The notes below the pieces were generated by a model, which worked only from the letters and a program-made list of their open reading frames with translations, ran no database searches and was not told where the DNA came from. Below are positions 1 through 64,000 of a DNA stretch of 64,000 nucleotides, one piece after another (positions within the stretch are counted from its first letter, which is position 1; every line of letters begins with the position of its first letter). The position numbers and the translations under genes are program-made. The stretch is taken from assembly GCA_016207165.1 (NCBI GenBank), contig JACQQD010000008.1:112386-176385 (forward strand). Direction: 5' to 3'. Source of the stretch: Candidatus Micrarchaeota archaeon. GTDB taxonomy: Archaea; Micrarchaeota; Micrarchaeia; Norongarragalinales; Norongarragalinaceae.

Positions 1-240
1 CGCCTGCTTCACGGTTTGGTCACGCATGTTTCGCAACAGGAGCAATGGCGGCGGGAAGACTTGACACAACTTTTGCGCCATCACCTCCACGACACGAATC
101 TCGCGCCACACATTCAAGAGATGAGCGTGCATCGGATGCTGCCGGTTCTGCACATGAACTGGCCCCAATCCCGTGCCTTGGCGCACGACTTGGCCCGATA
201 CTTGGTTTGGCTCGGGTTTAATGGCCCGCTTCCCCGGTGA
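1..240 (+). CDS. Hypothetical protein, 5'-truncated by window edge
   Basis: Frame is open from base 1 to a TGA at 238-240. No recognisable motif. Confidence 0.3.
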   Translation, partial: RLLHGLVTHVSQQEQWRREDLTQLLRHHLHDTNLAPHIQEMSVHRMLPVLHMNWPQSRALAHDLARYLVWLGFNGPLPR

Positions 241-246
241 TTTGTT

Positions 247-699
247 TTGGCCTCTCTTTTGACTTCCTTGAAAAAAGTCGTTTCCGCGTCCAAGAACGAT
301 CCGGTTCTGCGCCAGCGCCTCATCGCGCAAGCCATGTTGTTGGGCCAACTCAAGTACATCAAAAACAAGGTCTCGGCTCCGGCCAACGCGTGGCACGACG
401 CGGACGCCTTCGAGAAATTCATGTTTTCCGTTTTGAAGCCTTCCCGATTTGCCAAAGGCTGGACCCAGCGCATTCTGCACTCGTTTGTTTTGTCCATGGT
501 CTTGGCGCACGGCGACTCCAAGAAACTGCGGGCCAAAGCCGGCGCATTCTTGCAGAAGTTTGACAAGCGGTACCACAAGCTCTCCGCGTTTTTCGCGAAA
601 TCCCCAGGGTTCTTCGCCGCGTACCTTTCGGGGTTGAAGTTCCAGAAAGACGTTGTGACGGTTGGGTTGCTGCGGTGCCTCGCGACGCCGCGTCATTGA
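247..699 (+). CDS. Hypothetical protein (150 aa) whose last ~35 codons are the unit of the 3x direct repeat
   Basis: Intact ORF. The C-terminal FFAKSPGFFAAYLSGLKFQKDVVTVGLLRC segment is re-encoded in frame at 1633-1736 and 2710-2820. Confidence 0.45.
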   Translation: MASLLTSLKKVVSASKNDPVLRQRLIAQAMLLGQLKYIKNKVSAPANAWHDADAFEKFMFSVLKPSRFAKGWTQRILHSFVLSMVLAHGDSKKLRAKAGAFLQKFDKRYHKLSAFFAKSPGFFAAYLSGLKFQKDVVTVGLLRCLATPRH

Positions 700-700
700 C
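588..700 (+). repeat. Direct repeat copy A1 (~110 nt; 3' end of CDS 247..699)
   Basis: About 80-85% identical to 1633-1736 and 2710-2820. All three copies are in the same orientation. Confidence 0.8.
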
Positions 701-707
701 TCTTTGG

Positions 708-1229
708 CTATTCGTCTTTCAGGTGCTTTCGGCAAAGGTATTCCAATACACCGTCTTGCCAGCCCCGCGAATCAATCATTCTTAAAATCGCGTCATTGCC
801 TTGGTTTTTTGACCACGTGCCTTGCTTGACCAATTCCACGATCACGGCCGCACTAATCACGATGCGGATGCCCTCGGCTTGGGCCAAGCCGTCCAGTCTG
901 TAGCCGGCTTCCACGTCATCGCATACCAGCAGTGGAATTTTTTCCCGAATGCACAGTGTGAATGCGCTTGCTTCGCCCACGTCCACAAGTCCCGTCACCG
1001 ACGGCAAAACTCGGACGGGGGCCGCATCCATTTTTCCCGACTTGATTAAGGCGAGGATTTTTTTGGCTGCTTGACCGACTCGGTCGTCAAAACCAGCCAA
1101 TTCCTTGAGCTCGTCAACCACGGCCCTTGCAATCTTCCAGGAGACGATGGAAAACGAGGGTGTCAGAGCGCCAGCAAGTTCCAGGGAAACCAGGGCCGAA
1201 GTGTCCCCCGCCGCTGTTTTTAGTGCCAT
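708..1229 (-). CDS. PIN-like nuclease (DUF3368-type), putative toxin
   Basis: 173 aa. PIN-like acidic residue pattern. Lies immediately downstream of the RHH/UPF0175-like gene with a 6 nt gap. Confidence 0.5.
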   Translation of the reverse strand: MALKTAAGDTSALVSLELAGALTPSFSIVSWKIARAVVDELKELAGFDDRVGQAAKKILALIKSGKMDAAPVRVLPSVTGLVDVGEASAFTLCIREKIPLLVCDDVEAGYRLDGLAQAEGIRIVISAAVIVELVKQGTWSKNQGNDAILRMIDSRGWQDGVLEYLCRKHLKDE

Positions 1230-1235
1230 GCCGGT

Positions 1236-1547
1236 TTATCCCAAGCCTTGTTCAAACGACTTTTTGGCCGTGGAAACGAAAAAGGCGACTTTACGAGCTT
1301 CCTCGTATCCCAGCACTCGCACCAAGTCGTCAAAGAGGATTTGGCCTTCCGCAAATTTTTTCGCAACGATTTTCTTCATTTCGTTCAGCGACTGCTCCCG
1401 CGCGTAATATTCTTCGACGGCTTTCCGTACGATGGCCGAACGAACCTGCCGTTTGCCTTTGGCCAATATCTCGAGTTTCTTCTCCGTTTCAGGCTCCACG
1501 CGAACGTGAATGACGGATTCATGCGCCACGGCAACCCACCTCCACAT
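1236..1547 (-). CDS. RHH/UPF0175-like antitoxin
   Basis: 103 aa. N-terminal ribbon-helix-helix-like segment VRVEPETEKKLEILAKGKRQVRSAIVRKAVEEYY. Paired with the downstream PIN gene. Confidence 0.5.
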   Translation of the reverse strand: MWRWVAVAHESVIHVRVEPETEKKLEILAKGKRQVRSAIVRKAVEEYYAREQSLNEMKKIVAKKFAEGQILFDDLVRVLGYEEARKVAFFVSTAKKSFEQGLG

Positions 1548-1632
1548 CCAATGTAATACTTTGTATCACATATTAATGTTTCGGCGAATTGTCCATCCGA
1601 AAAAGGGCTGACAAGCCACGGCTGGCTTGCCT

Positions 1633-1736
1633 CGTTTTTCGCCAAGTCCCCGGAGTTTTTCGCCGCGTACTTGACGGGGTTGAAGTTCAAGAAAGACGCC
1701 GTCACGGCCGGGTTGCTGCGGTGCGTGGCCCGTTGA
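1633..1736 (+). repeat. Direct repeat copy A2
   Basis: Re-encodes FAKSPEFFAAYLTGLKFKKDAVTAGLLRCVAR-stop in frame. It is a duplicate of the 3' end of CDS 247..699. Confidence 0.8.
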
Positions 1737-1866
1737 TTTCCGTCGGCGTCAAGTACCTGTTGGCAATTGCTTTTCGGTTGCTTTGCAGAGGCTTGGAAAA
1801 CGGCTTAGTCTTTTCTTCGATCTGTTTTTGCCGTGGTTGCACTGCCAACGCGGTTTGTTTCTTTCC

Positions 1867-2169
1867 CTACTTTCCTTTGAGTAGCCGGGCGAGCGTTTTT
1901 TCCTCCTCGTCGTCCTCTCCGTAAAGCGCTTCGTCAACGCCCGTGTTTCTGAGGGCTTCCAGGACTTGGCGCGTGGAGACGTTGAGGCTCTCCGCAATTT
2001 TTCGAATCGAGTATCCTTTTTTCCGGAGGTCAGCCACGGTTTCATCCAGGAGCGCCTTGAGGAGGTATTGGCGGGCCACATCCACGCGTTTGAGGTAGTT
2101 TTGCTTGGCTTTGGCGTCCAGCACGTCCACGGCTTCCTTGGGCAAGCCCAAGTGAATGTATTTTGTCAT
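1867..2169 (-). CDS. HTH antitoxin-like protein (UPF0175-like)
   Basis: Internal Met start MTKYIHLGLPKEAVDVL. HTH-like segment GYSIRKIAESLNVSTRQVLEAL. Overlaps the upstream PIN gene by 4 nt. Confidence 0.45.
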   Translation of the reverse strand: MTKYIHLGLPKEAVDVLDAKAKQNYLKRVDVARQYLLKALLDETVADLRKKGYSIRKIAESLNVSTRQVLEALRNTGVDEALYGEDDEEEKTLARLLKGK

Positions 2170-2642
2170 GATTTGATTCCCTCCAAGTTCTTCAACGCGG
2201 TTTCGACTTTTTTTGTCCTCGGGTACGTGACGGAAAGTTTTTCCAGCCACGCAACCGCCGTCCGTCGTTCCACCACATCTTTTTTCGCCAGAAATTCGAT
2301 GAATGCCGGCGTGGAAAGAACGGCGATGTGCCGATTTCTTGCCGCCGCCATCAAAAGCCCGTCGTCGGTGACCAGAACGCATTCCCGTTTGCGTTGCGTG
2401 CACGTTTCCAGGAGGCTTGCATCGACGGGCGAGAGGTTGCGAAACGCGGAATCCGTCTTGGCGGCTTTGCTTTCAAGGATGGCCACGCATTCCGCCATCC
2501 TGACGCTTTTGATTTCGTCTTTCAGGTTGTGTCGCGCCTCGTCCAATACCGCCTGGATGCTGGCGGGGCGGACGATTCCCAGTGCCTGGACGTCAATTTC
2601 GGCCATGAACGTGAGGAACGTTGCATCCGCAACGTACAACAT
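2166..2642 (-). CDS. PIN domain protein, putative toxin
   Basis: 158 aa. Conserved Asp pattern (ATFLTF..D; VLVTDDG). Translationally coupled with the downstream HTH protein. Confidence 0.55.
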   Translation of the reverse strand: MLYVADATFLTFMAEIDVQALGIVRPASIQAVLDEARHNLKDEIKSVRMAECVAILESKAAKTDSAFRNLSPVDASLLETCTQRKRECVLVTDDGLLMAAARNRHIAVLSTPAFIEFLAKKDVVERRTAVAWLEKLSVTYPRTKKVETALKNLEGIKS

Positions 2643-2709
2643 GGCATTTTATTACAATTTGTAATTCTTAACCTTTTTGGTTTCCGGTCCTATTACTCCG
2701 TTGCGGATT

Positions 2710-2820
2710 CTTTTGTTCGCCAAGTCCCCGGAGTTCTTCGCCGCGTACCTTTCGGGATTGAAGTTCCAGAAGGACACCGTCACAACCGGGCTTCTGCGTT
2801 GCTTGGCTGTGGCCCGATAG
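2710..2820 (+). repeat. Direct repeat copy A3
   Basis: Re-encodes FAKSPEFFAAYLSGLKFQKDTVTTGLLRCLAVAR-stop. Third copy of the CDS 247..699 3' end. Confidence 0.8.
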
Positions 2821-2913
2821 TTTTCAAGCGTTTTTCTTTGGCTTTTTGTTGCTACTGCGGGGTGTACTCGCGGCCCGCAGTGTTTAAATAACCGGCTTGT
2901 TCTACTAAGAGTC

Positions 2914-4350
2914 ATGGCTTTCAGGGGTCTTTCCCGGCTTCACTGGGTCGTCTTGGCCATTGTTTTCGTTGCTGGCGCCTTATGGTATCTTTCTTCCACT
3001 TCTTCCGCTCCGGTCCGCGATTTAGGCGGTTCTGCCTCTCCAACCCCTTTGGCTGTTTCCGACCAGACGCTTTCCGGAACCCCAACGCGCATTTCGTATG
3101 AGGGTTCCACGGTTTCGCTTGAACGACACGTTTCCGAGGACGGCAAGACGCATACGTCGGTAGTTGAGAATTTGGGTGAGTCCACGGTGAGCGTGGGCAT
3201 CATCACGGTTGTTCCCAAGTCGCTGGCTTCCTCGGCTTCGCAACTGGGGCTTTCAAAAGATGTCGACGTTCTGGAGGACGACCCCATCGTTCTTCGCCTC
3301 GTTGACTTGGGTTCCGGTCAGAACGCGGCTCACAGCATTGTTTTGAAGTCAACGGCTGGACGTGACCGGGGCGTGTACCACATTTTTGTTTTGAATGCTA
3401 AGATGTGGTTGAACCAGTACACGGAGCAATTCGCGGAATTGGTGCAATTGCTGAAGACCTTGCCGGACAACGTTTCCAACGATGAGGCGAACCAGGTTTC
3501 GGATGCCTTCAGCCGTATTCTGAACGGAGACGGTGATCCCGCAGCCCGCATTGTTTCTGCGAAAGAGTACTTGGCGTCCAAGTCCACCGGCGCTGTCACG
3601 TTTGCGGTGGACGAGGACCAGCCGTTCGGCGACGTCCAAATGCAATTGTCTATTGACAACCCCGTTTCCTTGTATGCTTTGCCTTTGTCCAATGAGTTCA
3701 CCTCGGTGCTGGGTTTGGGTACGCACTTGGGCGTCCGCCAGGGTTATGCTCACGTGCAAGGCCAAGATTCCGCTTTCGGCGGTCTTGAACCTTCCTATTT
3801 GCAGGACTACGTCAAGTTGGTTCAGACTAAGGACGGCGGTTATGCGTTGTTGGCGGACTTGCAGGCTCCGGCGCGCCAATCCCTGCCGGAATTCTCGGTT
3901 TCCGGACGCGCGGAACTGTTCTTCTCTGGCCGGCCCAACACGGCTATTTTGGTTCCCATTCGCGTGGACTTGCTGCCGGCCGAGCACTTCGGCGACTCCA
4001 GCCTAGACACGCCATTTGACTTGATTGCGTACGATTGCGGCGACTTGCAAAACGAGTTGGGCATTGCGGAACACGCGCTTTTGACCAAGGCCGCGCAGGT
4101 GGACGAAGTCAACGACCAACTGCTTTCAGGAGACCAAGTCACGCTGGTTAGTTCCTTGCGCGTGAACTTGGAGCGTTTTGACGGCTTTCCCGAGGAATGC
4201 CAAGGCTTGCCGGAGATTTTTGAAGGAATTCCGTTCAAGGCCAGAAAAATCAACGTGGTGACTTACTCTTACAAGGAGGGCGAGGCCACGTGGGAGTTGG
4301 TGGAAGAAGAACCACCTACTTTTCGGGAAATCGAGGTTTCGGATTCATGA
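2914..4350 (+). CDS. N-terminally membrane-anchored or secreted surface protein, paralog of 5429..7189
   Basis: 478 aa. N-terminal TM helix (VVLAIVFVAGALWYL). Juxtamembrane PVRDLGGSASP and LEDDPIVL motifs are shared with the 586-aa paralog. Confidence 0.55.
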   Translation: MAFRGLSRLHWVVLAIVFVAGALWYLSSTSSAPVRDLGGSASPTPLAVSDQTLSGTPTRISYEGSTVSLERHVSEDGKTHTSVVENLGESTVSVGIITVVPKSLASSASQLGLSKDVDVLEDDPIVLRLVDLGSGQNAAHSIVLKSTAGRDRGVYHIFVLNAKMWLNQYTEQFAELVQLLKTLPDNVSNDEANQVSDAFSRILNGDGDPAARIVSAKEYLASKSTGAVTFAVDEDQPFGDVQMQLSIDNPVSLYALPLSNEFTSVLGLGTHLGVRQGYAHVQGQDSAFGGLEPSYLQDYVKLVQTKDGGYALLADLQAPARQSLPEFSVSGRAELFFSGRPNTAILVPIRVDLLPAEHFGDSSLDTPFDLIAYDCGDLQNELGIAEHALLTKAAQVDEVNDQLLSGDQVTLVSSLRVNLERFDGFPEECQGLPEIFEGIPFKARKINVVTYSYKEGEATWELVEEEPPTFREIEVSDS

Positions 4351-4378
4351 GTATCTTTTGTAACGAGGGGTTTGGAGG

Positions 4379-5272
4379 TTGTCGGGTATGACTTGGAAAA
4401 CGTTTGGAGTATTGGGTTTGGCTGCCGCACTTTTCTTGACGTTGGGAGCCTTTGTCGTAGGCGCGCCGGGAGGGACGCCCGCGGGCGGTCCTGCGACTCC
4501 GAAAATTATCTACTGTGCGTACAAAAGCCAGTCTTGGCTTCTTGACTCCTCTTTGTTGCAGAAGTATCCAGACGCCTGGTTGGTGGCGAACAACTACATT
4601 CGCTATCTGATGAAAGAAGGTGTCATTGCCGACGGTTCGGTGGGCACTTCGACGTCCGGCGGCGTGTACCATAAGGCTGATTACAACCCGGCTTTTGAAA
4701 ACCTGTATATTGATTTGTGTTACCGTTCGGGCGTGACTCAAAATAAACTTAGCCTTATTTCCAGTGAGGAATATGCTGAGCGGGCTTTGGCTGACTTGAA
4801 GTCCTTTGCCAAGTCGAACGTTCGGTCGCAAGCGCTTGATGACGCTTTGACGGATTTCCGCGTATGGGTCAACGATAATTTGGGAAAGGCCAAGACCAAA
4901 GTGGTTCGGGGGGCGCGGGATTTCTGGAATGATTGGTTGGATGCCCAAAAGCGGCTTGCCACTGAGACGAACGAGCAGGCTAAGCGCGTGTTGACCTTGG
5001 CTGTCCAAGTCAATAAAGAAATTGGTGCCAACGAGATGCTGTCTGATAAAGAACAAACCGAAAAGAAGACGCGTGTTGTCGTTATTACCGGTTTGATGAC
5101 TGAACTTATTAAGAGCAACCCAGGCATCACGGCTTCAGTAAAGGGCAAGTCGGACAAAGAAATCAAGGACATTTTCTACCGATATTTGCGGGATGAATCG
5201 GCCCCGGTAGATTCTGAAACCGTAAAGTCGCAGTTGCTCGCCCGTCTTACGGGCGGCCTAGTAGCGACTTAG
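4379..5272 (+). CDS. Hypothetical exported/membrane protein
   Basis: 297 aa. N-terminal hydrophobic segment (FGVLGLAAALFLTLGAFVVGA). Same operon and strand as its neighbours. Confidence 0.45.
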   Translation: MSGMTWKTFGVLGLAAALFLTLGAFVVGAPGGTPAGGPATPKIIYCAYKSQSWLLDSSLLQKYPDAWLVANNYIRYLMKEGVIADGSVGTSTSGGVYHKADYNPAFENLYIDLCYRSGVTQNKLSLISSEEYAERALADLKSFAKSNVRSQALDDALTDFRVWVNDNLGKAKTKVVRGARDFWNDWLDAQKRLATETNEQAKRVLTLAVQVNKEIGANEMLSDKEQTEKKTRVVVITGLMTELIKSNPGITASVKGKSDKEIKDIFYRYLRDESAPVDSETVKSQLLARLTGGLVAT

Positions 5273-5428
5273 CCTTTTCTTTCTTTTTTTCTTTTTCCTT
5301 CTTTTTCTGATTGGGTGCGAGCGTAGGCTTTGACTGGTTTCGGTTTGGGGGTTTGAACGGCAGTGGGGGGCGGGAATGCTTGCCGCGTTTGGAACTGTTT
5401 TTATTCAGGTTGCGCCTACTTTTAGCAC

Positions 5429-7189
5429 ATGTCGGACGCCTCTTTTTCGGTTGCATCGGACGGCGAAAAACCGTCGTTGCCGTTAATTGGTTTGGCGGTG
5501 TTGGTGGTGTTGGCTGGCGCCGTAATCTTTTTGTCGCAAAATTCCACCACCCCGTTTCGTGACTTGGGTTCTCCGGCGCCCCCGCAAGCCGCTTCGGTTT
5601 CTGGCGTTGTTTCTTCCACGGAGTCTTTTTCGCTTTCCGGTGCCCAAGTCCGAGTCGATTCCGAGGTCTTCGTGGTTGGCGAACGCATGACGGAAAAAGT
5701 GGCTCTTGAAAGTTCCAGTGCTTGGACGGGTTACTTCGTGGAAGTGATTCCCAAAGAGTTTGCGGCTTCGGCTTCAAAATTGGATTTGAATGGATATTCG
5801 GACGTCCAAGTTCTGGAGGATGACCCCGTGATTGCCGTTCCCATCGTGCTTTCGCCTGGTAGCCCGGTTTCGTTGTCGAAAACCGGTTCCAGCACCAATC
5901 TCCGCTTGCTTCACTTCCTGGTTTCGGACGACGCGCTGTCGTCGGATGCGTCCGAGCGGAAAGAACAGCTCAGGCAAATTGCGGCGGCGTTTGGCGCGTT
6001 GGACTTCGAGCAGTTGCTGGTGTTCACCGGAAGTGACATTGAGGCGTTTCAAGGGGATGTTTCGGGTTTGTTGAGCGATTCGTCGAAGACTTTTCCGGAG
6101 CGCGTGGCCGCGTTGAAAGGGAAAGTCTCGGCGCAGACGTCGTCGGAGAACGTGGAAGCTGCTTTGAAGAGAAGCGAGAACAAGATTTACTTGGAACTCA
6201 ATCCGTATGCGCCTTCTTCGACGTACCGGTTGCCCGTGGTTTCGACGCGAGGCTCTGTCGAATTGACCCGCAATGCGTTTGCGCCTTTGTTGAAAGTGTC
6301 TGGGTTGGACGTGCCCCGGCTTGAGACGAACGTCGGTTTTTCCCAAAGCGTTGAGACCGATCCGTGGCTTGTCGAGGTGGCCGTCGACGCGTCTCGGGTT
6401 GAAACTTCAGGGGGCAAACTGGTTCTGGACGGCGAGCCATTGATCAACGCATTGGGGTCTTTGGATGTGCAATTCACCCAGGAATTGGACGTCAAGCAAA
6501 GCATTCCGTTTTTGGTTGAGTTCACGCAGCCGCCGGTTGCCGATTACTTGGCGTTTTATGTTCCCGCCATTTATTACGGGTCCACTGACGTGCCCTTCTT
6601 GATGAGAAACGACGCATCCATGGATTTCCAAGTCAGCGTGTGCGGTCAAGAACAAATTTTGTCTGCTGAAACTTGGCAAGTTCTTTACGTGTCTCCGGAA
6701 AAAATCGACGACTGCCAAATCACGCAGGGAACGGAAACCCTGGTCTTGGGCGGAAAGACGGGGTTGACGGCGATGCCGGTTCGCGTGGATTTGTCCAAAG
6801 AGGATTATTCGCCGGATGTCAAGGCGGCTTTGTCTGGGAATGGATACTTGTTCCACCGGTATGCCGTGCCGCTTTCCGAGTCGCCGTCGGATTACTGCTC
6901 CAACCGCTTGTGTACCTGCGATGCGGCCGTTGAATCGACCAAGAATTTGGTTCTTCGGGCAACGGAATTGAACCGCCTTTACCAGGCAACGCATGCTTCG
7001 ACTTTGGTGCTTTTGGATTCGACGGAAGCCGGTTGTGAATACGAATTTTCGGAGGATGGGCGACTTTCGCTTGAACCCGGTCTAAATGTCGTCCAAGCCA
7101 CTTTTTCCGAATCCAATGCGCACGACCAGCCATTCACCGTCGTGGTTTCAACTGAAAAAATAAAGGGCGGGTTCTTCGGGGCGGACTAA
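5429..7189 (+). CDS. N-terminally membrane-anchored surface protein, paralog of 2914..4350
   Basis: 586 aa. TM helix (LIGLAVLVVLAGAVIFL) followed by TPFRDLGSPAPP and VLEDDPVIAVPIV motifs matching the 478-aa protein. Confidence 0.55.
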   Translation: MSDASFSVASDGEKPSLPLIGLAVLVVLAGAVIFLSQNSTTPFRDLGSPAPPQAASVSGVVSSTESFSLSGAQVRVDSEVFVVGERMTEKVALESSSAWTGYFVEVIPKEFAASASKLDLNGYSDVQVLEDDPVIAVPIVLSPGSPVSLSKTGSSTNLRLLHFLVSDDALSSDASERKEQLRQIAAAFGALDFEQLLVFTGSDIEAFQGDVSGLLSDSSKTFPERVAALKGKVSAQTSSENVEAALKRSENKIYLELNPYAPSSTYRLPVVSTRGSVELTRNAFAPLLKVSGLDVPRLETNVGFSQSVETDPWLVEVAVDASRVETSGGKLVLDGEPLINALGSLDVQFTQELDVKQSIPFLVEFTQPPVADYLAFYVPAIYYGSTDVPFLMRNDASMDFQVSVCGQEQILSAETWQVLYVSPEKIDDCQITQGTETLVLGGKTGLTAMPVRVDLSKEDYSPDVKAALSGNGYLFHRYAVPLSESPSDYCSNRLCTCDAAVESTKNLVLRATELNRLYQATHASTLVLLDSTEAGCEYEFSEDGRLSLEPGLNVVQATFSESNAHDQPFTVVVSTEKIKGGFFGAD

Positions 7190-7192
7190 TCC

Positions 7193-10100
7193 ATGCGTTT
7201 TTTTGTCTTCATTGTTTTCCTGGTGTTGGCGGGTTTGGCTTCATCCGCCGCCTTTGACTTGGCCAACCAACCCAAAGTCAGCGTATACATCGGCTCGGAT
7301 GCGTCCGTTCCCCATGCTTCCGGCGGGGCTTCGTACGCGTTTCGTTTGGCCGGCCCCGCCGTGGTCGGACCCAAGGGGATTGAGGCCAAAATCCAGGCCA
7401 CGCGTTCCGGCCAAGCCGAGTGTCCCGGTACAATCAAGGTCAACACGCAGGAGCAATACGCGTGCAACACGGTGTGCATTCGGTTGATTGGCTACCGGAC
7501 GCAAGCCGCCATTGATGCGGACAGCGCTTCCGGTCAACAACCTCTTTCCCAAGAGGACGCCATCGGCGAGCACGCTTTCATGCAAATAGGTTTGAAGTCA
7601 TCGGATGGCTCGTGTAATGTCGCGCCGACGGCCGCGGATGTCCAGGCCCTCGCGCAATCGTCGTCGAAAATGACTCCTGAAGAGCAGGCCCGCGCAAGCC
7701 AATCCATTTCCGGCGGCTATCACCGCTTCCTGAAAGACGTTTCAATCGATGTGGCGTTGCTGGCTGGCATCCGCTTCAAGCGGGCGACGCCGCAATACTT
7801 GGAGCACCCCCGTGAATTGACGGACTTGATGGCCAGCTTACACAAAGTGGAATACCTCGTCTTTCATGCCCCGACGTTTTTGGGCGTCCGCGATACCGTG
7901 GAACAATCCCAACTCGCGATTCGCGCGAATTCCGTGGAGTTGGCGTCAAGCGCCATTGCCTCCTGCGGCGCTCATCCCGCCTTTTTGGAGGAGTTTTCCG
8001 TGAATGGTTATGGGCCCAGTTCACTGTTTTCCGTTGGCCCCTCCGATGAATGGATTCGCTCGTCGTACAAGACGGCGGCTTCCTTGGATGAAGCCAAACA
8101 ATTTCTTTCCTGCATCGGGCAAATCAAGGGCGAAAAGGGGTACTTCTTTTTCGACCGGAAAATTGACCCCAAGACCATCACGCGCGCCTTGGAGGATCCA
8201 GGGTACACGTTTTTGACGGAGTACGACAAGTCCCGCCGGCAGGAAGGCAACCTGGATGTGACGCAAGCGGACCGCGTGGTTTTCGCCTACGAATTTGGCA
8301 AGTACCTGTATACGCAGAAAGAGGACGCCGACGCCATCAACGTGCTTTCCGCCGCGATTCTGGAAGCCGAGCGGTTGCGCATTCCCAACGTGGTTCACCC
8401 TCAAAGCGGTTTGGGACTCCAGAAAGACGCGTTTGACACCATCAACGCCGTTTTGGCGCGGCAGGGCCGGGAACCCATGGCGACGCTGGGCGGTTGCCTC
8501 AACGGCTTCTTGAATCCGCTTATCATCCTAAAACCTCTTCAGTTGCTCAAGATAGGTGCCAAGACCGGCGCCGTCATGTCTGCGGGCGGCCGCGTCATCC
8601 ACTTGGGCTTTGCTTTACAAGGCGGTCAGCAACTCATTGGCGCGGCCCAAACCGCGCAGGAGTCGGCTTTGGACTCCACCATTTCGGGTGTGTGCGGGAC
8701 GGTCATGTTTTTTGGCGGCCTGAAAGCGGGTCTGACGCGAGCCCCCGCGGCGTCTACGGAAATGGTTCGAACGCCTGAGACAGGCAAATGGGTGTCGCGT
8801 CCGGTCATTGGAGGCTCCAAGGCGGCGTCGGCGCGTGCCTTGGTCTTGAACAAGGAATTGGCGGATACCCCGGTTGAGTTGGTTGTACAACGCTTCACCA
8901 AGTTTTCAAGCCAGCTTAAACCCGGTGAATCCGCTGGAGAGTTTTTTGTGCGGTTGACGGTGAAAGGCAAAGAATTGACTATTCGCGTCACGCCCGAAAA
9001 CCATCGAGCCGTTTTGGCGGACGTGTTGCACATAAAGGCGACGCTGGCCATGGAAAAAGCAGACGCCGCCCAGTTTTCTCCCAGTTCCATCAAGGAGTTC
9101 CAGCAGGCGCTCTCGGAATTGTCGAAAGTGGATTCGGAGAAGGCATCATTCTACAACGAGTTCAATTTCCAGTTGAATGAACTGCTGAACGCCAAATCGA
9201 AGGAGGCCAAGCAGTCCATCCAGGAAAAACTCATCGGTTTGGTCTTCCAGCTATCCAAGCCTGAAAATAATCCCGCCAAGCAGCGCATCACGTTCTTGCA
9301 AGCGTTGCCTTCCGGCAAAGCCCAGACTCTGGATGGCTTGACCCCTGCCCAACCCCCTGGAACCGCTCAGCCCAGCGATCGCCGGACCCTCACGGAGCGC
9401 TTGCAAGCCGCGACGGAACTCTTCAAGAAGGCGAAAGAAAAGTTCGGCCGCAGCCTTTCGCGCGTGAAACAGTTCTTTTCGTTCAAGGACGGCCGGAGGA
9501 TTGAAGTTCCGGAAGAGGCGTCCAGCCAAATCGCGGACGCCCACGTGGCGGCGTCGGCGACCGGCGAAGCCCAACAAGTCGTTGTTGAGGTTTTGGTGAA
9601 CGGAAAGAAGCAGAACATGCCGGTGTTTGTTCGCCCTGGCGGAAAATTTTTGTCGATTGAGGAAATCAAGCAAGTGGCCAAAGACGGGAAAACCACGATT
9701 GCGGGAGTAGTTCGACTCGGGGAATTGGTCGTTTTTGATACCCGCCCCCAGAACCTGCGCTTTTTGCAAACTATTCGCCTCAATGACCTGCTTTCCGACT
9801 CCAGGCCCCTGCCTGCTCTTCGTGAATCGGTTACGGCGTTGGCGGATGCCGAAACCCTGTCAACTGATCCTTCAAGCGCCGGCAAGTCAACTCGTCCAGG
9901 TGACGCCGTCCAATTGCCTGAAACCCGCTGGAAGGATGCGTTGACGCGTCTGGGGTTAAGGCGAAATGGAAAATATGATGCCTACTACTTGGTTGAAGGT
10001 GCGGCGTTGCGGAATGGGGTTCCCCTCCGTTTCGAAGTGACTGGATCCGACAACCACGTCGGTTTTCTGGTTTTGAAAATCATCCGGAACAAAATTCCGG

Positions 10101-12775
10101 AAAGCATTCGCGACGCGACCATTGAAACGCTCAAGAAGGAGGGTTTCACGGAGCACTCCGACGGCACCGTGTTCTCGAAGGAAGTCGACGTCCGGGGCCA
10201 GCAGGTGCTCTTGGTTCCAAAGCCGGGAGCCACAGGCTTGGCCACCCCGATCTTGGATACCGTGGCACCGGAGTTCCAGGCCTTGATTAAAGAACTTTTG
10301 CCAAACGAAGGCCGCGCCCAACGCGTTGCAACCGTGGAGGAAGCCGAAGCCCTGCTTGGGGAAAAAGGTTTGCTGGCGGATCCAACCGCCAAGACCCAGG
10401 AAGGCGGCAACCCATTTGACCCCGGCAAACTTATTGAAGATCAAGCCGCCAAGGCCGAGCCCAATGCTCGTGAAGTGGCCGAGGAACAACGCCGGCTTGC
10501 GGAAGAGCAATCCAAAGTCGAACCGGTGCGCGCTCCAGTGCAAACCCAGGATGGGGTGTGGGAGGTTTCGGAAGGCCGTGGGTTGACTGTCGGTCGACTG
10601 ACCGCCAACCGAGTCGTTCTTCCATCCGAGTCCATTGCCCGCCGGCAAGGAACCTTTTCCGCGGATTCAAAGGACGGCGTCTTTTACGTCAACACTGGTT
10701 CAACGAGCGGATACAGGGTTATTCGGGGCCGCAACGAGCAGGAGTATCCGGGGAGCCACACGGAACCCGTTTCGCTTAAGGCGGGGGACTCCGTTGTATT
10801 CGCGGACGGTTCCCGCGTCGTCGTGGACTCTTATTCGCCGAAATCCGGTTCCGGGCCTGCGGTGGCCCGCTTCCGCGTTGAACCCGCGGAAACGTCTACG
10901 TCGCCCACCCTGGAAACTCTTCCGAGGACGAAAGGTGGTTCGTATTCGATTACGGGTTGCGCCGTTTGCCTGACGCAAAATCCGTTGGCCAGGGATTTCC
11001 TGGTTGACGAGGGCCAGAAGGCTTCGGTCGGACGCCAGGAAGGCAACACGATCATGTTTGAAAATGCGCATGTTAGCCGCGAGCAAGGAAGGTTCGACGT
11101 GGGCGCGCTGGGCGTTACTTACACGAACTTGGGCAGGTCGAACTTCTTTGCCGCTGTAATCGGGGGCCGCCGCCATGATTTTCCTCCGACGCACGGCGAG
11201 CCCATTTTGCTTGGCCCGTTTGATTCCATTCTTTACTTGAACGGCGAAAAAATCGTCGGCAGCATTACCGTTCAAGAGTTCGCGAAAGCCGCGTCGACGG
11301 GCAGTTCCCGGCTTTTGTTGCGCGTGGAGCGCGCTGGCTTCACTTCAACTCCGGAAACAGAGGGGGGGCCCGCAGTGACTCCGGAAAAAGCCGAGGCCAA
11401 CCGCGAGGCGTTTGAAAAGCCACCGGCGCGTGCGTCCGGCGCCAAGCCCAAACTTGAAGTGAAAAAAGCCGGAGTGGCCGAACAGGCCAAAGTGGGGGAA
11501 ACGGTATCCCAAGATTCTCTTTTGAGCATAGAACAAGGTGACCGGTCGGTGGATGTCGTCGCAGATGGCGTAGGCGGCGCGCTTGGAGGCAGAGTCGCGT
11601 CGCAAGCCTTTGTAAATGGGATTAATACCCGCTTTCCAGAAATGACGGATCAACTTTCGTTGGAAGAAGCCTTTAATGGAGCTGCAGGAGACACCGTCAG
11701 CGCGTTACGCCCTGTTTTAGAAGCAAACAAGTTTGACCGTGAGACTGGCGAGCCGTTGAATCCGCAGGGCGGCACCACGGCGTTGGTTCTTCTGATCAAC
11801 GGACGTAAAGCGCACCTCGCGGGCATCGGGGATGGTGCGTTGTTTATGATTCGCGGCGGTAATATTGAACTGTTATCGGAAATACACAACGACGCGTACG
11901 GCGCCCGCGGTCAGGTTGCGGGTTTGAGACCTGAGGACGCTTTCGTTGACAGAACCGAAGCCGGCGTAAATACGATGCGTAACTCCATTACCCGATCGAT
12001 TGACGCCGGGATATACGACGGGGAGTTCGAATCCTCTCAAGGCATCCCTCGGGGTCAGCATTTCTCTCGTGAATTCTCCGTACAAGACGGCGACCGGTTT
12101 ATTCTCGTTTCAGATGGCGTGGCGGATGTGGTCACGCCGACCGAGATTCGCGAGATTGGCAGACGGGGTACGCCGGAACAAGCCGCCCAAGCAATCTTGG
12201 CCTTGGCCCGACAGCGCATCTCCGGCCGGCATGAAGGCAACTTTGAAGGTCGCAAAATTCCCATCGACGGCAAGAACGACGACATTTCCGTCATCGTGCG
12301 GGATGTCGGCGAGCGGCCGGCTTCTGAGGAATCCTCTTCGGAGCCTTCGCGGTCCGAACCTGCGGTGGCGCGTTCGGCTCCTCCGGCAAGCATGGATTTG
12401 GAGCCGTTTACCCGGCTGATGCCTGCTGGGCCGACTTATTCCATTCGCATTGGCCGCGACGCCGTAAATGATGTGGTGTTGCCCAATGACTTCGTCAGCC
12501 GCTATCAGGGGGTGTTGCATTCGGATTCCTCCGGTCGGTTGTTTTACGAAAACGAAGGCGGATCCAATTCGTTTTGGCTTGGTCGTGGAGGCAGTTTGAC
12601 GGAGTTGTCGGGTCGCCGAACCATTGAACTGCGTGTTTTAGACTCGATTTTCTTTGCCGATGGAAGCCGAGTGTACTTCCGTCACCTTAACCCCGCTTAC
12701 CCCGGTTCGCTGCCAAGCGCGGTTTTCGACTTTTTCCCGAAATCCGTGGATGCCCCCGAATTTCAACCGACGTGA
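7193..12775 (+). CDS. Giant (1860 aa) signal-peptide protein with multiple FHA domains and a PP2C-type Ser/Thr phosphatase domain
   Basis: N-terminus MRFFVFIVFLVLAGLASSAAF. FHA-like segments at ~10.57-10.80 kb, ~10.95-11.26 kb and ~12.43-12.70 kb (IGRDAVNDVVLPNDFVSRYQGVLH). PP2C motifs DGVGG, GGTTA, GDGALF, SDGVADV and NDDISVIV at ~11.53-12.30 kb. Start is 4 nt after the stop of the upstream gene. Confidence 0.7.
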   Translation: MRFFVFIVFLVLAGLASSAAFDLANQPKVSVYIGSDASVPHASGGASYAFRLAGPAVVGPKGIEAKIQATRSGQAECPGTIKVNTQEQYACNTVCIRLIGYRTQAAIDADSASGQQPLSQEDAIGEHAFMQIGLKSSDGSCNVAPTAADVQALAQSSSKMTPEEQARASQSISGGYHRFLKDVSIDVALLAGIRFKRATPQYLEHPRELTDLMASLHKVEYLVFHAPTFLGVRDTVEQSQLAIRANSVELASSAIASCGAHPAFLEEFSVNGYGPSSLFSVGPSDEWIRSSYKTAASLDEAKQFLSCIGQIKGEKGYFFFDRKIDPKTITRALEDPGYTFLTEYDKSRRQEGNLDVTQADRVVFAYEFGKYLYTQKEDADAINVLSAAILEAERLRIPNVVHPQSGLGLQKDAFDTINAVLARQGREPMATLGGCLNGFLNPLIILKPLQLLKIGAKTGAVMSAGGRVIHLGFALQGGQQLIGAAQTAQESALDSTISGVCGTVMFFGGLKAGLTRAPAASTEMVRTPETGKWVSRPVIGGSKAASARALVLNKELADTPVELVVQRFTKFSSQLKPGESAGEFFVRLTVKGKELTIRVTPENHRAVLADVLHIKATLAMEKADAAQFSPSSIKEFQQALSELSKVDSEKASFYNEFNFQLNELLNAKSKEAKQSIQEKLIGLVFQLSKPENNPAKQRITFLQALPSGKAQTLDGLTPAQPPGTAQPSDRRTLTERLQAATELFKKAKEKFGRSLSRVKQFFSFKDGRRIEVPEEASSQIADAHVAASATGEAQQVVVEVLVNGKKQNMPVFVRPGGKFLSIEEIKQVAKDGKTTIAGVVRLGELVVFDTRPQNLRFLQTIRLNDLLSDSRPLPALRESVTALADAETLSTDPSSAGKSTRPGDAVQLPETRWKDALTRLGLRRNGKYDAYYLVEGAALRNGVPLRFEVTGSDNHVGFLVLKIIRNKIPESIRDATIETLKKEGFTEHSDGTVFSKEVDVRGQQVLLVPKPGATGLATPILDTVAPEFQALIKELLPNEGRAQRVATVEEAEALLGEKGLLADPTAKTQEGGNPFDPGKLIEDQAAKAEPNAREVAEEQRRLAEEQSKVEPVRAPVQTQDGVWEVSEGRGLTVGRLTANRVVLPSESIARRQGTFSADSKDGVFYVNTGSTSGYRVIRGRNEQEYPGSHTEPVSLKAGDSVVFADGSRVVVDSYSPKSGSGPAVARFRVEPAETSTSPTLETLPRTKGGSYSITGCAVCLTQNPLARDFLVDEGQKASVGRQEGNTIMFENAHVSREQGRFDVGALGVTYTNLGRSNFFAAVIGGRRHDFPPTHGEPILLGPFDSILYLNGEKIVGSITVQEFAKAASTGSSRLLLRVERAGFTSTPETEGGPAVTPEKAEANREAFEKPPARASGAKPKLEVKKAGVAEQAKVGETVSQDSLLSIEQGDRSVDVVADGVGGALGGRVASQAFVNGINTRFPEMTDQLSLEEAFNGAAGDTVSALRPVLEANKFDRETGEPLNPQGGTTALVLLINGRKAHLAGIGDGALFMIRGGNIELLSEIHNDAYGARGQVAGLRPEDAFVDRTEAGVNTMRNSITRSIDAGIYDGEFESSQGIPRGQHFSREFSVQDGDRFILVSDGVADVVTPTEIREIGRRGTPEQAAQAILALARQRISGRHEGNFEGRKIPIDGKNDDISVIVRDVGERPASEESSSEPSRSEPAVARSAPPASMDLEPFTRLMPAGPTYSIRIGRDAVNDVVLPNDFVSRYQGVLHSDSSGRLFYENEGGSNSFWLGRGGSLTELSGRRTIELRVLDSIFFADGSRVYFRHLNPAYPGSLPSAVFDFFPKSVDAPEFQPT

Positions 12776-12905
12776 ATTCCTGAGGGGTAGAAGCGTTCCG
12801 GTTCATTTTGTGATAATGAACGAGTATAATTCGAGCCAATTCAGCTTTTTTGTATGATTCAAGATATCAAAAATGATGTCTTTTTCCGTTTGGGTCGCCG
12901 CGACG

Positions 12906-13655
12906 TCATTTCGGCATTTTCTGGATGGCGAGGCGGGCGGCGTCATCAAAATCCACGGGGTTGGGGCTCAAGGCGTTCATTTCCGTTTTCCAGATTTTTT
13001 CGGTTTGCCGTACGCGTTTTTGGAATTCATTGGCGTTGAAGGTTTTTTCGTAGTACGTCAGTTTGCCGTTGACGAGTTCTTTGTCGGGGACGGCGTTTCT
13101 TCGTAAAAGAAAGTAGAGGTCGTACAGGTCGCGGGCGGATTGGCGGGTGAGGATGGCGCGGATTTTTTCGGCGGCGATTTCCGTTGCGTCCATGGTCTTG
13201 AGTGCGTAGGGGAACACGTCGGGATACGGCGGTTGAATGCTGGTGATGACGGGTTCCAGACGCGTTTTTTCGCGTAGGCTGAATTCAAGTTGCACCGTGC
13301 ATTCGCTGATGGGTTTTCCCATGTAAAGCGGGCCGCGGACGCGCAGTTTGGCGGTTTTCGAAACGGGGGTTTGACTGGTTTTCCACGTGGGTTCGGAAAA
13401 GCCCGCTGAAGCCAAAAACGCGGAGGCATTATCTGCGTCGGGTTGTTCTTCCTGGTCCGCCAGCGTAAAGTCCAAGTCCTCGGAGTAGCGGGGAAGCTGG
13501 AAGGCTTTCTGGAGGCAGGTGCCTCCCTTGAAGACGCCGGCAAACCCGGTGCGCGACAAGTACGACAAAAGCCAGTGCTGGACGTAGTCTTTCTCTTTTT
13601 GGCCTAATGTGAATCCCGGCGGCCCGTATTGGTCGAGTCCTTTCCGGTCAAGCAT
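12906..13655 (-). CDS. abiEii: AbiEii-type nucleotidyltransferase toxin (DUF1814)
   Basis: 249 aa. GGTCLQKAF..YSEDLDF nucleotidyltransferase motif. Overlaps the upstream AbiEi-like gene by 8 nt. Confidence 0.65.
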   Translation of the reverse strand: MLDRKGLDQYGPPGFTLGQKEKDYVQHWLLSYLSRTGFAGVFKGGTCLQKAFQLPRYSEDLDFTLADQEEQPDADNASAFLASAGFSEPTWKTSQTPVSKTAKLRVRGPLYMGKPISECTVQLEFSLREKTRLEPVITSIQPPYPDVFPYALKTMDATEIAAEKIRAILTRQSARDLYDLYFLLRRNAVPDKELVNGKLTYYEKTFNANEFQKRVRQTEKIWKTEMNALSPNPVDFDDAARLAIQKMPK

Positions 13656-14214
13656 GGCGCATCAGGTTTTTCAGGCGTTTGTTGGCGGCGGCGCTGGACA
13701 AGTAAGGCGGAATTTTTCCGGCTTTGACGTGGGCCAGTGCTTCCATGATGATGGCCGCCGGACAGCTTTTGGGGATGCTGATGGCGTCGGCCACGGCTTT
13801 TTCGGGTGTGGCCAGGAACAGGTTGTCTTTTTTCTCGTAGGCCCGGAACTGGTTTTTAGGGACGCGGTATTCCTGGACGGGTGTTCCAAGGACCTGATAC
13901 TTTTTTGCGTTGCGCGTGACGGCAAGCTGGATGGTGCGGTGGGGTTGTGTGGTCAATCCGTGCAAGTGCAATGCGGTGTGGAAAGACACGTAGGCGGGGG
14001 TTGAAATCTCGCAGGCAACGGCTTCATGCATGGCATCGGAAAACGCCCACCAACCGCGATGGACCAAAAAAAGGACGCCTTTTTTGTGGAGGCGATGCAG
14101 GTGCAGACGCGCGTACGCCGGGTTTTGGGCCAAGGCGACGAATTCTTTGGTGCGGAAGGCGGCGCGCCCGGAACCCCGAAGAATTTCTATGATTTTATTG
14201 CTTTTCATTATCAA
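13648..14214 (-). CDS. abiEi: AbiEi-like antitoxin/transcriptional regulator
   Basis: 188 aa. Gene order and overlap with the AbiEii gene. N-terminal wHTH-like region. Confidence 0.55.
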   Translation of the reverse strand: MIMKSNKIIEILRGSGRAAFRTKEFVALAQNPAYARLHLHRLHKKGVLFLVHRGWWAFSDAMHEAVACEISTPAYVSFHTALHLHGLTTQPHRTIQLAVTRNAKKYQVLGTPVQEYRVPKNQFRAYEKKDNLFLATPEKAVADAISIPKSCPAAIIMEALAHVKAGKIPPYLSSAAANKRLKNLMRHA

Positions 14215-14320
14215 AAATGATAACGAAATAGTATAAAAACGTTTTCATGGGGGTTTGGTGTGGGAATCGGCTTCCGACGCCCTTTCCGCCTGATGCGGGC
14301 TTGGCCGTCCATGGCCTGCT

Positions 14321-15433
14321 TCAGGGTAAGTAGATTTTTTCGTAGGCTTTCGTGGTGTTATCCCAGTTGAATTGCTTGAGGACTTTCTTTCGGCCGTTTC
14401 GACCGAATTTCTTGGAGGTTTTCGGGTCGGCCAAAAGTTCGTTGGTTTTTTGGGCCAGGAGCTTCGGGTTTTTCGGTGGAACCAAGAAGCCGTTTTGGTT
14501 TTGGTCCACGACTTCGGGAATGCCGCCGGTTGTGGTTGAAACTACGGGTTTTCCGGAGGCCATGGCTTCAAGCAAAACCATGCCGAAGGGCTCCCACAGT
14601 GAGGGAAGGACGAAGACGTCGCAGGCGGCGTAGTATTGGGCGATCACGTCTTCGGACAGCTCGTCGGTGATGAAGGTGACGGGCGCCTTCTTTTTTTTCG
14701 CGTATTTTTTCAGGGTTTTTTCAAGGGGCCCGCGTCCAATGATGACGGTGTCGGCGTTGATTTCCAGGGAGGCGTCGATGAGGTATTTGAGGCCTTTTTG
14801 TTTGACGAGGCGTGCGACGCACAAGACGAATGGTTTTTCGTGGGGTGCGTTTGGGGTTTGTTTTCTCGGTTTGAAGACGTGGGCGTCAACTCCGTTGTAG
14901 GCCACGGCCTTTTTTCCGTGGAATTTTTTGGGGAGGGTGATGTCCAGCGTGTTTTGGCTGACTCCGAGGATTCCGGTGCACGCGTTCATTACAGTTGAAC
15001 CTATGGTGTCGTCAAAGGCTTGGCCCCAAAAGTCGGTGGCCACGTCAATGCCTGTGGTTCGGGCGTTGTGCAGGGTCAAGTACAAGGGAACGCCGTATTT
15101 TTTGGAGGCGGCCACTAGGTCCAGTCCATAAAAGAATCGGTTGTGGGCGTGGACGAGGTCCATGTGCGGCAAAAGTTTGGCGAGGTCTTTGGCGTGGTCC
15201 GGCATGATGGGGATGGGTGGGACGAGGGGTTGGGGTAAGTCTTCCAGGACCCAGGCGTTGGAGCGTACTAAGTGCATGCCGTGAAGGTCCTCTTTTTTTG
15301 GGGTGTTGGGCAGCTTTGCGGTCAGGACCGTGACGTCGTGGTTCTTGGAGAGCCGTTTGCCGACTTCCAGGACGTGTTTTTCGGTGCCGCCTTGGTAGGG
15401 GGAAAAAAAGGGGTTGAGCATGAGGATGCGCAT
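14321..15433 (-). CDS. Glycosyltransferase family 4
   Basis: GT4 signature EPFGMVLLEAMASGKPVV. Probable true start MRILMLNPFF at 15433. The longer ORF to 15523 adds a non-conserved N-terminal extension. Confidence 0.7.
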   Translation of the reverse strand: MRILMLNPFFSPYQGGTEKHVLEVGKRLSKNHDVTVLTAKLPNTPKKEDLHGMHLVRSNAWVLEDLPQPLVPPIPIMPDHAKDLAKLLPHMDLVHAHNRFFYGLDLVAASKKYGVPLYLTLHNARTTGIDVATDFWGQAFDDTIGSTVMNACTGILGVSQNTLDITLPKKFHGKKAVAYNGVDAHVFKPRKQTPNAPHEKPFVLCVARLVKQKGLKYLIDASLEINADTVIIGRGPLEKTLKKYAKKKKAPVTFITDELSEDVIAQYYAACDVFVLPSLWEPFGMVLLEAMASGKPVVSTTTGGIPEVVDQNQNGFLVPPKNPKLLAQKTNELLADPKTSKKFGRNGRKKVLKQFNWDNTTKAYEKIYLP

Positions 15434-15618
15434 GCTAATGGTGACGGTGGAATTGGATTTAAAGCGTGACGGCTGACACGGGAAGAATTGTTTGTTGGTT
15501 ATGTTTTCGTTCGTCGGTTCCATTCGCGTCGTATTCGCTTGACGTATTTACTTCCGCTTCCTTTTTCATTTTTCCAAAGTCCCGCGGCGTTGTCCATGAC
15601 TTTTTTTCTGAGTTTTAT

Positions 15619-15782
15619 AGCAAGACCGGCAAATGAAACAAACCGCTTGGCGGTTTGTTGCATGCTGCAAGCCGTTATCGGCTTGCATCATTTCACGACG
15701 AATAGGCCGGTCTTGCTAGACAGCACAGCACAAATTGCTATGGCAATTTGTGTGGCCTTGCAAATCTTAGCGATTTGCAAGA
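15619..15782. other. Block of five perfect, mutually unrelated palindromes (9-13 bp arms, 3-4 nt spacers)
   Basis: tagcaagaccggc/gccggtcttgcta (15619-15631/15707-15719). aacaaaccgcTTGgcggtttgtt (15638-15660). tgcaagccgTTATcggcttgca (15666-15687). cacaaattgcTATGgcaatttgtg (15730-15753). cttgcaaatcTTAGcgatttgcaag (15758-15782). Confidence 0.7.
15691..15725 (-). promoter_or_regulatory. Conserved intergenic motif 1 (CTGTCTAGCAA-N6-CCTATTCGTCGTGAAAT), copy upstream of GT4
   Basis: Near-identical 34 nt copy at 26000-26033 upstream of HMG-CoA synthase. Both have the same orientation relative to the downstream gene, and both are followed by a TTGCTATA box. Confidence 0.5.
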
Positions 15783-15882
15783 AACCAAGACTATTGGCTT
15801 GGGAAACTTTCTTGGTTTGCTGTATTGATGCCATCGATGTCATTTCGCGTCAAGTTCTGATGTTTTCTTCGATTTATTCGTT

Positions 15883-17136
15883 TCACACGGTGACGGTTTT
15901 TCCTTCGGTTGGAGCCGATGCGTCGAAGCCTTCGGCTTTGAGGTCCGCGACGAGGGCTTTGGCGGCGGATTCGTCGCCGTGCACGCAGAAGACGTGTTTG
16001 GGGTTGACGGCTTTCGCGTAGGCCACCAGCTCGGGGCCGGAGGCGTGCGCCGAGAACTCGAATTGGCTTACCGGGAGGTTGACTTTGTCGGAGTAGCCGT
16101 TGAACCGCACTTTTTGGCCGTTTAGAAGCGCGTAGCCGTTGGATCCAGGGGCTTGGTAGCCGGTTAACAAAACGACGCCGTTTTGGCGGTGGTTCAGAGC
16201 CTTCAAATAGGATAATGCGGGTCCGCCGTCAAGCATTCCGGCGGTGGCGATGATGACTCCGGGTTTTTTGACGGCGGCTTGGCGTTGCGTGTGGGATTCC
16301 ATGAAGCGCGTGCGTTTTACGGCGTCGCGCAAGAGGTTTGGGTTCTTGATGTAGGAGGGAAAATCCAGCATGATGTCGGTCACGGTTTTGGCCATGCCGT
16401 CCAAGTAGAAATCGGCTTGAACGCCTCTAGCTTGTAAAATGCAGAGGATTTCCTGCGCTCGGCCGATGGCGAAAGCGGGAACCAAGACGGTTTGGTTGTG
16501 GTCGACGGCGTCTTGGACTTGGTCGCAGAAGCGTTTTTCGAGTTCGTTTCGGTCGGGGTGGTCGGCTCCGCCGTACGTGCTTTCCGTGACCAGCACGTCG
16601 ACGTCGCTTTTGGGTGGCTTGGCGCCGGCGTGAAGCCGCGTGGGTTCGGGTTTGAAGTCGCCGGTGTACAAGAGCGTTTTCTTGTTTTGGATGAGGACTT
16701 GCGCGGCGCCCAGGATGTGGCCGGCGTCGAAGAACTCGAAGCGGGTGTCTTCGTAGAACGCGTATTGGGCGTTGTAGGGAAGCGGAATGGCGTGTTTGAG
16801 CAGGGTCTTGACGTCTTTGCGGTTGTAGGGTAGCGCTTTCTTGTTTAAAATCGCGATTTTTTCGGAGTCTTCCCACAACAAGTTCACCAAGGGCAATGTG
16901 GGAAAGGTGGCGAAGGCGGGGATGGGGTGGTGTTTGTAGAGGGAGGGCGCGGCGCCGGAGTGGTCCAAGTGGGCGTGGGAGAGAATGAATGCGTCGGCTC
17001 TGATTTTCGAGAAATCCGGCATGCTGTCTTCTTCCCGGATTTTCATGCCCGCGTCCAAGACGATTTTGACGTCGGATTCGACGAGAAACGCGCTTTTGCC
17101 GACTTCTTGGCAGGCGCCGATGAAGGTGAGCTTCAT
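15883..17136 (-). CDS. Beta-CASP/metallo-beta-lactamase RNA-processing nuclease (aCPSF2-like)
   Basis: 417 aa. HAHLDHSG metallo-beta-lactamase motif. Beta-CASP length and architecture. Confidence 0.75.
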   Translation of the reverse strand: MKLTFIGACQEVGKSAFLVESDVKIVLDAGMKIREEDSMPDFSKIRADAFILSHAHLDHSGAAPSLYKHHPIPAFATFPTLPLVNLLWEDSEKIAILNKKALPYNRKDVKTLLKHAIPLPYNAQYAFYEDTRFEFFDAGHILGAAQVLIQNKKTLLYTGDFKPEPTRLHAGAKPPKSDVDVLVTESTYGGADHPDRNELEKRFCDQVQDAVDHNQTVLVPAFAIGRAQEILCILQARGVQADFYLDGMAKTVTDIMLDFPSYIKNPNLLRDAVKRTRFMESHTQRQAAVKKPGVIIATAGMLDGGPALSYLKALNHRQNGVVLLTGYQAPGSNGYALLNGQKVRFNGYSDKVNLPVSQFEFSAHASGPELVAYAKAVNPKHVFCVHGDESAAKALVADLKAEGFDASAPTEGKTVTV

Positions 17137-17191
17137 TCGATTTCCAGAACGGCGGGACTGTATTTAATGCATTGCACGGTTCGTGCCCTTG

Positions 17192-17491
17192 TCAGAGGGG
17201 TGTGGCGTGTTGGAGGACGTCCTTGATGATGACTGAGGTTTTCGATACTTTTTGGAATTCGTCGGGGGTATAGCACAGCAAGTCCGCCACAATGGGCACA
17301 TCGGTGTGGCGCCAAATAAGGCCTCCCCGGTTCACGAATGGTGTTGCCTTGAATTTTTGGCTGATGATGATCAAGTCGTAGTCGGATTGGGCTTTGGCGG
17401 TGCCTTTGGCCCGGCTTCCGAACAAGTAGATTTTGGCGTCGGAAAAAAGGAGGCGTATGTCCTTCAGTAAGGCGCTTAGTTTTTCATCCAT
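17192..17491 (-). CDS. Minimal nucleotidyltransferase (MNT, pol-beta superfamily), orphan
   Basis: 99 aa. LFGSRAKGTA..SDYDL motif. No HEPN partner adjacent. Confidence 0.55.
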   Translation of the reverse strand: MDEKLSALLKDIRLLFSDAKIYLFGSRAKGTAKAQSDYDLIIISQKFKATPFVNRGGLIWRHTDVPIVADLLCYTPDEFQKVSKTSVIIKDVLQHATPL

Positions 17492-17729
17492 GTCTCAATC
17501 AGTTCCAGGCCTTCTTGTGCGTCGGCCTTTTTTTAGTAGGTTGTTGCCGGATGGCTTTTGTTTTTTCCGGTGCGCGCCTTCCAACCGTCTCTTCGTCGTT
17601 TGTCGAATTGGGTTGGCGTTTAAAGGAGGTGTCCGCGTTGTTTTCTTAAAGAGCCTTAGGCGTTTCCATGCCCGTCTTGCGGGGTTCATGGAAGGCGGTT
17701 TGGGTTTTTTTTGAAGAGGTGTTAAGGAA

Positions 17730-18098
17730 ATGGCTGGAAAAAGCATGTGGCCGATGTTGGGCGCGTACGCGTTCATCGTGGGCGTAGTGTTGGCAATCGT
17801 GTTGGGTGTATTGATTCCGCCGAACGCGTGGTTGTTGGCGGGCTTGTCCATCTTGGGGTTGCTCGTGGCGCTTTTGAACGTCACGGAAAAGGAAGTCCAC
17901 GACTACTTGTTGGCCAACGTTACGGTGATCATTGGCGCGAACGCGTTTAACGTCATGGTCACGTCTTTGGCGTCGCCGTTGGGCTTGGGTGCCATGGCGA
18001 CGACGCTGCAGACGATTACGTCGAACCTGGTGTTCTTCGTGGCTCCAGGCGCCGTTTTGGTGGCCCTCAAGGAAATCTATCAGTTGGCCCGCAACTAA
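17730..18098 (+). CDS. Small integral membrane protein (3 predicted TM)
   Basis: 122 aa, strongly hydrophobic. Confidence 0.4.
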   Translation: MAGKSMWPMLGAYAFIVGVVLAIVLGVLIPPNAWLLAGLSILGLLVALLNVTEKEVHDYLLANVTVIIGANAFNVMVTSLASPLGLGAMATTLQTITSNLVFFVAPGAVLVALKEIYQLARN

Positions 18099-18151
18099 GA
18101 AAACCGTTTGGGGGGCGTTTTGCCCCCGATTCTCTTTTTTCCGTTCTTTTT

Positions 18152-19144
18152 CTATTTCAATAGTTCGGCTTTCTTCAAGGCGTTGAGGTCTTTGGATCGC
18201 GTCAGAAACATTGTGGTTTTCAGTTCGTGCTTGTATTTCTGGATGGCTTGCCGCACGCCCGAAACGCCGGCGTGTTGTTGGGCTTTGATGAAGGGGGACG
18301 CGGCGCCAGCCAGGGTGGCGCCCAATCGGATGGCTTTGGCGGCTTCCAACCCGGAGCGAATGCCGCCGGAGGCAATTAATGGGACTTTGACGGCTTTGGC
18401 GCATTGGGCTAGGGCTGAAGCGGTGGGGATGCCAAAGTCCCAGAACACGTCTCCGCTTAATCCGTGGCGGTGGTGTTCCACGGCGGACCAGGACGTACCG
18501 CCGGTGCCGGACACGTCGATGGCTTTCACGCCGGCTTTTTGGAGTTCCTTGGCGATGGTGACGTTGATGCCGGCTCCGACTTCTTTGGCGATGACTGGCA
18601 CCCGGAGGGCGTCACAGGTGTCCGCGATTTTTGCGAGGATTCCGTTCCAGTTCTTGTCGCCTTCGGGTTGCACGGCTTCCTGCAAGGGATTCAGGTGGAT
18701 GCAGAGCGCGTCGGCATTAATGGCGTCCACGAGCCACTGGATTTGCTTGAGGGAGTATTGCTTGAGTTGGTAGGCTCCGATGTTGCCGCATAGGAAGAGG
18801 CCTTTCTGTTTGACGGCGTAGGTTTTGGAAAGCGTGGGGTCCTCCAGCATGGCGCGTTGGCTGCCGACGGCGAAAACGATGCCTTCTTGGGCGCAGGCTT
18901 GCGCGATTTCGGAATTGATTTTTTGGGCGTCGGTATATCCTCCAGTCATGCCGGTGACCATGAATGGCGCTTTGAGGGCGTGGCCTAAAAACGTGGTTTC
19001 CAAGTTGACGGCGTGGAAGTCTTGTTCCGGCAAGGCATAGTAATTGAATCGGATGGCGTCAAAGCCGTTGCTTTGGTGGCCTTGGACGTCTTGGTTCAAG
19101 ACGATGTCGACGTGTTCGCCTTTGCGTTTCTGGGTTTGCTTCAT
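18152..19144 (-). CDS. fni: Isopentenyl-diphosphate delta-isomerase type 2 (FMN-dependent)
   Basis: TIM-barrel IDI-2 motifs (FMVTGMTGG, VSGTGGTSW, ASGGIRSG). Start taken at MKQTQKRK (19144). The longer ORF would overlap the upstream gene. Confidence 0.75.
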   Translation of the reverse strand: MKQTQKRKGEHVDIVLNQDVQGHQSNGFDAIRFNYYALPEQDFHAVNLETTFLGHALKAPFMVTGMTGGYTDAQKINSEIAQACAQEGIVFAVGSQRAMLEDPTLSKTYAVKQKGLFLCGNIGAYQLKQYSLKQIQWLVDAINADALCIHLNPLQEAVQPEGDKNWNGILAKIADTCDALRVPVIAKEVGAGINVTIAKELQKAGVKAIDVSGTGGTSWSAVEHHRHGLSGDVFWDFGIPTASALAQCAKAVKVPLIASGGIRSGLEAAKAIRLGATLAGAASPFIKAQQHAGVSGVRQAIQKYKHELKTTMFLTRSKDLNALKKAELLK

Positions 19145-19160
19145 ATGACGGTTTACTCCT

Positions 19161-20270
19161 TCAGGCTTTTTCAAGGCGTAGGCCGGCGTTGTCGATGGCC
19201 AAGTCAAATACGGCGAGGCCTTGTTCAAGTAAGTGGCTTTTGAGGTTCTCGGCTTTTTCGGTGGATAGGCACAAGGCGGCGATGGAGTCCAGGCCCCCGG
19301 CTCCGGGGCCTTTGGCGACGAAGGCGCCGTGTTTTGGGGCGCCTGAAAGGATTTTTTCAAGTGGCGGGGGTTGGATGGGGGCCCCGCTTTCTTCTCCGAG
19401 TTTTGTGGTGAGGCTCCATCCTTCGTTGAACCACTTCTTGAATTCGTTGAGGTTTTCCGGCGAGAAATCGGTTTGCAGTTCGTCGAGGTACCCCATGGCG
19501 TTGACGTTGGCTTCGTTTAAGCGTTTGACGAGGTCGTGGTATTGTTCGGCGTGCATTTTTTTCCAGGCGTTCACGGTTTTGACCATGGACGTCGTGGACG
19601 CGCTGTCTTTGGGGAAGGTGGCAAAAACGAGTTGGAACAGATCGGGTGTAGCCAACGGCCTAACCAGGTAGTCCCAGGTTTCATCCGCGTTTTTTGGGAA
19701 GGATTCCAGGGTTTCGGGGGTGAAGCGCTGGTATTCGCAGGAGCCGAAACACGCCGCCGCCACGTCGTAGCCTGACCCGATTTTGCCTTGGGCCTGCGCG
19801 TGCGCGGCTTGCGCCACGTGGTGCGTGGTTTTGAGGTCGGAAATGTCGTGGAACGCCAGCAGCCCGTGGGTCATGGCGGCGGTGGCGGCGGCGGAAGAAC
19901 CCAACCCGCTTTTTCCGGCGGTGACGTTGAAGGCCGCATCCGTTCGGGTGTTGAGGTGGAATGGTTTTGGCGTGATGCCTCTGCGTTCCAGGTATTGGAA
20001 TGTTTTTTCGATGGCGGATTGAGCGAACTTGGTTTCCGGCGCGCCGCGTTCCAGTTCCAGTCGCCCGTTTTTCCACTGGGCGTGCGTGTCGACGTGGAAT
20101 TGGGGGATTTGGATGCGGATGGTTTCCGCGGAACTGACTTCCGCGTGCACGCGGGCGGAAACGGTGGACAAGTAACTGGTGTTGCCTTTTTCCAGGACGC
20201 TGTAGCCGCCAAGCCAACCGATTTTTCCGGGGGCGGAAGCTGAAATCATGTGGTTGGAACCTTGGTTCAC
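19161..20270 (-). CDS. Phosphomevalonate kinase (GHMP kinase, ERG8-like)
   Basis: SAPGKIGWLGGYSVLE N-terminal motif and GKSGLGSSAAATAA ATP-binding loop. 4 nt overlap with the upstream MVD gene. Confidence 0.6.
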   Translation of the reverse strand: MNQGSNHMISASAPGKIGWLGGYSVLEKGNTSYLSTVSARVHAEVSSAETIRIQIPQFHVDTHAQWKNGRLELERGAPETKFAQSAIEKTFQYLERRGITPKPFHLNTRTDAAFNVTAGKSGLGSSAAATAAMTHGLLAFHDISDLKTTHHVAQAAHAQAQGKIGSGYDVAAACFGSCEYQRFTPETLESFPKNADETWDYLVRPLATPDLFQLVFATFPKDSASTTSMVKTVNAWKKMHAEQYHDLVKRLNEANVNAMGYLDELQTDFSPENLNEFKKWFNEGWSLTTKLGEESGAPIQPPPLEKILSGAPKHGAFVAKGPGAGGLDSIAALCLSTEKAENLKSHLLEQGLAVFDLAIDNAGLRLEKA

Positions 20271-21331
20271 GTAAAGACGATTCCTTTTGATTGGTTGAAG
20301 GCGTGGGGGATGACGTTTCCGGATTCATCGAGCAGGTGGCCGGTTTCAAGGCGTTTGGGGCCGTTTCCAACGCCGCAGACCAGCGTCTCGGTGACCCCTG
20401 GAATTTCTTCCAGCATTTTTTGGACGGCTCCGGCTTGGTTTTTCGTGGTGTAGACGTGGGCGTTGGGTCCGGCGTCAAAGGTGTACGCCGCCTGGATGCC
20501 GTTGGCGTTAAACTCGTTCACGGCGTGCATGACGTCTTTGGAGTGGTCGTTGAGGTACAAAATCGGGGGCCACGTGTCAAGCATCACGGCGTGCATGTTG
20601 CTGGACTCGCGCATGGTTAATTCGCCGAAGGTTTCAAAGTCTTTGGCTAGAACGGCTTTTTTCATGTCGTGGATGAGTCCGGGCAAGTACGCCAGGCGGG
20701 CTTTGTAGAGCTGGCTTGTGGCCACAGTCTGTTTCATGCCGGCTCGTGACGAGACTTTCTTTTTGGTGGCGTCAACGACGGCAATGACGTTGCGGATTTC
20801 CGGCCAATGCGTTGCCGGAGCGACTTGTTCGGCAAACGAGTCCGAGCCGTCGGCTTTGACGCCTTTCTTCCATTCCACGAATCCTCCCAGAACGGAGCGG
20901 CAGGCGGATCCGGAGCCCAGGCGCGCGAGCATGGAGGTTTCCCGGGGATTTAGTTTTAGTCCGGCGGCCATGGACGCGGCGCAGGAAAGCGCGGCAAGTC
21001 CTGCGGCGCTGGAGGCAAAGCCGGCGGCGGTGGGGAAACAGTTCAACGACGCGATGTGGGCTTTGTCTTGGATTCCGGCTTTTCGGCGGATGACGTCTAA
21101 AAGCTGTAGGCGTTCCGCGGTTTCCTTGTCTGAAAGATCGATTTTTTGGCCGTTGAGCCAGAACGAGTCGGCCTTGAATTTTTTCGAGTAGACGACCGTG
21201 GTGCGGGTCTTGAGGGTCTCGTCCATGGTAAAGGAAAGCGATCCTTCGGTGGGCAGGATGAGTTTCTCGTCGCGTTTGCCCCAGTACTTGACCACGGCAA
21301 TGTTGGGCGTGGCTTCAAAAGTGGCTCTCAT
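20267..21331 (-). CDS. mvaD: Diphosphomevalonate decarboxylase
   Basis: NIAVVKYWGKRD and PTAAGFASSAAG motifs. Start at MRATFEA (21331), 4 nt overlap with the upstream HAD gene. Confidence 0.75.
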   Translation of the reverse strand: MRATFEATPNIAVVKYWGKRDEKLILPTEGSLSFTMDETLKTRTTVVYSKKFKADSFWLNGQKIDLSDKETAERLQLLDVIRRKAGIQDKAHIASLNCFPTAAGFASSAAGLAALSCAASMAAGLKLNPRETSMLARLGSGSACRSVLGGFVEWKKGVKADGSDSFAEQVAPATHWPEIRNVIAVVDATKKKVSSRAGMKQTVATSQLYKARLAYLPGLIHDMKKAVLAKDFETFGELTMRESSNMHAVMLDTWPPILYLNDHSKDVMHAVNEFNANGIQAAYTFDAGPNAHVYTTKNQAGAVQKMLEEIPGVTETLVCGVGNGPKRLETGHLLDESGNVIPHAFNQSKGIVFT

Positions 21332-22020
21332 GGCGTCTTCACGTAGGATAGGATGTCTTGCGGCTTTTTTAAGGTCGTCACGTCTTCGTCGGGAGTCGGC
21401 GGCAATCCGTAGCCCCACTCCGCAAAAAACAATCGGGCGCGGCCTTGCAGGCTTTTCAGGACGCGGGGCATGTCGTCGACGAACCACACGGTTTCTTCCT
21501 TGAGGCTTTCCACTTGCCGTTTTTTGAGTTCGTCGCTGGAGGCCGAGAAGCGGCTGGAGCCTACCACGCGGTCAAAGTAAGGGAACAATTGCTTGGCGGC
21601 GAGGTATTTTTTTAGGCTGGAGTCGTCGCGCGCCGAGACCACGGCCATGCGTGGGCCTTGGTTTTTGAGTTGTTTCAGGGTATCGATGATGCCGGGATAA
21701 ACGGGGTTGTGGGGGAACTGTTTTTCCAGAAGCAAGTCGCGGTGCTTGTGGTAGAGTTCGCGAAGCTCCAGAACGCCGTTTTTTCGCTCCAGGCCGACGC
21801 GGTGGAGGTTTTCGCGGGTGTACGGAACGTGTTGTTGCCGGGCGAAGTACTGGATGAAGAAGTCGGTGGCTTGCACCGCGGTTTTTCGTTCGACTCGGAA
21901 TTGTTTCAGGCTCAAGGGTTCAAGGCCGAATTCTTCCAGCGCCGCGTTGTAGCTGGCAAAGCATTCGTGGACGGTGTCCACCAAGACGCCGTCAAAATCC
22001 CAGGCTAAAAGCATTTGCAA
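21328..22020 (-). CDS. HAD-superfamily hydrolase
   Basis: DxDGVLVDT motif I (WDFDGVLVDT). 230 aa. Co-operonic with MVD/PMK/IDI2. Confidence 0.6.
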   Translation of the reverse strand: MQMLLAWDFDGVLVDTVHECFASYNAALEEFGLEPLSLKQFRVERKTAVQATDFFIQYFARQQHVPYTRENLHRVGLERKNGVLELRELYHKHRDLLLEKQFPHNPVYPGIIDTLKQLKNQGPRMAVVSARDDSSLKKYLAAKQLFPYFDRVVGSSRFSASSDELKKRQVESLKEETVWFVDDMPRVLKSLQGRARLFFAEWGYGLPPTPDEDVTTLKKPQDILSYVKTP

Positions 22021-22054
22021 AAACCCTTAAACCTTTGCGTACAGTTTTCCGTAA

Positions 22055-23101
22055 TTGGTTTGTGGGGGTTGGATTGTTTTTATGGTTCTGGTTTCCGCGT
22101 CGGCGCCAAGCAAGGTTCATTTGGCGGGCGAGCACAGCGTGGTGTACGGGGGTTGGGCGTTGGTGGCGCCGGTGGAAGTGGGTGGCAAACGCAACGCCGT
22201 TTCCCTGGAGAAACGCGGTGGCGGGTTTTGGTTTGGAGGCGACTTGGGTGCTGCTTGGCTTGAAGGCGGGGCCAAGAAGGGCGACGAAGTCTATCACCCC
22301 TTGTTGGACGTGGCCTTGCATGTGGCCGGCAAAACAGGCCGTAGCCTGGACGGATTGAAAGCCACGCTTTCTTGGGCCGGCGCCCCAAGGGGCACGGCGA
22401 ATTCCGCGTCGATTTCCGTGGCGTTGGCTTTGGCGTTGTTCAAGCACTTCGGGAAAAACCCAGGCCAATCCGAGTTGTACGACGCGGGGTTCGTGGGCGA
22501 CAACGCGTACCACGGCGGAAAGAGTTCGGGCGGCGACGTGGCCGCCGTTGTTTCCGATAAGGCCAAGAAGTTCCGGCGCGTGTTCAAGGACGGTGCCGTG
22601 GTGCCGGAGTCGTTGGACGTGGAACTTCACATGCCTCGCGGTACGCAGTTGGTGCTGGCTTCCACCCAAAAAGAAGGCCAGGAACGCTCCTCTACGGCCG
22701 CGCTCATCGAACAGTTTGCCAAGGCGCATGGCGTGTCCAAGAAGCCGGCGGAAATGTCGGATGCCGAACGCCATGCGCTGTTTGACGCGTTTGATGTCGT
22801 GGTGGAGAAAATCGCTTCCTTGTGCGGGAGGGACGCGTCGCCGGAGGCGTTGGGAGCGGCGTTGGATGAAAACCATTCCTTGTTGGAAAGCGTGTCCACG
22901 CCCGCCATTGACCAAACCCTTTCCGTGGCGAAGCAGGCGGGGGCGTTGGGTGGGAAACTCATTGGCGCCGGGGGCGCGGGTAGCGCGTTGATCGTCTTGG
23001 TGCCGGACGAGAAGCTGAAAACCGTCCAGTCGGCGGTGTCGGATCTTGGCTTTGAGTCGTGGCCCGTTGGCTTGGCGAAGCGCGGGCCGGCCTTGGATTA
23101 A
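22055..23101 (+). CDS. mvk: Mevalonate kinase
   Basis: SAPSKVHLAGEHSVVYG N-terminal motif and GGKLIGAGGAGS. Start could be 22082 (MVLVSASAP). Confidence 0.7.
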   Translation: MVCGGWIVFMVLVSASAPSKVHLAGEHSVVYGGWALVAPVEVGGKRNAVSLEKRGGGFWFGGDLGAAWLEGGAKKGDEVYHPLLDVALHVAGKTGRSLDGLKATLSWAGAPRGTANSASISVALALALFKHFGKNPGQSELYDAGFVGDNAYHGGKSSGGDVAAVVSDKAKKFRRVFKDGAVVPESLDVELHMPRGTQLVLASTQKEGQERSSTAALIEQFAKAHGVSKKPAEMSDAERHALFDAFDVVVEKIASLCGRDASPEALGAALDENHSLLESVSTPAIDQTLSVAKQAGALGGKLIGAGGAGSALIVLVPDEKLKTVQSAVSDLGFESWPVGLAKRGPALD

Positions 23102-23117
23102 CTTTTTTTGGGTTGGC

Positions 23118-23516
23118 TTAGTGAACGCGTTGAATGCGTTCGACGTGGTCAAAGTCCGAGTCAAACGAGAGGATTTCTCGGAGGCCTCGTTTGTTGGTGG
23201 CATGGACGCTGAGGGCGTCGGAGAGGCTGAATCGGCCGTATTTCTTCATCAGTTTGCCGGCGGCTTCCAGGTCTTGGACGCTTACAGATTCAATGGCGAT
23301 GTTTTTCGCGTTCAGAAATGCCTGCAGTCCTTCGTGGGCGGCTTGCGGCCCGTCCCGGCTGAAAAGATACGTTACGGCTTCTTCGATGACGTGCGTGGTG
23401 ACGACGAGGCGTTCATTGTCTTTGACGATGTCCTCGATGAGTTCTTTTGCTCGGTCATGATGGGCGTCGCTTTTCCGGAACAATGCGATGAAAAGCGATG
23501 CATCGGCGGTCTTCAT
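23118..23516 (-). CDS. vapC: VapC-like PIN-domain toxin
   Basis: 132 aa. PIN acidic residues. Immediately follows the small antitoxin-like gene. Confidence 0.65.
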   Translation of the reverse strand: MKTADASLFIALFRKSDAHHDRAKELIEDIVKDNERLVVTTHVIEEAVTYLFSRDGPQAAHEGLQAFLNAKNIAIESVSVQDLEAAGKLMKKYGRFSLSDALSVHATNKRGLREILSFDSDFDHVERIQRVH

Positions 23517-23795
23517 TTAATCCCCGTAAAGCACCTGATGTAGATCTTCCGCGGCATTGGAGGGCGGCCCGCTCTTGACGATGCCTGCAAAGTCCCTCAA
23601 GGTTTTTTTCTTTCCAGCGGTCAACCCCTGGTTTTCAAGGGTGAACGCCAATGCCTCCCCCACGACTTCCGCGTCGGAGACCTTGGCTTCCCGCTGAAGA
23701 ATCATTTTAGCCTTTAATTGATGCAGCTTGCGCATGACGGGCTCCGGCACGCGAAGTGAAACGAGGTGACCCAAGAGAAAACCACCACGAGTCAT
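23517..23795 (-). CDS. VapB-like antitoxin
   Basis: About 90 aa. Position immediately upstream of the PIN gene. Confidence 0.4.
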   Translation of the reverse strand: MTRGGFLLGHLVSLRVPEPVMRKLHQLKAKMILQREAKVSDAEVVGEALAFTLENQGLTAGKKKTLRDFAGIVKSGPPSNAAEDLHQVLYGD

Positions 23796-23811
23796 ATATT
23801 TTTTATACTTT

Positions 23812-24072
23812 TTATACTTTTTGGTATTTTTGACGCGCCGTTTTCAGGTCGTATCGTTTGCCGAAACCCGGTACCCGAACGGCTTTGGTCTTTCGGATTT
23901 TTTCCAGTTTTTTTAGGTATTCCGGCCGGATTTCCCGTTCCATGAGGGTTTGCCCGTATTCGGCCACCACGTAATTGAGTGCTTCGTCTTTCCGCTTGAA
24001 GCCATGCAAGGCCTTGACGACGTTCAACACGCGATCTGTTTTTTCATCCAAATGGACGACGGCTTGTTTCAT
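23812..24072 (-). CDS. Small antitoxin-like/hypothetical protein
   Basis: 86 aa, basic C-terminus. Confidence 0.3.
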   Translation of the reverse strand: MKQAVVHLDEKTDRVLNVVKALHGFKRKDEALNYVVAEYGQTLMEREIRPEYLKKLEKIRKTKAVRVPGFGKRYDLKTARQKYQKV

Positions 24073-24130
24073 GTTATTTCACGTAATCTCATTTTATTTC
24101 ATGTAATAAAACGGTTTCGGTGGCTGGTGG

Positions 24131-24562
24131 ATGGGGTGGTGGAACGGTTGTCGAAACGCGTTCCGCCGCTGGATAACGTTTATTTTAGCCAATGTCTTGA
24201 ATGGTTTCATGGACTGTGTCTTGTGTTCGGAGGTTCAGGCCGTCGTTGCTGCCGGCGACCATTACTGGGAGCCCCTGCCGGATTGCGTCAATGCGTTGGA
24301 TGTTTTCGGGTATTTCGGCGATGACTTGGATTGCGTTTATCTTAAGAAGTGTCCGGCGTGCAAGACGTATTTCGCGGAGTACCACGCGGACCATTTTGAG
24401 TCCGGTGGCGCGGTAAGCCAACGCATTGAAAAAATCGATGCCGAGAAAGCCCTCGAAATCATCAAGAAAGTGATGACGAAGGTTGAGGGTGCAGAGTGGC
24501 TTAAGTCTAAGTATTCGTTGGCCAAGCTGCAAAAAGAATTGAGGAGTTTAGAGAAGTCGTAG
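24131..24562 (+). CDS. Hypothetical protein with Cys-x2-Cys ... CPAC putative zinc ribbon
   Basis: Motifs CVLC and CPAC. True start may be MDCVLC at ~24206. Confidence 0.3.
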   Translation: MGWWNGCRNAFRRWITFILANVLNGFMDCVLCSEVQAVVAAGDHYWEPLPDCVNALDVFGYFGDDLDCVYLKKCPACKTYFAEYHADHFESGGAVSQRIEKIDAEKALEIIKKVMTKVEGAEWLKSKYSLAKLQKELRSLEKS

Positions 24563-24579
24563 CACACGTCGTGGTGGGT

Positions 24580-25845
24580 TTAACCGTCCAAGAGTTCTTT
24601 GGCGCGCTTTACGTTGACGTTTTTCTCTTTGGCCATGATGGCGGCGATGCGGTCAATGTCGTCGCCGGTTGCCCCGGCTTGCACGGCAATGTTGGCGGCG
24701 TGCAACTTCATGTGACCTTGCTGGATACCTGTCGTCGCCAAAGCGCGCATGGCCGCAAAGTTCTGCGCCAATCCAACGGATGCCAGGATTTCGCCGAGTT
24801 CTTTTGCGCTTGAAACCCCCAGAATCTTGAGGTTGGTTTTGGCCATGGGGTGGGTGCGCGTCGCGCCGCCGACGACTCCAACGGCCATGGGCAACTCGAT
24901 TTCTCCGGTCAAGTCGCCGTCCTTGGTTTTCCAGTATCGCGTGAGGGTAGTGTATTGGCCGGTTTTCATGGCGTACACGTGTCCGCCGGCTTCCATGGCG
25001 CGCCAGTCGTTGCCTGTCGCCAAAACGACGGCGTCCATGCCGTTGAAGATGCCTTTGTTGGCGGTGCAGGCGCGGTACGCGTCGTTGGCGGCGAAGGCGT
25101 AGGCGTCAAGCATCGCTTCCACGATGGCTTCTCCGTTGAAAGCGCCTTTGGTGCTTTCCGCAAGGGCTTCTTTCGTCCAAGTGGCATGCGCTTTGGCGGT
25201 GCGGTGCACGGCCAAATTCGAGAGGATGCGGAGGCGGGCTTTGGCGCCGGTGATTTGCTCGATTTTGGGGCTGATGGCTTCGCACATGGTGTTCACGGCG
25301 TTGGCGCCCATGGCGTCCTGGACGTTGACCAGCAAATGCAAGATGAGCATGTCGCCGCGGCTGGTTTTAATCACCCGGCTTTCCAGGTCCACGGCTCCAC
25401 CGCCGCGGGAGACCATGACGGGGTCTTTTTCGTTGGCGGTTTCAAGCAATTCGCCCTTGTGTTTTTTGACGGCGGCTTGGGCTTTACGGAAATCCGGGAC
25501 GTGCACCAACTGGATTTGGCCGATCATGATGGGTTGCGTGGTGGATGCCGTGAATCCTTTTGGGAGGCACAATTTGGCGGCGTGGCTGGCGGCCGCCACT
25601 ACCGAGGGCTCTTCGACGACCATGGGGACGAGGCGTTCTTTGCCGTTGACTTTGAAGTGGTCGGCGATTCCCAACGGCAAAGGGTAGGCGCCCACCACGT
25701 TTTCGATCATGCGGTTGGCCGTGGATTCGTCCAATCCCCCAAACGTCTTGAGGCGCGCGAGGTCCTCGGCGTCCAATTTCGCCAGTGTGGCGACTTCCTC
25801 GGCGCGTTCTTGGGGTGACTTGTTCCTAAACTCTTTGGAGAGCAT
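24580..25845 (-). CDS. hmgA: HMG-CoA reductase, class I
   Basis: 421 aa. ENVVGAYPLPLGIA and GGATRTHPMA motifs. Confidence 0.85.
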   Translation of the reverse strand: MLSKEFRNKSPQERAEEVATLAKLDAEDLARLKTFGGLDESTANRMIENVVGAYPLPLGIADHFKVNGKERLVPMVVEEPSVVAAASHAAKLCLPKGFTASTTQPIMIGQIQLVHVPDFRKAQAAVKKHKGELLETANEKDPVMVSRGGGAVDLESRVIKTSRGDMLILHLLVNVQDAMGANAVNTMCEAISPKIEQITGAKARLRILSNLAVHRTAKAHATWTKEALAESTKGAFNGEAIVEAMLDAYAFAANDAYRACTANKGIFNGMDAVVLATGNDWRAMEAGGHVYAMKTGQYTTLTRYWKTKDGDLTGEIELPMAVGVVGGATRTHPMAKTNLKILGVSSAKELGEILASVGLAQNFAAMRALATTGIQQGHMKLHAANIAVQAGATGDDIDRIAAIMAKEKNVNVKRAKELLDG

Positions 25846-25954
25846 GAAACCGTATTGGAGTCCTGGGGTTTCAAAAGGCTGCCGGGTGTTGGGCGATTGA
25901 CGAAGGGTCTACGGGTTTTTATACGCGGATTGTCCAGAAAACGCTTGAACTGAA

Positions 25955-26001
25955 TTACAGTAAACCACGAATGTTTCCCGACAAAATAGTCGTGGTTTAC
26001 T
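25955..26001 (+). promoter_or_regulatory. Palindrome cagtaaaccacga-N19-tcgtggtttactg containing conserved motif 2 (CCCGACAAAATAGTCG)
   Basis: 13 bp perfect arms. Motif 2 recurs at 37647-37664 in the same orientation relative to the downstream gene. Confidence 0.5.
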
Positions 26002-26033
26002 GTCTAGCAAACTCCGCCTATTCGTCGTGAAAT
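26000..26033 (+). promoter_or_regulatory. Conserved intergenic motif 1, copy upstream of HMG-CoA synthase. A TTGCTATA box lies ~20 nt before the ATG.
   Basis: Matches the reverse complement of 15691-15725. Confidence 0.5.
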
Positions 26034-26069
26034 TTGCGGGGTTTGCTATACTGGAAGGTTTATTGTTCA

Positions 26070-27107
26070 ATGGCAGGCATCATCGGCTACGGCGTCTCCA
26101 TTCCGCGCTTCCGCATCAAGACCGAGGAAATCGCGCGGGTGTGGGGCAAAAACGGGGCGCACATCACCTCGGGTTTGGGCGTCAAAGAGAAAGCCGTAGC
26201 CAGCATCGACGAGGACTCCGCTACTCTGGCGGTGGAGGCCTCCCGGCGGGCCGTCCTTATGGCGGGCATTGACCCGCAGAAAATTGGCGCGGTGTACGTG
26301 GGCTCGGAATCCAAGCCGTATGCCGTCAAGCCCACGGCGTCCATTGTCGCGGATGCGTTGATGGCTGGACCGGACCTCATGGCCGCCGACTATGAATTTG
26401 CGTGCAAGGCGGGAACGGCTGGAATGCAGAACTGCCTGGGTTTGGTGTTAAGTGGAATGGTGGACGTGGGACTGGCGGTAGGCGCCGACACCGCTCAGGG
26501 AAGGCCGGGGGATGCATTGGAGTTTTCGGCGGCCTCCGGCGGCGCCGCGTTTTTGGTGGGGTCCAAAAACGTGATCGCGGAAATCAATTGCACGTACTCG
26601 TTCACCACGGACACGCCGGACTTTTGGCGGCGCCAACACGCCGAGTTTCCGCAGCACGCCGGAAGGTTTACCGGCGAGCCCGCGTATTTTCGTCACGTGG
26701 TTTCCGGGGCCAAGGGCGTGATGAAAAAGGCGAAGACGAAACCCGAGGACTACCAGCATGCCGTGTTTCACCAGCCCAACGGGAAATTCCCTGAACGCGC
26801 GGGCCACATGCTGGGCTTTTCCAAGGAACAACTCCAAACCGGCTTGGTCACGCCGTCCATTGGCAACACGTATTCCGGCGCGTCCTTGATTGGCTTGGCG
26901 GCGGTGTTGGATGAAGCCAAACCCGGCGACCGCATCTTGTGCGTGTCGTATGGTTCGGGGGCGGGAAGCGACGGGTTTGACATCACGGTAACGCCGGAAA
27001 TCAAGAACAAAAAGCCGGTGGTGTCCGTCAAGCAGTTGGTGGCGGATAAGCAGTACATCGATTACGGGCTGTACGTCAAGCACCGGAGAAAACTCAAGAG
27101 TTTGTGA
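26070..27107 (+). CDS. hmgB: HMG-CoA synthase (archaeal type)
   Basis: Start at [12 protein letters not shown]. Length, sequence and operon context with thiolase and DUF35. Confidence 0.8.
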
Positions 27108-28279
27108 GATTGATGCGATCCGTTTCCGTTATTGGCGTGGGGCAAACCAAGTTCGGCGAGCACTGGAACGATTCGCTTAGGGACTTGGTTACCGACGCGG
27201 GCGTGGCCGCCATTTCCGATGCGAACGTGGAAGGAAAGGACGTTCAAGCCGTTTTCGGCGGCTGCATGGCCGCCGGCCGCTTCATCGGCCAGGAGCACAT
27301 CGGCGCGCTGTTGGCCGACCAAATGGGGTTGAACCCACTGCCGGCTGTACGCGTCGAGGCGGCGTGCGCGTCCGGCGGCGTGGCGCTTCGCATGGGGTAC
27401 TTGGCTGTTGCTTCCGGCATGTACGACGTGGTGGCGGTGGCGGGTGTAGAGAAGATGACGGATGTGTCCACCGAGGACGCCGCCGTGGCGTTGGCGGGCG
27501 CCGGCGACCAGGAGTGGGAGTTGTTCAATGGCGCGACGTTTCCCGCGATTTACGCGTTGATGGCGCAGCGCCACATGCTTGATTTTGGGACGACGGAGGA
27601 GCAGATGGCGTTGTGTGCGGTCAAGAACCACGGCCATGCCGTGTCCAACCCGTATGCCCAGTTTCGTAAAGCCGTTTCCTTGGAGCAAGTCATGGATTCG
27701 GGGTACATTGCTTCTCCCCTCAAGTTGTTGGATTGCTCGCCGCTGACCGACGGCGCCGCCGCGTTGGTGTTGTGTGCATCCGAAAAAGCCAGTAAATTCA
27801 CGGACAAGCCCGTGGACGTCATGGCTTCAACCCAGGCTTCCGACACGCTGGCTCTCCACGAACGCGAGACGCTGACGGGGTTGAAGGCCACGCAGGTGGC
27901 CGGCAGGGACGCCTTCAAGCAAGCCGGCATTTCGCAGAAAGACGTGGATGTTTTGGAGTGCCATGACTGTTTCTCCATCGCGCAAATCATGGCGTTGGAG
28001 GACTTGGGTTTCTGCAGGAAGGGAACCGGCGGGAAATTCGTGGAAGAAGGCCGTTCGGACAAAGACGGCGAGATTCCGACGAATTTGTCCGGTGGGTTGA
28101 AAGCCGTCGGCCACCCGGTGGGCGCGTCGGGGGTTCGGGAAGCCATTGACGTGGTCCGGCAGTTGCGTGGCGACGCGCCGAAGGAAGTCCAATTGAAGGA
28201 TGCAAAAATCGGTGTGTCGCACAACGTGGGCGGTTCCGGTGCCACGGTGGTCGTTCACGCATTCAAGAGAGGATTTTGA
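27104..28279 (+). CDS. Acetoacetyl-CoA thiolase (archaeal)
   Basis: [16 protein letters not shown]-terminus and thiolase Cys regions. 4 nt overlap with the HMGCS gene. Confidence 0.8.
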
Positions 28280-28306
28280 TATGGTTGCGCGAGACGGGGT
28301 TTTGGC

Positions 28307-28717
28307 ATGAGGGAAGCCTTGCCTTTGATGTGGCGGAACATTGCGGAACGCTATAATTTGATTGGCACGCACTGCGCCACCTGCGGCTCGAATTACTATC
28401 CCCAGCGAAAAGTCTGTCCCAAGTGCCGTCGGAAAGGTCAGCTTGAGGGCCGCGTGTTCCCTGGAAAAGGCGTGATTTTGTCGTCAAGCCAGGTCTTCGT
28501 TTCTCCGAAGGGCTTCGAGCACGAAACGCCGTATTGGCTGGCCGTCGTTGAATTGGACAACCACGCTAAATTGTTGACGCAAGTCGTGGATTCCGCGGAT
28601 GACCAAGTCAAGGCCGGCGCGCGGGTGGAAGTGGTTTTCCGCAAGATCTACGAAGACAGCCACGAGGGAGCCATTGCCTACGGCTACAAATTCAAAGTCG
28701 TGCCCGGCGGCAAGTAG
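28307..28717 (+). CDS. DUF35 OB-fold/zinc-ribbon protein (thiolase-HMGCS complex partner)
   Basis: CATCGSNYYPQRKVCPKC zinc ribbon. Third gene of the conserved archaeal operon. Confidence 0.7.
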   Translation: MREALPLMWRNIAERYNLIGTHCATCGSNYYPQRKVCPKCRRKGQLEGRVFPGKGVILSSSQVFVSPKGFEHETPYWLAVVELDNHAKLLTQVVDSADDQVKAGARVEVVFRKIYEDSHEGAIAYGYKFKVVPGGK

Positions 28718-28739
28718 TTTTTCATTCGGGTGCTTTTGA

Positions 28740-29027
28740 GTGTCGCAGGAACCCCACTTGTACTACTTTTTTGGGAGGGAATGCAGTTGGTGCGAGAAAA
28801 TGCATCCGTTGGTGGATCTTTTTGAACACAAGGAAAACGTGAAATTCGTGCAACTGGAAGTCTGGCACAACACGCAAAACCAGGAGAAACTCAAGGAGTT
28901 CGCCGAAGCGATTCGGCCCGCGTGCGGGGGACGGTTGGCGGTTCCCGCGTTTTACAATTTGGAAACCAGAAAAGCCTTGTGCGGGTACGTGGACTACGAG
29001 GCGTTGAAAAAGTGGGCGTTGGGTTGA
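28740..29027 (+). CDS. Thioredoxin/glutaredoxin-like small protein (CSWC)
   Basis: 95 aa with a CxxC (CSWC) motif near the N-terminus. Confidence 0.45.
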   Translation: MSQEPHLYYFFGRECSWCEKMHPLVDLFEHKENVKFVQLEVWHNTQNQEKLKEFAEAIRPACGGRLAVPAFYNLETRKALCGYVDYEALKKWALG

Positions 29028-29033
29028 ATTGCT

Positions 29034-29471
29034 TCAGCCTTCCACGATGACGGTGCCTTTCACGCCGGAATCAAGTTCTTCAAACGAGTACTCGCCGGGT
29101 TCGGTGAACTGTTTTTCGAATTTTTCTTTGTAATTGAGCGGTTCGGAGAGCTCTTCTTCCAGTGAAATTATTTTTTGCTTTTGGCTGTCGTAATTGATCC
29201 ATTGCACGATGGTTCCTGTTTTGACGGTGGTGGTTTCCGGCGTCAATCCGTTTTCGGAGAGCAGGATTTGCCGGGCCAGGGTTTGCGGGTCCGGCGCGCT
29301 TTCAAGTTCGGAGGGTGGTTGGGCATCCAGGTTTTCTCCGGGGGTTATTTGGTCAACGGTTTGACTGATTCGGTTATCCAAGTCCCGGAACGAGGGCGAG
29401 TCGGAAATGGGTTGCGTCTGGACGCATCCCAGAAGAGCCAAACCCAAAACAAGCAGCATCCATTTCATCAA
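29034..29471 (-). CDS. Secreted protein, possible lipoprotein
   Basis: Signal peptide MMKWMLLVLGLALLGC. Confidence 0.4.
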   Translation of the reverse strand: MMKWMLLVLGLALLGCVQTQPISDSPSFRDLDNRISQTVDQITPGENLDAQPPSELESAPDPQTLARQILLSENGLTPETTTVKTGTIVQWINYDSQKQKIISLEEELSEPLNYKEKFEKQFTEPGEYSFEELDSGVKGTVIVEG

Positions 29472-29477
29472 AAACGC

Positions 29478-30395
29478 TCACCTGGATAACGCTTGCAAGT
29501 CAAGATATTGGTCGTTGACCGTGCACCCTCGGCCGTCCACCCACTTGCAGAAATTGATTCCCAACGCGCCTCCTTGTCCGGTGCTACGGCATTGGGCCTC
29601 CGGAATTTTCTGGCATTGCTTCTCCAGTTGCGCAATGGCGGGATCGTTGTTGCGCACGGTTTCCGGAGTTGCAGCGTATGCGCCGGGGTTGGTGCAACAT
29701 ACTTCTTGGGGCGACTGGCAACTTTGGAATCCGTTGAATGCCTGAGCGATGGCTGGCACGATGTACGCGTCGCTTCCGCCGAATTGGCGAGCCAGTTTCT
29801 TGACTTTCTCTTGGAATTGCCCGTCCCTGACGATGTCCTTGGCTTCCGTCATTTTCCTCCAGCCTGGTTCTTGAGAGGAAGTGGGGCATTGGGTGACGAA
29901 GCACTGCCCGCTTCTGTGTTCCAGCGTTACGTCAACAATGCCGCGGTAGGGCCACGTTTTTGGGTTATTGGAGTCATACAATCGGGGCTCGTAGCCGCGG
30001 TGCGTGATGACGTGGCCTGTGGACAATAGGTTCAGGTCGCCCACGCAAGCCCCTCGGCCTCGAATGGCGGGCGGAGCCGGCTGGGGTTTGGGTGGCGCCC
30101 CTTTCACGGTGACGACTTGGTTGTTCGTGCCCAAAATTTTTCGTTCGTCGTCTTGCTGGTAGGCTACGGTGGTAATAACGAAATATTTGCCTGGAGTTAC
30201 CTGCAAATTCACTTGCTTTGCCGGTGGGCCTCGCTCCGAATATTGTCGTTTATACTCGGCATCCGCAAAATAGGGCACGTTAAACTTGTTGGCCACGGTT
30301 TGGCGGTCGCTGAATCGCTGGACGACGATGTCGATGGTTGGGGCAACCGGGCCGGTGTAGTCGATGCGTGTGGTGACTACAACTATAGTCTCCAC
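29478..30395 (-). CDS. Cys-rich extracellular domain protein. Possibly the C-terminal part of a fusion with 30280..31872 through a frameshift.
   Basis: 305 aa with 10 Cys. Overlaps the upstream ORF by 116 nt in a different frame. The upstream ORF ends in a Pro/Thr-rich linker. Confidence 0.4.
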   Translation of the reverse strand: METIVVVTTRIDYTGPVAPTIDIVVQRFSDRQTVANKFNVPYFADAEYKRQYSERGPPAKQVNLQVTPGKYFVITTVAYQQDDERKILGTNNQVVTVKGAPPKPQPAPPAIRGRGACVGDLNLLSTGHVITHRGYEPRLYDSNNPKTWPYRGIVDVTLEHRSGQCFVTQCPTSSQEPGWRKMTEAKDIVRDGQFQEKVKKLARQFGGSDAYIVPAIAQAFNGFQSCQSPQEVCCTNPGAYAATPETVRNNDPAIAQLEKQCQKIPEAQCRSTGQGGALGINFCKWVDGRGCTVNDQYLDLQALSR

Positions 30396-31872
30396 TGGAT
30401 TTTACGCTAACACTTCGGAGTCGGCCTTCGCCTGGCAGCGACGACGCAGGTTCGGGTTCTTGAGGACCGGAAACCTGAACTTCCTTGGGCGTTTCGGTGG
30501 CCTCTTTGGGCGTTGTGGCCGGCGGCTCCGGCAAGTCCAGGTCCGCGGTTTGGCGGATGGTCAAGACCACGTATTGTTTGGGGATGCGTTCCAGCCATGG
30601 CGCGTCCAAGGGGTTGTCACCGTTTTTGACTTGGTCTTTGTAGGCGGCCGCAATTTGTTCACGGGTGGGCCGGCTGAACATGAATTGGAGGGCGATTTTT
30701 TCCTTGGCTTCTTTTTCGCCAAGCTTAGCGCCGGCGGCCAAGCGGTCGGCGCTGGGAAGCGTCGACGTTTTTCCGTTGGAAAGCGCGACTTGAGAGACGA
30801 TGTCGTTGCCTTGGAACGTGTTTTGCCCGCCGACGTTGAACGAATGGCCCCAAAAGTCCTTGAGCTTGAACCGGATGCCTCCGTCCTGCGAGGCGTCAAT
30901 GATTTCAATGCGGTAACCTTGGCCGAATGTCAACGTCACCGGCGCGTTGGCGATTTGGCTGACGTCCAGCAAGTATTGGGCGGTTTGTTGGGGTTTCACG
31001 TGGTGGGCGACGGCGGCCAGTTCCGGTGCGGCAAAGCGCTTGGGCGTTGGCTGGTAGCCCTTGGATTCGCCGCGGAAGACTTCCGGGTACGCGTCCATGA
31101 ACACGGCGTAGTCGCCGTTGGGCGCGTATTGGAGTTGCGTTCGGCCACTCCACGAGAAAGCGGGCGACGTTCCCGTCGGTCTTCGGAGTCGTCCGGGGTT
31201 GACGCTGCGCCGGATTTCCAGCGAGTCGAAACGCGGAGCGGATCCGGCTATGGACTGGAAAGCGGCTTCGTCGAAAATCACGGGTTTGGCCATGGCCACG
31301 ATTTTGGCGTTGTCGGCTTGGGCGTCAAGCCACCCGCCGCGGACCACGTCCGTGCTGTCGTAGCGGAGCGCAACCGAAGGGATGTGAAACAAAGGGTAGA
31401 ACTGGCCATACGCCTTGGTGACTTCCTGTTTCAGTTGGGCGTCCGTTTTCGCGTTTAGTTCTTTGTCGATTCGCTCGGATTTGACGAAGTCGCTTGGGAA
31501 AGAGAGGGCGGTTTTCGGGGTCTTGGATTGCCAGACGCTGGCGTCGTTGCCGGCGGCACGGATTTCAATGACTACGACGAATTCACTGCTTTTCGGGGAC
31601 GCCAAAGGGGTGGCCTTGATCAGTTCGTCTTTGGATGCGTAGTTTTCCAAGGACAAGTCGGCTTGGATGTTCACGAAGTTTCTTTGTTCCGCCGACGTTT
31701 TTTCAACCAAAACGAATGCGCCATCGGTTTTTTCGACGGCGTCCACCGAATCCAGGGTGTAGGTTCCCCCGTCTGAAAGCGGGTGGAACGAGATGCTGAC
31801 CGGCGCCGCGGATGCGGCGGACGCAAAAAGAATGAGGACGGCCAGGATGTGCCAAGCGGACCGATCGTGCAT
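30280..31872 (-). CDS. Secreted hypothetical protein with C-terminal PT-rich linker
   Basis: Signal peptide MHDRSAWHILAVLILFASAASAAP. 530 aa. Confidence 0.45.
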   Translation of the reverse strand: MHDRSAWHILAVLILFASAASAAPVSISFHPLSDGGTYTLDSVDAVEKTDGAFVLVEKTSAEQRNFVNIQADLSLENYASKDELIKATPLASPKSSEFVVVIEIRAAGNDASVWQSKTPKTALSFPSDFVKSERIDKELNAKTDAQLKQEVTKAYGQFYPLFHIPSVALRYDSTDVVRGGWLDAQADNAKIVAMAKPVIFDEAAFQSIAGSAPRFDSLEIRRSVNPGRLRRPTGTSPAFSWSGRTQLQYAPNGDYAVFMDAYPEVFRGESKGYQPTPKRFAAPELAAVAHHVKPQQTAQYLLDVSQIANAPVTLTFGQGYRIEIIDASQDGGIRFKLKDFWGHSFNVGGQNTFQGNDIVSQVALSNGKTSTLPSADRLAAGAKLGEKEAKEKIALQFMFSRPTREQIAAAYKDQVKNGDNPLDAPWLERIPKQYVVLTIRQTADLDLPEPPATTPKEATETPKEVQVSGPQEPEPASSLPGEGRLRSVSVKSSGDYSCSHHTHRLHRPGCPNHRHRRPAIQRPPNRGQQV

Positions 31873-31996
31873 GGTGTGTTATACGCGTTGAAAGCGCTTA
31901 AAAGGGTTTTGGGGTTTCCAGGTTCCGGCTTCGGAATCTTTTTAACCGCCCGAAGCCTGCTTGTTGTTCGGAAGGCCTTTTTCGGGCGGTTTTTTC

Positions 31997-32830
31997 ATGA
32001 TCGGCATTTACTCGAATTTTGAAGAGTTTTCGAAAGTCGCCGAACAAATGGGCGTCAAGGACGACTTGCGGGCGTTGTTGACGCTGAACCTCATCTTTTT
32101 CGAGCGGTACGAGGATTACTCGATTGTCAGCGTGAGGGATTACTCGGATTCGCCCAACAACATTCTGGTTTTGTCCAAGGACAAGACGGTTTTGTATTCG
32201 GAGAAGCAGATCACGCAACGCGATTTCCGGTTGTTCAAGTACACGGTGCAGAAGACGTACGGCGAGTCCACGGCCTTGACGCTTCTGGTTTTAAAGGAAG
32301 TGTTGCGGTCGTACACGAAGCATTTCGACAAGATCAATGCCGAGATCGACACGTATTCCGGGGTCAAGGACCTCGACAAAATCGAGTTGACCACCGTCAA
32401 CTTGCGTAAACTCACGGTGGACGTGGAGGACTTCCAGAACTTGTTGTATACGTTGGAGGACCGAAAAGTCCGGGAATTCCGCACCGAGTACTTGGAGTAC
32501 GACTACGACTTGGTGTTGGCGCGCACCCAGCACTTGTTGGACCGGTGCCGGAACCACTTGCAGGAACTGCGCGACTTGCGGTCGGAAGTCGAGGTGCGGG
32601 CCACCGCCGACTTGAACCGGAGCATCAAGAGCTTGACGGTGGTCATGATGTTTTTGACCATCATCACCGTGGTGTTGTCGGTTCCCAACACCGTGGCCAC
32701 CGTGTTCGGCGTGCCTCCGATTGCCGCGTTGTACGACCCCCAGACGATTTTGGCCATCGTGGTTTTGTCCATGGTTGTGGCGGCGGCTTGGGGCGTGCAT
32801 TACTGGACGAAAAAAAAGCTGGAGTTGTAG
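31997..32830 (+). CDS. CorA-like divalent cation transporter (2 C-terminal TM)
   Basis: Cytoplasmic N-domain plus two C-terminal TM helices. Canonical GMN motif is not evident (FGVP). Confidence 0.45.
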   Translation: MIGIYSNFEEFSKVAEQMGVKDDLRALLTLNLIFFERYEDYSIVSVRDYSDSPNNILVLSKDKTVLYSEKQITQRDFRLFKYTVQKTYGESTALTLLVLKEVLRSYTKHFDKINAEIDTYSGVKDLDKIELTTVNLRKLTVDVEDFQNLLYTLEDRKVREFRTEYLEYDYDLVLARTQHLLDRCRNHLQELRDLRSEVEVRATADLNRSIKSLTVVMMFLTIITVVLSVPNTVATVFGVPPIAALYDPQTILAIVVLSMVVAAAWGVHYWTKKKLEL

Positions 32831-32834
32831 CCGA

Positions 32835-33260
32835 ATGGAATCCTGGATTGTTTACGCGTTGGTCGCCGTCTTGTTGTTGGGCGTGTCGAACTTCTTGTTT
32901 AAAACAGTGGTCAACGCCGTTGAATCCGAGGACTTGAAGTTGGAGGCCGCGTGGCCGGTTTTGGCCGTTTTTTTTGGGGCGGCATTGCTGGTGGCGTTGG
33001 CTTACGTCTACTTCGTCATCCAGCCGCCCGCGACGCTGCTTTTGTCCGTGGCGGCGTTGGCGGTTCTGTCCATGGTCGCGGTGGGCTTCATCTTTTTGTC
33101 GCTCAAGACGGGCAAGGTGGCGGTGGTCACCGCTTTGCTTGGTTTGAGCGCCGTGGTCGTCGGCGTTTTGTCTTATGCCTTCTTGGGCGACCGGTTTTCG
33201 GCCAAGGAATTGGTGGGAATGGGTTTGGCGTTGGCGGCCGTGTGGGCGCTTGCCGCGTAA
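32835..33260 (+). CDS. Small DMT/EamA-like membrane protein (4 TM)
   Basis: 141 aa, hydrophobic. Internal ATG chosen at 32835. Confidence 0.4.
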   Translation: MESWIVYALVAVLLLGVSNFLFKTVVNAVESEDLKLEAAWPVLAVFFGAALLVALAYVYFVIQPPATLLLSVAALAVLSMVAVGFIFLSLKTGKVAVVTALLGLSAVVVGVLSYAFLGDRFSAKELVGMGLALAAVWALAA

Positions 33261-33267
33261 GGGGCGT

Positions 33268-34389
33268 TCAGTCTTTTTGGAGTTTGAGGACGTCGACTTT
33301 CCTGCCGTTCTCGAATTGGCGGAGTTTTCGGCGCGTGTGTCCGGGGTTGGGGTATCTTTTTTCGAGTTGTTTTCGCCGTTCCTGGAGTTGTCGGACGCGG
33401 TCGTCGCCTAAGGCGTTGGCCCCAATTTCAAGGGCGTTGTGGATTTGCTCCAATTCGTCCAAGTCGAGGTGGACTTCCATGTATTTTTCGTATTCGCGGC
33501 GGTCGTTGGCCAACCGGTTTTGCAGTTCCAGCCACTCGTCTTCTTTCCCTGGTTCCGGGGGCTCGTCGGCCAGCCGCGCCGTGCTTTGTTTGAAATAGGA
33601 GAACAGCCGTTCATGGCGTTCTTCGGGAGTTGCGGGAGCCTTTTGAGTTCGGGATGTCGCGGGAAGCGTTTTTTCAAGGACGTGCCAGACGCGTCCGCCG
33701 GTGGCCCTGGAAAGCATGCGATCGCCCCACAAGCGCAGGGCGTCTTGTTCGGTGCGGGGTCGCTTGGGCTGGGAAACCAATTCGCGCAAGGCGTCCAGCA
33801 TCCGCAGCGTGATGGCCAGTCCCTGGAAGTTCTTCTCGATTTTCTGGCTTTCCTTGTGCAGGTGCTCCATGTTTTCTCGAATCTGTTCTTGGGTCAGCAA
33901 GCCGTCGTCGGGGCGCGGGTGCCGGACTAAATTCTTGGCTTTATAGAACAAGGGGTAGCGTTGCCTGCCGAGTTTTTCGTGCCACCTTCGCCGTACCAGC
34001 GTGCGGGCGGGTAAAAACAGGCCGCTGGCCGCGGAGTAGAAGAACATGTGTTCGGGGTCTCCCACGGCGTGCGAGAAGGCCGCTCCCAAAGCCGAGGCGT
34101 GAAGCACGTCGCTGAGTTTTACGGATTCGGCTTTTCCGGTGTCCGTGGGGATGGGCAGCGGGTTTTCGCCGCGGACGATGGACAGCCGCGTTTCCGGGTT
34201 CGCGACGATGGCTTTCAGCGCCAGGTGGACGTAGTATTCTTGTTCGACGTCGCGGATGCGGCTTTCCACGATTTTTCGGGCCCGATTCGCATCCCAGTCT
34301 TTCAGGCGCAACGCGTATTCCTTGAGCATCTGGTTGGAAATGGTCCGGAAGCGGGAGGGCAAAGGCGAGCGGAAGGGTTTTTCACGCAT
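33268..34389 (-). CDS. Hypothetical protein
   Basis: 373 aa, no recognisable motif. Confidence 0.4.
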   Translation of the reverse strand: MREKPFRSPLPSRFRTISNQMLKEYALRLKDWDANRARKIVESRIRDVEQEYYVHLALKAIVANPETRLSIVRGENPLPIPTDTGKAESVKLSDVLHASALGAAFSHAVGDPEHMFFYSAASGLFLPARTLVRRRWHEKLGRQRYPLFYKAKNLVRHPRPDDGLLTQEQIRENMEHLHKESQKIEKNFQGLAITLRMLDALRELVSQPKRPRTEQDALRLWGDRMLSRATGGRVWHVLEKTLPATSRTQKAPATPEERHERLFSYFKQSTARLADEPPEPGKEDEWLELQNRLANDRREYEKYMEVHLDLDELEQIHNALEIGANALGDDRVRQLQERRKQLEKRYPNPGHTRRKLRQFENGRKVDVLKLQKD

Positions 34390-34542
34390 ATGGCTTTCCT
34401 GGTGTTCCCTCCAATATTAGGCTTTTTTCTGGGGTCAAACCCAAGAAATAAAAGCCACCGCGGCAAAAATTTTTTCACGTTTCTTGGGCGGTGAAGCCGT
34501 TTATTGGTACGCGGCCCAATTGGTTTTCGAGGGATTTACTTT

Positions 34543-35493
34543 ATGGACTTTGATTTTGACGTGTTGATTGTCGGCGCGGGCGCCGCGGGCTTGACGGCGG
34601 CTTTGTACACGTGCCGGAAAAACCTCAAGACGGCCATCGTCTCCATTGACGTGGGGGGGCAGACGAATTTGACGTCCAACATCGAGAACTATCCTGGGGT
34701 TGAACCCATGCATGGCGCGGTTTTGATGCAGAAGTTCCTCAAGCAAGCGCAGGGCGTGGGCGCCCAACTGATTTCCGGCAAAGTCGGCAGGATTGAAAAA
34801 ATCGAGAACGGTTTTCGCGTCAACCTCAAGGACGGCCAAGCGTTTACGTCCAAATGCGTGCTGTTGGCTTTTGGCAAAGTCCCGCGCACCCTGGGCATTC
34901 CTGGGGAGGACCACTTTTTTGGGAAAGGCGTGTCGACTTGCGTCACGTGCGACGGGCCCCTGTTTCGGGGTAAGGACGTCGTGGTGGTGGGCGGCGGCAA
35001 TTCCGCCATTGAAGGCGCTTTGGAACTGGCGGAAATCGCGAACAAGGTTTATTTGGTGCACCGCCGGGACGCGTTTAGGGCGGACGAAATCACGGTGCAG
35101 AAGCTGAAGTCCCACAAGAACATGGAGTTGGTCTTGAATTCGGCGGCGGTGGAAGTCAGAGGCCAAAAATTCATTGACACGGTGGTCGTTCAAGACGTCA
35201 ACACCAAGGCCACGCGCGACTTGGCCGTCAAAGGCATGTTTTTGGAGATTGGCTTCATCATGGACATTTCCATGCTGGAGGGGTTGAACGTGAACGTCAA
35301 CGCCAAGAAGGAGATCTTATCGGATTCCGTGACGTGCCACACCAACGTTCCTGGATTGTTTGCCGCCGGGGACTGCACGGCGATTCCTTTCAAGCAGACC
35401 GTCATTTCGGCGGGCGAGGGCGCCAAGGCGGCGTTGGAAATCCATCGTCACATGACTGGAGCGAAAGGCATTGCCCTGGATTGGGACCATTAA
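34543..35493 (+). CDS. trxB: Thioredoxin-disulfide reductase
   Basis: FAD motif VLIVGAGAAGLTAALY, CVTC redox-active disulfide, and NAD(P) motif VVVGGGNSA. Confidence 0.8.
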   Translation: MDFDFDVLIVGAGAAGLTAALYTCRKNLKTAIVSIDVGGQTNLTSNIENYPGVEPMHGAVLMQKFLKQAQGVGAQLISGKVGRIEKIENGFRVNLKDGQAFTSKCVLLAFGKVPRTLGIPGEDHFFGKGVSTCVTCDGPLFRGKDVVVVGGGNSAIEGALELAEIANKVYLVHRRDAFRADEITVQKLKSHKNMELVLNSAAVEVRGQKFIDTVVVQDVNTKATRDLAVKGMFLEIGFIMDISMLEGLNVNVNAKKEILSDSVTCHTNVPGLFAAGDCTAIPFKQTVISAGEGAKAALEIHRHMTGAKGIALDWDH

Positions 35494-37310
35494 GCGGCTT
35501 CGTGGTGCAGGGCTTTTGGCAGTAAAAGCGTCAGGGCGGCGTCTTTTCCGTGATCCAGTTCCCGTGCCATGTGTTCCAACACCGTTCGCGGGTCGTCCTT
35601 ATCGGTACGGAGGTTTCGCCAGTGCCGGCGCCAGCCTTTACCCAGTTTGAGTTGGACGGCGTTTTCCTGCAGTTCTTGCGCGGTCAGGTTGACGCCGGAA
35701 CGCCTTGTCAATTCTGTTGCCAGAAATTCGTAGGCCTGTTCCCTGCTTTGGGGGAGCTTGGGCACCGGTAAACTTGCCGCTTTAGCTCCGGCGAGGTCCT
35801 TGTACTGGCTTTGCAGGCGCTCCCGTTCGCTCTGACCGGAAATGCCGAGGCTGTACAGCAGCTTGTTGAGGTTGTGCCATGTATCGGCTTTTGCGCCGGG
35901 ACCCTTGGGCGGTTTTCTCACCCGGTTTCCAAGAGAGTCAATCCACCAGTCTTTGTCTTCGAGGATCAGGTTGCCGGTGTTGTTGACCACGGCTTTGGCG
36001 ACGTGTTGCGCAAAGCCGTCCAGTCTGTCTTGGGTGAAGTGGGGGTCCACCTGGGCTTTGCGGCGAAGCAATAGTTCGGTGACTTTGATGAAGTCGTAGC
36101 CGGCGTTGGGGTGGTGTTCATGGACTTGGGCAAGCGGGACGCCCAATTCGGCGGCCACGGCTTTTTGGGCGGCGGCTTGGAACGCGTTGGTGGGCGGCGC
36201 TGGCGTTTTTGCGGGGGCCGGGCCGGGCGTCAACGTGATTTGAGGCGGCTTGCCGCCGGTGGTGTGCGTGAACAGTGGCGTCGGGGCTTCAGCCCCGGTC
36301 GCGACTGCGGCTGGCGTGGGCTTGGCAAAAGATTGTTCGATTTGGTCCGCGATGAAGCCAGGGGTTTTCAGCGCACCCAGCATGATGACGGCGCCGATGG
36401 CGGCGGCTTTGGCTCGTTCTTTCCAGAGAAACGGCGCCGGTTTTTCCGCGAAGCGTCGCATGGCTGTGTGTTTGTCTTTTCGGCGCAAAAGCTTGAGTTC
36501 CTCGATGCCGTGGAGCATCTGGCGCGGGGTGGCGGTGGCTTTGGAAAGGATGTCGTTCGTCATTTGGGCAGGAAAGTGCGAGAGCATGTATTCCCTCACC
36601 AAAAACTCGTTCACGTCGCCTTGGACGCGCCGCAGTTCTTGTTTGTACTCGTCCAAGGCGGCGCCTTTGACTTCAGGACTCCAGTTCGGCTCGGCGCGTA
36701 TGGCGTGGCTCAGCTTGTTTTGTGCGGTGTCGCCTTGCTCGGCGGCTTTCAGGTGTCCTTGAGCGACGTGGAGTTGTTGTTCCAGGAGGCGTTTCATCTC
36801 GTCGGGATGAACGTCGCTGGGTAATCTCCATTCCCGGTTGCCTACGCGGATGAAGTTGCCTCCCAGAAGCACTAGCGGGTCTTTTCTTCCGCTGATTCTC
36901 CTCTGGCGCTCCATGAAGGCGCTGAGCCTTGCCAGAAATCCGCGGAACATGAAGTTCGGTCCCAAGTCTCGGAATTGGTGCTGCAAGCGATTTTCGATGT
37001 CGGCGTCAACTTTTTCTTGGAGCTCAGCTTCAAGCGCTCGCGTTTTTTCCTCGAATTCCAGGAGTTTCGGGTTGGTGCGCCGCAATGCGTTTTCATGTTC
37101 TCTTTCGACCGCCGGCGCGTACCCGTCGCCCAGCATGGTTTGAACCCGGGTTTGGATTTCTTCGTGAAGGGCGCGTTCTTCGTGGGCGCTCAGCCGTGTT
37201 TTGATGCCTAAGACGGCGGGAGTCCACGTCTGCTCTCCCGCCCATCGCATGAGTTTCCTAGCGTGGTTTCGGAATGCTTCCAGGAACGTCATTTTTTCTT
37301 CCTCGGCCAC
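35490..37310 (-). CDS. Hypothetical bitopic membrane protein (606 aa). Cytoplasmic coiled-coil N-domain, one TM, Pro/Ala-rich linker, extracytoplasmic C-domain.
   Basis: TM AAAIGAVIMLGALK. Linker PTPAAVATGAEAPTP..PAPAKTPAPP. Confidence 0.45.
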   Translation of the reverse strand: MAEEEKMTFLEAFRNHARKLMRWAGEQTWTPAVLGIKTRLSAHEERALHEEIQTRVQTMLGDGYAPAVEREHENALRRTNPKLLEFEEKTRALEAELQEKVDADIENRLQHQFRDLGPNFMFRGFLARLSAFMERQRRISGRKDPLVLLGGNFIRVGNREWRLPSDVHPDEMKRLLEQQLHVAQGHLKAAEQGDTAQNKLSHAIRAEPNWSPEVKGAALDEYKQELRRVQGDVNEFLVREYMLSHFPAQMTNDILSKATATPRQMLHGIEELKLLRRKDKHTAMRRFAEKPAPFLWKERAKAAAIGAVIMLGALKTPGFIADQIEQSFAKPTPAAVATGAEAPTPLFTHTTGGKPPQITLTPGPAPAKTPAPPTNAFQAAAQKAVAAELGVPLAQVHEHHPNAGYDFIKVTELLLRRKAQVDPHFTQDRLDGFAQHVAKAVVNNTGNLILEDKDWWIDSLGNRVRKPPKGPGAKADTWHNLNKLLYSLGISGQSERERLQSQYKDLAGAKAASLPVPKLPQSREQAYEFLATELTRRSGVNLTAQELQENAVQLKLGKGWRRHWRNLRTDKDDPRTVLEHMARELDHGKDAALTLLLPKALHHEAA

Positions 37311-37606
37311 CGGCTAGCGATTTCATCGGATTGGGCAATCAATTGCCTGACTTCGTTTTGGAGTCTTATCACTTCCTTTTCTTGCTCTACTTGGGCCTGG
37401 ACACTCGTTTTTGCCAACTCCATCATGCGGCGGATTTCAAGGCCTGTATGGTCGTTTCCCGCTTGTTTGCGGATGTCTTGGCACACGGCTTCTGCGATTT
37501 GTCGAGCCGTTTCAGGATGGATGTGGTGTCTTTCGGGCAATTTTTTCTCGAGGAATGCCTGCAGGCCCGTCAGGCTTGCTTCCAACCGTTGCCTCGTTGT
37601 TTCCAT
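37289..37606 (-). CDS. Small coiled-coil protein (105 aa)
   Basis: Charged heptad-like sequence. Overlaps the downstream 606-aa gene. Confidence 0.4.
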   Translation of the reverse strand: METTRQRLEASLTGLQAFLEKKLPERHHIHPETARQIAEAVCQDIRKQAGNDHTGLEIRRMMELAKTSVQAQVEQEKEVIRLQNEVRQLIAQSDEIASRWPRKKK

Positions 37607-37630
37607 GATAGCAGATATTTAGGGAAACGA

Positions 37631-37689
37631 CTTTTTTATAGCAATCCCCGACTATTTTGTCGGGTCACTTTCTTGGTTTGCTGTATTGA
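37631..37689 (-). promoter_or_regulatory. Promoter region of the 105-aa/606-aa operon: motif 3, motif 2 and a GCTATAAAAAA box
   Basis: Motif 3 ACTTTCTTGGTTTGCTGTATTGA at 37667-37689 is identical to 15807-15829. Motif 2 cccgactattttgtcggg at 37647-37664. TATA-like box ~30 nt before the ATG at 37606. Confidence 0.5.
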
Positions 37690-37704
37690 CTTTCGTTTTT
37701 TTCC

Positions 37705-39465
37705 TTATTTTTTGGGTGTGCGCGGGCTTTTGGTTCGCGTGCGGCCGAGTTCGTCTTCGTAGGTGGACGCGCTTCCGTCTTGTTTCCAGCCGCCTTGGGA
37801 TACCGGGATTTCCTTCATGCGTTGGTGGTAGCGTTGCATCACGGTTTGGACGTCGGCGTCTTTCCATAGTCCGCCGCCGTCCATGCCCCAGGGAACGGCC
37901 CAATTCCAGCTTTTCAGGATGGCGCGCAGGTTTTGGTCGACGTCGGCTTTCGTCTTGTTCTCGTCCAGCCACGTGATGGATCCGTCTTTGACGCCTTGGT
38001 CGCGGGCCAAGAGGATTTTGGTGTGCCAGTTTCGGCCCCATAACTTCAAGTCGCCGACGTGGAGCGCCTTTTCTTTCTCGGCTTTGCGTTCCATGAGCAC
38101 TTCCAAGAGGATGCGGTCGTTGACGCCGGTGTTCTTGTCCGTGACGTTGGCCTGGCCTTTTTTGGCCGCGGATTGGAAGGCGTCCACGATTTGGTTGGCG
38201 TACTGGGCAAACAGGCTTGGTTCCGGGGGTGGCGTGGGTCCGCCGCCCGTTACTTCAGGCGCCGGAGTCTTGGGCGACGGCGTTTTCGGCGAATCGGGGG
38301 CTGTGGGTGAAGGCGTGACGGCGACTGAAGTTGGCGTCGCGCTTCTCCGGATGGCTGGCGGCTCGGCTTGTTGGGCGAAGTATTGTTCGGTTGCTGGCGC
38401 CACGACTTTGGGCCCGCTTACGCCCGCCAGCATGGTGGCCATGACGCCGACGGCCGCCCAGTTTTGAGCTTTGGCGGATTGGGAGAGTCTTTTGACCCAG
38501 GATTCGGCTTGCCCTGGGGTTTGGATGCCTTGCAGGGCCTTGTCCACGCCTTGCTCTTCGATGATGTGGACGATGAACGCGTGGTTGATGTCTCTGCGCA
38601 ATGCCAAGTTTTCGGCCAGGTCGTATCCGTAGCGCGAGCCGATGTGGTGTTTGAACAAAAGCTCCGCGATTTTGCGTTCGGCGTGTCCGCGGCCAAAGAG
38701 GCCTTGGACTTGGAACATGTCGCTCAGGTGCTGGGGTCCTCCGCCTTGTTTGTAAAACACTTTTCCGAGTGCGCGCTTCGTTTTGCCCCAGCCTTGCTTG
38801 ACGCCGTGCTTGAATTTGTTCAAGCGTCCTTCGGCAGGCAGGGCTTCTTGGGGTGCGGGTTCTGGGTGTTCTGAGAACTGTTCGAGAGCGGCTTGGTATT
38901 GGGCCAGCATTTGTTGGGGTGCGGCGTCGCGGTCCCATTCCAGGTTGCCGATGGTGGGGTGGTTTCCGCCGGTCAGTTCGTGCACGTCGTCGAGGTATTG
39001 TTGAAAGCTGAAGTGTTGTCCGAGGCCGAATCGGGCTCGGAATCTCTCGGATAAGTCGTCTTCGACGAATTGCTTGAGGCGGCGCGCGGTGGCTTGTTCT
39101 TGGGATTGTTTGCGTTGGGGGTGGCGTTCTTCTTCGCGTTCATGGCGGGCTTGCAGGCGAGCCGCTTTTTTCAAGATTTCTTGGACGGCGGATTCCAATT
39201 CGGCGTCGGCGTTGGCCACTCCCCGGGCGGTGGCCTCGGTGACGGCGTCATAGAAGTCTCGAGTCGTGTGGTCCTTGACTTCTCTTTCGATGGCGGCCTG
39301 GTACCTTTCCGCCAAGCCGTCCAGGGCGTGTTCGGTTTGCAGTCGAGCAAAGTCGTGGGCGGCTTCCCGGCTGGCGGAAAACTCGCCGAAGAATCTGGGC
39401 CAGTTGATGTTTTTGAGGTTTTCCCGGAACCGGTTCACGCTTTCCCGAATTTTTCGTAGGATCAT
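37705..39465 (-). CDS. Hypothetical bitopic membrane protein (586 aa), same architecture as 35490..37310
   Basis: TM NWAAVGVMATMLAGV. Linker PTSVAVTPSPTAPDSPKTPSPKTPAPE. Confidence 0.45.
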   Translation of the reverse strand: MILRKIRESVNRFRENLKNINWPRFFGEFSASREAAHDFARLQTEHALDGLAERYQAAIEREVKDHTTRDFYDAVTEATARGVANADAELESAVQEILKKAARLQARHEREEERHPQRKQSQEQATARRLKQFVEDDLSERFRARFGLGQHFSFQQYLDDVHELTGGNHPTIGNLEWDRDAAPQQMLAQYQAALEQFSEHPEPAPQEALPAEGRLNKFKHGVKQGWGKTKRALGKVFYKQGGGPQHLSDMFQVQGLFGRGHAERKIAELLFKHHIGSRYGYDLAENLALRRDINHAFIVHIIEEQGVDKALQGIQTPGQAESWVKRLSQSAKAQNWAAVGVMATMLAGVSGPKVVAPATEQYFAQQAEPPAIRRSATPTSVAVTPSPTAPDSPKTPSPKTPAPEVTGGGPTPPPEPSLFAQYANQIVDAFQSAAKKGQANVTDKNTGVNDRILLEVLMERKAEKEKALHVGDLKLWGRNWHTKILLARDQGVKDGSITWLDENKTKADVDQNLRAILKSWNWAVPWGMDGGGLWKDADVQTVMQRYHQRMKEIPVSQGGWKQDGSASTYEDELGRTRTKSPRTPKK

Positions 39466-40052
39466 GGTTTGGACTCCTGATGTCGGTCGTGCAACGCTTT
39501 TGCCGCGAGCATGACTTCTTTTTCATCTGCGGTAAGTTCTTCCAGCTCTTGTTTCCGGCGTCGTTCCGCTTTGGCCCATTCCCGGATTATCGCTTTGAGT
39601 CCTTCAGCGGTTCCACGCAGTTTTTGGCGTCGGGCGTATTCGGCGTCGTCCTCCGCATTTTTCACTCCTTGTTCGGCTTGGGCGAGGTGTTCCCGGATGC
39701 GGGTTTCGGCTTCTTCTCGATGTTCTTCCACTTGCTGCATGACGTGCTTCACAGCGGCCTGCGTCATTGGAGTAATGTGTTCTTCTTCCACTCCGGCTTT
39801 TCGGAGGGCGGCTTCGACTTCGGTCCACACGTGTTCGCCGTTTTCGCCGAAGATGTCTTCCAAGTGGCGGGCCGCAGCGGTTTGCAGTTGTCCGAACCGG
39901 TTGAAGTGGATGCCTTGCACGTCTGCGAAGGCGACGCGCATGCCGATGCGTCGCTGGAGCGTGAGCAGTTTTCTTCGGTTTTTCAACAGTTTTTCTCGGG
40001 TTAGCGCGTTGTCCAAGTCTTGGGGTGTTGTGCGGCGTCGTTCTTCTGGCAT
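39462..40052 (-). CDS. Coiled-coil protein (196 aa), basic N-terminus and acidic C-terminus
   Basis: 4 nt overlap with the downstream 586-aa gene. Confidence 0.4.
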   Translation of the reverse strand: MPEERRRTTPQDLDNALTREKLLKNRRKLLTLQRRIGMRVAFADVQGIHFNRFGQLQTAAARHLEDIFGENGEHVWTEVEAALRKAGVEEEHITPMTQAAVKHVMQQVEEHREEAETRIREHLAQAEQGVKNAEDDAEYARRQKLRGTAEGLKAIIREWAKAERRRKQELEELTADEKEVMLAAKALHDRHQESKP

Positions 40053-40099
40053 TGAAGTGTCTTAGGCATTTTTAGACTTAAAAAGGTGGCTTGTAGGTT

Positions 40100-40582
40100 T
40101 TAGAACAAGCGGTGGCTGTCGTCTTTGAGGAAGTCTTGGACTTCTTCCTCTTCTTGGCCTTGCGGGCTGGTCTGAGGCATGGAGAACATGTCCATGCCGC
40201 CGCCGGTGGCTGGAGGTGGAGTGGGTGGGGCGTGTTCCAGGGCCTCCAAAAGCGCGCGGTCCAAGTCGTTTTTGAGTTGCTGGTCCAAGACGTTGATGTC
40301 TTCTATAACCAGAAATACGTATTTGCCTTCCGCGATTTCCACGTCGGCGATCTTGTCTCTTAAGAAACTCATTTCGTGTTCGTTGTCGGATTCCGTGGTC
40401 ACTACGGCTACAATGGCGTCGACTTGTCGGCCGAAGAGCTTCTTGCAGGCGGCGGGAACCTTGAAGGGGTTGGGGCACGTGAATTTCTCGATTTGGACGT
40501 CGGCCTGCAAGTCGGCCAATTCGCTGAAAGCGGGGTAGGCGTCTTTGGAGTTGGTTTTGCAGTCAAGAAACCCGATGCGCAT
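40100..40582 (-). CDS. Archaeal-type riboflavin synthase-like (lumazine synthase fold) with a low-complexity C-terminal tail
   Basis: MRIGFLDCKTN..PAACKKLF..DAIVAVV resembles MJ1184-type RibC (PVACKKLL). Confidence 0.45.
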   Translation of the reverse strand: MRIGFLDCKTNSKDAYPAFSELADLQADVQIEKFTCPNPFKVPAACKKLFGRQVDAIVAVVTTESDNEHEMSFLRDKIADVEIAEGKYVFLVIEDINVLDQQLKNDLDRALLEALEHAPPTPPPATGGGMDMFSMPQTSPQGQEEEEVQDFLKDDSHRLF

Positions 40583-40796
40583 GGTGTATGGAGCAAACGG
40601 CGTGCAGGCTAATTAATGTTTTTGAGGTCTTTTGGACTCATGTAGCTTTGGGGGGTTTGCTTTCGTGAACTTAACGGCCCCTGCGTTGCGGAAGCGGCTG
40701 GAACCGCGTGGGTGGTCCGGGCCGAGCCGGACGCGGGAGGCAGGCGTTTTTATTCATGGGGCGTCCTTAGTGGCTTGTCTTTGGAGGTGGGCGTGA

Positions 40797-41132
40797 GTGC
40801 CTGGATTGTTGGCCGAGGCGTTGCATCGGCGTTTGGAAAAAATGGGTTTCAAGGATGTGGAGTTGAACAAGCGAGGGGGAGTAGTTCATGTTCCCTTGGA
40901 CGTCAATACGCGTTCAACCCGGCTTTTTGAGCACGTTGGCGGCGAGGGTTCCCGCGCGGAACGCCTCAAGCAAGCGTTGCATCAGCACGTTGGGGTTATC
41001 CGGGAGGCTTTGGGCGGGGGAAGTTTTACGTTGGAGGATGTGACTTCCCAGCCGCGTCGGCTCGGCGGCCCGCGTGAGGCTCAATACGATGTGAGCCACG
41101 TCTTGGGTTACAAAATTACTTTCCATGCTTAG
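40797..41132 (+). CDS. Questionable small ORF (111 aa) in a 545 bp region with no convincing gene
   Basis: No motif. Listed for completeness. Confidence 0.15.
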   Translation: MPGLLAEALHRRLEKMGFKDVELNKRGGVVHVPLDVNTRSTRLFEHVGGEGSRAERLKQALHQHVGVIREALGGGSFTLEDVTSQPRRLGGPREAQYDVSHVLGYKITFHA

Positions 41133-41785
41133 AGTCGCACGCAGGCGGTGGTGCGGTACAAGCGTTTTCCTTCGCGTTCGCCGATGAGTTTGCGGGTGTA
41201 CGTGGCGTCCAGGCGTAGCTGGGTCAACGCCTCAAGGCCGGGGCGTTTTTTGCCGACTTGGATATCGACGCCTTCTTTTTGTTGGACCACCTTGGTGACG
41301 AACGTCTTTTTCTCGATGAGGCGGACCAGTTGCGCCGAAATTTTCTGGGTTTTTTCCTTGGGTCCGCGGATTTGGATGACGGCTTCGTGGTAGCCTCCTG
41401 ACCGCAGGGAACAGTCGGGGCACATTTTCTTTTCCAGGGGCATGGCCAGGGAATATTTTTCGGCGACGGCTTGGCCGTCTACATTGAATTCCATGTCGAT
41501 TCTTGCCTCGACGTGCTTTTTGTCGGGCTGGTGGAATTGAATGCGGCAGTGCGTGAGGGCGTATTTGGACTGGATTTTTTCGCGGATGTGCGCGTGGAGA
41601 AAGTCGGAGGCAACCCACTCGCCTTTCAAGCGGATTCGCTCGCATTTTGGGCATTGCAGTAAGGAGATTTCCGGCAGGCTGAAGATGCGGTTGCGTTGGA
41701 TGAAGCAGTTCCTGCAAAACGATGCGAGGAAGGGCGTGTCGCGGCTTGACGCGCCGCATTGGGGGCAGATTCTTTCCATGTCCAT
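41129..41785 (-). CDS. NMD3-like zinc-ribbon protein (COG1499-like)
   Basis: Four CxxC pairs (CPQCG, CRNC, CPKCE, CPDC) in the N-terminal half. 218 aa. Confidence 0.4.
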   Translation of the reverse strand: MDMERICPQCGASSRDTPFLASFCRNCFIQRNRIFSLPEISLLQCPKCERIRLKGEWVASDFLHAHIREKIQSKYALTHCRIQFHQPDKKHVEARIDMEFNVDGQAVAEKYSLAMPLEKKMCPDCSLRSGGYHEAVIQIRGPKEKTQKISAQLVRLIEKKTFVTKVVQQKEGVDIQVGKKRPGLEALTQLRLDATYTRKLIGEREGKRLYRTTACVRL

Positions 41786-41891
41786 TGGGTCTTTGGGGCG
41801 TTGACTGGTTTTAAGCCATTGGGCTCGGGGTGGGGGGGCGGGCGTCGCTTGGCGTATTTTATATGCCGTTGCCGTAGAACTTCTCTATTGC

Positions 41892-43685
41892 ATGAAGCAG
41901 GATTTGCGGGGCAAGTTCGTGCACTTGTCCGACGTGTTGGTGGAGTTGCCGTCCGTCAAGAGGCTCTTGGCGTATTTGGTGGTTGCCGCGTTTTTCGCCG
42001 GATTTCTCATCCGCTTCAGTCACGGGCGCAGCCTGTTTGACGCGGCGCTGTTTGGGGGCCTGGAGGGGTTTTGGCTGTTGTTTTTGCCGGCGGTGCTGGC
42101 CGCCGCGCTGGCGTCGTCGCTTTACCACAACAAGTTTTTCCAGTACTTTCTGTCCACCTCCCTGGTTTCGGCCGTCGTCGTGGGCCTCTCGTACGTGTTG
42201 AGTGTCCTGGTTTTCAACCAGTTCAAGTTGGGTTTGAGTTTTCTGGCGTTGCTGGGCAACGCGTTCGGCTTGGTCATTTGGTTTGTGGCCGCGTACGTGA
42301 TTTTGTCTTCGCGGCCGGTCAAGGCGCTCGTCGTTTCCGTCGTCTACCCCGTGTTCAACATTGCGTTTCTGGTATCGTGGAACTTGCTGGGCGTGGCGGA
42401 GTCGTCGCTTCCCTTGGACGTGTCTTTCGTGACGTTGTTCAAGTTTGCCGTGGCCGCCGGCATCTTGTTGTTGTCGTTGGGCGCGCTTTTTTACGTGATC
42501 AATGCGCCGTCGCGCCGCAACTTCGGCGTGTCGACCATGCAGGCCCTCACGCTTTTTTTTGCGCAGTGGATTCAGGGGGACAAAGGATTGGAGGAGTTCT
42601 TGGGCCGGTTCGGTGAGCAAGTAACGACTCTGATTGGGGCTGTGGCTTTTAAGGCAAAATCCGGGAGGCTGAAAGCCGTTTTTTTGGTGCCGCACGTGCA
42701 TTTCGGTCCTTTCGGCAATTTGGGCGGCAGCGCGTTTCCGGCCGTGCTCTCGAAACGCTTGAAGCGGGTCTTTGGCGCGGAGACGTTTGTGTTCCATCCG
42801 CTGGTCACGCATGACTTGAATCCCGTGCACTCCAACCAGGCCACCCACTTGGGGAAAGAATGCGAGGCGCTGGTCTCGTCCTTGGCGTCGTTTTCTCCGA
42901 AGGGCTTCATCGCCGAAAGCCAGGTCCGGGAGAACCAAGTGGGCGTGATGGGTTTTGGAAGGAAAGCGTTTTTTTCCATTACGCGGGCGCCGCATTCCAC
43001 GGAGGACTTCGAGTTGTCCGTGGGCGTGGCGTTGCGCAACTTGGCGCTTCGGCGCTTTGACGACGCGTTGGTCGTCGACCGGCACAACAGTTTGACGGAT
43101 GGGGAGATGTATGACGTGGGCTCGGACGTGTACTACGCGTACGCCGACGCGCTTTCCGCCTTGGAACCCGAAGCCGAAGGGGTCTTGTCTCTGGGCGTTT
43201 CTTCGGATGCGTTGGAGGATTTCTCGTTGGAGCAGGGCCACGGGGCCGGTGGAATGAAAGTCGCGGTTTTGGGTTTCGGAAGGAAAAAGGCGTGCGTGGT
43301 GTGGGTGGACGCCAACAATGCGTTGCCGTCGTTTCGGGACGCCGTGCGGGAGCGCTTGAAAGAATTTGGCTTCGTGGACTTGTTCACGTCCGACACGCAT
43401 TCCGTCAACACCGTGGGCGGCATTCACAACCCGTTGGGCGCGCACCCGCGCCACCAGGAATTATTGGACCGGATTTCGGCGTGCGTGGCGCGTGCCGAAA
43501 AAGACGTGGAGCCGGTGTCCGCCGCCTTGTCGTCGCGGCGCGTGTCGTTGTCGGTGCTGGGCATCCAGCGGCAAGCCGAATTGGTCACCACCGTCAACGC
43601 CATTGTTTCCGTGGCGAAAATCGTGGCTCCGGTCATGTTCTTTTTGGCGTTGGTGTTGGTCTTCTTCGCGTTTCTGGTGCTCTGA
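41892..43685 (+). CDS. Polytopic membrane protein with soluble C-terminal domain (DUF2070-like)
   Basis: About 8 TM in the first 300 aa. 597 aa. Confidence 0.5.
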   Translation: MKQDLRGKFVHLSDVLVELPSVKRLLAYLVVAAFFAGFLIRFSHGRSLFDAALFGGLEGFWLLFLPAVLAAALASSLYHNKFFQYFLSTSLVSAVVVGLSYVLSVLVFNQFKLGLSFLALLGNAFGLVIWFVAAYVILSSRPVKALVVSVVYPVFNIAFLVSWNLLGVAESSLPLDVSFVTLFKFAVAAGILLLSLGALFYVINAPSRRNFGVSTMQALTLFFAQWIQGDKGLEEFLGRFGEQVTTLIGAVAFKAKSGRLKAVFLVPHVHFGPFGNLGGSAFPAVLSKRLKRVFGAETFVFHPLVTHDLNPVHSNQATHLGKECEALVSSLASFSPKGFIAESQVRENQVGVMGFGRKAFFSITRAPHSTEDFELSVGVALRNLALRRFDDALVVDRHNSLTDGEMYDVGSDVYYAYADALSALEPEAEGVLSLGVSSDALEDFSLEQGHGAGGMKVAVLGFGRKKACVVWVDANNALPSFRDAVRERLKEFGFVDLFTSDTHSVNTVGGIHNPLGAHPRHQELLDRISACVARAEKDVEPVSAALSSRRVSLSVLGIQRQAELVTTVNAIVSVAKIVAPVMFFLALVLVFFAFLVL

Positions 43686-43689
43686 GTTT

Positions 43690-44844
43690 ATGCGGATTGG
43701 TTTTTTTACGGATACGTTTTTGCCGAACATCGACGGCGTGGTCACGTCCATTCAGAACGCGCGCGGGTTTTTGACGCGCCACGGGCACGACGTGTACGTG
43801 TTTTCGGCGGGAAGCAAAAGCGACGCGGCTCAGAACGCGGACGAAAACGTGTTTTTCTTCCGTTCCATCGCGTTTCCGCCGTACCCCATGTACAAGCTGG
43901 CCTTGTTTCCGTATTTGGGTGCGGTAAGCAAGGCCAGGGAAAAGAAGTTGGATGTCGTGCACTGTCACGCCATCACGTCCATGGGATTGGCGGCTCGGCG
44001 GGTGGCTGGGCAATTGGACTTGCCTTTGGTGGGCACGTTTCACACCATGATTACCGACGCGACGCAGTACGTTACGCGCAACCAGTGGATCAAGTCGCGG
44101 GCGTCGAAAGTCGTGTGGAGGGGCATCTCGCTTTTCTACAAGCCGTTTGACGCGGTGACGGCGCCCTCGCAGGTGACCGCCGACTTGTTGGAAAAGCACG
44201 GCGTTGCGCGCGTCAGGGTGGTGCCCAACGGCGTGGACGTGCACCGTTTTTCGCCGGACTTGGATTCCAGGGTGGTGCGGAGCCTTTTGGGGTTGGAAGA
44301 CGACGAGGCCATGGTGTTGGTGGCCGGCCGGTTGGGTTTTGAAAAGAACGTGGACGTCGTCATCCAGGCCGCCCAGCGCGTGCTGAAAAAAAGGAAGGCG
44401 CGGTTCGTGGTGACGGGCGACGGGCCGGCTCGGCCGTCGCTTCAGGCGTTGGCGAAAAAAGCCGGGGTTCGTGACGCGTTCGAGTTCGAGGGTTTCGTGA
44501 ACTCCAAGGCGTTGCCGTATTATTATGCGGCGGCGGACGTGTTGGTTTCCGCGTCGGCATTTGAGACGCAGGGCTTATCGATTTTGGAGGCCATGGCGGC
44601 CGGCTGTCCGGCGGTTGGAGCCAACGCGTTGGCGATTCCGGAGGCCATTGCCGACGGTCGAAACGGGTTCTTGTTTGAGCCGTTCAACGCAAGCGATTGC
44701 GCGGACAAGGTTTTGGCGGTGTTGGACGCCGATTCGAGGCAGTCGTCCAACTTGTCGAGGGCCGCCCGCAGGACGGCGGAAGGCTATTCCTTGGAGAAAA
44801 CGGGCGGGGAATGGTTGGACGTGTATGAATCCGTGATGGGTTAG
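43690..44844 (+). CDS. Glycosyltransferase family 4
   Basis: Start MRIGFFTDTFLPNIDGV. Motifs ETQGLSILEAMAAGCPAV and EGF. Confidence 0.7.
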   Translation: MRIGFFTDTFLPNIDGVVTSIQNARGFLTRHGHDVYVFSAGSKSDAAQNADENVFFFRSIAFPPYPMYKLALFPYLGAVSKAREKKLDVVHCHAITSMGLAARRVAGQLDLPLVGTFHTMITDATQYVTRNQWIKSRASKVVWRGISLFYKPFDAVTAPSQVTADLLEKHGVARVRVVPNGVDVHRFSPDLDSRVVRSLLGLEDDEAMVLVAGRLGFEKNVDVVIQAAQRVLKKRKARFVVTGDGPARPSLQALAKKAGVRDAFEFEGFVNSKALPYYYAAADVLVSASAFETQGLSILEAMAAGCPAVGANALAIPEAIADGRNGFLFEPFNASDCADKVLAVLDADSRQSSNLSRAARRTAEGYSLEKTGGEWLDVYESVMG

Positions 44845-45485
44845 GCGTCCAGCCGGCTTTCGATTTGTTCTTTGGAGTGGAATCCTTCGAGTTTTTCGGC
44901 GTTTAAAACCAGGGTGGGGTACCGCGTGACTTGGTGGATTTCTTTTAGGGCGTTGACTGCCGGCATGTTCAAGCTGGAGTCCAGGGCGTAAATCAAGAGT
45001 TCGGGGCGGTCTTTTTTCAGGGGCGGGCCTACCAGGCCTTGTTTGAGGCATTCGGCGCAGTCTTTCGTGTAGAAATACAAGAGGGTCTGCGTCTTGGCTC
45101 CGCATTCCTCTTTGATTTTTTGGGTCAACAGGTAGTCGCGGACTTGTTTGAGGGTGTACTCGCGTTTGAGTTTCAAGACGTTTTCGTCGCTGGGGCCTTG
45201 GCTGTGCTCAAGGGCGTCGATTTTGACGCCGAATGCCGTGGTTTCCAAGTCAAATTCCGAAAGCGTGGATTGGTAGAAGGGGCACAGCGTGGTGGTGGAG
45301 TTGGGGTTGAACAGCAACAGCACTTCCAGTTCTCCGGTGCGGCTTTGCAAAAGCGAGAGCTCCGAGGCCAGCTGGTTGGAGGCGTCCTCTGCAATGAAGG
45401 CGCCGGTGAGGATGCCGACGGCGAACAAAAACGCGGAGATGGCAAACGCCGCGGCGTAGGTTTTCCAGGAAATGCTTCGCATCAA
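44841..45485 (-). CDS. Membrane-anchored thioredoxin-like protein (CAEC)
   Basis: N-terminal TM, then a thioredoxin-fold-like region with CAEC. Confidence 0.45.
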   Translation of the reverse strand: MMRSISWKTYAAAFAISAFLFAVGILTGAFIAEDASNQLASELSLLQSRTGELEVLLLFNPNSTTTLCPFYQSTLSEFDLETTAFGVKIDALEHSQGPSDENVLKLKREYTLKQVRDYLLTQKIKEECGAKTQTLLYFYTKDCAECLKQGLVGPPLKKDRPELLIYALDSSLNMPAVNALKEIHQVTRYPTLVLNAEKLEGFHSKEQIESRLDA

Positions 45486-45529
45486 TGGTTTGAACCCCTT
45501 TTACCGTTTTAAGTGCTTTGGGCAACCGC

Positions 45530-46723
45530 CTACCACTTGAGTTTTTCTCTCCGAAGTTCGCGAAAGGCGGTGACCAGCCAGAAAAACGTGATGAGCGGCG
45601 TGTAGATCAACAGGTACAGCGCCAGGACGGGGGTGGAGAGGCGTTCGCCTTGCATTTGACGGATGCCCAGGTACGCCCACGCGACGGTGGCCGTGAAGAT
45701 CAAAACGCCAAGGACGTGTAGGGGAGTGAGGCCAAGGTAGATGTTTTCCAAGCCGTAGGCGAAGAGTTCCCCGACGGTTCCGCTGAATACGGCGTACAGC
45801 ATGAGCAAGAAGACGATGAATACGGCGAAGATGCTTAAAATCGCCAGGGGCATGACCAGCAAGCCAAAGTCTCCGTACTTGGGGGAGACCAAGTACCAAT
45901 GTTTGATGATGTTTCGGATGCCGCCGCGGTGCCAGCGCACGCGTTGGTTGACCAGGGCGTTGAGGGTTTTTGGCACGCGCGTGTACACTACGGCGTCAAG
46001 GCTGGAGGCGATTTGGTATTGGTGGCCTTGGATGCGGTACGCCATTTCTTGGTCTTCCAAAATGTTGCCTTCGTCGTAGCCGCCCACTTCGTCAAAGACG
46101 TTTCGGCGGAACATGCTGAGCGGCCCTGGGGTGACGGTGACGGAGTGGATGAAGGACTGGAGTTTTCTTGAAAAAACGGTGAGCAGGTACTCGACGCGCT
46201 GGAGTTTTTCCAACACGGTCTTGGGTTGGTACACTTTCATCAGGGGCGTGACGGCCGCGACTTTCGGGTCGGAAAAGTATCCCACCATGTGAAGGAGAGC
46301 GTCTTTTTGAATGAAGGAGTCCGCGTCCAAGGTGGCCACGAGTTCGGTCTTGGTTTTGGACAAGGCGTTGTTCAGGGCCCGGGCTTTGCCCGCGTTTTTC
46401 TGGCGGATCAACGTCACGTTCTTGTGTTTTTCGGCGAACGGCCGTGCAATCATTGGGGTTCTGTCTTTGGAGCCGTCGTCCACCACGATGATGTTCTTGA
46501 CCCCTTTTTTGTAGTCCACGTCCAAGACGGATTGGATGGTTTGCGCGAGGCCGTCTTCTTCGTTGTACGCGGGAATGATGATGGTCAAGGACGGGAGTTT
46601 CTTGGGTGGTTTTGGGGATTCGCGGACGCGTTCGCGGTTTTCCAGGTACACCAAGATAAAAAATACGGTGGCAAACAGCGTCAAAAAAGACAGTCCGTAG
46701 GCCAAAAGCAACCGGATTTCCAT
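45530..46723 (-). CDS. Processive family-2 glycosyltransferase (QxxRW-type)
   Basis: Motifs IIIPAYNEE, VVDDGSKD and QRVRWHRGG. TM helices at both ends. Confidence 0.7.
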   Translation of the reverse strand: MEIRLLLAYGLSFLTLFATVFFILVYLENRERVRESPKPPKKLPSLTIIIPAYNEEDGLAQTIQSVLDVDYKKGVKNIIVVDDGSKDRTPMIARPFAEKHKNVTLIRQKNAGKARALNNALSKTKTELVATLDADSFIQKDALLHMVGYFSDPKVAAVTPLMKVYQPKTVLEKLQRVEYLLTVFSRKLQSFIHSVTVTPGPLSMFRRNVFDEVGGYDEGNILEDQEMAYRIQGHQYQIASSLDAVVYTRVPKTLNALVNQRVRWHRGGIRNIIKHWYLVSPKYGDFGLLVMPLAILSIFAVFIVFLLMLYAVFSGTVGELFAYGLENIYLGLTPLHVLGVLIFTATVAWAYLGIRQMQGERLSTPVLALYLLIYTPLITFFWLVTAFRELRREKLKW

Positions 46724-46748
46724 ATGGATTTTTTTTGTTTTCCTGGCT

Positions 46749-47036
46749 TTAAGAGCCCGCGTGGTGCGCTTTTTCCCAGTGCTTTCCTAGGTATTCGAAC
46801 ATCTCGTGAAAGGTTTCCAGTTCCCGGCGAAACTGGGGGACGTACATTCGCGCGCTTTCGCGTGGGTCGCCTTCCAGTTTTTCGATTTTTTCACCGTGGT
46901 CTCGAATGTATCGTTTGAGTCTTTCTTCCAACTGCGGGTAGTCAACGGTGCCCTCGTCGCTCATGAGCCTGAATCCGATGTGTAGTTCCGGCTTTTTTTC
47001 CTTGACGTATTCCAGGAAACGTTTGATGTGACTCAC
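46749..47036 (-). CDS. Hypothetical small protein
   Basis: 95 aa. 4 nt overlap with the upstream GT2 gene. Confidence 0.3.
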   Translation of the reverse strand: MSHIKRFLEYVKEKKPELHIGFRLMSDEGTVDYPQLEERLKRYIRDHGEKIEKLEGDPRESARMYVPQFRRELETFHEMFEYLGKHWEKAHHAGS

Positions 47037-47740
47037 CGCACGATGGCGTAGCGCTTCGTCTTTTTCCCCAAGAGGAAGTTGACGGTGGTGTGGCCCCAGT
47101 CCAACAACAACCCCATCCAGCCTTCTTTTTGGAGGCGGCGGTTGGATGTGTACGCCGTGTATTGGTTCAAAAGAACGACTCGGCCGAACTTCGAGATGCG
47201 GAGGGACAAGTCTTGGTCTTCGGAGGCGTGCATTTGCTCGTCAAATCCATGCACTTTCCACAAGGTTTTTGCCCGGTAGAACACGCAGTTGCCGGCAATG
47301 ACCGGTTTTCCGAATGCGGTGGAAACGCGGACGATGGCGTTGAGCAACGTAAAGAACAGTTGCGTGTTCCAATCCGTCACGCTCGGCCGGATTTCGCAGC
47401 CCACGCTGACGACGTCGGGCTGCATGTCCAGGATTTCCAGGGCTTCCTCTACGAATTCTTTTTGGGGTTTCGTGTCCGCGTCGCAGAAAAGCAGGACGTC
47501 GCCGTTGGCTTTTTTCGCGCCGGCGTTGCGGCCCGCGGCGATGCTGGCGTTCTTCCAGTCTTTTCCGCGTTCGCGCACCACGTTCGCGTATTTTTTGGCG
47601 ATGGCGCGTGTGGCGTCGGTGCTGTGGCCGTCCGCGACAATGAGTTCCGCATTCTTGGGAGTGACTTTTCGGAGGTGTTTCAGGGTGGCGGCGATGCCTT
47701 GGGCTTCGTTGAGTGTGGGGATGATGACGGAGAGCTTCAT
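47033..47740 (-). CDS. Glycosyltransferase family 2
   Basis: Motifs VIIPTLNE, VADGHSTD and CDADT. Confidence 0.65.
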   Translation of the reverse strand: MKLSVIIPTLNEAQGIAATLKHLRKVTPKNAELIVADGHSTDATRAIAKKYANVVRERGKDWKNASIAAGRNAGAKKANGDVLLFCDADTKPQKEFVEEALEILDMQPDVVSVGCEIRPSVTDWNTQLFFTLLNAIVRVSTAFGKPVIAGNCVFYRAKTLWKVHGFDEQMHASEDQDLSLRISKFGRVVLLNQYTAYTSNRRLQKEGWMGLLLDWGHTTVNFLLGKKTKRYAIVR

Positions 47741-47767
47741 CAGAGCAAAGCACGCCGTTTGGAGTTA

Positions 47768-50110
47768 TTAATCCGCTGGCAGGCGGGTTTTCTCGGTCAT
47801 GGCGCGCAAGCGCTCCAGCATGATTTTCTGTTCGGCGGATGCCACGACTTTGCGGGTCACGTCGATGACGTCGGCGTTGACGGAGACGCTGTCAATGCCG
47901 AAGCGCACCAGGGCTTCCGCGAATTCGGGGTAAACCGAGGGTGCCTGGCCGCAGCAGGAGACGTTCACGCCGAACTTGTGGCAGGATTCAATGACGCGTT
48001 GGATGGACTTGATGACGGCCGGGTCGCGTTCGTCGAAGTCTTCGGCGACCAAGCTGGAGTCGCGGTCCAATCCCAGGGTCAGTTGGGTGAGGTCGTTGGA
48101 GCCGATGCTCATGAAGTCTACGCCCAACTGGCAGAATTCTTCCGCTAAGACCGCCGTGGATGGCACTTCGCACATGATGCCCAATTTGAAGTCCTTGTTC
48201 TGGTGTAAGCCGCTTTCCTCGACCAAGGCCTTGCAGAGCTTGTATTCGTGGAGGGTTCTGACAAAGGGAATCATGAGCCACAAGTTGGTCAACCCGAATT
48301 CCTCGCGGACTTTCTTGATGGCGGCCAGCTCCATGCGGAAGACTTCGGGGTCCTTGATGTAGCGGAAGCAACCGCGGAAACCGATCATGGGGTTTTCTTC
48401 CTTGGGTTCAAACTCTTCACCGCCTTCCAAATTCCGGTATTCGTTGGTCTTGAAGTCCGTGGCGCGGTAAATCACGGGGCGGGGAAAAAATTCGGAGCAG
48501 GCTTTGCGCAAGCCGTTGGCCACGGCGTCAATGAATTCCTGTTGGCGGCCTTCAGCAATCAACTTTCGGGGGTGAACTCCTAAGCCGGCGACCATGAACT
48601 CGGCTCGCAGCAATCCGATGCCGTCAACGTTCTTGGAAGCGACTCGGTCGGCCAGCTCCGGTTCGGCGAGGTTGACGTAGATTTTGGTGCCGGTGACCAG
48701 TGGAGCGCCGGCAGAAACGGAGGCCGCCGCTGGCGCGCTGGATTCCAGTTTGACTTCGCCGTCATAGATGACGCCGCGCTTCGCGTCCACGGTGACTTTT
48801 TGGCCGTCGGAAAGCGTTTGGGTGGCCGTGTTGGTGCCGACGATGCAGGGCACGCCCAGTTCCCGCGAAACGATGGCGGCGTGGCACGTCATGCCGCCTT
48901 CATCGGTGACGATGGCCGCCGCGCGCTTCATGGCGGGCACGTAGTCCGGCGACGTCATTTTGGCGACCAGGATGTCGCCTTTTTGGATTTTGTCGATTTG
49001 CTTGGCGGATTGAAGGATTTTTACCGGTCCAAAGCCGATGCCCGGCGCCGCTCCAAGGCCTTTCAGAAGCACCGTGGCTTTGCTTGCGTCCATTCCTTCA
49101 CTCACCTCTTCTTCCTGGTTTTCCTTGTACGTGGTAATGGGCCGGCTTTGCACGATGAAGGCGTCTCTTCCTTCGATGGCCCACTCGATGTCCTGCGGCT
49201 TTCCGTAGTGGTCCTCGATTTTGCGCCCCAAACCCGCAATGATGGTGATTTCTTCGTCGGAGAGCTTCTGGTTCTCCTGCATTTCCTCGGGCACTTCCTC
49301 GTCGCGCGTCACGGTCCCGACGCGGACGACCATTTGGGTCTGTTTGCGGACGCCTTTCTCGACGATCTTGTTGGAGTTCTTGTCAACGACGTAGTGGTCC
49401 GGGGAAATGGATCCGGATACGATGGCTTCCCCCAATCCGAACCCGGCTTCAATCACGATTTTGGTCCGGTCGTTCGTCATGGGCTCGACGGTGAACATGA
49501 CTCCGGACTTGTCGGATTGCACCATTTTCTGGATGACCACCGCGATGCCGACGTCGACGTGGTCAATGTCTTGGTCTTGGCGGTAGTAGATGGCTCTGGC
49601 TTCAAAAAGCGACGCCCAGCATTTCTTTACGGCGTCCACCACGGCGTCGGCGCCCTTGACGTTCAAAAACGTGGCCTGTTGGCCGGCGAATGACGCCTCT
49701 GGCAAATCCTCGGCGGTGGCGCTGGAGCGGACGGCGACGAGCACCTCGCTTTCGTTGGAGGGGATGAATGTGGCGCCGCACAGCTTGTTGTAGGCCCGAA
49801 CGATTTCGGCGCGGATGTCGGAGGGCACTTGCTTTTCGAGGATGGCGTCCTTGATTTCTTCGCTGACGCTTTGCAGTTTTTTGGAGTCTTCAGGATCCAA
49901 GTTCTCGGTTTTCACGCGCACCAGGGCGTCCAGACTGGAACGGTTCATGAAGTCGTGGTAGGCTTGCGCGGACGTGATGAAGCCGGGAGGCACGGGGAAA
50001 CCGGCTTGCGTCATTTCCCCCAAATTGGCTCCTTTTCCTCCGGCGACGCTCAGGGAGGCCTTGCTTAATTCATTGAACCAGTAAACGACTTGCGTCAAAC
50101 GTTTCCCCAC
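47768..50110 (-). CDS. ppsA: Phosphoenolpyruvate synthase (pyruvate, water dikinase)
   Basis: 780 aa. N-terminal GGKGANLGEM. Phospho-His region GGMTCHAAIVSRELG. PEP-utilising C-domain. Confidence 0.85.
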   Translation of the reverse strand: MGKRLTQVVYWFNELSKASLSVAGGKGANLGEMTQAGFPVPPGFITSAQAYHDFMNRSSLDALVRVKTENLDPEDSKKLQSVSEEIKDAILEKQVPSDIRAEIVRAYNKLCGATFIPSNESEVLVAVRSSATAEDLPEASFAGQQATFLNVKGADAVVDAVKKCWASLFEARAIYYRQDQDIDHVDVGIAVVIQKMVQSDKSGVMFTVEPMTNDRTKIVIEAGFGLGEAIVSGSISPDHYVVDKNSNKIVEKGVRKQTQMVVRVGTVTRDEEVPEEMQENQKLSDEEITIIAGLGRKIEDHYGKPQDIEWAIEGRDAFIVQSRPITTYKENQEEEVSEGMDASKATVLLKGLGAAPGIGFGPVKILQSAKQIDKIQKGDILVAKMTSPDYVPAMKRAAAIVTDEGGMTCHAAIVSRELGVPCIVGTNTATQTLSDGQKVTVDAKRGVIYDGEVKLESSAPAAASVSAGAPLVTGTKIYVNLAEPELADRVASKNVDGIGLLRAEFMVAGLGVHPRKLIAEGRQQEFIDAVANGLRKACSEFFPRPVIYRATDFKTNEYRNLEGGEEFEPKEENPMIGFRGCFRYIKDPEVFRMELAAIKKVREEFGLTNLWLMIPFVRTLHEYKLCKALVEESGLHQNKDFKLGIMCEVPSTAVLAEEFCQLGVDFMSIGSNDLTQLTLGLDRDSSLVAEDFDERDPAVIKSIQRVIESCHKFGVNVSCCGQAPSVYPEFAEALVRFGIDSVSVNADVIDVTRKVVASAEQKIMLERLRAMTEKTRLPAD

Positions 50111-50200
50111 CGGACGCGCCGTGCTTTGGCGCCTGACGGAAAAAGAAATTCGTCAGTTGACGCTTACAAGGGTTTCAACGTTTAAAACGCTTTGGCCGGC

Positions 50201-51205
50201 TTACGGGGTTTTCGGTACCGGCACTTTTTTCCCGGTGGTGGCCGAATCCACGCAGGCCTGGGCAATCGCGATGGCGTTGAGGCCGTCTTGCGCGGTGCAG
50301 AGGGGTTTCTCGTTTCCTTTTGCGGCTTCCAAAAAGTGCTCCAGTTCGGCGCGAAGGGGTTCTTTTTTGGTGAAGTACGGCCGCATTTCCGTCCCGCGTC
50401 CGGCCCGCCACAAAATCTCATCAAAGGTCTTGTACTCGGGTTTCTGGTCGCCTTGAAGCGTGACGGTGAGTTCCTGGGTAATGTAATCCAAGTGAGCGGA
50501 TCCTTTTGTGCCGGTAACGATGAGTTGCCTCGTCTTGATGGGGGTGACGCGGTTGGTTTCCACGGCCGCGTAAAATCCGGGAAATTCCAAAATCGCGGAG
50601 GCCACGTCGTAGGAATCCAAGACGGCTTGATGGACGCCGAACACCGTTTCCGGCTTTTTGCCGGTCAGGTAGCACAATACGTCCATGTCGTGCACGCCTT
50701 GGTCAAAGAAGGCGTGGCCGAGTTTTCGAGGCGACGGCACGCCGAAGCGGTGGGCGGAGGCGTACACGATGTCGCCGATTTGGTGCAGGTGTTTCTTGAG
50801 GGTTTGAACTCCCGGGTTGAAGCGCTCGATGTGGCCCACGCACAAAACGGCTTCGTGTTTTTCGGCCAGGGCTTTCAGCGCCACGCCTTCGGGAATCGAG
50901 GCCGCCAACGGTTTTTCCACGAGGCAGGCGATGCCTTTCTCCAAAAGGATGCCGGCGACTTGGGCGTGAAACGGCGTGGGGACCACGATGCTTGCGGCCT
51001 GCGGTTTTTCCTTTAACGCTTCTTGCAAGGAGTCGTGGACGCGGACTTTGCCGTCCAAGTTCATTTCAGTGAGTTGTTTCTTGGATTCCGCGTTGGGTTC
51101 CACCACGTGCACAAACGCCACGTCGTGCATGGCGACGTAGTTTCGGATGTGGTGCCGTCCCATGGCGCCGGCGCCTACCACTAAGACGTTCATGGGCTGT
51201 TTCAT
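50201..51205 (-). CDS. Gfo/Idh/MocA-family NAD(P)-dependent oxidoreductase
   Basis: Rossmann motif VLVVGAGAMG. Start at 51205 or 51193. Confidence 0.65.
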   Translation of the reverse strand: MKQPMNVLVVGAGAMGRHHIRNYVAMHDVAFVHVVEPNAESKKQLTEMNLDGKVRVHDSLQEALKEKPQAASIVVPTPFHAQVAGILLEKGIACLVEKPLAASIPEGVALKALAEKHEAVLCVGHIERFNPGVQTLKKHLHQIGDIVYASAHRFGVPSPRKLGHAFFDQGVHDMDVLCYLTGKKPETVFGVHQAVLDSYDVASAILEFPGFYAAVETNRVTPIKTRQLIVTGTKGSAHLDYITQELTVTLQGDQKPEYKTFDEILWRAGRGTEMRPYFTKKEPLRAELEHFLEAAKGNEKPLCTAQDGLNAIAIAQACVDSATTGKKVPVPKTP

Positions 51206-51392
51206 GCGACAAACCAAATAAATAGTTGGGTTCCGGAAGCGGGTGCACAACGCACGAGGGGGTGTCCGGCACCCACCCCGGATGTATGTAAAGTATGTTT
51301 TACATTATGTATATAAAGCTTTACGTCGGGTTTTGGGTGTTTCCCTTGGCGAAATCTCTTAAGTTTCCGTTTCCACTTTGAGTGTCCGATTT

Positions 51393-51500
51393 GCGGCTGT
51401 GGTCTAATGGTTTGCTTCCTGGTTTCAAGATTCAAACCGGATATTGGCATGATTCGAGCTTCCCAAGCTCGCTGCGCGGGTTCGATTCCCGCCAGCCGCA
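51393..51500 (+). tRNA. tRNA-Gly(CCC) with a ~36 nt non-canonical intron in the D-arm
   Basis: Acceptor stem GCGGCTG/CAGCCGC with A73. T-arm GCGGG-TTCGATT-CCCGC. Anticodon arm CGAGC-TTCCCAA-GCTCG. 55 nt lie between the acceptor and anticodon stems. A model with a 3 bp D-stem and an intron after position 21 gives a 72 nt mature tRNA. C2:G71 and G3:C70 fit Gly. Confidence 0.5.
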
Positions 51501-51612
51501 TTCAGTCCAGGTCTGTGTGCGCAATTGGTCAGATTGTGCCGTATTGCGCAAGAATATGCAGAATACGGCACTATTTAACCTCAGGCCTGTTTGGCCATTG
51601 ACGAGCGGGTCT
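51490..51612 (+). repeat. att core (CGCCAGCCGCATTCA) plus conserved ~110 nt arm, copy 1
   Basis: About 80% identical to 53779-53897. Confidence 0.7.
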
Positions 51613-51686
51613 TCGTTCAAAATTGGATCAAGTGCATAGCGTTGTTCCCGCGTTTCTCTTGAAAATGACGGCGCGTTTGATATTAT

Positions 51687-52715
51687 TTAATGTTGGGCGG
51701 GTACTTTTTCAACATGCCAGAGTTGCCGTTGAGGGTCAAACCGTGCTCGAAACAAAGACTGCATGACTTCCGCATCCACTCCAAGGGAGTCTAAATGAGG
51801 ACGAAAGTGTTGAATCATCGCTTCTCGCAAGGAAGGATCCATCAGGTGTTCTTTGAGGGAAGCGTGGTTCGCGCCCCATACCATTCCAATGGTTGGTTTT
51901 TTACCGCGCTCTTTGGCGACGGTTTCCGCAACGATCTCTTCCAATTTTTTCGCACCCATCGCATTTCGGAACTCGGATGCGGCCGTTGGAAAGAAGCTTC
52001 CAGAGTACCAAGCTAACGCGCGTCGGGCAATTTCCCTTCGACGGATTTCACCCGGCCAAGAGACGGCATGAAGCAACGCTTGAAACGGAGGCAAAAAGGC
52101 GTAAGAAAAGGCGGCTGCGCCAGCTTTCAAACCTACTTTTTTTCCCAATCCTAAAAATGCCCGACGCGAAAGGGTGGCCGAATCCCTGATTTCTTGAGCT
52201 CTTTTAAGACGCGCTTCAAGCTTTTTGAGTTTATTTGATCGTGATTTTCCTTGTTGGGCTAATTCCGTTTTATGGGCCTGAATTTCGCCCTCGATTAGTT
52301 TTTGTGCGGCTTCTTGTTGACCTCTGGCCTTTTTCTTCTCGAGTATTTCTAGCAGGTCAAGCAAGGCAGATCCGCCTAGTAGCATCCCGATAATTCTTCC
52401 CGGTCCGGGCCTGTATTTGAGCCGAAGGTTCACGTCCTCCCGATTCAAGTCAAAATCCCCTAACCAGACTTCCGCTCCACCTTGAGCCGCTTTGGCCAAA
52501 AGCATCCGCAACTTTCTGTCTCCGGCGTTTAGAGTCGCTTTGCTGTTCATCACCCGTCCAAGGTATTCCGCATCGTCTTTTTTTGTCAACGGATAATCGA
52601 AAAACAGAGCGTCCATGTGCTGCGGATCGAGGTCCGACCAGTCCTCTTGATGGGATTCCAATTCTAGTGCGTAATGCGCCTTAGGTGTTTCAAAGCGGAG
52701 GTATCCCATATGCAA
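51687..52715 (-). CDS. Hypothetical protein (342 aa)
   Basis: No confident motif. Lies in cassette B1. Confidence 0.4.
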   Translation of the reverse strand: MHMGYLRFETPKAHYALELESHQEDWSDLDPQHMDALFFDYPLTKKDDAEYLGRVMNSKATLNAGDRKLRMLLAKAAQGGAEVWLGDFDLNREDVNLRLKYRPGPGRIIGMLLGGSALLDLLEILEKKKARGQQEAAQKLIEGEIQAHKTELAQQGKSRSNKLKKLEARLKRAQEIRDSATLSRRAFLGLGKKVGLKAGAAAFSYAFLPPFQALLHAVSWPGEIRRREIARRALAWYSGSFFPTAASEFRNAMGAKKLEEIVAETVAKERGKKPTIGMVWGANHASLKEHLMDPSLREAMIQHFRPHLDSLGVDAEVMQSLFRARFDPQRQLWHVEKVPAQH

Positions 52716-52805
52716 TCTCTGAACTTCTTTTCTTTAAAACAATTTGACCTCCGCTTTTCGGCCGTCAATAGTCCTTTCGATCCACATTTCAAATGTTTGA
52801 CCTAT

Positions 52806-52905
52806 GTCTTGAAGAACTTCTCATGCGTCTCCTTGAGGCGCGCATAAAGGAAATTCTCAAGCGTAATGGTTCGTCCGTTGTCTGAATCTTCCAGGGCCGA
52901 AAAAT
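52806..52905 (-). pseudogene. 3'-terminal fragment of a Fic-family gene
   Basis: Encodes YFSALEDSDNGRTITLENFLYARLKETHEKFFKT-stop. About 85% nt identity to 54535-54655 (C-terminus of the intact Fic gene). Homology ends abruptly upstream. Confidence 0.6.
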
Positions 52906-52959
52906 AGGTTAATAAGATAGTCTTACCAATAAGACTTTAGCTGAAAATGAGGTGTTCAT

Positions 52960-53241
52960 ATGGCTCGTTCAAAGGACCTTCAAATCACGAAGATGTCGTC
53001 CCGCGGCCAAATCGTCATTCCGGAAGGCATCCGGGACGAACTGGACCTGCACGCCGGATCCACGTTCGTCGTATTCGGAAAAAAGGAAGCGGATGCCATC
53101 ATGCTGAAAAAACTGGAGTTTCCCGAACCGAGCAAAGCCTTTGACGAAATGGCGCAATGGGGAGAAAAACACGCCAAATCGAAAGGGTTGGATACGTCCG
53201 CCAGCAGAATCGTTGAAAACCAGCACAAACGCAGAAAATGA
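52960..53241 (+). CDS. AbrB/SpoVT-type antitoxin
   Basis: KMSSRGQIVIPEGIRDEL looped-hinge-helix motif. 4 nt overlap with the downstream PIN gene. Confidence 0.6.
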   Translation: MARSKDLQITKMSSRGQIVIPEGIRDELDLHAGSTFVVFGKKEADAIMLKKLEFPEPSKAFDEMAQWGEKHAKSKGLDTSASRIVENQHKRRK

Positions 53242-53651
53242 CTTCCCTTCCAAGCGTGGTTTTTGACACGAACGTCCTGGTGTCCGCCATCTTGTCCACG
53301 AAAGGGGCCTCATACGCACTGGTGCGCCTCGCTGCCGAGGGAAAAATCGTCGGCTACACGTCCAAGACGCTGATGGATGAATTCCGGGAGATCATCCAGC
53401 GGGATTACGAAGTCTCGCCGGAGAGGGCCAACCGCATGGTCGACGTGTTCCTGCAGTTCCTGAAAATAGTCGACCCCACCATTCGACTGGACGCCGTCCG
53501 CGAAGATCCGGATGACAACCGTGTTTTGGAATGCGCCGCCATGGCCAACGCGAAATTCGTGGTTTCCTGGGATCCGCACCTCACCAAACTTGGCAGGTTC
53601 GAGGAGATTCAAATCTTGAATCCGGGAAAAATGCTCGGTTTGCTGAAGTAA
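53238..53651 (+). CDS. vapC: VapC-like PIN-domain toxin
   Basis: VVFDTNVLVSAI N-terminus and PIN acidic residues. Confidence 0.65.
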   Translation: MTSLPSVVFDTNVLVSAILSTKGASYALVRLAAEGKIVGYTSKTLMDEFREIIQRDYEVSPERANRMVDVFLQFLKIVDPTIRLDAVREDPDDNRVLECAAMANAKFVVSWDPHLTKLGRFEEIQILNPGKMLGLLK

Positions 53652-53691
53652 ACCGAACGGCATCAGGTCTGTTTCTTTTTAACGTCGTGTT

Positions 53692-53897
53692 GAATTCAAC
53701 ACGATTTTACCAAACAAACCACACCCACCAAGCAGGCCTCTAAGCGCGGCAGCCGCATCCAGAACAAGTCTGAGTTCGCGCCAGCCGCATCCAGTCCAGG
53801 TCTGTGTGCGTTTTTTGCACGATTGTGCACATATGCGCATGATTATGCAGAATTCAGCACTATTTAACCTCAGGCCCGTTTGGCCCTTGACGAGGGT
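53692..53897 (+). repeat. att copy 2: left flank, two degenerate tRNA 3'-end cores, and the conserved arm
   Basis: gcgcggcagccgcatccag equals the tRNA 3' end with the T-loop deleted. A second core, gcgccagccgcatccagtcc, follows. Arm runs 53797-53897. Confidence 0.65.
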
Positions 53898-53922
53898 CAA
53901 ATTGTCCTTTGTCAGGCTTCAT

Positions 53923-54519
53923 TTATTCCTGACTGTTTTTCAAGTTGAACGTTACATTCATTACTCGTTCGGAAAACGCTCGGGCACGAATCGAATCGGA
54001 ATCACTAAGATTCCCAAAACCAAAGACTGAAAATGTCCCTTGCAGTTGGGCATAAAACACAGTTTTATCCAATTGCGCGCCCTTCTGCCGCAGATTCTTC
54101 ACGACAAAATCCAAATTTCCGGGTTCATTTCTAATACGACGGTCTTGATCGGTTAAATCAAACAAAATTGATTTTACGGCCAAGCCAAAGTTTCCGGTTC
54201 CTTTCTTGACACAAAAAAGCGCCATCTTTGTTTTTGAAAGGTTTTGCGATTCCAAGTATTTCTGGATTGAAAAGCCATGATGCAGTAGGCCTCCAGCAAA
54301 AACAAAATCAAACCCGGAAATTGATGGTGTTTCCAATGAAGTCTTAACGACAACCCTCGAATTTATCTTCCGTGCGCCTTGAGCAATAGCCTCAGCCAAT
54401 TGTTTAGCTTTTGAACCATCATAAACCACCAAAACGTTCATGTTTGAGGGTAACCGTCCAAACTTAATTAAACCCACATTTTTCTCAGGAAAATGTGACA
54501 ATATACCGAAGAGTCTCAA
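53923..54519 (-). CDS. Flavodoxin-like fold protein
   Basis: MNVLVVYDGSKAKQLAEAIAQGARK. Lower GC than surroundings. Confidence 0.45.
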   Translation of the reverse strand: MRLFGILSHFPEKNVGLIKFGRLPSNMNVLVVYDGSKAKQLAEAIAQGARKINSRVVVKTSLETPSISGFDFVFAGGLLHHGFSIQKYLESQNLSKTKMALFCVKKGTGNFGLAVKSILFDLTDQDRRIRNEPGNLDFVVKNLRQKGAQLDKTVFYAQLQGTFSVFGFGNLSDSDSIRARAFSERVMNVTFNLKNSQE

Positions 54520-54522
54520 TAA

Positions 54523-55476
54523 TCATTCCAAATATTTGACGTAAATCTTGAAGAACTTTTCATGCGTCTCCTTAAGCCGCGCATAAAGAAAATTCTCCAA
54601 AGTGATGGTTCGACCGTTGTCCGCATCTTCCAGAGCTGAAAAGTAGGACAGCCGCTGCGTTTTGCGGATGATGAGTGGAGGGTAGCCAGCTTGCAACAAC
54701 ATGGCGTTGATGAGGAAGCGACCGACGCGGCCGTTGCCATCTTCGAAAGGATGGATTTGTTCGAAACGGCCGTGAAATTCAGCTGCGAGTTGCAGCGGGT
54801 GCTTTTTGGAGCGGTTTTCCTCAAACCAGACAAATAGCTCGCCCATTTGTTTTGCGACGCCTTCCGGCGGCGTGGTGAGCACTTGCCGGCCGTGGATGTA
54901 ATTGGGCAGTTGCTTGTAGCCCGTAGCGATTCCCATGTCCTTGACGAGAATCGAGTGCATTTTGTGCATGTCCTTTTCGCGGACTTTGAGTTTGCCCCGC
55001 AAAATAAGGTCAATGACTTGCCGGGAATTACGGGTTTCGTAGATTTCGCGCAAGTTTTTGCCCGGAATGGCGACGTTTTCATGAATGACGATGGCAACGT
55101 CCTTGAGAGTCAACGAGTTTCCTTCAATGGCGTTGGATTCGTAGGTGAAGTTAACGGTGAAGCGGTCGAACAAATCGGTTTTTTGGGCATCCGTCATCTT
55201 CGACATCAGTTTGCGGTATTCCAACCGCATGCGTTCCATTTTTTCAGGCGCCGAAAGGTCTCGTAGTTTCAGCGAGGCATAGTGCTTTTTCGCGAAACGA
55301 ACCCGAGCTTCAACCTCTTTTTGTTCAAAATAATCCTCAAGTTCCCGATTGTTTTTGCCGGTTCGGCCTTGGACGCGCTTGGCTATTTTGTGCACCCGAC
55401 CGTCCGGTAAGCGGATGGACTTGACCGCATACAGATAGTCTTTGCCTTTGATGCGCTTTTGAGCGAAATGAGCCAC
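54523..55476 (-). CDS. fic: Fic-family protein (class II-like, putative AMP transferase)
   Basis: HPFEDGNGRVGRFL Fic motif. Upstream TYESNAIEGNSL segment matches the [ST]xxxE[GN] inhibitory motif. Start codon is GTG. Confidence 0.75.
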   Translation of the reverse strand: MAHFAQKRIKGKDYLYAVKSIRLPDGRVHKIAKRVQGRTGKNNRELEDYFEQKEVEARVRFAKKHYASLKLRDLSAPEKMERMRLEYRKLMSKMTDAQKTDLFDRFTVNFTYESNAIEGNSLTLKDVAIVIHENVAIPGKNLREIYETRNSRQVIDLILRGKLKVREKDMHKMHSILVKDMGIATGYKQLPNYIHGRQVLTTPPEGVAKQMGELFVWFEENRSKKHPLQLAAEFHGRFEQIHPFEDGNGRVGRFLINAMLLQAGYPPLIIRKTQRLSYFSALEDADNGRTITLENFLYARLKETHEKFFKIYVKYLE

Positions 55477-55483
55477 GAATTAG

Positions 55484-55526
55484 TTAACCCCACAGATTTA
55501 TTTAAACCTATCTTTTGTGGGGTTAA
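55484..55526 (-). promoter_or_regulatory. Fic promoter: TTTAAATA TATA box inside an 11 bp inverted repeat
   Basis: ttaaccccaca-N21-tgtggggttaa. On the gene strand the spacer reads GGTTTAAATAAATC, ~27-34 nt before the start codon. Confidence 0.5.
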
Positions 55527-55560
55527 AACAAACGTTACGGACTATTTCAATTCATGTGCC

Positions 55561-55665
55561 GAATTCAACGCGATTCAACCAAACAAACAACGCACGCAGC
55601 CAACACTGTAAGCGCGGCAGCCGCATTGAGGACAGGACTCAAGGTGCGCCAGCCGCATTCAACGT
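55561..55665 (+). repeat. att copy 3 (left flank plus cores, no arm)
   Basis: Matches 53692-53797 (gaattcaacRcgatt...taagcgcggcagccgcat...gcgccagccgcattca). Confidence 0.6.
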
Positions 55666-55752
55666 GGCCGCTGCGTGATGGGAAAAAATAAGAAAAAGAG
55701 GCCAAGCGGCCGAAAAGAAATGGATGCTTGACGCGTTGCGCGTCCAACGTCT

Positions 55753-55950
55753 TTAAACTTTCTTGGCGTTCTTGGCGCGTGGGCCGCGTTCGGATTGTTC
55801 CACGTCGTATTCGACTTGGTCGCCGACGGCAAACGCGGTGCCCCCCTGGATGGCCGAGGAGTGCACATACACGTCTTTTCCGTCGTCTCCGGTAATGAAC
55901 CCGAACCCGCGGGCGTCGTTGAACATCTTGACTTTTCCTTTCATACTCAA
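55753..55950 (-). CDS. Cold-shock domain protein (CspA family)
   Basis: MKGKVKMFNDARGFGFI...VYVHSSAI. RNP1/RNP2-like motifs. Confidence 0.7.
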   Translation of the reverse strand: MSMKGKVKMFNDARGFGFITGDDGKDVYVHSSAIQGGTAFAVGDQVEYDVEQSERGPRAKNAKKV

Positions 55951-56085
55951 TCACCTAATTTTTCAAAATCAGAAAACAGGTTTTGCTTTCCAACCCAATT
56001 CTTGGGGTGTTGGTGGTATAAATGGCCGACTTTTGGCTTTGTTTCGGGTTTCCGGCGGGCGGGTAATCAAGAAATCAGTCTTTGG

Positions 56086-56379
56086 CTATGCCGCGACCGC
56101 CAGGGCCAAAAATCCGGCAACCGAGATCACAAAAAACCCTGCTCCGTTTTCCATTCCAAGAATTTTTGCGGTTCCCAGGACCAGTGCCAATGCGGCGAAT
56201 AAAGCCAGTCCAACCTGGAGGGAGGCCAAGCCCGTAACGATGCCCATGGTTGCCGCCAACAGCATGCCGGGCGCCCAAAGAAGTGGGCTTGCCGCCGCGT
56301 CGCCGGCTCCCGCATAGCCGAAGAACAGGCCGAGGGTCAACACGACCCAGACGTTTTGGGTGCTGAACAAGGCGCTCAC
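56086..56379 (-). CDS. Small membrane protein (possible)
   Basis: 97 aa, Ala/Gly/Leu-rich hydrophobic. May be a GC-artefact ORF. Confidence 0.25.
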   Translation of the reverse strand: MSALFSTQNVWVVLTLGLFFGYAGAGDAAASPLLWAPGMLLAATMGIVTGLASLQVGLALFAALALVLGTAKILGMENGAGFFVISVAGFLALAVAA

Positions 56380-57335
56380 AAGCCGTTGGCCTCCGAGTCA
56401 AACACGGCATGCGTTTTTTGGATGTAGCGGCTTGGACCGAACTTCTGCTTGAATTGGTGTAGGGACTCAAACTCGCTGCCGCCGAGGTTGGCCGCATTCA
56501 TGCCTTGGGCGTGGGCGCGGCGCAGGGTTTCAAGGACAATGGTTTCGGAAAAGCCCGGAAACCGGTTGGTGGAAATGTTGCAGTAGAGTCCCACGCTTTG
56601 TTTTCCGGTTCGTTCCGCGAGGCTGAAGCCTTCGGGCTTGCCGTCGAGGTAGAATACGTAAGAGAACACGTTTTTTTCGTCGCAGCGCGTGTAGAGGCTT
56701 TCCATGTAGCGGTGGTGCAAGTCCACGGAGTGAAGGAGGAGGGGGTCTCTTCGGATTTTTTCGTCAAACCGGTTGGAAAAATGTCTTTCCCACCCCGATA
56801 GCACGCGCACGGCGTCTTCGTACATGGACGGATGGTAGGGCAGGGCCACCGCGTTTTTGCGTTTTCGGAAATGCGTCGTGGCGTGCCGCAGGCGCTTGAG
56901 GGCCGGTCCTTTCAACGTGACCAATGCGTCCAAGTCCACGATGGTCTGGGGAAACGTGTCTTCGTCGTAACGGTAGTCGGAGTGCCAGCCTTCGTTTGGT
57001 GCGTAGCTTCGGAAATTGTGGCGTTCCAGGAAGGAAAATTCGTTCTCGGAGAGGTTTTTCACGATCACCGGCTTTCCGCTTTTTCGTTCCAGGGTTTCAG
57101 CCAGTTCCGGCACGCGCCCCAATCCTTTAGGTCCGAGCCACTTCGTGATGACGTACGGGGTCTGGTTGGGGTACCGTGTGGTGTAAAGCACCGCGGATTC
57201 GTTCTCTTGGTGGATATACCCGCCGAAAAACGTGCTTTGCATCACGTAGCTCCACGAATCGCTGTAGTCGCCCCCCGGATATTGCTCCGCCAGTTCATTT
57301 CGGTGGTCCGGCGTCAGTTTATGTTTTTCAGCCAT
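56376..57335 (-). CDS. Hypothetical protein, possibly DUF2156/aminoacyl-phosphatidylglycerol-synthase-C-terminal-like
   Basis: 319 aa. Assignment is weak. Confidence 0.3.
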   Translation of the reverse strand: MAEKHKLTPDHRNELAEQYPGGDYSDSWSYVMQSTFFGGYIHQENESAVLYTTRYPNQTPYVITKWLGPKGLGRVPELAETLERKSGKPVIVKNLSENEFSFLERHNFRSYAPNEGWHSDYRYDEDTFPQTIVDLDALVTLKGPALKRLRHATTHFRKRKNAVALPYHPSMYEDAVRVLSGWERHFSNRFDEKIRRDPLLLHSVDLHHRYMESLYTRCDEKNVFSYVFYLDGKPEGFSLAERTGKQSVGLYCNISTNRFPGFSETIVLETLRRAHAQGMNAANLGGSEFESLHQFKQKFGPSRYIQKTHAVFDSEANGL

Positions 57336-57427
57336 GAAATCCTTATACTTGGCCGAGAATAAGATTTTTTGAACGATTTTTTACCTAAAACGGTAAATTT
57401 ATAACCATTTTTTACCCATTATGCTTC

Positions 57428-57934
57428 ATGCGGAGCAAGAACGTGTTGTCGTTGGAGTACGGCCCGAAAGCGGACTTGGACGAGACGGACTGGAAAATTC
57501 TGAAATTGTTGGAGGAGGACGCGCGCATGAGCATCAGCCGCATGGCGCGGCGGTTGAATCTTTCGCGTGACAAAGTCAAATACCGCTTGAAGCGGTTGGT
57601 CTCCGAGAAGATCGTTCTGTCGTTCATGGTCATGACGAACCTGCCGAAACTGGGCTACACGGTGTGGGGCTACATGCACGTTCGTTTTGCCAATCTTACG
57701 CGCAAGCGCGAGCAGGACTTCATCAACCACGTGCGCAGCCACCCGAACATCTTGTTCGCGCATTCGACGCTGGGGGCTTGGGATTTCGGGGTGGAGTTCT
57801 TCGCCAAGGACCCCGGGCATTTTTTCCAACTGCAGAAAGACTTGAAGGAAACGTTTTCCGACATCATCAAGGATGCGGAAACCGGTTCGTTTGTCGACGT
57901 GTACAAGACGTTGTACGTGCCGCCGAGGCCGTAA
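57428..57934 (+). CDS. lrp: Lrp/AsnC-family transcriptional regulator
   Basis: Motifs DWKILKLLEEDARMSISRMARRLNLS (HTH) followed by a RAM domain. Confidence 0.7.
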   Translation: MRSKNVLSLEYGPKADLDETDWKILKLLEEDARMSISRMARRLNLSRDKVKYRLKRLVSEKIVLSFMVMTNLPKLGYTVWGYMHVRFANLTRKREQDFINHVRSHPNILFAHSTLGAWDFGVEFFAKDPGHFFQLQKDLKETFSDIIKDAETGSFVDVYKTLYVPPRP

Positions 57935-57943
57935 TCGTCTTTA

Positions 57944-59281
57944 ATGGGTTTGACTCCAGAGCTTCTGGATATGGCCCCTCTTCCTTTTTCAATTCGAAAA
58001 TTGACTGCGCAGGAGCGTGCACGTCACGAGGAATTCTACCGTTACATGGCGGAAAACCATCCTGACGTGCATGAGGCGCTCATTGAGGGCAAGCGTCCTC
58101 GAATTCCTCCGTACGTCTTGAAGCTCAGTTTTCCGCGCCTTGCTGGCAAACTTAGGGAGTTGCACGCGTTGAATCAGGAACGAGGTACTGGTCTTCAAAT
58201 TGAGGAGCTTGGAAGCTACCTGAATTTCGGTCGGGACAAATGGGAGGCCTTACTGGAACGGCGTTCTCCTTCAAGCGTTTCAAAACCCGGCGAGGTGCCT
58301 GCTGAAGCCACTGGTTCGTCGGGTAACCGAAAGGTCGATTCGCCTCCTGCTCCGGCTTCTCAGAGCCAAAAATCGACGGGTTCTTTACCGGCCGGCGCCG
58401 CCCGTCGGAAAACCCAGACGCCGCCTCCCGCCCAAACCAGTTCCGTCAAGCATCAGTCTGCCGCGCAACAAGTCAAACCAAAGCCGGCTCTTCGGGCGCC
58501 TTCGCGTCCCGCGCCCAAGGAAACGACGCCGGAAGAGGCGTTGGCGCATTTGGAGCAATCCCTGTCTTTGTGGGCCGCGGCGGGTCTGGCGTCCACGCAT
58601 GGGCACAAGGACTTGTCGGATTTGGAGATTGAGGGCCGGGTGGCGGACTTGGTGGCGGATAAAATGGATGCCACGGCGCGCGTTCTTTCTTCTCCCAAAC
58701 TGGTTTCGAGTTTGGCGCGGCGCCTGGAAAAAAGCAGGCTCAAGCCGAGGGAAGTCCTGTATTTTTCAAACCAGGTGCGAAACGCGGTGGAACGGTGGCA
58801 GAGCCAGAGGGCCGGGGAATCTTTTGCCGCGGCAAAGCCTTCCAAGAGGACTTTGAGGGATTCCCTGACTTCGTTTTCCGCGTTGTTGGCGGATCACCGG
58901 AGGAAAATGAAGGATTCATTTCTGCGCTTGAACCGGGATCCGGCCACTTCCGTTGGACAGCTTGAGACGCGTGATTTGGGTGTCTCGATTTCTCATCTTG
59001 CCGAAGACGAGAAACTTCAAGAGGCGTTTCGTGCGGTTCTGAAAAAAGCCTTTGAGGGTTCTTCAACCAGCGGAAGCTTTCTTCTTCGAAAGCACCCCGC
59101 TCTTGTAGACTCCATGAACGCGTCTGGCGGCGACCATTTTTTCAATCTGGTTCACGTCAACGACGCCTTGGTCCAGGAGTTGGGGCATGAACTAACGCGG
59201 TCTGGAGTGTCGGCGGAATCGTTTGACGCGTTTCAGAAAAAACTGTATGCCCGTTACAAGCTGTTTGGCTTGGTCTCTTAG
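57944..59281 (+). CDS. Hypothetical protein with disordered Pro/Ser/Ala-rich centre
   Basis: 445 aa. Confidence 0.4.
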   Translation: MGLTPELLDMAPLPFSIRKLTAQERARHEEFYRYMAENHPDVHEALIEGKRPRIPPYVLKLSFPRLAGKLRELHALNQERGTGLQIEELGSYLNFGRDKWEALLERRSPSSVSKPGEVPAEATGSSGNRKVDSPPAPASQSQKSTGSLPAGAARRKTQTPPPAQTSSVKHQSAAQQVKPKPALRAPSRPAPKETTPEEALAHLEQSLSLWAAAGLASTHGHKDLSDLEIEGRVADLVADKMDATARVLSSPKLVSSLARRLEKSRLKPREVLYFSNQVRNAVERWQSQRAGESFAAAKPSKRTLRDSLTSFSALLADHRRKMKDSFLRLNRDPATSVGQLETRDLGVSISHLAEDEKLQEAFRAVLKKAFEGSSTSGSFLLRKHPALVDSMNASGGDHFFNLVHVNDALVQELGHELTRSGVSAESFDAFQKKLYARYKLFGLVS

Positions 59282-59321
59282 TAGGGAAACTTTGAATAAC
59301 GGGGGCTTTCCTTTTTTTCCC

Positions 59322-59678
59322 ATGGCGGGTTGGCGACTCAAGTTTCATGAATTGGATGGGCGTGGGCAAGACTGGCACGCCCGCTTTTATGAGCAGCTTC
59401 TGCGGCAAGATCCCGAAGCGCATGCCGCTTTGGTCGGACCTCTGAAACCCGTTTTGTCATATCAACTCACTCAGGGCAATGTTTCCAAGGCGGTGGGCTA
59501 TGCCGTGACGCTCCATCGGCTCAACGAAGCGCTTGGTACCGCGGTGCGTTTGGAGGACATGCAATCCCACATCAGCACGGGTTCCAGCCGGTTCATCCCT
59601 CAATTTGAAATGAAGTCCGGGGTAATGGTTCCGGAAGAAATCCGGGTAAAACTAAAAATTGCGCCCCGCCGGCAATAG
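59322..59678 (+). CDS. Hypothetical small protein
   Basis: Internal start MAGWRLKFHE. Confidence 0.25.
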   Translation: MAGWRLKFHELDGRGQDWHARFYEQLLRQDPEAHAALVGPLKPVLSYQLTQGNVSKAVGYAVTLHRLNEALGTAVRLEDMQSHISTGSSRFIPQFEMKSGVMVPEEIRVKLKIAPRRQ

Positions 59679-59692
59679 CTGTTCAGCGGATT

Positions 59693-60304
59693 TCATTTTT
59701 TTTCCGGCTTGGTGAGTTCCGCGAGAAAGTAGCCGGTGTGCACGTGGTCGATGAATTCTTTTCCCATGTGTTCTTCCAGGATGCGTCGGTGGTCCGGTGG
59801 AGGAATGACGAGTCCCGTTTCGTGAAACGTTTCTGGGGCGTGGCTGTCCTTGGTCAACAAATTCATGGCCAGCTGGTTTTCTTTGGCCAACTTTTCCAGG
59901 AATTCGGGTGGCGCGGCGTAGGGCATTAGGGTGTGGCCGACGAGGATGCGGCCGCCGGGTTTAAGCCATTTCGCGGCCAACGCGATAATTTGTTGGGCTC
60001 GCCTTTTGATGTTGGGTTGGTTTAACACGTTGTGGATGTGGATTTCGTCGGCCCGTCCTTCCGGAAAATGGGTTTCTTGCGCGGTTTTCGGGACCACCAG
60101 GACGTGTTGGCGGATGGATTCGAATGCTTTTTTCATTTCTTCGATTAATTCATATTGGTCCGGGTCGGGTTCGATGCAGACGTGGAGTTCGCCGGCTTTA
60201 ATGACGCGGCCTTCTCGTATGCCGGGGAAACGGCTTCCGGGACCGATGTGGACGATGACGGCGCCGGGGTGTTCGCGGATGCGTTGGAGTTGTTCTGGGT
60301 TCAT
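59693..60304 (-). CDS. Hypothetical protein, SAM-methyltransferase-like motif LKPGGRILVGHT. Paralog of 61874..62446.
   Basis: Shares ELHVCIEPD/ALHVCVEQR and LKPGG.LVLVG.T with the second copy. Confidence 0.35.
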   Translation of the reverse strand: MNPEQLQRIREHPGAVIVHIGPGSRFPGIREGRVIKAGELHVCIEPDPDQYELIEEMKKAFESIRQHVLVVPKTAQETHFPEGRADEIHIHNVLNQPNIKRRAQQIIALAAKWLKPGGRILVGHTLMPYAAPPEFLEKLAKENQLAMNLLTKDSHAPETFHETGLVIPPPDHRRILEEHMGKEFIDHVHTGYFLAELTKPEKK

Positions 60305-60307
60305 GCG

Positions 60308-61324
60308 TTAAAACCATTTTTTCAGGGAGGACTGTTTCTCGTCGGCGTTCTGGAAGGCTTTCTCCAGCGTGGTTTGAATGCGGTCTTCGCCGAAATCGTT
60401 TTCGTCCACCATGAATGTTTTGATGCCGGGGATGTCGGCGGGTTTTCGTTTGAGTTGTTCGGCCGTGACCTTTTCGTAGGGCGGGTGTAGGAAGAGTTTT
60501 TCGAGGGGTTCATAGTCGATGGGGGCTTCCAGTTTGGCGTTGATGTCGTCAAAGGATTTGGCGTCTTGGACGAGTTTGAGGGCTTTTTTGGGGCCGATGC
60601 CGTTGATGCCGTCGTTAAAGTCGGTGCCGATGAGGATACCGGCCCACACCAGCTGTTCGTGCGTGAGTTTCAAGGCGTCGAGGTTTTCTTTGAGGTAATA
60701 TATTTCGGGGTGGATTGTGGCGTACTGGTTGCGGCGGGGAAGCTTTCGCCTTCCACTGAAAGTGAGGTTGCGGACGAACGCGGGGGCGCCAAACAAGAGC
60801 GCGTCAAAGTCTTGCGAGGCCACGGCGTCAACTAGTCCTTTCTTCACCATGCCGGCGGCTTGCGCCTCGCCTTCCGAGGGCGCCTGGATCCAGGGCAGGC
60901 CCATCAAGTCCAAGAGTTTCTGGCTTTGTTTGACCATGTCGCGGGTGAGGCGGGCCGTTCGTTGCGCCAGCATGGCGGCTTCTTCCAGGCGGCCTTCTTC
61001 GCGGGCTTTGCGCAATAGCTCTTCGGCTTCCATCTTTTTTTCGACGCGTTCGGCGATGGTCTTGGCTTTCAGTTCGCTTGGGACGCCGTCAAAGACGTAA
61101 ATGGGCGTGATGTTTTTTTCCAGAAGCGCGCAGGTGCGGTAGAAGAGGCCCGAAAGGTGTGACGTGATTTCGCGGTTTTGGTTTTGAAGTGGCGTTCCGT
61201 CGGGTTGGCGGATGATGGTGAGGAATTGGTAAAGCGCATTGTAGGCGTCCACGGCGTAGGTGCCGGAAAGCTGGTCCAAGGTTTTTTCGTGGGCCACGAG
61301 TATGGGTTTGAGTTTTACTCCCAT
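60308..61324 (-). CDS. fen: Flap endonuclease 1
   Basis: N-terminus MGVKLKPIL. Motifs GIGPKKALKL and C-terminal PIP-like QSSLKKWF. Confidence 0.85.
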   Translation of the reverse strand: MGVKLKPILVAHEKTLDQLSGTYAVDAYNALYQFLTIIRQPDGTPLQNQNREITSHLSGLFYRTCALLEKNITPIYVFDGVPSELKAKTIAERVEKKMEAEELLRKAREEGRLEEAAMLAQRTARLTRDMVKQSQKLLDLMGLPWIQAPSEGEAQAAGMVKKGLVDAVASQDFDALLFGAPAFVRNLTFSGRRKLPRRNQYATIHPEIYYLKENLDALKLTHEQLVWAGILIGTDFNDGINGIGPKKALKLVQDAKSFDDINAKLEAPIDYEPLEKLFLHPPYEKVTAEQLKRKPADIPGIKTFMVDENDFGEDRIQTTLEKAFQNADEKQSSLKKWF

Positions 61325-61404
61325 GCGTGGTTTGGTGGTTTGCCGGGTTTATTTTTCTTGGGGATTTCGGAAAGCTTTATAGCGCGTGCGGCAAAGTGGC
61401 TGTC

Positions 61405-61866
61405 ATGGAGTCTTGCCAGGTTTGCGGAAGGGAGGCGGTGGGCGAGGGGTTCGTTGAAGGAGCGAAGGTGCCTTTGTGCAACCGGTGCATTGACCACGCG
61501 TCGAAATTCGACGTGTACGACGACTACAAGCCGCACGCGCCCGAAAAAAAGTTCGTGCCCAAAGCCCAGGTCGTGGAGCGGTTCGTGGATGGCTGGGCGC
61601 AGAAAATCAAGTCGGGCCGGGAAAAGAAGGGCTGGGACCGATTGGAGCTAGGGAAGCGCTTGTTCATTTCGGAGACGGACATCAAGGCGTTTGAGGATGG
61701 AAGGAGAAAGCCGGAGCCGGGCCAGCGCGAGAAAATCGAGAGGGAACTGGGCATTTCGTTGGTGGAGTCGGAGGTCTTGGATTCCGTGGAGAAAACGCAG
61801 ACCGCTCCGCCCAAGCCCGGTCAGGCGTTGACGCTTGGGGATTTAGTCAAGATCAAGAAGAAGTGA
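61405..61866 (+). CDS. Archaeal MBF1-like protein (zinc ribbon plus Cro/C1 HTH)
   Basis: CQVCGRE..CNRC zinc ribbon. C-terminal HTH region GWDRLELGKRLFISETDIKAFE. Confidence 0.55.
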   Translation: MESCQVCGREAVGEGFVEGAKVPLCNRCIDHASKFDVYDDYKPHAPEKKFVPKAQVVERFVDGWAQKIKSGREKKGWDRLELGKRLFISETDIKAFEDGRRKPEPGQREKIERELGISLVESEVLDSVEKTQTAPPKPGQALTLGDLVKIKKK

Positions 61867-61873
61867 CGATGGA

Positions 61874-62446
61874 ATGGGTATCCACCGTTTGCCTTTCCGT
61901 GTCTTGAATTATGAGGGGCCCAAGGTCTTGGCGGTTGGCTCGGGTGAATACTATCCCGGTACGGAACATGGGCCGCCGCTTCTGGATGGCGCACTTCACG
62001 TATGCGTTGAACAGCGTCGTAACATGCATGACGCTTTTCAGCAAATCGGCAACTTGGAGCACGTGGAGCCGATTTGCGGTTCCGTCCAAACCTTTCGCCT
62101 GCCCTCGGATTTTTTCGACCAGGTCCATTTTTTCAACGTGTTCAATTCCTATCCATTTGGCATGAGCTTGTTGCCTTGGATGGAAGACCATTTGGGCGTG
62201 GTCAAGCCGGGTGGACTTGTTTTGGTGGGTAACACGCATACGCCGAATTTGACGTGGATGGACCAAATTGCACCCGTGTTTGCCCGTCGCGGGTTTTCCG
62301 CAGAACAATTGGCGTACTGGGACCCCGCCAAGTCCGAACTGTCCGCTCGTCAGAGGGAGCGTTTTGTGAAGTTCATGGGATCGGGTGTCCTCAATCACAT
62401 CACGCCCGGCGCCGTTCTGGTGGCCTTCAAAAAAAGGAAGGCCTAA
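61874..62446 (+). CDS. Hypothetical protein, paralog of 59693..60304
   Basis: See the paralog at 59693..60304. Confidence 0.35.
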   Translation: MGIHRLPFRVLNYEGPKVLAVGSGEYYPGTEHGPPLLDGALHVCVEQRRNMHDAFQQIGNLEHVEPICGSVQTFRLPSDFFDQVHFFNVFNSYPFGMSLLPWMEDHLGVVKPGGLVLVGNTHTPNLTWMDQIAPVFARRGFSAEQLAYWDPAKSELSARQRERFVKFMGSGVLNHITPGAVLVAFKKRKA

Positions 62447-62524
62447 TGCAATTCGCCAACCACTACCTTTTTCTTGGGCTTTGGGCCTAGGTTTGTTTCT
62501 CCGTTTGGGATTTTGGTTTACTTC

Positions 62525-64000
62525 ATGAAGCACGTCAAGACTTGGTTTTCGCTTGGGTTCGCGTTGGTGCTGGAGGCCATCAGTTTGGGGGCCGTCTTCT
62601 TTACGTCGGCCTCCGACGTGGCGCGGTATTTGGTGTTGGCGGGCGTCGCCGTGCAGGCGATGGCTGTTTATTCGTTGAAGAAGGACCGGCGGGCCGCGTT
62701 TGCCATCACAGCCATTGCGTTGTCGTCCATGATTTGGTTCTTCTATTTGGCGTATTCCACGTTGTCGCTTTGGCCCAAGGTGTTCGGGTGTTTGGGCGTG
62801 TTGGTGGCGACCGGGTTTGCGTTCCACAAGATGACGGGCGTGGACTCGTTTTACGGCTTTTTGATGGTCCGGTCTCTGGCGGGTTTTGACGTGATGAAGT
62901 CCGTGGCCAAAAACCACCCGAAGTTTTCGCGGTGGATCACGGATTTTGGGGCGACCATGACGTTCGGCGTGCCGTGGGGCTTCAAGACGTACGGCGTCCA
63001 ACGGGTTGCCGGGCACGCACTGTTGCTTCTGTTCTTGTTGGGCGTTTTGGTGGTGACGCCGTTTTTCGGCGCGTTTCGGGCGCCTCTTGAAGTCGTGGCC
63101 GCCGTCACGTTGTTGTTCGGCTTCATTGGTTTTGGCTTGCTTTCGCTTTTGTCAAGCGCGTACAACGTGTTGACGGTGCCCAACGCCCCTCCGGGCGTGC
63201 AACTCTTGATTCCGGGGGTGACGCTTCCGTGGGAAAGCGTTTTCGCCATCGCCGTGATTGCCATCGTGCACGAAGTCGCGCACGGGGTTTTGGCGTATGT
63301 GGAGAAGCTGGAGTTGAAGTCGTCGGGTGTGGTGTTGTTTGGTTTCTTGCCCGTGGGCGCGTTTGTCGAGCCGGACGAGGAAAAATTGGATAAGTTGGCG
63401 TTGGAGAAGAAGCGCCGCATCTTGGTGGCCGGCTCCACGTCGAACACGCTTTTTTTCGTGGTTTTCTTCGCGTTGGCCTTTGTCGCGTCGCTTTTGATTC
63501 CGCCGCTTACAGCGGGTGTTCAGGCAGGGATGATTCCCGACAACTCGACGCTTTCCGGGGTTTTAAGCGCGGGTGCCGTGTTGGTGTCTTTGGATGGAAC
63601 GCGGGTGCCGTTGGCGCAGGACGTGTACGCGGCGGCCAACGCCACGCACAATCCGCAAGTGGTTTTTGACGATGGTGGCCGGATTGTTTCCGTGCCGTTG
63701 ATGGAGGTCGTCATCACTTCCGTGAATCCGGGTTACCCGGCGTTTGGGGTTCTGGAGGAGGGCGACCGGATTTTGGCGGTGGACGGCCAGCCCGTGCGGG
63801 TGTTGGGGGATGCCACGCAGGCCATTGCGGGAAAGAGCGAGGGTGACGTGGCGGTGGTGACCACGCCGCGGGGCAACCACTCGGTTTTTTTGGGTGCCGA
63901 GAACCGCATCGGCGTCATGCTGGGCTTGGCGCCGGCGGTGTTGGTGGAAAACACGCCTTTGCCGGGTTTTGAGTGGGCGTACGGGGCCGCCGCGTTCTTG
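62525..64000 (+). CDS. Site-2 protease (M50 family, RseP-like) with PDZ domain, 3' partial
   Basis: HEVAHG (HExxH) inside a TM helix. PDZ-like GDRILAVDGQPV. ORF runs to the window end. Confidence 0.65.
   Translation, partial: MKHVKTWFSLGFALVLEAISLGAVFFTSASDVARYLVLAGVAVQAMAVYSLKKDRRAAFAITAIALSSMIWFFYLAYSTLSLWPKVFGCLGVLVATGFAFHKMTGVDSFYGFLMVRSLAGFDVMKSVAKNHPKFSRWITDFGATMTFGVPWGFKTYGVQRVAGHALLLLFLLGVLVVTPFFGAFRAPLEVVAAVTLLFGFIGFGLLSLLSSAYNVLTVPNAPPGVQLLIPGVTLPWESVFAIAVIAIVHEVAHGVLAYVEKLELKSSGVVLFGFLPVGAFVEPDEEKLDKLALEKKRRILVAGSTSNTLFFVVFFALAFVASLLIPPLTAGVQAGMIPDNSTLSGVLSAGAVLVSLDGTRVPLAQDVYAAANATHNPQVVFDDGGRIVSVPLMEVVITSVNPGYPAFGVLEEGDRILAVDGQPVRVLGDATQAIAGKSEGDVAVVTTPRGNHSVFLGAENRIGVMLGLAPAVLVENTPLPGFEWAYGAAAFL

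Follow-up and report, generated by a model that had tools for sequence, protein, structure and literature searches.

The three conserved motifs that recur in front of GT4, the HMG-CoA synthase (HMGCS) operon and an operon beginning with a 105-aa gene in the 64-kb window (the whole stretch of DNA analysed here) probably represent a non-coding palindromic repeat family of the MITE/REP-like type, which behaves as a mobile element, and not an operator set of lipid and envelope genes. Although the preliminary description treated them as three separate motifs, all of them turned out to be arms and loops of hairpins, that is, parts of one palindromic unit of ~46 nt. The consensus of the unit is CTAGCAAACCnnGA, a loop of 18–19 nt, then TCnnGGTTTGCTAT; the stem of 13–14 bp has a conserved base (TAGCAA...TTGCTA) and a variable distal part, and the A/T-rich loop is conserved. 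The common form is a 94-nt head-to-tail dimer H1-H2, TA-CAG...(H1)...CTGTC-TAG...(H2)...TTGCTA-TA, in which the 5' arm of H1 corresponds to motif 3, the loop of H1 to motif 2, the 5' arm together with the loop of H2 to motif 1, and the 3' arm of H2 to TTGCTATA. By eye, the H2 loop CTATTCGTCGTGAAATTT matches the reverse complement of the H1 loop A(A/T)GTTTCCCGACAAAATAG at ~14 of 18 positions; the motif 1 core and the motif 2 loop are likewise approximate reverse complements, and the units within dimers lie in opposite orientation, as in REP/REPIN dimers. A loop of the H1 type that is inverted relative to its flanks was found at L008 7105. Every full copy is bounded by the terminal inverted repeats TA(C/T)AGCAA... 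/ ...TTGCTATA, the spacing from ACAG to TTGCTATA is constant (86 nt at eight loci), and neither the 94-nt dimer nor the 46-nt unit harbours an ORF, the element being small and non-coding.

The recurrence of the motifs at the described sites was confirmed and is far above chance. The core of motif 1, CCTATTCGTCGTGAAAT, occurs exactly at 15690–15706 (minus strand) upstream of GT4 and at 26017–26033 (plus strand) upstream of the HMGCS gene, the expectation being 0.11 matches at ≤3 mismatches. The full 23-mer of motif 3 is identical at 15806–15828 and 37667–37689, hence the first coordinate reported earlier is off by one; its 18-mer core is exact at 15806–15823 (−) and 37667–37684 (−), and a third copy with 3 mismatches, which had been missed, lies at 25957–25974 (+). 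In the case of motif 2, CCCGACAAAATAGTCG is exact at 25977–25992 (+), before the HMGCS gene (the position 25974–25989 given previously is off by 3), and at 37649–37664 (−), before the 105-aa operon, while the full 18-nt palindrome is present at the latter site only. All window copies are co-oriented with the downstream gene, as had been proposed. The box that was said to follow the motifs is indeed found at each site, TTGCTATA occurring exactly three times in the window (15616–15623 (−), 26043–26050 (+) and 37637–37644 (−); 0.25 expected), but it belongs to the second hairpin, as its 3' arm, and is not a separate promoter box.

Site B (25955..26050, +) is a canonical, TA-flanked 94-nt dimer, which gives two matches to repeat model R1 (59.2 and 59.4 bits). 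Its H1 (25957–26003, +) has the stem ACAGTAAACCACGA/TCGTGGTTTACTGT and the loop ATGTTTCCCGACAAAATAG, its H2 (26004–26049, +) the stem TAGCAAACTCCGC/GCGGGGTTTGCTA and the loop quoted above, and its terminal TTGCTATA is located 19 nt before the ATG of the HMGCS gene at 26070. Site A (15616..15825, −), upstream of GT4, is an expanded dimer with four nested mini-hairpins. Read on the minus strand, H1 (15777–15823) carries HP1 (15757–15781) and HP2 (15729–15752) nested in its 3' arm, and is followed by the H2 5' arm (15706–15718), the motif 1 core, the mini-hairpins HP3 (15666–15687) and HP4 (15637–15659) nested in the H2 loop, and the H2 3' arm (15618–15630), to which the TTGCTATA of this site belongs. 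Five of the 17 perfect hairpins of at least 9 bp found in the whole window, where ~3.7 are expected, lie at site A, and its expanded architecture recurs at L002 in another genome. In another assembly of this organism the sequence breaks off within site A. Just past the beta-CASP stop codon, at 15826..15882 (−), a possible degenerate remnant was recognised by eye only; it contains GAATAAATCGAA, which matches, again by eye, the loop of an extra unit at L004. Site C (37637..37686, −) is a single hybrid unit in which an H1 5' arm and loop (ACAGCAAACCAAGA AAGTGACCCGACAAAATAG) are joined to a B-type H2 3' arm (TCGGGGATTGCTAT), the equivalent of a dimer minus ~46 nt; it matches R1 with 29.2 bits and is left with 9 of 14 outer stem pairs. 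Site A would have gained nested mini-hairpins and site C would have suffered an internal deletion, and such nesting and deletions account for the “mosaic” noted previously.

Promoters of the window follow a rule, an 8-bp A/T box (TATA) being separated by 22–27 nt from the ATG. The box CTTTAAAT (15457..15464, −) fits this rule, since it precedes the GT4 start, most likely at 15433 (MRILML..., the 370-aa NCBI model), by 23 nt; site A consequently ends ~190 nt upstream of GT4. The HMG-CoA reductase (HMGR)/HMGCS spacer contains a canonical TATA box, TTTTTATA (25917..25924, +), which is conserved in the element-free relative L040. Judging from spacing, transcription from this box is predicted to start at ~25948, which would place the element in the 5' leader of HMGCS if that promoter fires rightward. 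The 105-aa gene downstream of site C starts at 37606, and CTATAAAA precedes its ATG by 26 nt, in accordance with the rule. On sequence grounds TTGCTATA could therefore act as a promoter at site C, and doubtfully so at site B. Hence the element may be called promoter-carrying, as was suggested earlier, with some plausibility at site C only, whereas GT4, L004, L005 and the 5S rRNA gene of L006 have their own canonical boxes downstream of the element. Nor does TTGCTATA keep a fixed distance to the start codon (9 nt at L001, 19 at B, 30 at C and about 180 at GT4), and no conserved promoter or terminator was found around the unit. At L001 the upstream gene ends at a stop codon provided by the element.

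The window belongs to the genome of a Candidatus Micrarchaeota archaeon (DPANN) from groundwater. Exact-pattern scans revealed at least four copies of the element in a different Micrarchaeota MAG, JACPGT01, and further copies on several metagenome contigs; matches to model R1 include arrays of up to four units (L004) and three sites within 15 kb (L008). Between genomes the elements are 77–94% identical, while the coding flanks cannot be aligned by blastn. In L040, the HMGCS of which is 90% identical, the HMGR/HMGCS spacer is 131 nt long, as opposed to 224 nt in the window; the difference of ~93 nt coincides with the site B element, which is cleanly absent, and the flanks are ~88% identical. 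This filled/empty comparison consists of a single pair, and a deletion in L040 rather than an insertion in the window is formally possible. In L042–L045 (HMGCS ~80% identical) no unit was found in 75 kb, the orthologous spacer included, compared with three sites in the 64 kb of the window.

These data largely refute a shared operator set, by which a transcription factor would co-regulate lipid and envelope operons, and leave it very unlikely. It is true that GT4, the HMGCS operon and an operon of unknown function each have a window site in front of them, always in the same orientation, that motif 2 is palindromic, and that one JACPGT01 copy is situated between a GT28 glycosyltransferase gene and an LPG-synthase TM gene. 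However, copies elsewhere neighbour genes for 5S rRNA, superoxide dismutase, ribonucleotide reductase, a 2-hydroxyacid dehydrogenase/aminotransferase pair, DUF333, Fic and serine metabolism, the other glycosyltransferase and mevalonate genes of the window carry no copy, and the same mevalonate promoter lacks the element in all five relatives (L040, L042–L045). Moreover, the variable distance to the start codon and the covarying 13–14 bp half-sites are unlike recognition by one factor. The alternative offered by the preliminary description, pieces of a small mobile element, is in turn favoured by the filled and empty orthologous site, the dispersed, nested and deleted copies and the repeated IS insertions described below, so that its interpretation as a whole is partly supported.

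In an alignment of 15 units (A1; window sites A and B together with loci L001, L002, L004, L005, L006, L008 and L011) the units align as a single hairpin family, with 91% of stem cells paired as compared with only 30–43% in slid controls. Compensatory double changes affect 9 of the 14 stem pairs, and the covariation score (0.564 vs 0.187 for shuffles) was reached by none of 500 shuffles. This strong covariation, along with the stable DNA folds of site B (−28.3 kcal/mol, z = −8.7) and site A (−67.9 kcal/mol, z = −12.7, with HP1 and HP2 enclosed by an ACAGCA/TGCTGT closure), might be expected of a structured RNA, whether one that regulates the flanking mRNAs in cis as a leader or 3' element or the product of a two-hairpin small RNA gene; the predicted position of site B in the HMGCS leader and the co-orientation of the window copies with their genes also agree with this. 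Nevertheless, such an RNA seems improbable. Stem mismatches of the G.T and A.C types are equally frequent (10 vs 10), which means that neither strand is favoured, and the covariation is symmetrical on both strands. Furthermore, Rfam gave no match, the copies comprise one to four units, contain nested insertions and have loops that may face either way, a conserved promoter or terminator is missing, one copy runs antisense to the genes on both sides and another is placed between convergent genes, and orthologous leaders (L040, L042–L045) are devoid of the element. Arms that change together yet stay complementary on both strands rather point to a constraint at the DNA level, such as a recombinase recognising the hairpin or its symmetric ends, or arm-to-arm correction.

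Loops and stems are conserved to the same degree, which exceeds the need of a passive transposon and may reflect a host function; selection for a host-useful hairpin could also be the cause of near-perfect stems of differing sequence. Palindromes that are REP/BIME-like in function, spread long ago and now kept by selection and not by transposition, could serve as sites for nucleoid, topoisomerase or other proteins, as insulators between transcription units or as stabilisers of transcript ends. We consider this a minor possibility. Loops and stem bases have remained highly conserved where the genes have diverged beyond blastn, copies in the window and at other loci matched by R1 are strictly intergenic, and where the surrounding genes are arranged in tandem, the element points the same way as they do in 4 of 5 contexts. 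On the other hand, the element is missing from the 75 kb of close relatives and the L040 spacer, the nested and deleted copies of sites A and C persist, the gene contexts vary (divergent, tandem, convergent and antisense), and no candidate binding protein is known.

According to the preferred reading, that of a mobile repeat, copies would have inserted into intergenic DNA as non-autonomous elements of the MITE/REP/Correia type, presumably transposed by an enzyme acting in trans. All full copies have TA on both sides, next to T-rich sequence at the 5' end and A-rich sequence at the 3' end, and the constancy of the TA suggests an IS630/Tc1-like TA target; alternatively, IS200/IS605-like chemistry would fit an NTAC 5' flank. 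The TA pair may be a target-site duplication, but the only empty site (L040) reads gaatCAtct, with CA and not TA, and the TA is inseparable from the element itself. No transposase is encoded in the window and none with matching ends was found. Where the flank is A-rich and a gene begins ~25 nt away, as at site C, the outward ...TTGCTATA(AAA) end may serve as an archaeal TATA box; elsewhere the element would merely add hairpins to leaders and spacers.

We found no description of this family in a full-text paper search or in Rfam. It resembles the Correia elements (CREE/NEMIS) of Neisseria, which are non-coding, ~100–150 nt long and intergenic, have inverted-repeat ends beginning with TATAG..., vary in presence between strains, form hairpins in transcripts and show deletion and duplication variants; they duplicate their target, and their ends can create outward promoters (PMC2649163). 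Correia elements, however, belong to bacteria, have sigma-70 promoters and contain sites for IHF and RNase III, whereas the Micrarchaeota element joins two short hairpins, the loops of which are conserved while the stems covary; its TA duplication is putative, and its possible promoter is an archaeal TATA box. REPs, REPINs and BIMEs, too, are short palindromes of extragenic DNA; they are found as single units, as dimers of opposite orientation and as mosaics with other motifs (PMC3733652, PMC3116915), have subfamily stems that differ yet remain complementary, and are favoured targets of the IS110 family (PMC11208160, PMC12288879). REPs measure 20–40 nt with loops of 4–5 nt, as opposed to units of 46–47 nt with a conserved 18–19 nt loop; the units lack the GTAG/CGTC tag by which REPs are defined (PMC3733652), ending in TATAG/CTAG...CTATA, and the host is an archaeon, while REP families have been reported in bacterial phyla only (PMC3733652). 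No RAYT (Y1 transposase) gene was found in the ~300 kb examined. MITEs are known in archaea, including DPANN, some genomes of which contain them at high density (PMC11602168, a 2024 census). Archaeal MITEs such as the Sulfolobus SM elements are also small non-autonomous intergenic repeats, yet their interior is typically non-palindromic and the parent IS is recognisable. Integron attC sites share the imperfect palindrome, the conserved base, the variable covarying distal stem and the targeting by IS1111 elements, and are recognised as folded DNA; the present element differs in having no cassette arrays or integrase, in copies lying 10 kb apart among core genes (mevalonate pathway) and in a terminal consensus of GCAA/TTGC instead of AAC/GTT.

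A set of conserved motifs that looks regulatory in a DPANN genome would thus be selfish or repeated DNA, and one must bear in mind that the inference of regulons from such motifs would mislead. Tiny symbiont genomes would share a bacterial type of ecology, in which palindromic repeats break assemblies, remodel spacers and occasionally donate a TATA box, and the elements could serve as markers of recent genome change between Micrarchaeota strains.

Outside the window, at least five insertions of the IS1111 type were found exactly at the base of the unit, (T)AG|CAA. Bacterial IS110/IS1111 elements treat REPs as targets in the same manner (PMC11208160, PMC12288879), and the repeats serve as landing sites for RNA-guided IS110/IS1111 elements here as well; they also offer natural target/guide pairs for archaeal bridge recombinases. 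A bolder proposal, which we regard as rather doubtful, is that the units, far from being passive MITEs, are the substrate of an undescribed system of DNA-hairpin propagation or maintenance in DPANN, and double as portable archaeal TATA boxes and landing pads for bridge-RNA-guided IS1111; perfect copy-specific stems, flip-flopping loops and mutual nesting would fit it, and, if true, it would amount to a parasite/host arrangement of three layers within a genome of roughly 1 Mb. The transposases of the inserted elements share 55–100% mutual identity and carry DEDD and Transposase_20 domains (PF01548, PF02371). In agreement with the features of the IS1111 group of the IS110 family (PMC11208160), the left end is short (~50 nt), the right end is long (~290 nt), and there are 11-bp subterminal inverted repeats, GAAAAGCCGCC/GGCGGCTTTTC; a segment of the right end that matches the target is a further feature of the group. 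The ends of these insertion sequences are unrelated to those of the repeat, and by eye a variable 7–8 nt segment, taken as the one matching the target, equals the left flank in four variants.

The three intergenic motifs which the preliminary description had noticed in front of three operons are all present in the window, well beyond chance, and quite probably represent a previously undescribed MITE/REP-like palindromic family in Micrarchaeota. Exact matches of its proteins to NCBI entries (MBI43609xx, locus tags HY572_) assign the window to a 181-kb contig of a groundwater 'Candidatus Micrarchaeota archaeon' MAG (DPANN). The core of motif 1 occurs exactly at 15690-15706(-) and 26017-26033(+), that of motif 3 at 15806-15823(-) and 37667-37684(-), and motif 2 at 25977-25992(+) and 37649-37664(-). 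The coordinates given for them earlier mostly hold, a few being wrong by 1-3 nt, and a diverged third copy of the motif 3 core (25957-25974(+)) had been overlooked. In the 64 kb there are only three occurrences of TTGCTATA, one at each of three sites: site A, between a beta-CASP/MBL gene and the GT4 glycosyltransferase gene; site B, between the divergent HMG-CoA reductase (HMGR) gene and the HMG-CoA synthase (HMGCS)/thiolase/DUF35 operon; and site C, with a 586-aa gene on one side and a 105-aa/606-aa pair on the other, none of which has a Pfam match. A search of the window with R1, a covariance model of the hairpin unit, revealed no copies beyond these. Site B lies in a mevalonate-pathway cluster (18152-28717) comprising genes for an FMN-dependent dehydrogenase (probably a type 2 IDI), a GHMP kinase, a diphosphomevalonate decarboxylase-like protein, a 403-aa unknown protein and HMGR, together with the HMGCS/thiolase/DUF35 operon; the repeat is present only in the HMGR/HMGCS spacer.

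When read toward the downstream gene, the motifs are hairpin arms and loops. Site B consists of two adjoining hairpins, H1 (arm ACAGTAAACCACGA, 19-nt loop, arm TCGTGGTTTACTGT) and H2 (arm TAGCAAACTCCGC, 18-nt loop, arm GCGGGGTTTGCTA), followed by TA, and TTGCTATA is therefore merely the 3′ arm of H2. The same dimer is found at site A, with two mini-hairpins nested in the 3′ arm of H1 and two further ones in the loop of H2; in the fold, ACAGCA/TGCTGT closes around the first mini-hairpin pair. At site C the 5′ arm and loop of H1 are joined to a B-type 3′ arm of H2, an arrangement equivalent to a dimer from which ~46 nt are deleted. Elements begin and end as TA(C/T)AGCAAACC...GGTTTGCTATA, the outward end being ...TTGCTATAAAA, and the distance from ACAG to TTGCTATA is exactly 86 nt in eight loci. 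H1 and H2 are homologous (15 units align, with the consensus CTAGCAAACCnnGA, loop, TCnnGGTTTGCTAT), and by eye the H2 loop, which is the motif 1 core, resembles the reverse complement of the H1 loop, which is motif 2. The three motifs are thus a single repeat seen in different registers, the mosaicism of which probably arises by dimerisation, nesting and deletion. On grounds of architecture and spacing, integron attC sites, replication-origin ORB boxes, CRISPR and DGR were all rejected.

In the 15-unit alignment, 91% of the stem cells are paired, and double compensatory changes occur in nine of the 14 stem pairs. Its covariation score amounts to 0.564, versus 0.187 for shuffled alignments, none of 500 shuffles reaching the former value, and only 30-43% of cells are paired in slid-alignment controls. 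An early impression of sense-strand wobble, from which an RNA strand might have been called by its G-U pairs, was undone by a count in 25 non-redundant units (3 of them mis-registered owing to indels), where G.T and A.C mismatches are equally frequent (10 versus 10). Hence the palindrome is symmetric, which argues for a constraint at the level of DNA rather than for an RNA fold. No Rfam family matched the element, whether gathering thresholds were applied to the window or permissive E-values to sites A and B; the sole match was a tRNA located elsewhere (51393-51500).

The preliminary description had considered pieces of a small mobile element, and this part of its proposal is supported, among other things by an empty site. 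Contig L040, from a relative with a 90% identical HMGCS, has the same divergent HMGR/HMGCS arrangement as the window and a spacer of 131 nt as against 224 nt. The spacer flanks align at ~88% identity and the ~93-nt gap falls on the element. Repeat units are absent from 75 kb of sequence, namely L040, L041 and four relatives with ~80% identical HMGCS. A lineage-specific insertion is the simplest account of the site B copy. Every full copy is flanked by TA on both sides (T-TA(C/T)AGCAA ... TTGCTATA-A); since the lone empty site reads CA, however, the TA duplication is only putative. On contig L001 the GT28 (MurG-like) gene upstream takes its stop codon from the initial bases of the element (...TTA CAG TAA, 6209-6230), the insertion having therefore reshaped the 3′ end of this gene. 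An 18,400-bp Logan contig, assembled independently from the same organism, adds only 2.7 kb to the source sequence and stops at window position ~15644, inside site A; such a break would fit those that repeats often cause in assemblies. No extra filled/empty pair was obtained for site A, where the gene order of L041 differs past the beta-CASP gene, or for site C, the genes of which are singletons in an island variable with respect to L040. No transposase partner is encoded in the window. Different or extra hypothetical genes relative to L040 occupy 29478-31872 and 35490-40052 of the window, site C lying in the second of these islands. In the relatives whose HMGCS is ~80% identical, A-rich low-complexity spacers of 200-280 nt stand between the genes for HMGCS, thiolase and DUF35 (L042, 3212-3409 and 4577-4830; L044, 12279-12556); in the window genome they abut or overlap.

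Scanning 185,579 species-representative genomes for the pattern returned four copies, all in another Micrarchaeota MAG (JACPGT01), and one chance match. The elements are 77-94% identical between JACPGT01 and the window, the genes being too diverged for blastn. Further copies were detected on several groundwater contigs by a metagenome scan, and the R1 search revealed four-unit arrays on L004 as well as three sites within 15 kb on L008, some with stems of new covarying sequences. Among viral contigs, the motif 3 pattern had no matches and the motif 1 16-mer had 24, all by chance, in coding sequence (TIRREI) and with the hairpin context absent. A shared operator set co-regulating lipid and envelope genes had been the other proposal, which is not supported. 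The genes beside copies elsewhere mostly have no link to lipids or the envelope, which speaks against it: they include a 5S rRNA gene equipped with a TATA box of its own, as well as genes for Fe/Mn superoxide dismutase, for the small subunit of ribonucleotide reductase (where the neighbours are convergent), for a class V aminotransferase/2-hydroxyacid dehydrogenase pair, for DUF333, and for a DegT aminotransferase and a methyltransferase to both of which the element is antisense (L008, 3004). Copies are co-oriented in four of five tandem contexts, a bias that is not significant.

The suggestion that the mobile element carries a promoter holds at best for site C. Window genes follow a rule in which an 8-bp A/T box (TTTAAATA-like) precedes the ATG by 22-27 nt, which is the leaderless mRNA pattern. 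As a general promoter TTGCTATA was rejected, because the boxes of this genome are TTTAAATA-like and TTGCTATA is confined to the element. Site C conforms to this rule, with 26 nt from CTATAAAA to the ATG. At site B the box is weak (CTATAC) and stands 19 nt from the start, 3-4 nt short; transcription would instead come from the conserved canonical box at 25917-25924 and run through the element. At site A the element ends ~190 nt upstream of GT4, which has its own box, CTTTAAAT, 23 nt before its start; the latter is most likely 15433 (MRILML..., the 370-aa NCBI model) and not 15523. Only short ORFs, such as one for a 32-aa basic peptide from 15597, lie between GT4 and the element (15433-15615). 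Downstream genes on L004, L005 and L006 have their own boxes, and on L001 merely 9 nt separate TTGCTATAA from the ATG. Given this spacing and these boxes, the element is not "the promoter" but at most an occasional promoter donor, a role also known for Correia elements (PMC2649163).

On contig L011 an IS (1-1557) with a DEDD/Transposase_20 transposase breaks a dimer exactly at GTCT-AG-CAAAC, with AG on either side. One dimer on L047 is bracketed by two IS copies (92% transposase identity), and on L049, L050 and L054 IS copies (55% identity) lie between two units. Most of the IS1111-group copies in Micrarchaeota-type contigs (L011, L047, L048, L049-L054) are inserted at the hairpin base, which is therefore independently marked as a conserved multi-copy sequence. 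Homologues of the transposase gave 643 matches at E of 1e-40 or better. In these ISs the left end is short, the right end is long and the subterminal repeats measure 11 bp, a combination typical of IS1111 (PMC11208160). Within the right end, a variable 7-8 nt segment (AGTCTAG, TTTATAG, TCTATAG or CTTATAG) between GACCCTGCT and ATTCGCGC equals, by eye, the copy's own left flank and looks like a candidate bridge-RNA target guide. Bacterial IS110-family elements also home to REPs (PMC11208160, PMC12288879).

Several other features of the window were recorded. A ~105-nt repeat occurs three times in 579-2807 (spacing 1046-1078 nt, 73-82% identity) and probably reflects tandem paralogous small genes, which have no Pfam matches. 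The gene at 7193-12775 encodes a giant protein of 1860 aa that has PP2C phosphatase and FHA domains at its C-terminus; its first ~1400 residues match nothing in Pfam. Rfam identified a 108-nt tRNA at 51393-51500, missed by ARAGORN and presumably intron-containing. The stretch next to it (51486-55661) has a low GC content (47-50%), several direct repeats of 56-124 nt placed 1.7-2.3 kb apart, and PIN and Fic genes; it could be an integrated element or a set of duplicated toxin modules. The TATA box of the Fic-domain gene (GGTTTAAATAAATC) lies inside a perfect 11-bp inverted repeat (TTAACCCCACA...TGTGGGGTTAA, 55484-55526), which may be an operator.

Follow-up and report, generated by a model that had tools for sequence, protein, structure and literature searches.

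DPANN archaea such as Micrarchaeota are ultra-small, probably symbiotic organisms that are believed to rely on cell-to-cell contact with others. To our knowledge, almost none of their surface proteins are understood, and genes for lineage-specific orphan membrane proteins account for much of each DPANN genome. Known systems with which an orphan membrane-protein locus in such an organism can be compared include the variable surface-protein loci of host-associated microbes, the hot spots of archaeal integrative elements, the bitopic scaffolds RodZ, ZipA, TonB and EzrA, and the membrane-remodelling polymers ESCRT-III and PspA/Vipp1 (IM30). Surface proteins diversified by DGRs have been reported in DPANN archaea (PMC6349945). 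Here we analyse a cluster of four minus-strand genes in a 64,000-nucleotide stretch (hereafter, the window) of a groundwater Candidatus Micrarchaeota MAG, a member of this group. Our preferred reading, put forward tentatively and at somewhat less than an even chance, is that the cluster consists of two tandem paralogous cassettes and belongs to a clade-restricted, fast-diversifying locus for membrane-anchored surface proteins beside trxB.

Gene organization of the cluster

All four open reading frames are present in the window (Table 1); NCBI gene calls exist at the cluster (HY572_04480, HY572_04475, HY572_04465), and independent gene calling on the corresponding Logan contig yielded proteins of 196, 586, 105 and 600 aa. 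The preliminary description had all four genes overlapping, which holds within each pair: the stop codon of g196 overlaps the start of g586 in an ATGA, and so does the stop codon of g105 with the start of g606, provided that g606 begins at the ATG annotated by NCBI, but the second and third genes are separated by 98 nt. The cluster is accordingly best described as two transcription-unit-like pairs, g196/g586 and g105/g606, and not as a single chain. Overlaps of the ATGA type are typical of genuine gene pairs, and each large gene is, judging by them, translationally coupled to a small gene for a helical protein. The stop codons of g606 and the convergent trxB overlap in a TTAA. Every one of the four frames obtained its top codon-usage score in the annotated frame, under a model whose training set was 13 annotated genes of the window, with the lowest coding signal in g105 (0.15 bits per codon vs 0.32-0.45 for the other three). 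The GC content of the cluster is like that of the surrounding genome, and the neighbours include, besides trxB, a lumazine-synthase-like ORF, NMD3, DUF2070 and glycosyltransferases.

Table 1. Positions of genes, protein segments and spacer elements in the window
Feature	Position	Strand	Description
g196	39462-40052	-	196 aa; soluble, highly charged, all-helical ORFan
g586	37705-39465	-	586 aa; trxB-adjacent family member, type-A N-domain
g586 hydrophobic Ala/Gly-rich segment AAVGVMATMLAGVSGPKVV	38401-38457	-	aa 337-355; putative weak TM helix
g586 Pro/Thr/Ala-rich linker	38215-38400	-	aa 356-417; predicted disordered
g586 C-terminal helical domain	37708-38214	-	aa 418-586; putatively extracellular; pLDDT up to 78
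g105	37289-37606	-	105 aa; charged helical ORFan
g606	35490-37292	-	600 aa from ATG 37292; 606 aa from GTG 37310
g606 hydrophobic segment AAAIGAVIMLGALKTPGFI	36351-36407	-	aa 302-320; putative TM helix
g606 Pro/Thr/Ala-rich linker	36216-36350	-	aa 321-365
Inter-pair spacer	37607-37704	-	98 nt, between g586 and g105
Intergenic hairpin-forming repeat, shortened copy	37631-37689	-	inside the 98-nt spacer
TATA-like box TATAAAAAA / TTGCTATAAAAAA	37632-37644	-	the hairpin repeat runs into it at its 3' end; ~26 nt before the g105 ATG
AT-rich TATA-like box cttttttaagtctaaaaat	40068-40085	-	16-33 nt upstream of the g196 ATG
trxB, thioredoxin-reductase-like	34504-35493	+	convergent to g606

A motif-bearing promoter had been placed at the head of the presumed operon. 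Because the motif-bearing element lies in the spacer between the second and third genes, it is internal to the cluster, and g196 has an AT-rich box of its own, cttttttaagtctaaaaat, which from its archaeal TATA spacing we take as the putative promoter of the g196/g586 pair. No oligo-T run follows the g586 stop codon in the 98-nt spacer. The spacer element also occurs at the promoters of the HMG-CoA synthase and GT4 glycosyltransferase genes, and the hairpin repeat is likewise present in the spacers downstream of trxB in related genomes, which may make it a REP-like repeat and not an operator. We considered the hairpin elements as integron-like attC sites and rejected this identification: the attC consensus is RYYYAAC/GTTRRRY, to which the stem bases TAGCAA/TTGCTA do not conform, and the window ORFs scanned include no integrase.

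The large proteins form a divergent family

BLASTP (E 3e-7 to 8e-7) and shuffling tests (z 9-20) identify g586 and g606 as distant paralogs. When 1.84e9 representative proteins were searched exhaustively with hmmsearch, only two members beyond the window pair were retrieved, P0003 (E 4e-10) and P0004 (E 5e-7), which match g586 directly with E 7e-13 and E 7e-28, respectively. Synteny with trxB adds two more relatives, L005_475 and L006_445, the former linked to P0004 (z 12-20) and the latter to the former (z 8-10). The link of L006_445 is the weakest and is transitive, going through L005_475 only, with hhalign to the A3 profile not significant (E 0.15-0.37). Homology, pairwise or transitive, thus joins six proteins, and their alignment (A6) is colinear over the helical N-domain, the Ala/Gly-rich hydrophobic segment and the C-terminal domain, the last opening with an x[ND]xG[VI][ND]...L..LM-like motif. 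Word-seeded homolog searches gave only self matches, a scan of metagenome contigs recovered only the P0004 contig, a genome contig scan anchored on the DUF2070 neighbour found nothing, and in more distant Micrarchaeota the family gene is absent from the trxB locus. The large proteins are, as far as sequence comparison reaches, a clade-restricted, very fast-evolving, modular family found in a few related groundwater Micrarchaeota, with copy number and the presence of the linker varying among members.

In both window proteins, a helical N-terminal part is followed by a single hydrophobic segment and a stretch rich in Pro, Thr and Ala, and a C-terminal domain of ~170-240 aa completes the chain. 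This layout agrees with the bitopic organization proposed earlier, except that the segments are of only moderate hydrophobicity: summed over 19 aa, the Hessa-type dG amounts to 4.6 in g606 and 6.7 in g586, compared with 7.8 in a soluble neighbour. The segment is the dG minimum in all six family proteins, and its counterparts in relatives have clear hydrophobicity (dG 1.2 and 2.7); in g586 and P0004 the hydrophobicity is marginal, so that membrane insertion is not assured for every member. Small-xxx-small packing motifs are found in the Ala/Gly-rich segment. The residues K+R number three on the N-side and zero on the C-side of the g586 segment, and they are enriched on the N-side in five of the six members, the exception being L005 (3 vs 4). 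This charge bias and the Pro/Thr-rich stalk suggest that the large proteins are plausibly anchored in the membrane with the N-terminus inside and the C-terminus outside. The AlphaFold model of g586, built from a 4-row alignment, has a pLDDT of 46 and shows all-alpha domains, a disordered linker and a helix at 317-341; a Foldseek search with this low-confidence model returned noise only (E>2.7).

Variation at the trxB locus

In all five genomes sampled, three of them represented by contigs of 11.8 kb or less, trxB is the conserved anchor of a variable locus. A family gene is convergent to trxB in the window and in L002, L003, L005 and L006, with g586 as a second, trxB-distal copy; the genes for P0003 and P0004 are each closely followed on their contigs by a trxB 3' end. 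L005 and L006, the relatives with enough context, each carry a single family gene of the same architecture as the window proteins, with a divergent CAP-domain gene as its upstream neighbour and with no small partner, second copy or four-gene unit; nor does any small gene overlap the P0004 gene upstream. The four window genes are therefore not conserved as a unit in these relatives, and the notion of a conserved four-part, two-layer machine falls with this phyletic result.

The modules of the large proteins are shuffled. Their N-domains fall into type A (g586, g606 and P0003) and type B (P0004 and L005_475), whereas the C-domain is common to g586 and P0004 (Smith-Waterman z=26.5). Between L003 and L005, which differ in N-domain type, the last 414 nt of trxB are 91.8% identical, and similarity then stops exactly at the trxB stop codon, dropping to 35-40%, the random level. 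As a benchmark, the neighbouring orphan g373 matches its L006 counterpart with 32% identity (E 3e-63), whereas the family members are not directly detectable. The variation looks like replacement of whole modules or turnover of paralogs at a fixed locus beside trxB; differential loss of tandem paralogs, as opposed to recombinational replacement, could be the source of part of the strain differences.

L006, L003 and probably L002 additionally contain, just after trxB, a direct duplicate of ~100 nt of its 3' end. These duplicates, together with the abrupt break at the stop codon, the hairpin repeats at the junctions and the differing copy number and gene content among genomes, could indicate a mobile or defence-type island that carries these genes, for example one for virus exclusion or the remnants of an integrated element, and that uses the 3' end of trxB as a hot spot of integration or recombination. 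We regard this as unlikely, because a Pfam scan of the window ORFs of at least ~150 aa revealed no integrase, transposase or viral hallmark gene, PADLOC and PHROGs matches were insignificant, and the scan of viral contigs (IMG/VR) yielded no relative. Moreover, the GC content does not depart from the surroundings, the window showed no duplicate of the trxB 3' end, and the duplicates in the relatives flank only ~65-240 nt; in L006, a gap of only ~65 nt separates the two repeats, which therefore do not enclose the family gene.

Searches for known families

The genes are uncharacterised and have no catalytic motif, as already noted in the preliminary description. Pfam, NCBIfam, PHROGs and PADLOC gave nothing significant for the four proteins or their relatives, only sub-threshold, coiled-coil and low-complexity matches, for instance to EzrA, phasin, GltJ, ZorA and AbiEii and, on the Pro/Thr linker, to a PHROG annotated as 'virion structural protein'. 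PDB sequence searches with g586, g606, g105 and the six-member profile were equally empty.

In layout, the large proteins also fit housekeeping scaffolds of the bitopic kind represented by RodZ, ZipA, EzrA and TonB: a helical domain predicted to be cytoplasmic, a single TM segment, a linker rich in Pro and a small domain outside. Such a scaffold would connect a cytoplasmic partner, from the cytoskeleton or the division apparatus, with the envelope via the Pro-rich spacer. The weak, sub-threshold EzrA (E 0.006) and GltJ (E 0.09) matches point the same way, and the element shared with the HMG-CoA synthase and GT4 promoters hints at co-regulation with the synthesis of lipids and the envelope. We nevertheless consider a housekeeping scaffold quite improbable. 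Such scaffolds are conserved, whereas this family occurs in a handful of genomes, is mosaic and variable in copy number and linker, and diverges faster than the neighbouring orphan g373; all the matches are far under the family cut-offs, that to EzrA (15.5 bits vs a cut-off of 39.6) falling on g196, a protein that lacks a TM segment; and the shared element, being a hairpin repeat, may not be an operator at all.

The small proteins

The label 'coiled-coil' given earlier to the small proteins was not confirmed, the crude heptad score being under the threshold for both g196 and g105. Nor was the charge pattern described for g196 confirmed in full: a basic block is present at residues 21-40 (+8), but the C-terminal part is of mixed charge and not plainly acidic. 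A single-sequence AlphaFold model of g196, weak overall (pLDDT 67, pTM 0.31), places helices at 10-44, 49-68, 70-85 and 95-194 without a confident hairpin; residues 95-194 form one predicted helix of 100 residues (pLDDT 72-92), and the remainder is poorly defined. Foldseek with this weak model found no match in the PDB, g196 has no Pfam match, and from 5.8 billion protein clusters a word-seeded search, a method that misses distant homologs, returned only g196 itself. Profile libraries and the PDB sequence search gave no match for g105. The similarity of g196 residues 49-105 to myoglobin in the PDB sequence search (E=0.1) was treated as a chance match because the proximal histidine is unaligned. 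An origin of the small proteins by fission or fusion was dropped, with g196 and g105 scoring z<=3.4 against the coiled-coil N-domains of P0004 and L005_475.

Given these empty searches, the lack of small partner genes at the locus in relatives, the weak codon signal of g105 and the dissimilarity of g196 and g105 although the genes downstream of them are paralogs, the small ORFs might be young or de novo genes, or leader-type ORFs serving downstream translation, rather than functional partners. This, too, seems quite unlikely to us: NCBI and Logan both call the two genes, each scores best in the annotated frame and has the ATGA coupling, and the long helix of g196 is confidently predicted. Because no homolog turned up for either small partner (for g196 by word-seeded search, for g105 in the profile libraries and the PDB), we infer their proposed role purely from gene overlap.

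A conserved two-layer complex of all four proteins, for the envelope or for membrane remodelling, with the small ones acting as ESCRT-III/PspA/Vipp1-like polymers on their membrane partners, is very improbable: the small proteins are indeed charged, helical and coupled to genes for membrane-associated proteins, and g196 combines a basic N-terminal block with a long predicted helix, but neither Snf7 (PF03357) nor PspA_IM30 (PF04012) matched g196 or g105 at E<=1 (hmmscan, Pfam-A) or in NCBIfam, there is no PDB sequence relative, the weak single-sequence g196 model shows one long helix and no confident helical hairpin core, the small proteins are mutually dissimilar, no AAA ATPase or Vps4-, CdvC-, CdvA-, PspF- or PspBC-type partner is found among the neighbours, and the unit is missing from relatives. 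The cluster should not be regarded as a conserved system for membrane remodelling.

A putative surface-protein locus

According to the preferred reading, that of two tandem cassettes in a fast-diversifying surface-protein locus, each cassette would comprise a small soluble helical protein and an ATGA-coupled ~600-aa protein, the latter built of a cytoplasmic helical N-domain, an Ala/Gly-rich membrane span, a Pro/Thr-rich stalk and an outer helical head. The cytoplasmic helical domain may oligomerise and, in the window genome only, dock the co-made small helical partner, and the outer head and stalk would be under diversifying pressure as parts of surface proteins at the interface of the cell with hosts, viruses or the environment. 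A further step, which we advance as a rather unlikely one, would be that the stretch downstream of trxB is a dedicated diversification locus, in which surface-protein modules are swapped, duplicated and re-paired by recombination, with the trxB 3' end and the hairpin repeats as substrates, producing strain-specific surfaces for host contact or virus evasion without a DGR. If a fixed locus does show rapid turnover of surface modules between near-identical strains, it would offer a testable handle on host range or virus evasion in an uncultivated lineage; if these are merely lineage-specific orphan membrane proteins, they are ordinary.

Comparison with known systems

With ESCRT-III/PspA/Vipp1 (IM30), the locus shares small, charged, all-helical soluble proteins encoded beside membrane-protein genes, one of them with a basic N-terminal block, but it differs in the lack of a profile or structural match, of a confident hairpin core in the weak model and of a partner ATPase, and the four-gene unit is not conserved past one genome. 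RodZ, ZipA, TonB and EzrA resemble the large proteins in the one membrane span, the proline-rich extended spacer and the small terminal domain, and RodZ also in having a cytoplasmic N-domain and an outer C-domain, the orientation predicted here. These proteins are broadly conserved, however, whereas the window family is clade-restricted and hypervariable, and the large proteins have no HTH, FtsZ-binding or TonB C-terminal domain (no match to the HTH_25, ZipA_C, TonB_C and EzrA profiles). Archaeal integrative-element hot spots with tRNA-type att sites have in common with this locus the break at the stop of a conserved gene and, in the relatives, short direct duplicates of its 3' end; here, by contrast, the target is a protein gene, trxB, the window ORFs scanned include no integrase, and the duplicates do not enclose the family gene.

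The locus is not a DGR, because the window has no reverse transcriptase (among the ORFs scanned), template repeat or C-type lectin fold; no repeat pair touching the C-domains was found, and the C-domain is predicted to be all-helical. What it does share with the variable surface-protein loci of host-associated microbes is the putative direction towards the surface, extreme divergence between close relatives, change in copy number and shuffling of modules.

Organization of the gene cluster

The four minus-strand ORFs agree exactly in position with the preliminary description and lie in a region with archaeal NMD3 and DUF2070 genes on its flanks. Identical entries are hypothetical proteins of a 'Candidatus Micrarchaeota archaeon' MAG (HY572_04465, HY572_04475 and HY572_04480), and genes called independently on a Logan contig were the same (196, 586, 105 and 600 aa). 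Codon usage was modelled on 13 annotated genes of the window, one of which (HMGS) went in shifted by one base, affecting <10% of the training codons; all four ORFs scored best in the annotated frame, g105 being the weakest. The cluster, previously taken for a single operon of genes overlapping at their stop and start codons, is two tandem pairs, because the ATGA overlaps are confined to g196/g586 and g105/g606 (the latter with the g606 start at ATG 37292, as annotated by NCBI), 98 nt separate g586 from g105, and a promoter-like box precedes each pair at a distance that fits a leaderless mRNA. These boxes are an AT-rich sequence of g196's own, 16-33 nt upstream of its ATG, and TATAAAAAA, ~26 nt upstream of the g105 ATG; the supposed operon promoter motif thus sits in the g586/g105 spacer, within the cluster rather than at its head. 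No oligo-T run follows the g586 stop codon in this spacer, and read-through from one pair into the other is possible. At 35490-35493, the TAA codons of g606 and of the convergent thioredoxin-reductase-like gene trxB overlap in the palindrome TTAA, which leaves no intergenic room for terminators. Upstream of g196, and separated from it by 47 nt with a TATA-like box, is an ORF with a Pro-rich acidic tail and weak, sub-threshold similarity to lumazine synthase/archaeal riboflavin synthase (E 0.0045).

Coordinates of the gene cluster, repeats and other features (window positions unless another locus is named)
Feature	Locus	Position	Strand	Length
g196	window	39462-40052	-	196 aa
g586	window	37705-39465	-	586 aa
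g105	window	37289-37606	-	105 aa
g606	window	35490-37310	-	606 aa
trxB	window	34504-35493	+	
g373	window	33268-34389	-	373 aa
g373 positional ortholog	L006	8012-9145	-	
ORF upstream of g196	window	40100-40582	-	160 aa
Hairpin repeat	window	15610-15835	-	
Hairpin repeat	window	25950-26052	+	
Hairpin repeat	window	37631-37689	-	
trxB 3' duplicate	L006	10303-10396 vs 10465-10561		
trxB 3' duplicate	L003	about 1049-1150		
trxB 3' duplicate (probable)	L002	1796-1897		
Left-end repeat	window	579-683, 1625-1729, 2703-2807		105 nt
ORF ahead of PP2C/FHA ORF	window	5429-7189	+	586 aa
PP2C/FHA ORF	window	7193-12775	+	1860 aa
AbiEii-type gene	window	12906-13655	-	
AbiEii-type gene with upstream ORF	window	12906-14214		
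Mevalonate-pathway cluster	window	18152-28279		
tRNA gene	window	51393-51500		108 nt
Direct repeat pair	window	51486-51605/53775-53894		
Direct repeat pair	window	52785-52908/54524-54647		
Direct repeat pair	window	53687-53793/55556-55661		
Fic/DOC-domain protein	window	54523-55476		

Architecture of the encoded proteins

The large proteins g586 and g606 are distant full-length paralogs (23% identity, BLASTP E 3e-7 to 8e-7, shuffle z 9-20). Both begin with a helical part of ~300-335 aa, which is followed by a single hydrophobic segment rich in Ala and Gly, 45-60 aa rich in Pro, Thr and Ala, and a C-terminal domain that spans 170-240 aa. The AlphaFold model of g586, built from a four-row alignment, has low confidence (pLDDT 46) and is all-alpha: long helices occupy residues 31-146, another helix covers the hydrophobic segment, residues 342-417 form a disordered linker, and the C-domain is helical (pLDDT up to 78). 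On the Hessa scale, the segment is clearly hydrophobic in two relatives described below (P0003 and L005_475) but only marginally so in g586 and a third relative, P0004, and hence membrane insertion is likely, not certain. Lys and Arg are more abundant on the N-side of the segment in five of the six family members (the exception, from L005, has 3 versus 4), which favours an N-in/C-out topology, and the small-xxx-small pattern kept in the predicted span suggests helix-helix packing.

The model of g196 comprises several helices and one 100-residue helix (pLDDT 72-92); g196 and g105 show no relationship to each other. Both small proteins, previously described as coiled coils, gave weak heptad signals and are thus at most candidate coiled coils. 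Profile searches of Pfam, NCBIfam, PHROGs and PADLOC gave only sub-threshold matches, PDB sequence searches with single proteins and the family profile gave nothing significant, and Foldseek against the PDB returned 0 matches for the g196 model and noise for that of g586. In these searches neither g196 nor g105, previously put forward for comparison with ESCRT-III/PspA/Vipp1-like folds, gave a Snf7 or PspA_IM30 signal.

Relatives and their genomic neighbourhoods

A word-seeded search of 5.8 billion protein clusters with g606 and g196 returned self matches only. When 1.84 billion representatives were searched exhaustively by hmmsearch with a profile of g586 and g606, just four proteins were retrieved: the two queries, P0003 (a 315-aa fragment, JGI metagenome) and P0004 (507 aa, NCBI metagenome assembly). 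The similarity of P0004 to g586 starts at the membrane span and continues through the C-domain (34% identity, E 7e-28); its N-domain is a 240-aa coiled-coil of its own. P0003 aligns with g586 in the span and the juxtamembrane part of the N-region (E 7e-13). On both of their short contigs the 3' end of trxB lies directly downstream, in the tail-to-tail arrangement also seen for g606; the 163 nt present upstream of P0004 contain no small overlapping ORF.

A synteny scan anchored on the clade-specific TrxB C-terminus returned 59 loci, the closest of which, L005 and L006, come from groundwater Micrarchaeota MAGs (TrxB 69% and 67% identical). Each has a single gene convergent to trxB, L005_475 and L006_445 (475 and 445 aa), with a shared layout of helical N-domain, Ala/Gly-rich span and helical C-domain; both loci lack the Pro/Thr stalk, the small partner and a second copy. 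Both carry an upstream, divergently transcribed gene for a CAP-domain secreted protein; their further neighbours, SAH hydrolase and V-ATPase subunits, differ from those in the window. In two more distant Micrarchaeota loci (L010 and L060), the genes after trxB are unrelated. L005_475 is homologous to P0004 via the N-domain (SW z 12-20) and L006_445 to L005_475 (z 8-10); direct profile comparison of either with the window proteins was not significant. The six-protein alignment is colinear, with a short motif common at the C-domain start.

Modularity and turnover beside trxB

Domain-wise comparison separates N-domains of type A (g586, g606 and P0003) from those of type B (P0004 and L005_475). 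Since P0004 combines the type B N-domain of L005_475 with a C-domain type common to g586 (z 26.5), it is a mosaic. Between L003, the locus of P0003 (type A), and L005 (type B), the last 414 nt of trxB are 91.8% identical, and directly past the stop codon similarity is at random level (35-40%). The orphan g373, a divergently transcribed gene on the opposite flank of trxB that encodes a charged helical protein without a Pfam family, by contrast retains 32% identity to its L006 ortholog (E 3e-63) and is a conserved clade-specific gene. In L006, L003 and probably L002, ~100 nt of the trxB 3' end are directly duplicated a short distance past the intact stop codon, with a conserved CCCGGGGCGACCAAGT ahead; the window has no such duplicate. 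The duplicates resemble the trace of an integration or recombination event at this end of trxB. Collectively, the mosaicism, the similarity break at the trxB stop, the contrast with g373 and the duplicates point to the position downstream of trxB as a variable locus, prone to recombination, that holds a fast-diversifying family. The junction features lend some support to a mobile or defence island, although integrase, viral and defence signatures are absent from the ORFs scanned and the GC content is native.

An intergenic hairpin repeat

The g586/g105 spacer contains 47 conserved nt that are one member of a family of intergenic repeats able to form hairpins; Rfam gave no match for this family. 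Full copies, between the HMG-CoA reductase and HMG-CoA synthase genes and upstream of a GT4 glycosyltransferase gene, form two hairpins with stems of ~13 bp (RNA folding z -8.3 and -7.7); the spacer copy is a shortened hybrid (z -2.2). The copies share a conserved loop, CCTATTCGTCGTGAAAT, and differ in their stems by compensatory changes (TAGCAAACTCCGC/GCGGGGTTTGCTA versus TAGCAAGACCGGC/GCCGGTCTTGCTA). At each of the three sites the 3' arm of the stem leads into a TTGCTATA box ~20-30 nt upstream of an ATG: that of g105, of HMG-CoA synthase or of the small ORF that precedes the glycosyltransferase gene. Similar sequences, judged by eye, occur downstream of trxB in the spacers of L003 and L005. 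The repeat may act as an operator or a small RNA, or be REP-like; the operator and REP-like readings are equally possible, and the former would link g105-g606 with genes of lipid and glycan synthesis.

Other features of the window

The mevalonate-pathway cluster encodes an FMN-dependent IDI2-like protein, a GHMP kinase, an MVD-like decarboxylase, HMG-CoA reductase, HMG-CoA synthase (starting at ATG 26070, not at the upstream TTG 26034) and a thiolase. At the left end, three copies of a repeat at ~1050-nt spacing (73-82% identity) suggest tandem paralogous genes. The longest ORF in the table has PP2C phosphatase and FHA domains at its C-terminal end only and is directly preceded by an ORF without a family match. 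An AbiEii-type nucleotidyltransferase toxin gene and an upstream 188-aa ORF without a Pfam match, both on the minus strand, are a possible type IV toxin-antitoxin pair. Beside the tRNA gene GC falls to 0.47-0.50 (52-56 kb), and with its direct repeats and Fic/DOC gene the segment 51393-56000 looks like one or two integrated elements.

Interpretation

The preliminary description is partly confirmed, whereas its reading of the cluster as a candidate envelope or membrane-remodelling system is largely unsupported, given that L005 and L006 have a single gene without small partner and the four genes are thus not conserved as a unit. A housekeeping scaffold conflicts with the narrow and unstable distribution of the family. 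The proteins form an orphan family with an evolutionary pattern of interest; we infer their function from the domain layout, the way the family evolves and DPANN biology. The evidence best fits a lineage-specific locus that diversifies rapidly and encodes membrane-anchored proteins, probably exposed at the surface; in this genome it is duplicated, and a small helical ORFan is coupled to each copy. A more specific reading, that trxB anchors a locus dedicated to surface variation by recombination, seems unlikely. In DPANN archaea, surface structures are documented to vary and ligand-binding proteins to diversify at an accelerated rate (PMC6349945).

Follow-up and report, generated by a model that had tools for sequence, protein, structure and literature searches.

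Integrated mobile genetic elements of archaea have been described to insert in tandem at a single site, to exchange modules and, in some cases, to be without an integrase (PMC8371274; PMC6563490). Among thaumarchaeal CIEs, the smallest one cited measures 2.6 kb and does have its integrase (PMC6563490). The CIME concept covers elements that are flanked by attL and attR, are devoid of integration and transfer genes and could be mobilised once a relative that has an integrase inserts next to them (PMC5704250). The islands of Dehalococcoides lie in tandem downstream of a small-RNA gene, ssrA; ~20 bp from the 3' end of this gene are repeated at the boundaries of each island, with extra conserved nucleotides around the repeat, and some of the islands, which are without integration modules, have been proposed to be CIMEs (PMC3146451).

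In the window analysed here, a stretch of 64 kb from a micrarchaeon, the interval between a tRNA-Gly(CCC) gene and a cold-shock gene is a probable integration hotspot occupied by two tandem islands of 2.29 and 1.87 kb (Table 1). These are probably related miniature islands of a tRNA-targeting family, namely, CIME-like relics or satellites without a recombinase. The locus resembles the tandem arrays formed at archaeal tRNA genes by elements with SSV-, pNOB8-, pT26-2- and SNJ2-type integrases and by thaumarchaeal cryptic integrated elements, in which direct repeats of the tRNA 3' end flank the units, the tRNA is regenerated, one site is re-used by related elements, modules are exchanged and some members lack an integrase; it differs in that the units are only ~2 kb long, both are devoid of an integrase and the host belongs to the DPANN (Micrarchaeota). 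Like the CIMEs of Streptococcus and other bacteria, the cassettes, which have a core and arms at both ends, carry no recombinase and stand in tandem at a tRNA 3' end, but CIMEs are bacterial, larger and usually derived from ICE or IME, whereas no helper element is known here. Tandem units, 3'-end repeats, conserved flanking nucleotides and, for some of them, a missing integration module are also shared with the Dehalococcoides islands, which, by contrast, span 10–30 kb, mostly carry a serine-recombinase module, target a tmRNA gene and reside in bacterial hosts. IMEX elements and the pdif modules of Acinetobacter are small, integrase-less, often toxin-antitoxin-bearing units arrayed via the host recombinase; they use dif-like XerC/D sites, whereas neither a dif-like site nor an Xer gene was observed at this locus.

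Table 1. Features of the tRNA-Gly(CCC)-to-cold-shock-gene interval, in window coordinates
Feature	Position	Strand	Description
tRNA-Gly(CCC) gene, intron-containing	51393..51500	+	Rfam RF00005, 52.4 bits, model positions 1-71 (full length)
Core O1	51490..51504	+	CGCCAGCCGCATTCA; exact match by alignment; tRNA 3' end + 4 nt; attL-type junction with right arm
Right arm P'1	51505..51606	+	Motif M inverted pair (51536-51545 +, 51562-51571 -) and 38-nt conserved block
Orphan 340-aa ORF (cassette 1)	51687..52709	-	NCBI hypothetical HY572_04545
Fic 3'-end pseudogene, 124 nt	52785..52908	-	Last ~36 codons, premature stop; translation YFSALEDSDNGRTITLENFLYARLKETHEKFFKT*
AbrB/MazE-type antitoxin, 93 aa	52960..53241	+	TIGR01439 36.9 bits (above cut-off); Pfam MazE_antitoxin 24.4 bits
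PIN_3 toxin gene, 137 aa	53238..53651	+	PF13470 7e-22; TIGR00305 55.6 bits
Left arm P1	53685..53778	+	Palindrome GTGTTGAATTCAACAC (two M motifs, 53687-53702), ACCAAACAAAC tract, O*, 20-nt spacer
Core O2	53779..53793	+	CGCCAGCCGCATCCA; between cassettes; both arms, complete attP-like P-O-P' junction
Right arm P'2	53794..53895	+	Motif M at 53851-53860, minus strand; 85% identical to P'1
Flavodoxin-fold protein (predicted), 172 aa (cassette 2)	53923..54441	-	Lowest-GC stretch, 0.41
Fic gene, intact, 317 aa	54523..55476	-	PF02661 2.4e-18; PADLOC PDC-S04 1.4e-41, SoFic 5.7e-25
Left arm P2	55554..55646	+	Motif M at 55556-55565; O* at 55614-55626 and 20-nt spacer
Core O3	55647..55661	+	CGCCAGCCGCATTCA; attR-type junction; rightward, chromosomal DNA common to relatives
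Cold-shock gene	55753-55944	-	Chromosomal, right of core O3

The acceptor, anticodon and T arms of the tRNA-Gly fold, with acceptor and T stems paired, and the anticodon loop reads UUCCCAA, which identifies it as Gly(CCC); the 38-nt insertion in its D-loop (~51412–51449) is a non-canonical intron, and ARAGORN in bacterial mode did not call the gene at 51393–51500. The tRNA 3' end, CGCCAGCCGCATYCA, is present in three exact copies, starting at 51490, 53779 and 55647, and degenerate copies (53747 and 55615) are located 32 nt upstream of the second and third. Both kinds of repeat had been pointed out in an earlier note on this DNA, as had intervals of ~2.2 and ~1.8 kb, for which the core-to-core lengths are 2289 and 1868 nt. 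Of the 15 bp of the core, 11 are the terminal nucleotides of the tRNA and 4 lie beyond it, so that the tRNA stays intact; the tRNA-Gly gene serves as attB, and these 11 nt form the left part of core 1. Direct repeats made of the tRNA 3' part and an intact tRNA at the tRNA-proximal junction are both features of tRNA-targeted islands, and so is a base composition unlike that of the host, seen here in the lower GC content of both cassettes. When up to two mismatches are allowed, the core has 8 matches against 0.49 expected. That the pattern reflects chance similarity or an artefact of assembly is a negligible prospect: although the source is a MAG, in which repeats can mis-assemble, 0 of 100 shuffles reach the 8 core matches, and arms of at least 100 nt are 76–85% identical rather than identical. 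Furthermore, window positions 51551–52998 (100%) and 55403–56713 (99.9%) are matched by two Logan contigs that were assembled independently from other runs; they reproduce the interior of cassette 1 and the junction at site 3 (L020), with the site-1 and site-2 junctions outside their span. Because the copies are merely 76–85% alike and these contigs match, the repeats are not an assembly duplication, an artefact that, according to the earlier note, would have refuted its reading.

The three junctions are laid out as B-O-P', P-O-P' and P-O-B', where O is the core and P and P' are the left and right arms, and this layout is the product expected of tandem site-specific integration, bearing out the initial reading of the locus as tandem integrated cassettes. 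The right arms, initially described as a conserved ~110-nt segment after copies 1 and 2, cover ~102 nt at sites 1 and 2 (51486–51605 aligns with 53775–53894 over 121 nt at 85% identity), and a 29-nt block within them occurs only twice in the window, once per right arm. The left arms at sites 2 and 3 (53685–53778 and 55554–55646) are ~76% identical; a common left flank had been recognised correctly but put at ~50 nt, whereas its actual length is ~95 nt. Each left arm includes a palindromic pseudo-core, O* (GCGGCAGCCGCAT at 53746–53758 in P1), followed by a 20-nt spacer; across four copies, O* is invariant at 51 of 52 positions, as opposed to 5 of 20 columns of the spacer. All six window matches of the motif GTGYYGWATT (motif M) fall inside the arms, left and right, against 1.09 expected, a count to be read with the proviso that the motif was defined post hoc from the same data, and the motif is also present in the left arm of a locus from another MAG (L026). 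Such confinement is as expected of an attP and, at the sequence level, lends support to the earlier suggestion that the arms are the arm-site region of an attP. In the viral, phage and plasmid collections searched, the arms match no described element, and the right arm has no match outside the window.

The cassettes are linked by only three homologous segments, which are collinear, namely, the right arm, a Fic 3' segment and the left arm (76–85% identity), and are, as these alignments show, mosaic copies of one element type. The Fic 3' pseudogene of cassette 1 and the mosaic homology had escaped the earlier note, which had called attention to the lower GC content of the second interval (0.461, versus 0.498 in the first and 0.548–0.578 in the flanks) and to defence or addiction genes in both, a characterisation with which the cargo agrees. 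In cassette 1, the antitoxin gene is located directly upstream of the PIN gene with a 4-nt overlap, which is the layout of type II toxin-antitoxin systems, and we regard the AbrB/MazE and PIN_3 pair as a putative module of this type. The sole match of HY572_04545 among 5.8e9 proteins is itself; it belongs to no family in Pfam, NCBIfam, PADLOC or PHROGs, and its AF2 pLDDT is 42. The 172-aa protein of cassette 2 has 11 representatives among 1.84e9 proteins and is predicted to adopt a flavodoxin fold, given that its AF2 model (pLDDT 83) retrieves the flavodoxins 5wid and 4heq from the PDB with Foldseek (E 3e-7, TM 0.6–0.75). The adjacent Fic protein contains HPFEDGNGR, which fits the Fic/DOC motif HPFx[D/E]GN[G/K]R, and its gene has its own palindrome-flanked TATA region at 55483–55527, the palindrome being conserved in three other loci (L024, L025 and L026).

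The order of the three common segments and their similar divergence (76–85%) could also result from in situ duplication, whereby one island was doubled by unequal crossing-over at the 15-nt repeats and the copies then diverged and exchanged cargo; indeed, an unequal attL × attR exchange yields exactly the P-O-P' middle junction. We nevertheless consider this scenario improbable. The Fic remnant (52785–52908) is 85% identical at the nucleotide level to the corresponding part of the cassette-2 gene (54524–54647), yet the remnant, the cassette-2 Fic and the Fic of L026 are about equidistant (84–85%), the remnant being 83.7% identical to each of the other two, and its differences are mostly synonymous (15 of 20 at third codon positions), which argues against a recent duplication in situ. 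The left arms, namely, the two window copies and that of L026, repeat this equidistance (69–77%). Any duplication would thus have to be older than the separation from the L026 lineage, although both copies are missing from L013, which is the closer relative; besides, homologous recombination works poorly on repeats of only 15 nt. The equidistance of both Fic copies and left arms instead points, within the three related loci compared, to one element family whose separate lineages occur in at least two genomes.

As the earlier note had stated, no integrase is encoded: searches with Pfam, NCBIfam, PADLOC and PHROGs detected no recombinase family in the island ORFs or in the rest of the 64 kb. The ORFs crossing the cores code for 62–85 aa (73 aa at the P-O-P' site 2), and, unlike in SSV-type (class I) elements, neither partitioned int(N)/int(C) fragments nor an integrase domain were found at the cores in the ORF list or with Pfam. 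The 340-aa orphan is without detectable homology and, formally, could therefore be an unrecognised recombinase. The intact integrase that had been envisaged next to the arm sequence did not turn up: scans of viral, phage, plasmid, GTDB-representative and JGI sequences brought up no integrase-bearing relative. Arrays of small units that have few promoters, carry toxin-antitoxin or defence genes and depend on a recombinase acting in trans are characteristic of integron cassettes and CALINs. Integrons have been reported from DPANN and other archaea (PMC9668308). An integron-like array, with attC sites merely resembling a tRNA end, is nonetheless very hard to reconcile with the data, even though the cassettes are short and their cargo is of the toxin-antitoxin type. 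Single-stranded DNA of the composite site folds into several short local hairpins rather than a whole-site attC hairpin, no RNA or attC-like Rfam match was obtained even at E ≤ 5, and no IntI was found in the 64-kb window. Moreover, the genes lie on both strands rather than co-oriented, Fic has its own conserved TATA/palindrome promoter and the repeated unit is a directly oriented tRNA 3' end.

Comparison with relatives sheds light on the history of the locus. L013 shares the tRNA and the cold-shock gene (85% identical) but has neither cassette; instead, it carries only a 63-nt vestige between two cores, in the order tRNA-O, 19 nt, O*, 20 nt, O'. Its three cores are spaced by 31–32 nt and followed by a different cassette (a 2-ORF insert). 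In L021, homology begins at 55668, and the DNA differs up to 7 nt to the right of core O3. The locus is thus not conserved among relatives, whereas conservation across distant relatives was part of what would have spoken against the earlier reading. A clean empty site, tRNA-O-B', was found at neither L013 nor L021, the former retaining a pseudo-core and core. Across JGI metagenomes, the double core is absent save for chance matches. These observations bear on a further scenario, in which integrase-less miniature cassettes are still being exchanged at the tRNA-anchored site by a recombinase encoded elsewhere, either in the host (e.g. XerA-like) or in a helper element, by analogy with integron cassettes, CIMEs and Xer-dependent modules. 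Both units are small, with conserved common ends and different cargo; constant O* next to a variable spacer and arm-limited motif M would fit such a system, as would the triple core and different cassette of L013, the homologous left arm upstream of Fic in L026 and toxin-antitoxin or defence cargo as in chromosomal integrons. Even so, we rate ongoing exchange as rather unlikely: no helper recombinase was found in the 64-kb window or the collections scanned, neither a circular form or junction nor polymorphism within a population came to light, arms that differ by 15–24% and a Fic pseudogene speak of age and decay, Fic genes of more distant relationship are solitary, with housekeeping genes around them and neither tRNAs nor arms, and the ‘family’ comprises only two or three loci.

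Under the preferred reading of the cassettes as tandem miniature islands, each would have entered the chromosome through site-specific recombination inside the 15-bp core, presumably by a recombinase. Its att site would comprise a left arm with a palindromic M pair, ~40 nt, the palindromic pseudo-core O* and 20 nt, then the core and a right arm with M, 16 nt, an inverted M and the 38-nt block. The ancestral unit may already have been small, with the arrangement right arm, variable gene, Fic and left arm. A second element would have integrated into an att site of the one already resident (accretion), so that a complete P-O-P' site came to separate the islands, the order of integration being our inference, and a later module exchange could have put the AbrB/PIN_3 pair in place of the 5' part of Fic in cassette 1. 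The resulting footprint is ordinary for mobile DNA at a tRNA; all that sets it apart is the tiny size of the islands and their lack of an enzyme for their own movement. As to present-day mobility, we infer that these islands may be either fixed relics or non-autonomous elements (CIME-like or satellites) that would have to obtain a recombinase from a related element or from the host.

The tRNA-Gly locus of the Candidatus Micrarchaeota contig is probably an integration hotspot anchored on the tRNA gene and occupied by two mini-islands, which lie in tandem, are related to each other and lack a recombinase. The anchor is a full-length tRNA gene with an insertion in its D-loop, assigned to Gly(CCC) from the anticodon loop UUCCCAA; ARAGORN in bacterial mode called no tRNA in the window, and the question was settled with Rfam. 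The last 11 nt of the tRNA and four further nucleotides form a 15-nt core, CGCCAGCCGCATYCA, which occurs in three exact copies in the window (cores 1–3, defining sites 1–3), a count reached by no shuffle of the window, and cores 2 and 3 are each accompanied by a degenerate copy 32 nt upstream. The coordinates of these and other features are collected in the table.

Features of the integration locus, its surroundings and its relatives; coordinates are those of the window unless prefixed with the locus of a relative
Feature	Coordinates	Details
tRNA-Gly(CCC)	51393-51500	Rfam, 52.4 bits
tRNA intron, window	51412-51449	38 nt, in D-loop
tRNA-Gly(CCC), L013	L013:2248-2367	intron ~49 nt, after anticodon loop
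Exact cores 1, 2 and 3	51490, 53779, 55647
Cassette 1 (core 1 to core 2)	51490-53779	2289 nt core to core
Cassette 2 (core 2 to core 3)	53779-55647	1868 nt core to core
Orphan 340-aa ORF	51687-52709	cassette 1
Middle shared segment	52785-52908, 54524-54647	124 nt, 85%
Composite site	53685-53895	~210 bp
Inverted repeat upstream of Fic start	55483-55527	12 bp
Logan contig matches	51551-52998, 55403-56713	100%, 99.9%
Mini-array of L013	L013:2357-2431	start-to-start 31 and 32 nt
T-arm-like fragment of L026	L026:456-490 (minus strand)
Toxin–antitoxin/defence-type modules	708-1229, 12906-14214, 17192-17491, 23118-23795
AbiEii toxin	12906-13655	Pfam 5.6e-31
Two large secreted-looking ORFs	2914-7189	no family match
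1860-aa ORF	7193-12775	PP2C phosphatase and FHA domains, C-terminal
Mevalonate-pathway cluster	18152-28717
Extra DNA, NMD3 gene to tRNA	41892-51250	~9.6 kb relative to L013
Extra DNA, cold-shock gene to FEN1	55960-60300	~4.3 kb relative to L013

The cores are embedded in longer repeats. Sites 1 and 2 share a right arm of ~102 nt (85% identity over 121 nt including the core), a 29-nt block of which is found in the window only at these two sites, and sites 2 and 3 share a left arm of ~95 nt with ~76% identity. [quoted passage not shown] An earlier note, made from the sequence alone, had described the repeated tRNA 3' end with its conserved arm and the second degenerate core in copies 2 and 3, and had read them as marks of tandem integrated cassettes; the repeats and the arms (76–85% identity) are real, the degenerate core is there and the site composition fits the proposed arrangement. 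The left flank common to copies 2 and 3 is likewise present, but is about twice as long as the ~50 nt reported. Both islands would owe their origin to site-specific recombination at the 15-bp core and would later have been remodelled by module exchange and decay.

The left arm terminates in the pseudo-core, O* (GCGGCAGCCGCAT), the first 11 nt of which are a perfect palindrome, followed by a 20-nt spacer and the true core. Among four copies, from sites 2 and 3 and from two relatives (L013, a locus in a groundwater Micrarchaeota MAG, and L026, a contig of another MAG), O* is identical at 51 of 52 positions and the spacer has 5 invariant columns out of 20. The arms also carry a 10-nt motif, GTGYYGWATT (M). 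Where 1.09 exact matches would be expected in the 64-kb window, there are six, every one of them within an arm, although M was chosen post hoc from sequences already seen and its homologous copies are non-independent observations. Two of the six form a palindrome in left arm 1, at its outer end, and two lie in inverted orientation in right arm 1; left arm 2 and right arm 2 have one each. The palindromic pair recurs in the left arm of L026. Because M is common to left and right arms that are otherwise unrelated, it follows the pattern expected of attP arm-type or accessory-protein sites, and the earlier suggestion that the right arm is an attP arm region gains support. An integron/attC reading was rejected, since folding of the composite site gave no single attC-like hairpin and no Rfam family matched it even at E<=5.

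Searches with Pfam, NCBIfam, PADLOC and PHROGs found no integrase, resolvase or transposase family in the island ORFs or the other scanned ORFs of the window, the remaining ORFs of its first half being judged by eye as mevalonate-pathway enzymes, surface proteins and toxin–antitoxin modules; the earlier statement that no integrase is encoded therefore holds for these libraries. A partitioned integrase of the SSV type was rejected as well, because the ORFs across the cores are only 62–85 aa long and lack an integrase domain. That the orphan 340-aa ORF of cassette 1 is a cryptic recombinase is formally possible; nothing suggests one. Beyond the window, the arms had no match in IMG/VR, the INPHARED phages or the PLSDB plasmids, nor had the composite site in the phage and plasmid collections, and scans of viral contigs were null for the right-arm block, the first right-arm block, the double core, the tRNA end, the left-arm motif and a Fic relative. 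In the JGI metagenomes the double core gave only two chance matches, inside GC-rich bacterial genes.

Self-comparison of 51200-55900 revealed only three off-diagonal segments, all collinear: the core with the right arm, a middle segment, and the left arm with the core. In cassette 2 the middle segment forms the 3' end of Fic, of which cassette 1 retains a pseudogene of the last ~36 codons with a premature stop. The three collinear segments and the Fic remnant indicate that both cassettes derive, as mosaics, from a single unit in which right arm, variable gene, Fic and left arm follow one another; judged by these alignments, their nature as homologous mosaics is an addition to the earlier note. 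The variable gene is the orphan ORF in cassette 1, where an AbrB/PIN_3 pair (TIGR01439, 36.9 bits; PIN_3, 7e-22, and TIGR00305, 55.6 bits) has replaced the 5' part of Fic together with its promoter. In cassette 2, Fic is intact (PF02661, 2.4e-18; HPFEDGNGR motif; PADLOC candidate defence family PDC-S04, 1.4e-41) and the variable gene encodes a 172-aa protein with a flavodoxin fold (AF2 pLDDT 83; Foldseek matches to flavodoxins at TM 0.6–0.75). The cargo had been called Fic and PIN at first reading, and the second interval lower in GC; both calls proved correct, with GC at 0.498 in cassette 1, 0.461 in cassette 2 and 0.41 in the flavodoxin-like gene, against 0.55–0.58 in the flanks. Exact-protein look-ups found no record of the window PIN and Fic proteins.

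Several features of the cargo genes deserve separate mention. The orphan 340-aa protein has no homologue but itself among 5.8 billion proteins and its AF2 model is unusable; it carries a twin-arginine-like stretch, SRRAFLGLGKKVGLKAGAAAF, at about residues 180–205, after a long predicted helix, and the ORF may be a fusion or contain an internal start. Just upstream of the Fic start, an inverted repeat (GTTAACCCCACA / TGTGGGGTTAA(A)) brackets a TATA-like TTTATTTAAA and is kept in three DPANN contigs (L024, L025 and L026) even where the remaining flanks differ; its probable role is in autoregulation, as the operator of a leaderless Fic transcript. A conserved partner gene of Fic was rejected, as the ORF that follows Fic in L025 shows no relation to the 172-aa ORF.

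The window is archaeal, and its cold-shock and Fic proteins match NCBI proteins of Candidatus Micrarchaeota at 100% identity. Scanning the GTDB species representatives with the tRNA 3' end yielded one relative, L013, which shares with the window the same tRNA-Gly(CCC), a cold-shock gene (85% nucleotide identity) and FEN1 (74%), and contains neither cassette. Downstream of its tRNA core come 19 nt and then O*, with a homologous 20-nt spacer leading to a core that has one mismatch; two unannotated ORFs separate this core from the cold-shock gene. The 63 nt between its cores are read as what a deletion has left of a member of the same element family, and the site is not cleanly empty. In L021, a locus whose cold-shock protein is 92% identical, homology to the window is lost 7 nt to the right of core 3, where different DNA follows; the differences of L013 and L021 show the interval between the tRNA and the cold-shock gene to be variable among relatives. 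L021 was the sole useful relative obtained by anchoring on the cold-shock protein, L022 and L023 lying in non-syntenic context, and the loci fetched from other archaea with an identical tRNA 3' end had no extra cores. The 2.6-kb contig L026 encodes a Fic protein 85% identical to that of the window and agrees with it in the Fic gene, in the palindrome of the Fic promoter and in the entire left arm as far as O*, beyond which lies HicAB, whereas the window has the cold-shock gene. No further att-like repeats and, by Rfam, no tRNA were found in L026. More distant Fic relatives (65–72% identical; L024, L025 and L028–L032) occur singly among housekeeping genes, with no tRNA, arms or integrase nearby.

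Other differences were observed along the way. The tRNA introns of the window and L013 differ in position, and in both the 3'-terminal att core is uninterrupted. In L013 the tRNA end, O* and the second core follow one another with almost nothing between, giving the look of an 'empty' mini-array; the ORFs after it (185 and 75 aa) had no family match, and no library supports a first impression of the 185-aa ORF as a nucleotidyltransferase. L026 contains a T-arm-like fragment, GGTTCAAATCC, with partial stems, ~220 nt beyond the pseudo-core and just before HicB, which may match by chance or may have been displaced from the 3' part of another tRNA. Compared with L013, the window contains extra DNA on both sides of the interval, that before the tRNA encoding DUF2070, three glycosyltransferases, PEP synthase and a Gfo/Idh/MocA oxidoreductase; by this comparison, the whole neighbourhood is rearranged, beyond the att-bounded part. 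Elsewhere, the window holds further toxin–antitoxin or defence-type modules, including, from translations alone, an AbiEi-like neighbour of AbiEii, a small nucleotidyltransferase-like ORF, a VapC/PIN and antitoxin pair and a PIN-like ORF. The two large ORFs with no family match precede the 1860-aa ORF. A compact mevalonate cluster, likewise called from translations, comprises type 2 IPP isomerase, kinases, diphosphomevalonate decarboxylase, HMG-CoA reductase and synthase, thiolase and a DUF35-like protein.

How the two cassettes came to lie in tandem can be judged from their divergence. The Fic 3' ends (123 nt) of the cassette-1 remnant, cassette 2 and L026 are 83.7%, 83.7% and 85.4% identical in pairwise comparisons, and the three left arms 77%, 73% and 69%; the window cassettes are therefore as far apart as either is from a copy in a different organism. 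Of the 20 differences that separate the remnant from the cassette-2 Fic, 15 are at third codon positions; the lost Fic was thus evolving as a functional gene until it was truncated. These comparisons speak against a recent duplication in situ and favour the separate arrival of two lineages of one element family. An assembly duplication is very unlikely, given that the repeats are diverged and that two Logan contigs from other sequencing runs reproduce parts of the locus, albeit not the joins at sites 1 and 2.

The earlier note had allowed for either decayed elements or satellites mobilised in trans. An active cassette family served in trans would be in keeping with the conserved motifs and small size common to both units, but the Fic pseudogene and the 15–24% divergence of the arms point to age, and we consider such activity unlikely. 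By an extension of the same idea, to which we assign a low probability, the window units, the vestige in L013 and the Fic and left-arm unit of L026 would form an undescribed miniature (~2 kb) recombinase-less DPANN cassette family, still shuffled by a trans-acting host or helper recombinase. The family site, equally doubtful, would consist of a palindromic M pair, the O* palindrome (GCGGCRGCCGC), the 20-nt spacer, the tRNA-3'-end core and an inverted M pair. If true, toxin and defence genes would be distributed in archaea by a tRNA-based system that functions like integron cassettes or like CIMEs (cis-mobilizable elements, att-flanked and without their own integrase); if no cognate recombinase is found, the locus is no more than an ordinary trace of integrated elements in decay.

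The hotspot with two recombinase-less mini-islands is a structure of a known kind, with precedents for tandem att re-use, integrase loss and module exchange. In archaea, tandem re-use of att sites, integrase-less integrated MGE and module exchange between tandem MGE have been described (PMC8371274, PMC6563490), and bacterial att-flanked elements that lost the integrase are the CIMEs (PMC5704250). The ssrA islands of Dehalococcoides are a close structural analogue of the mini-islands; because they use a serine recombinase (PMC3146451), the recombinase class here is best left open. Somewhat unusual are the DPANN host, the very small size of both units and the conservation of the composite site, whose palindromic pseudo-core is phased at 32 nt. 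If a cognate recombinase is found, the composite site would serve at once as a substrate on which to test trans-mobilisation in this uncultivated lineage. The genomes of DPANN archaea are tiny, and the acquisition and exchange of defence and toxin genes by these archaea are poorly documented. The locus documents a hotspot in Micrarchaeota cleanly: it is annotated, anchored at a tRNA, exact in its att boundaries and provided with motifs that are candidates for protein binding. It also shows that very small integrase-less units are able to persist in tandem.
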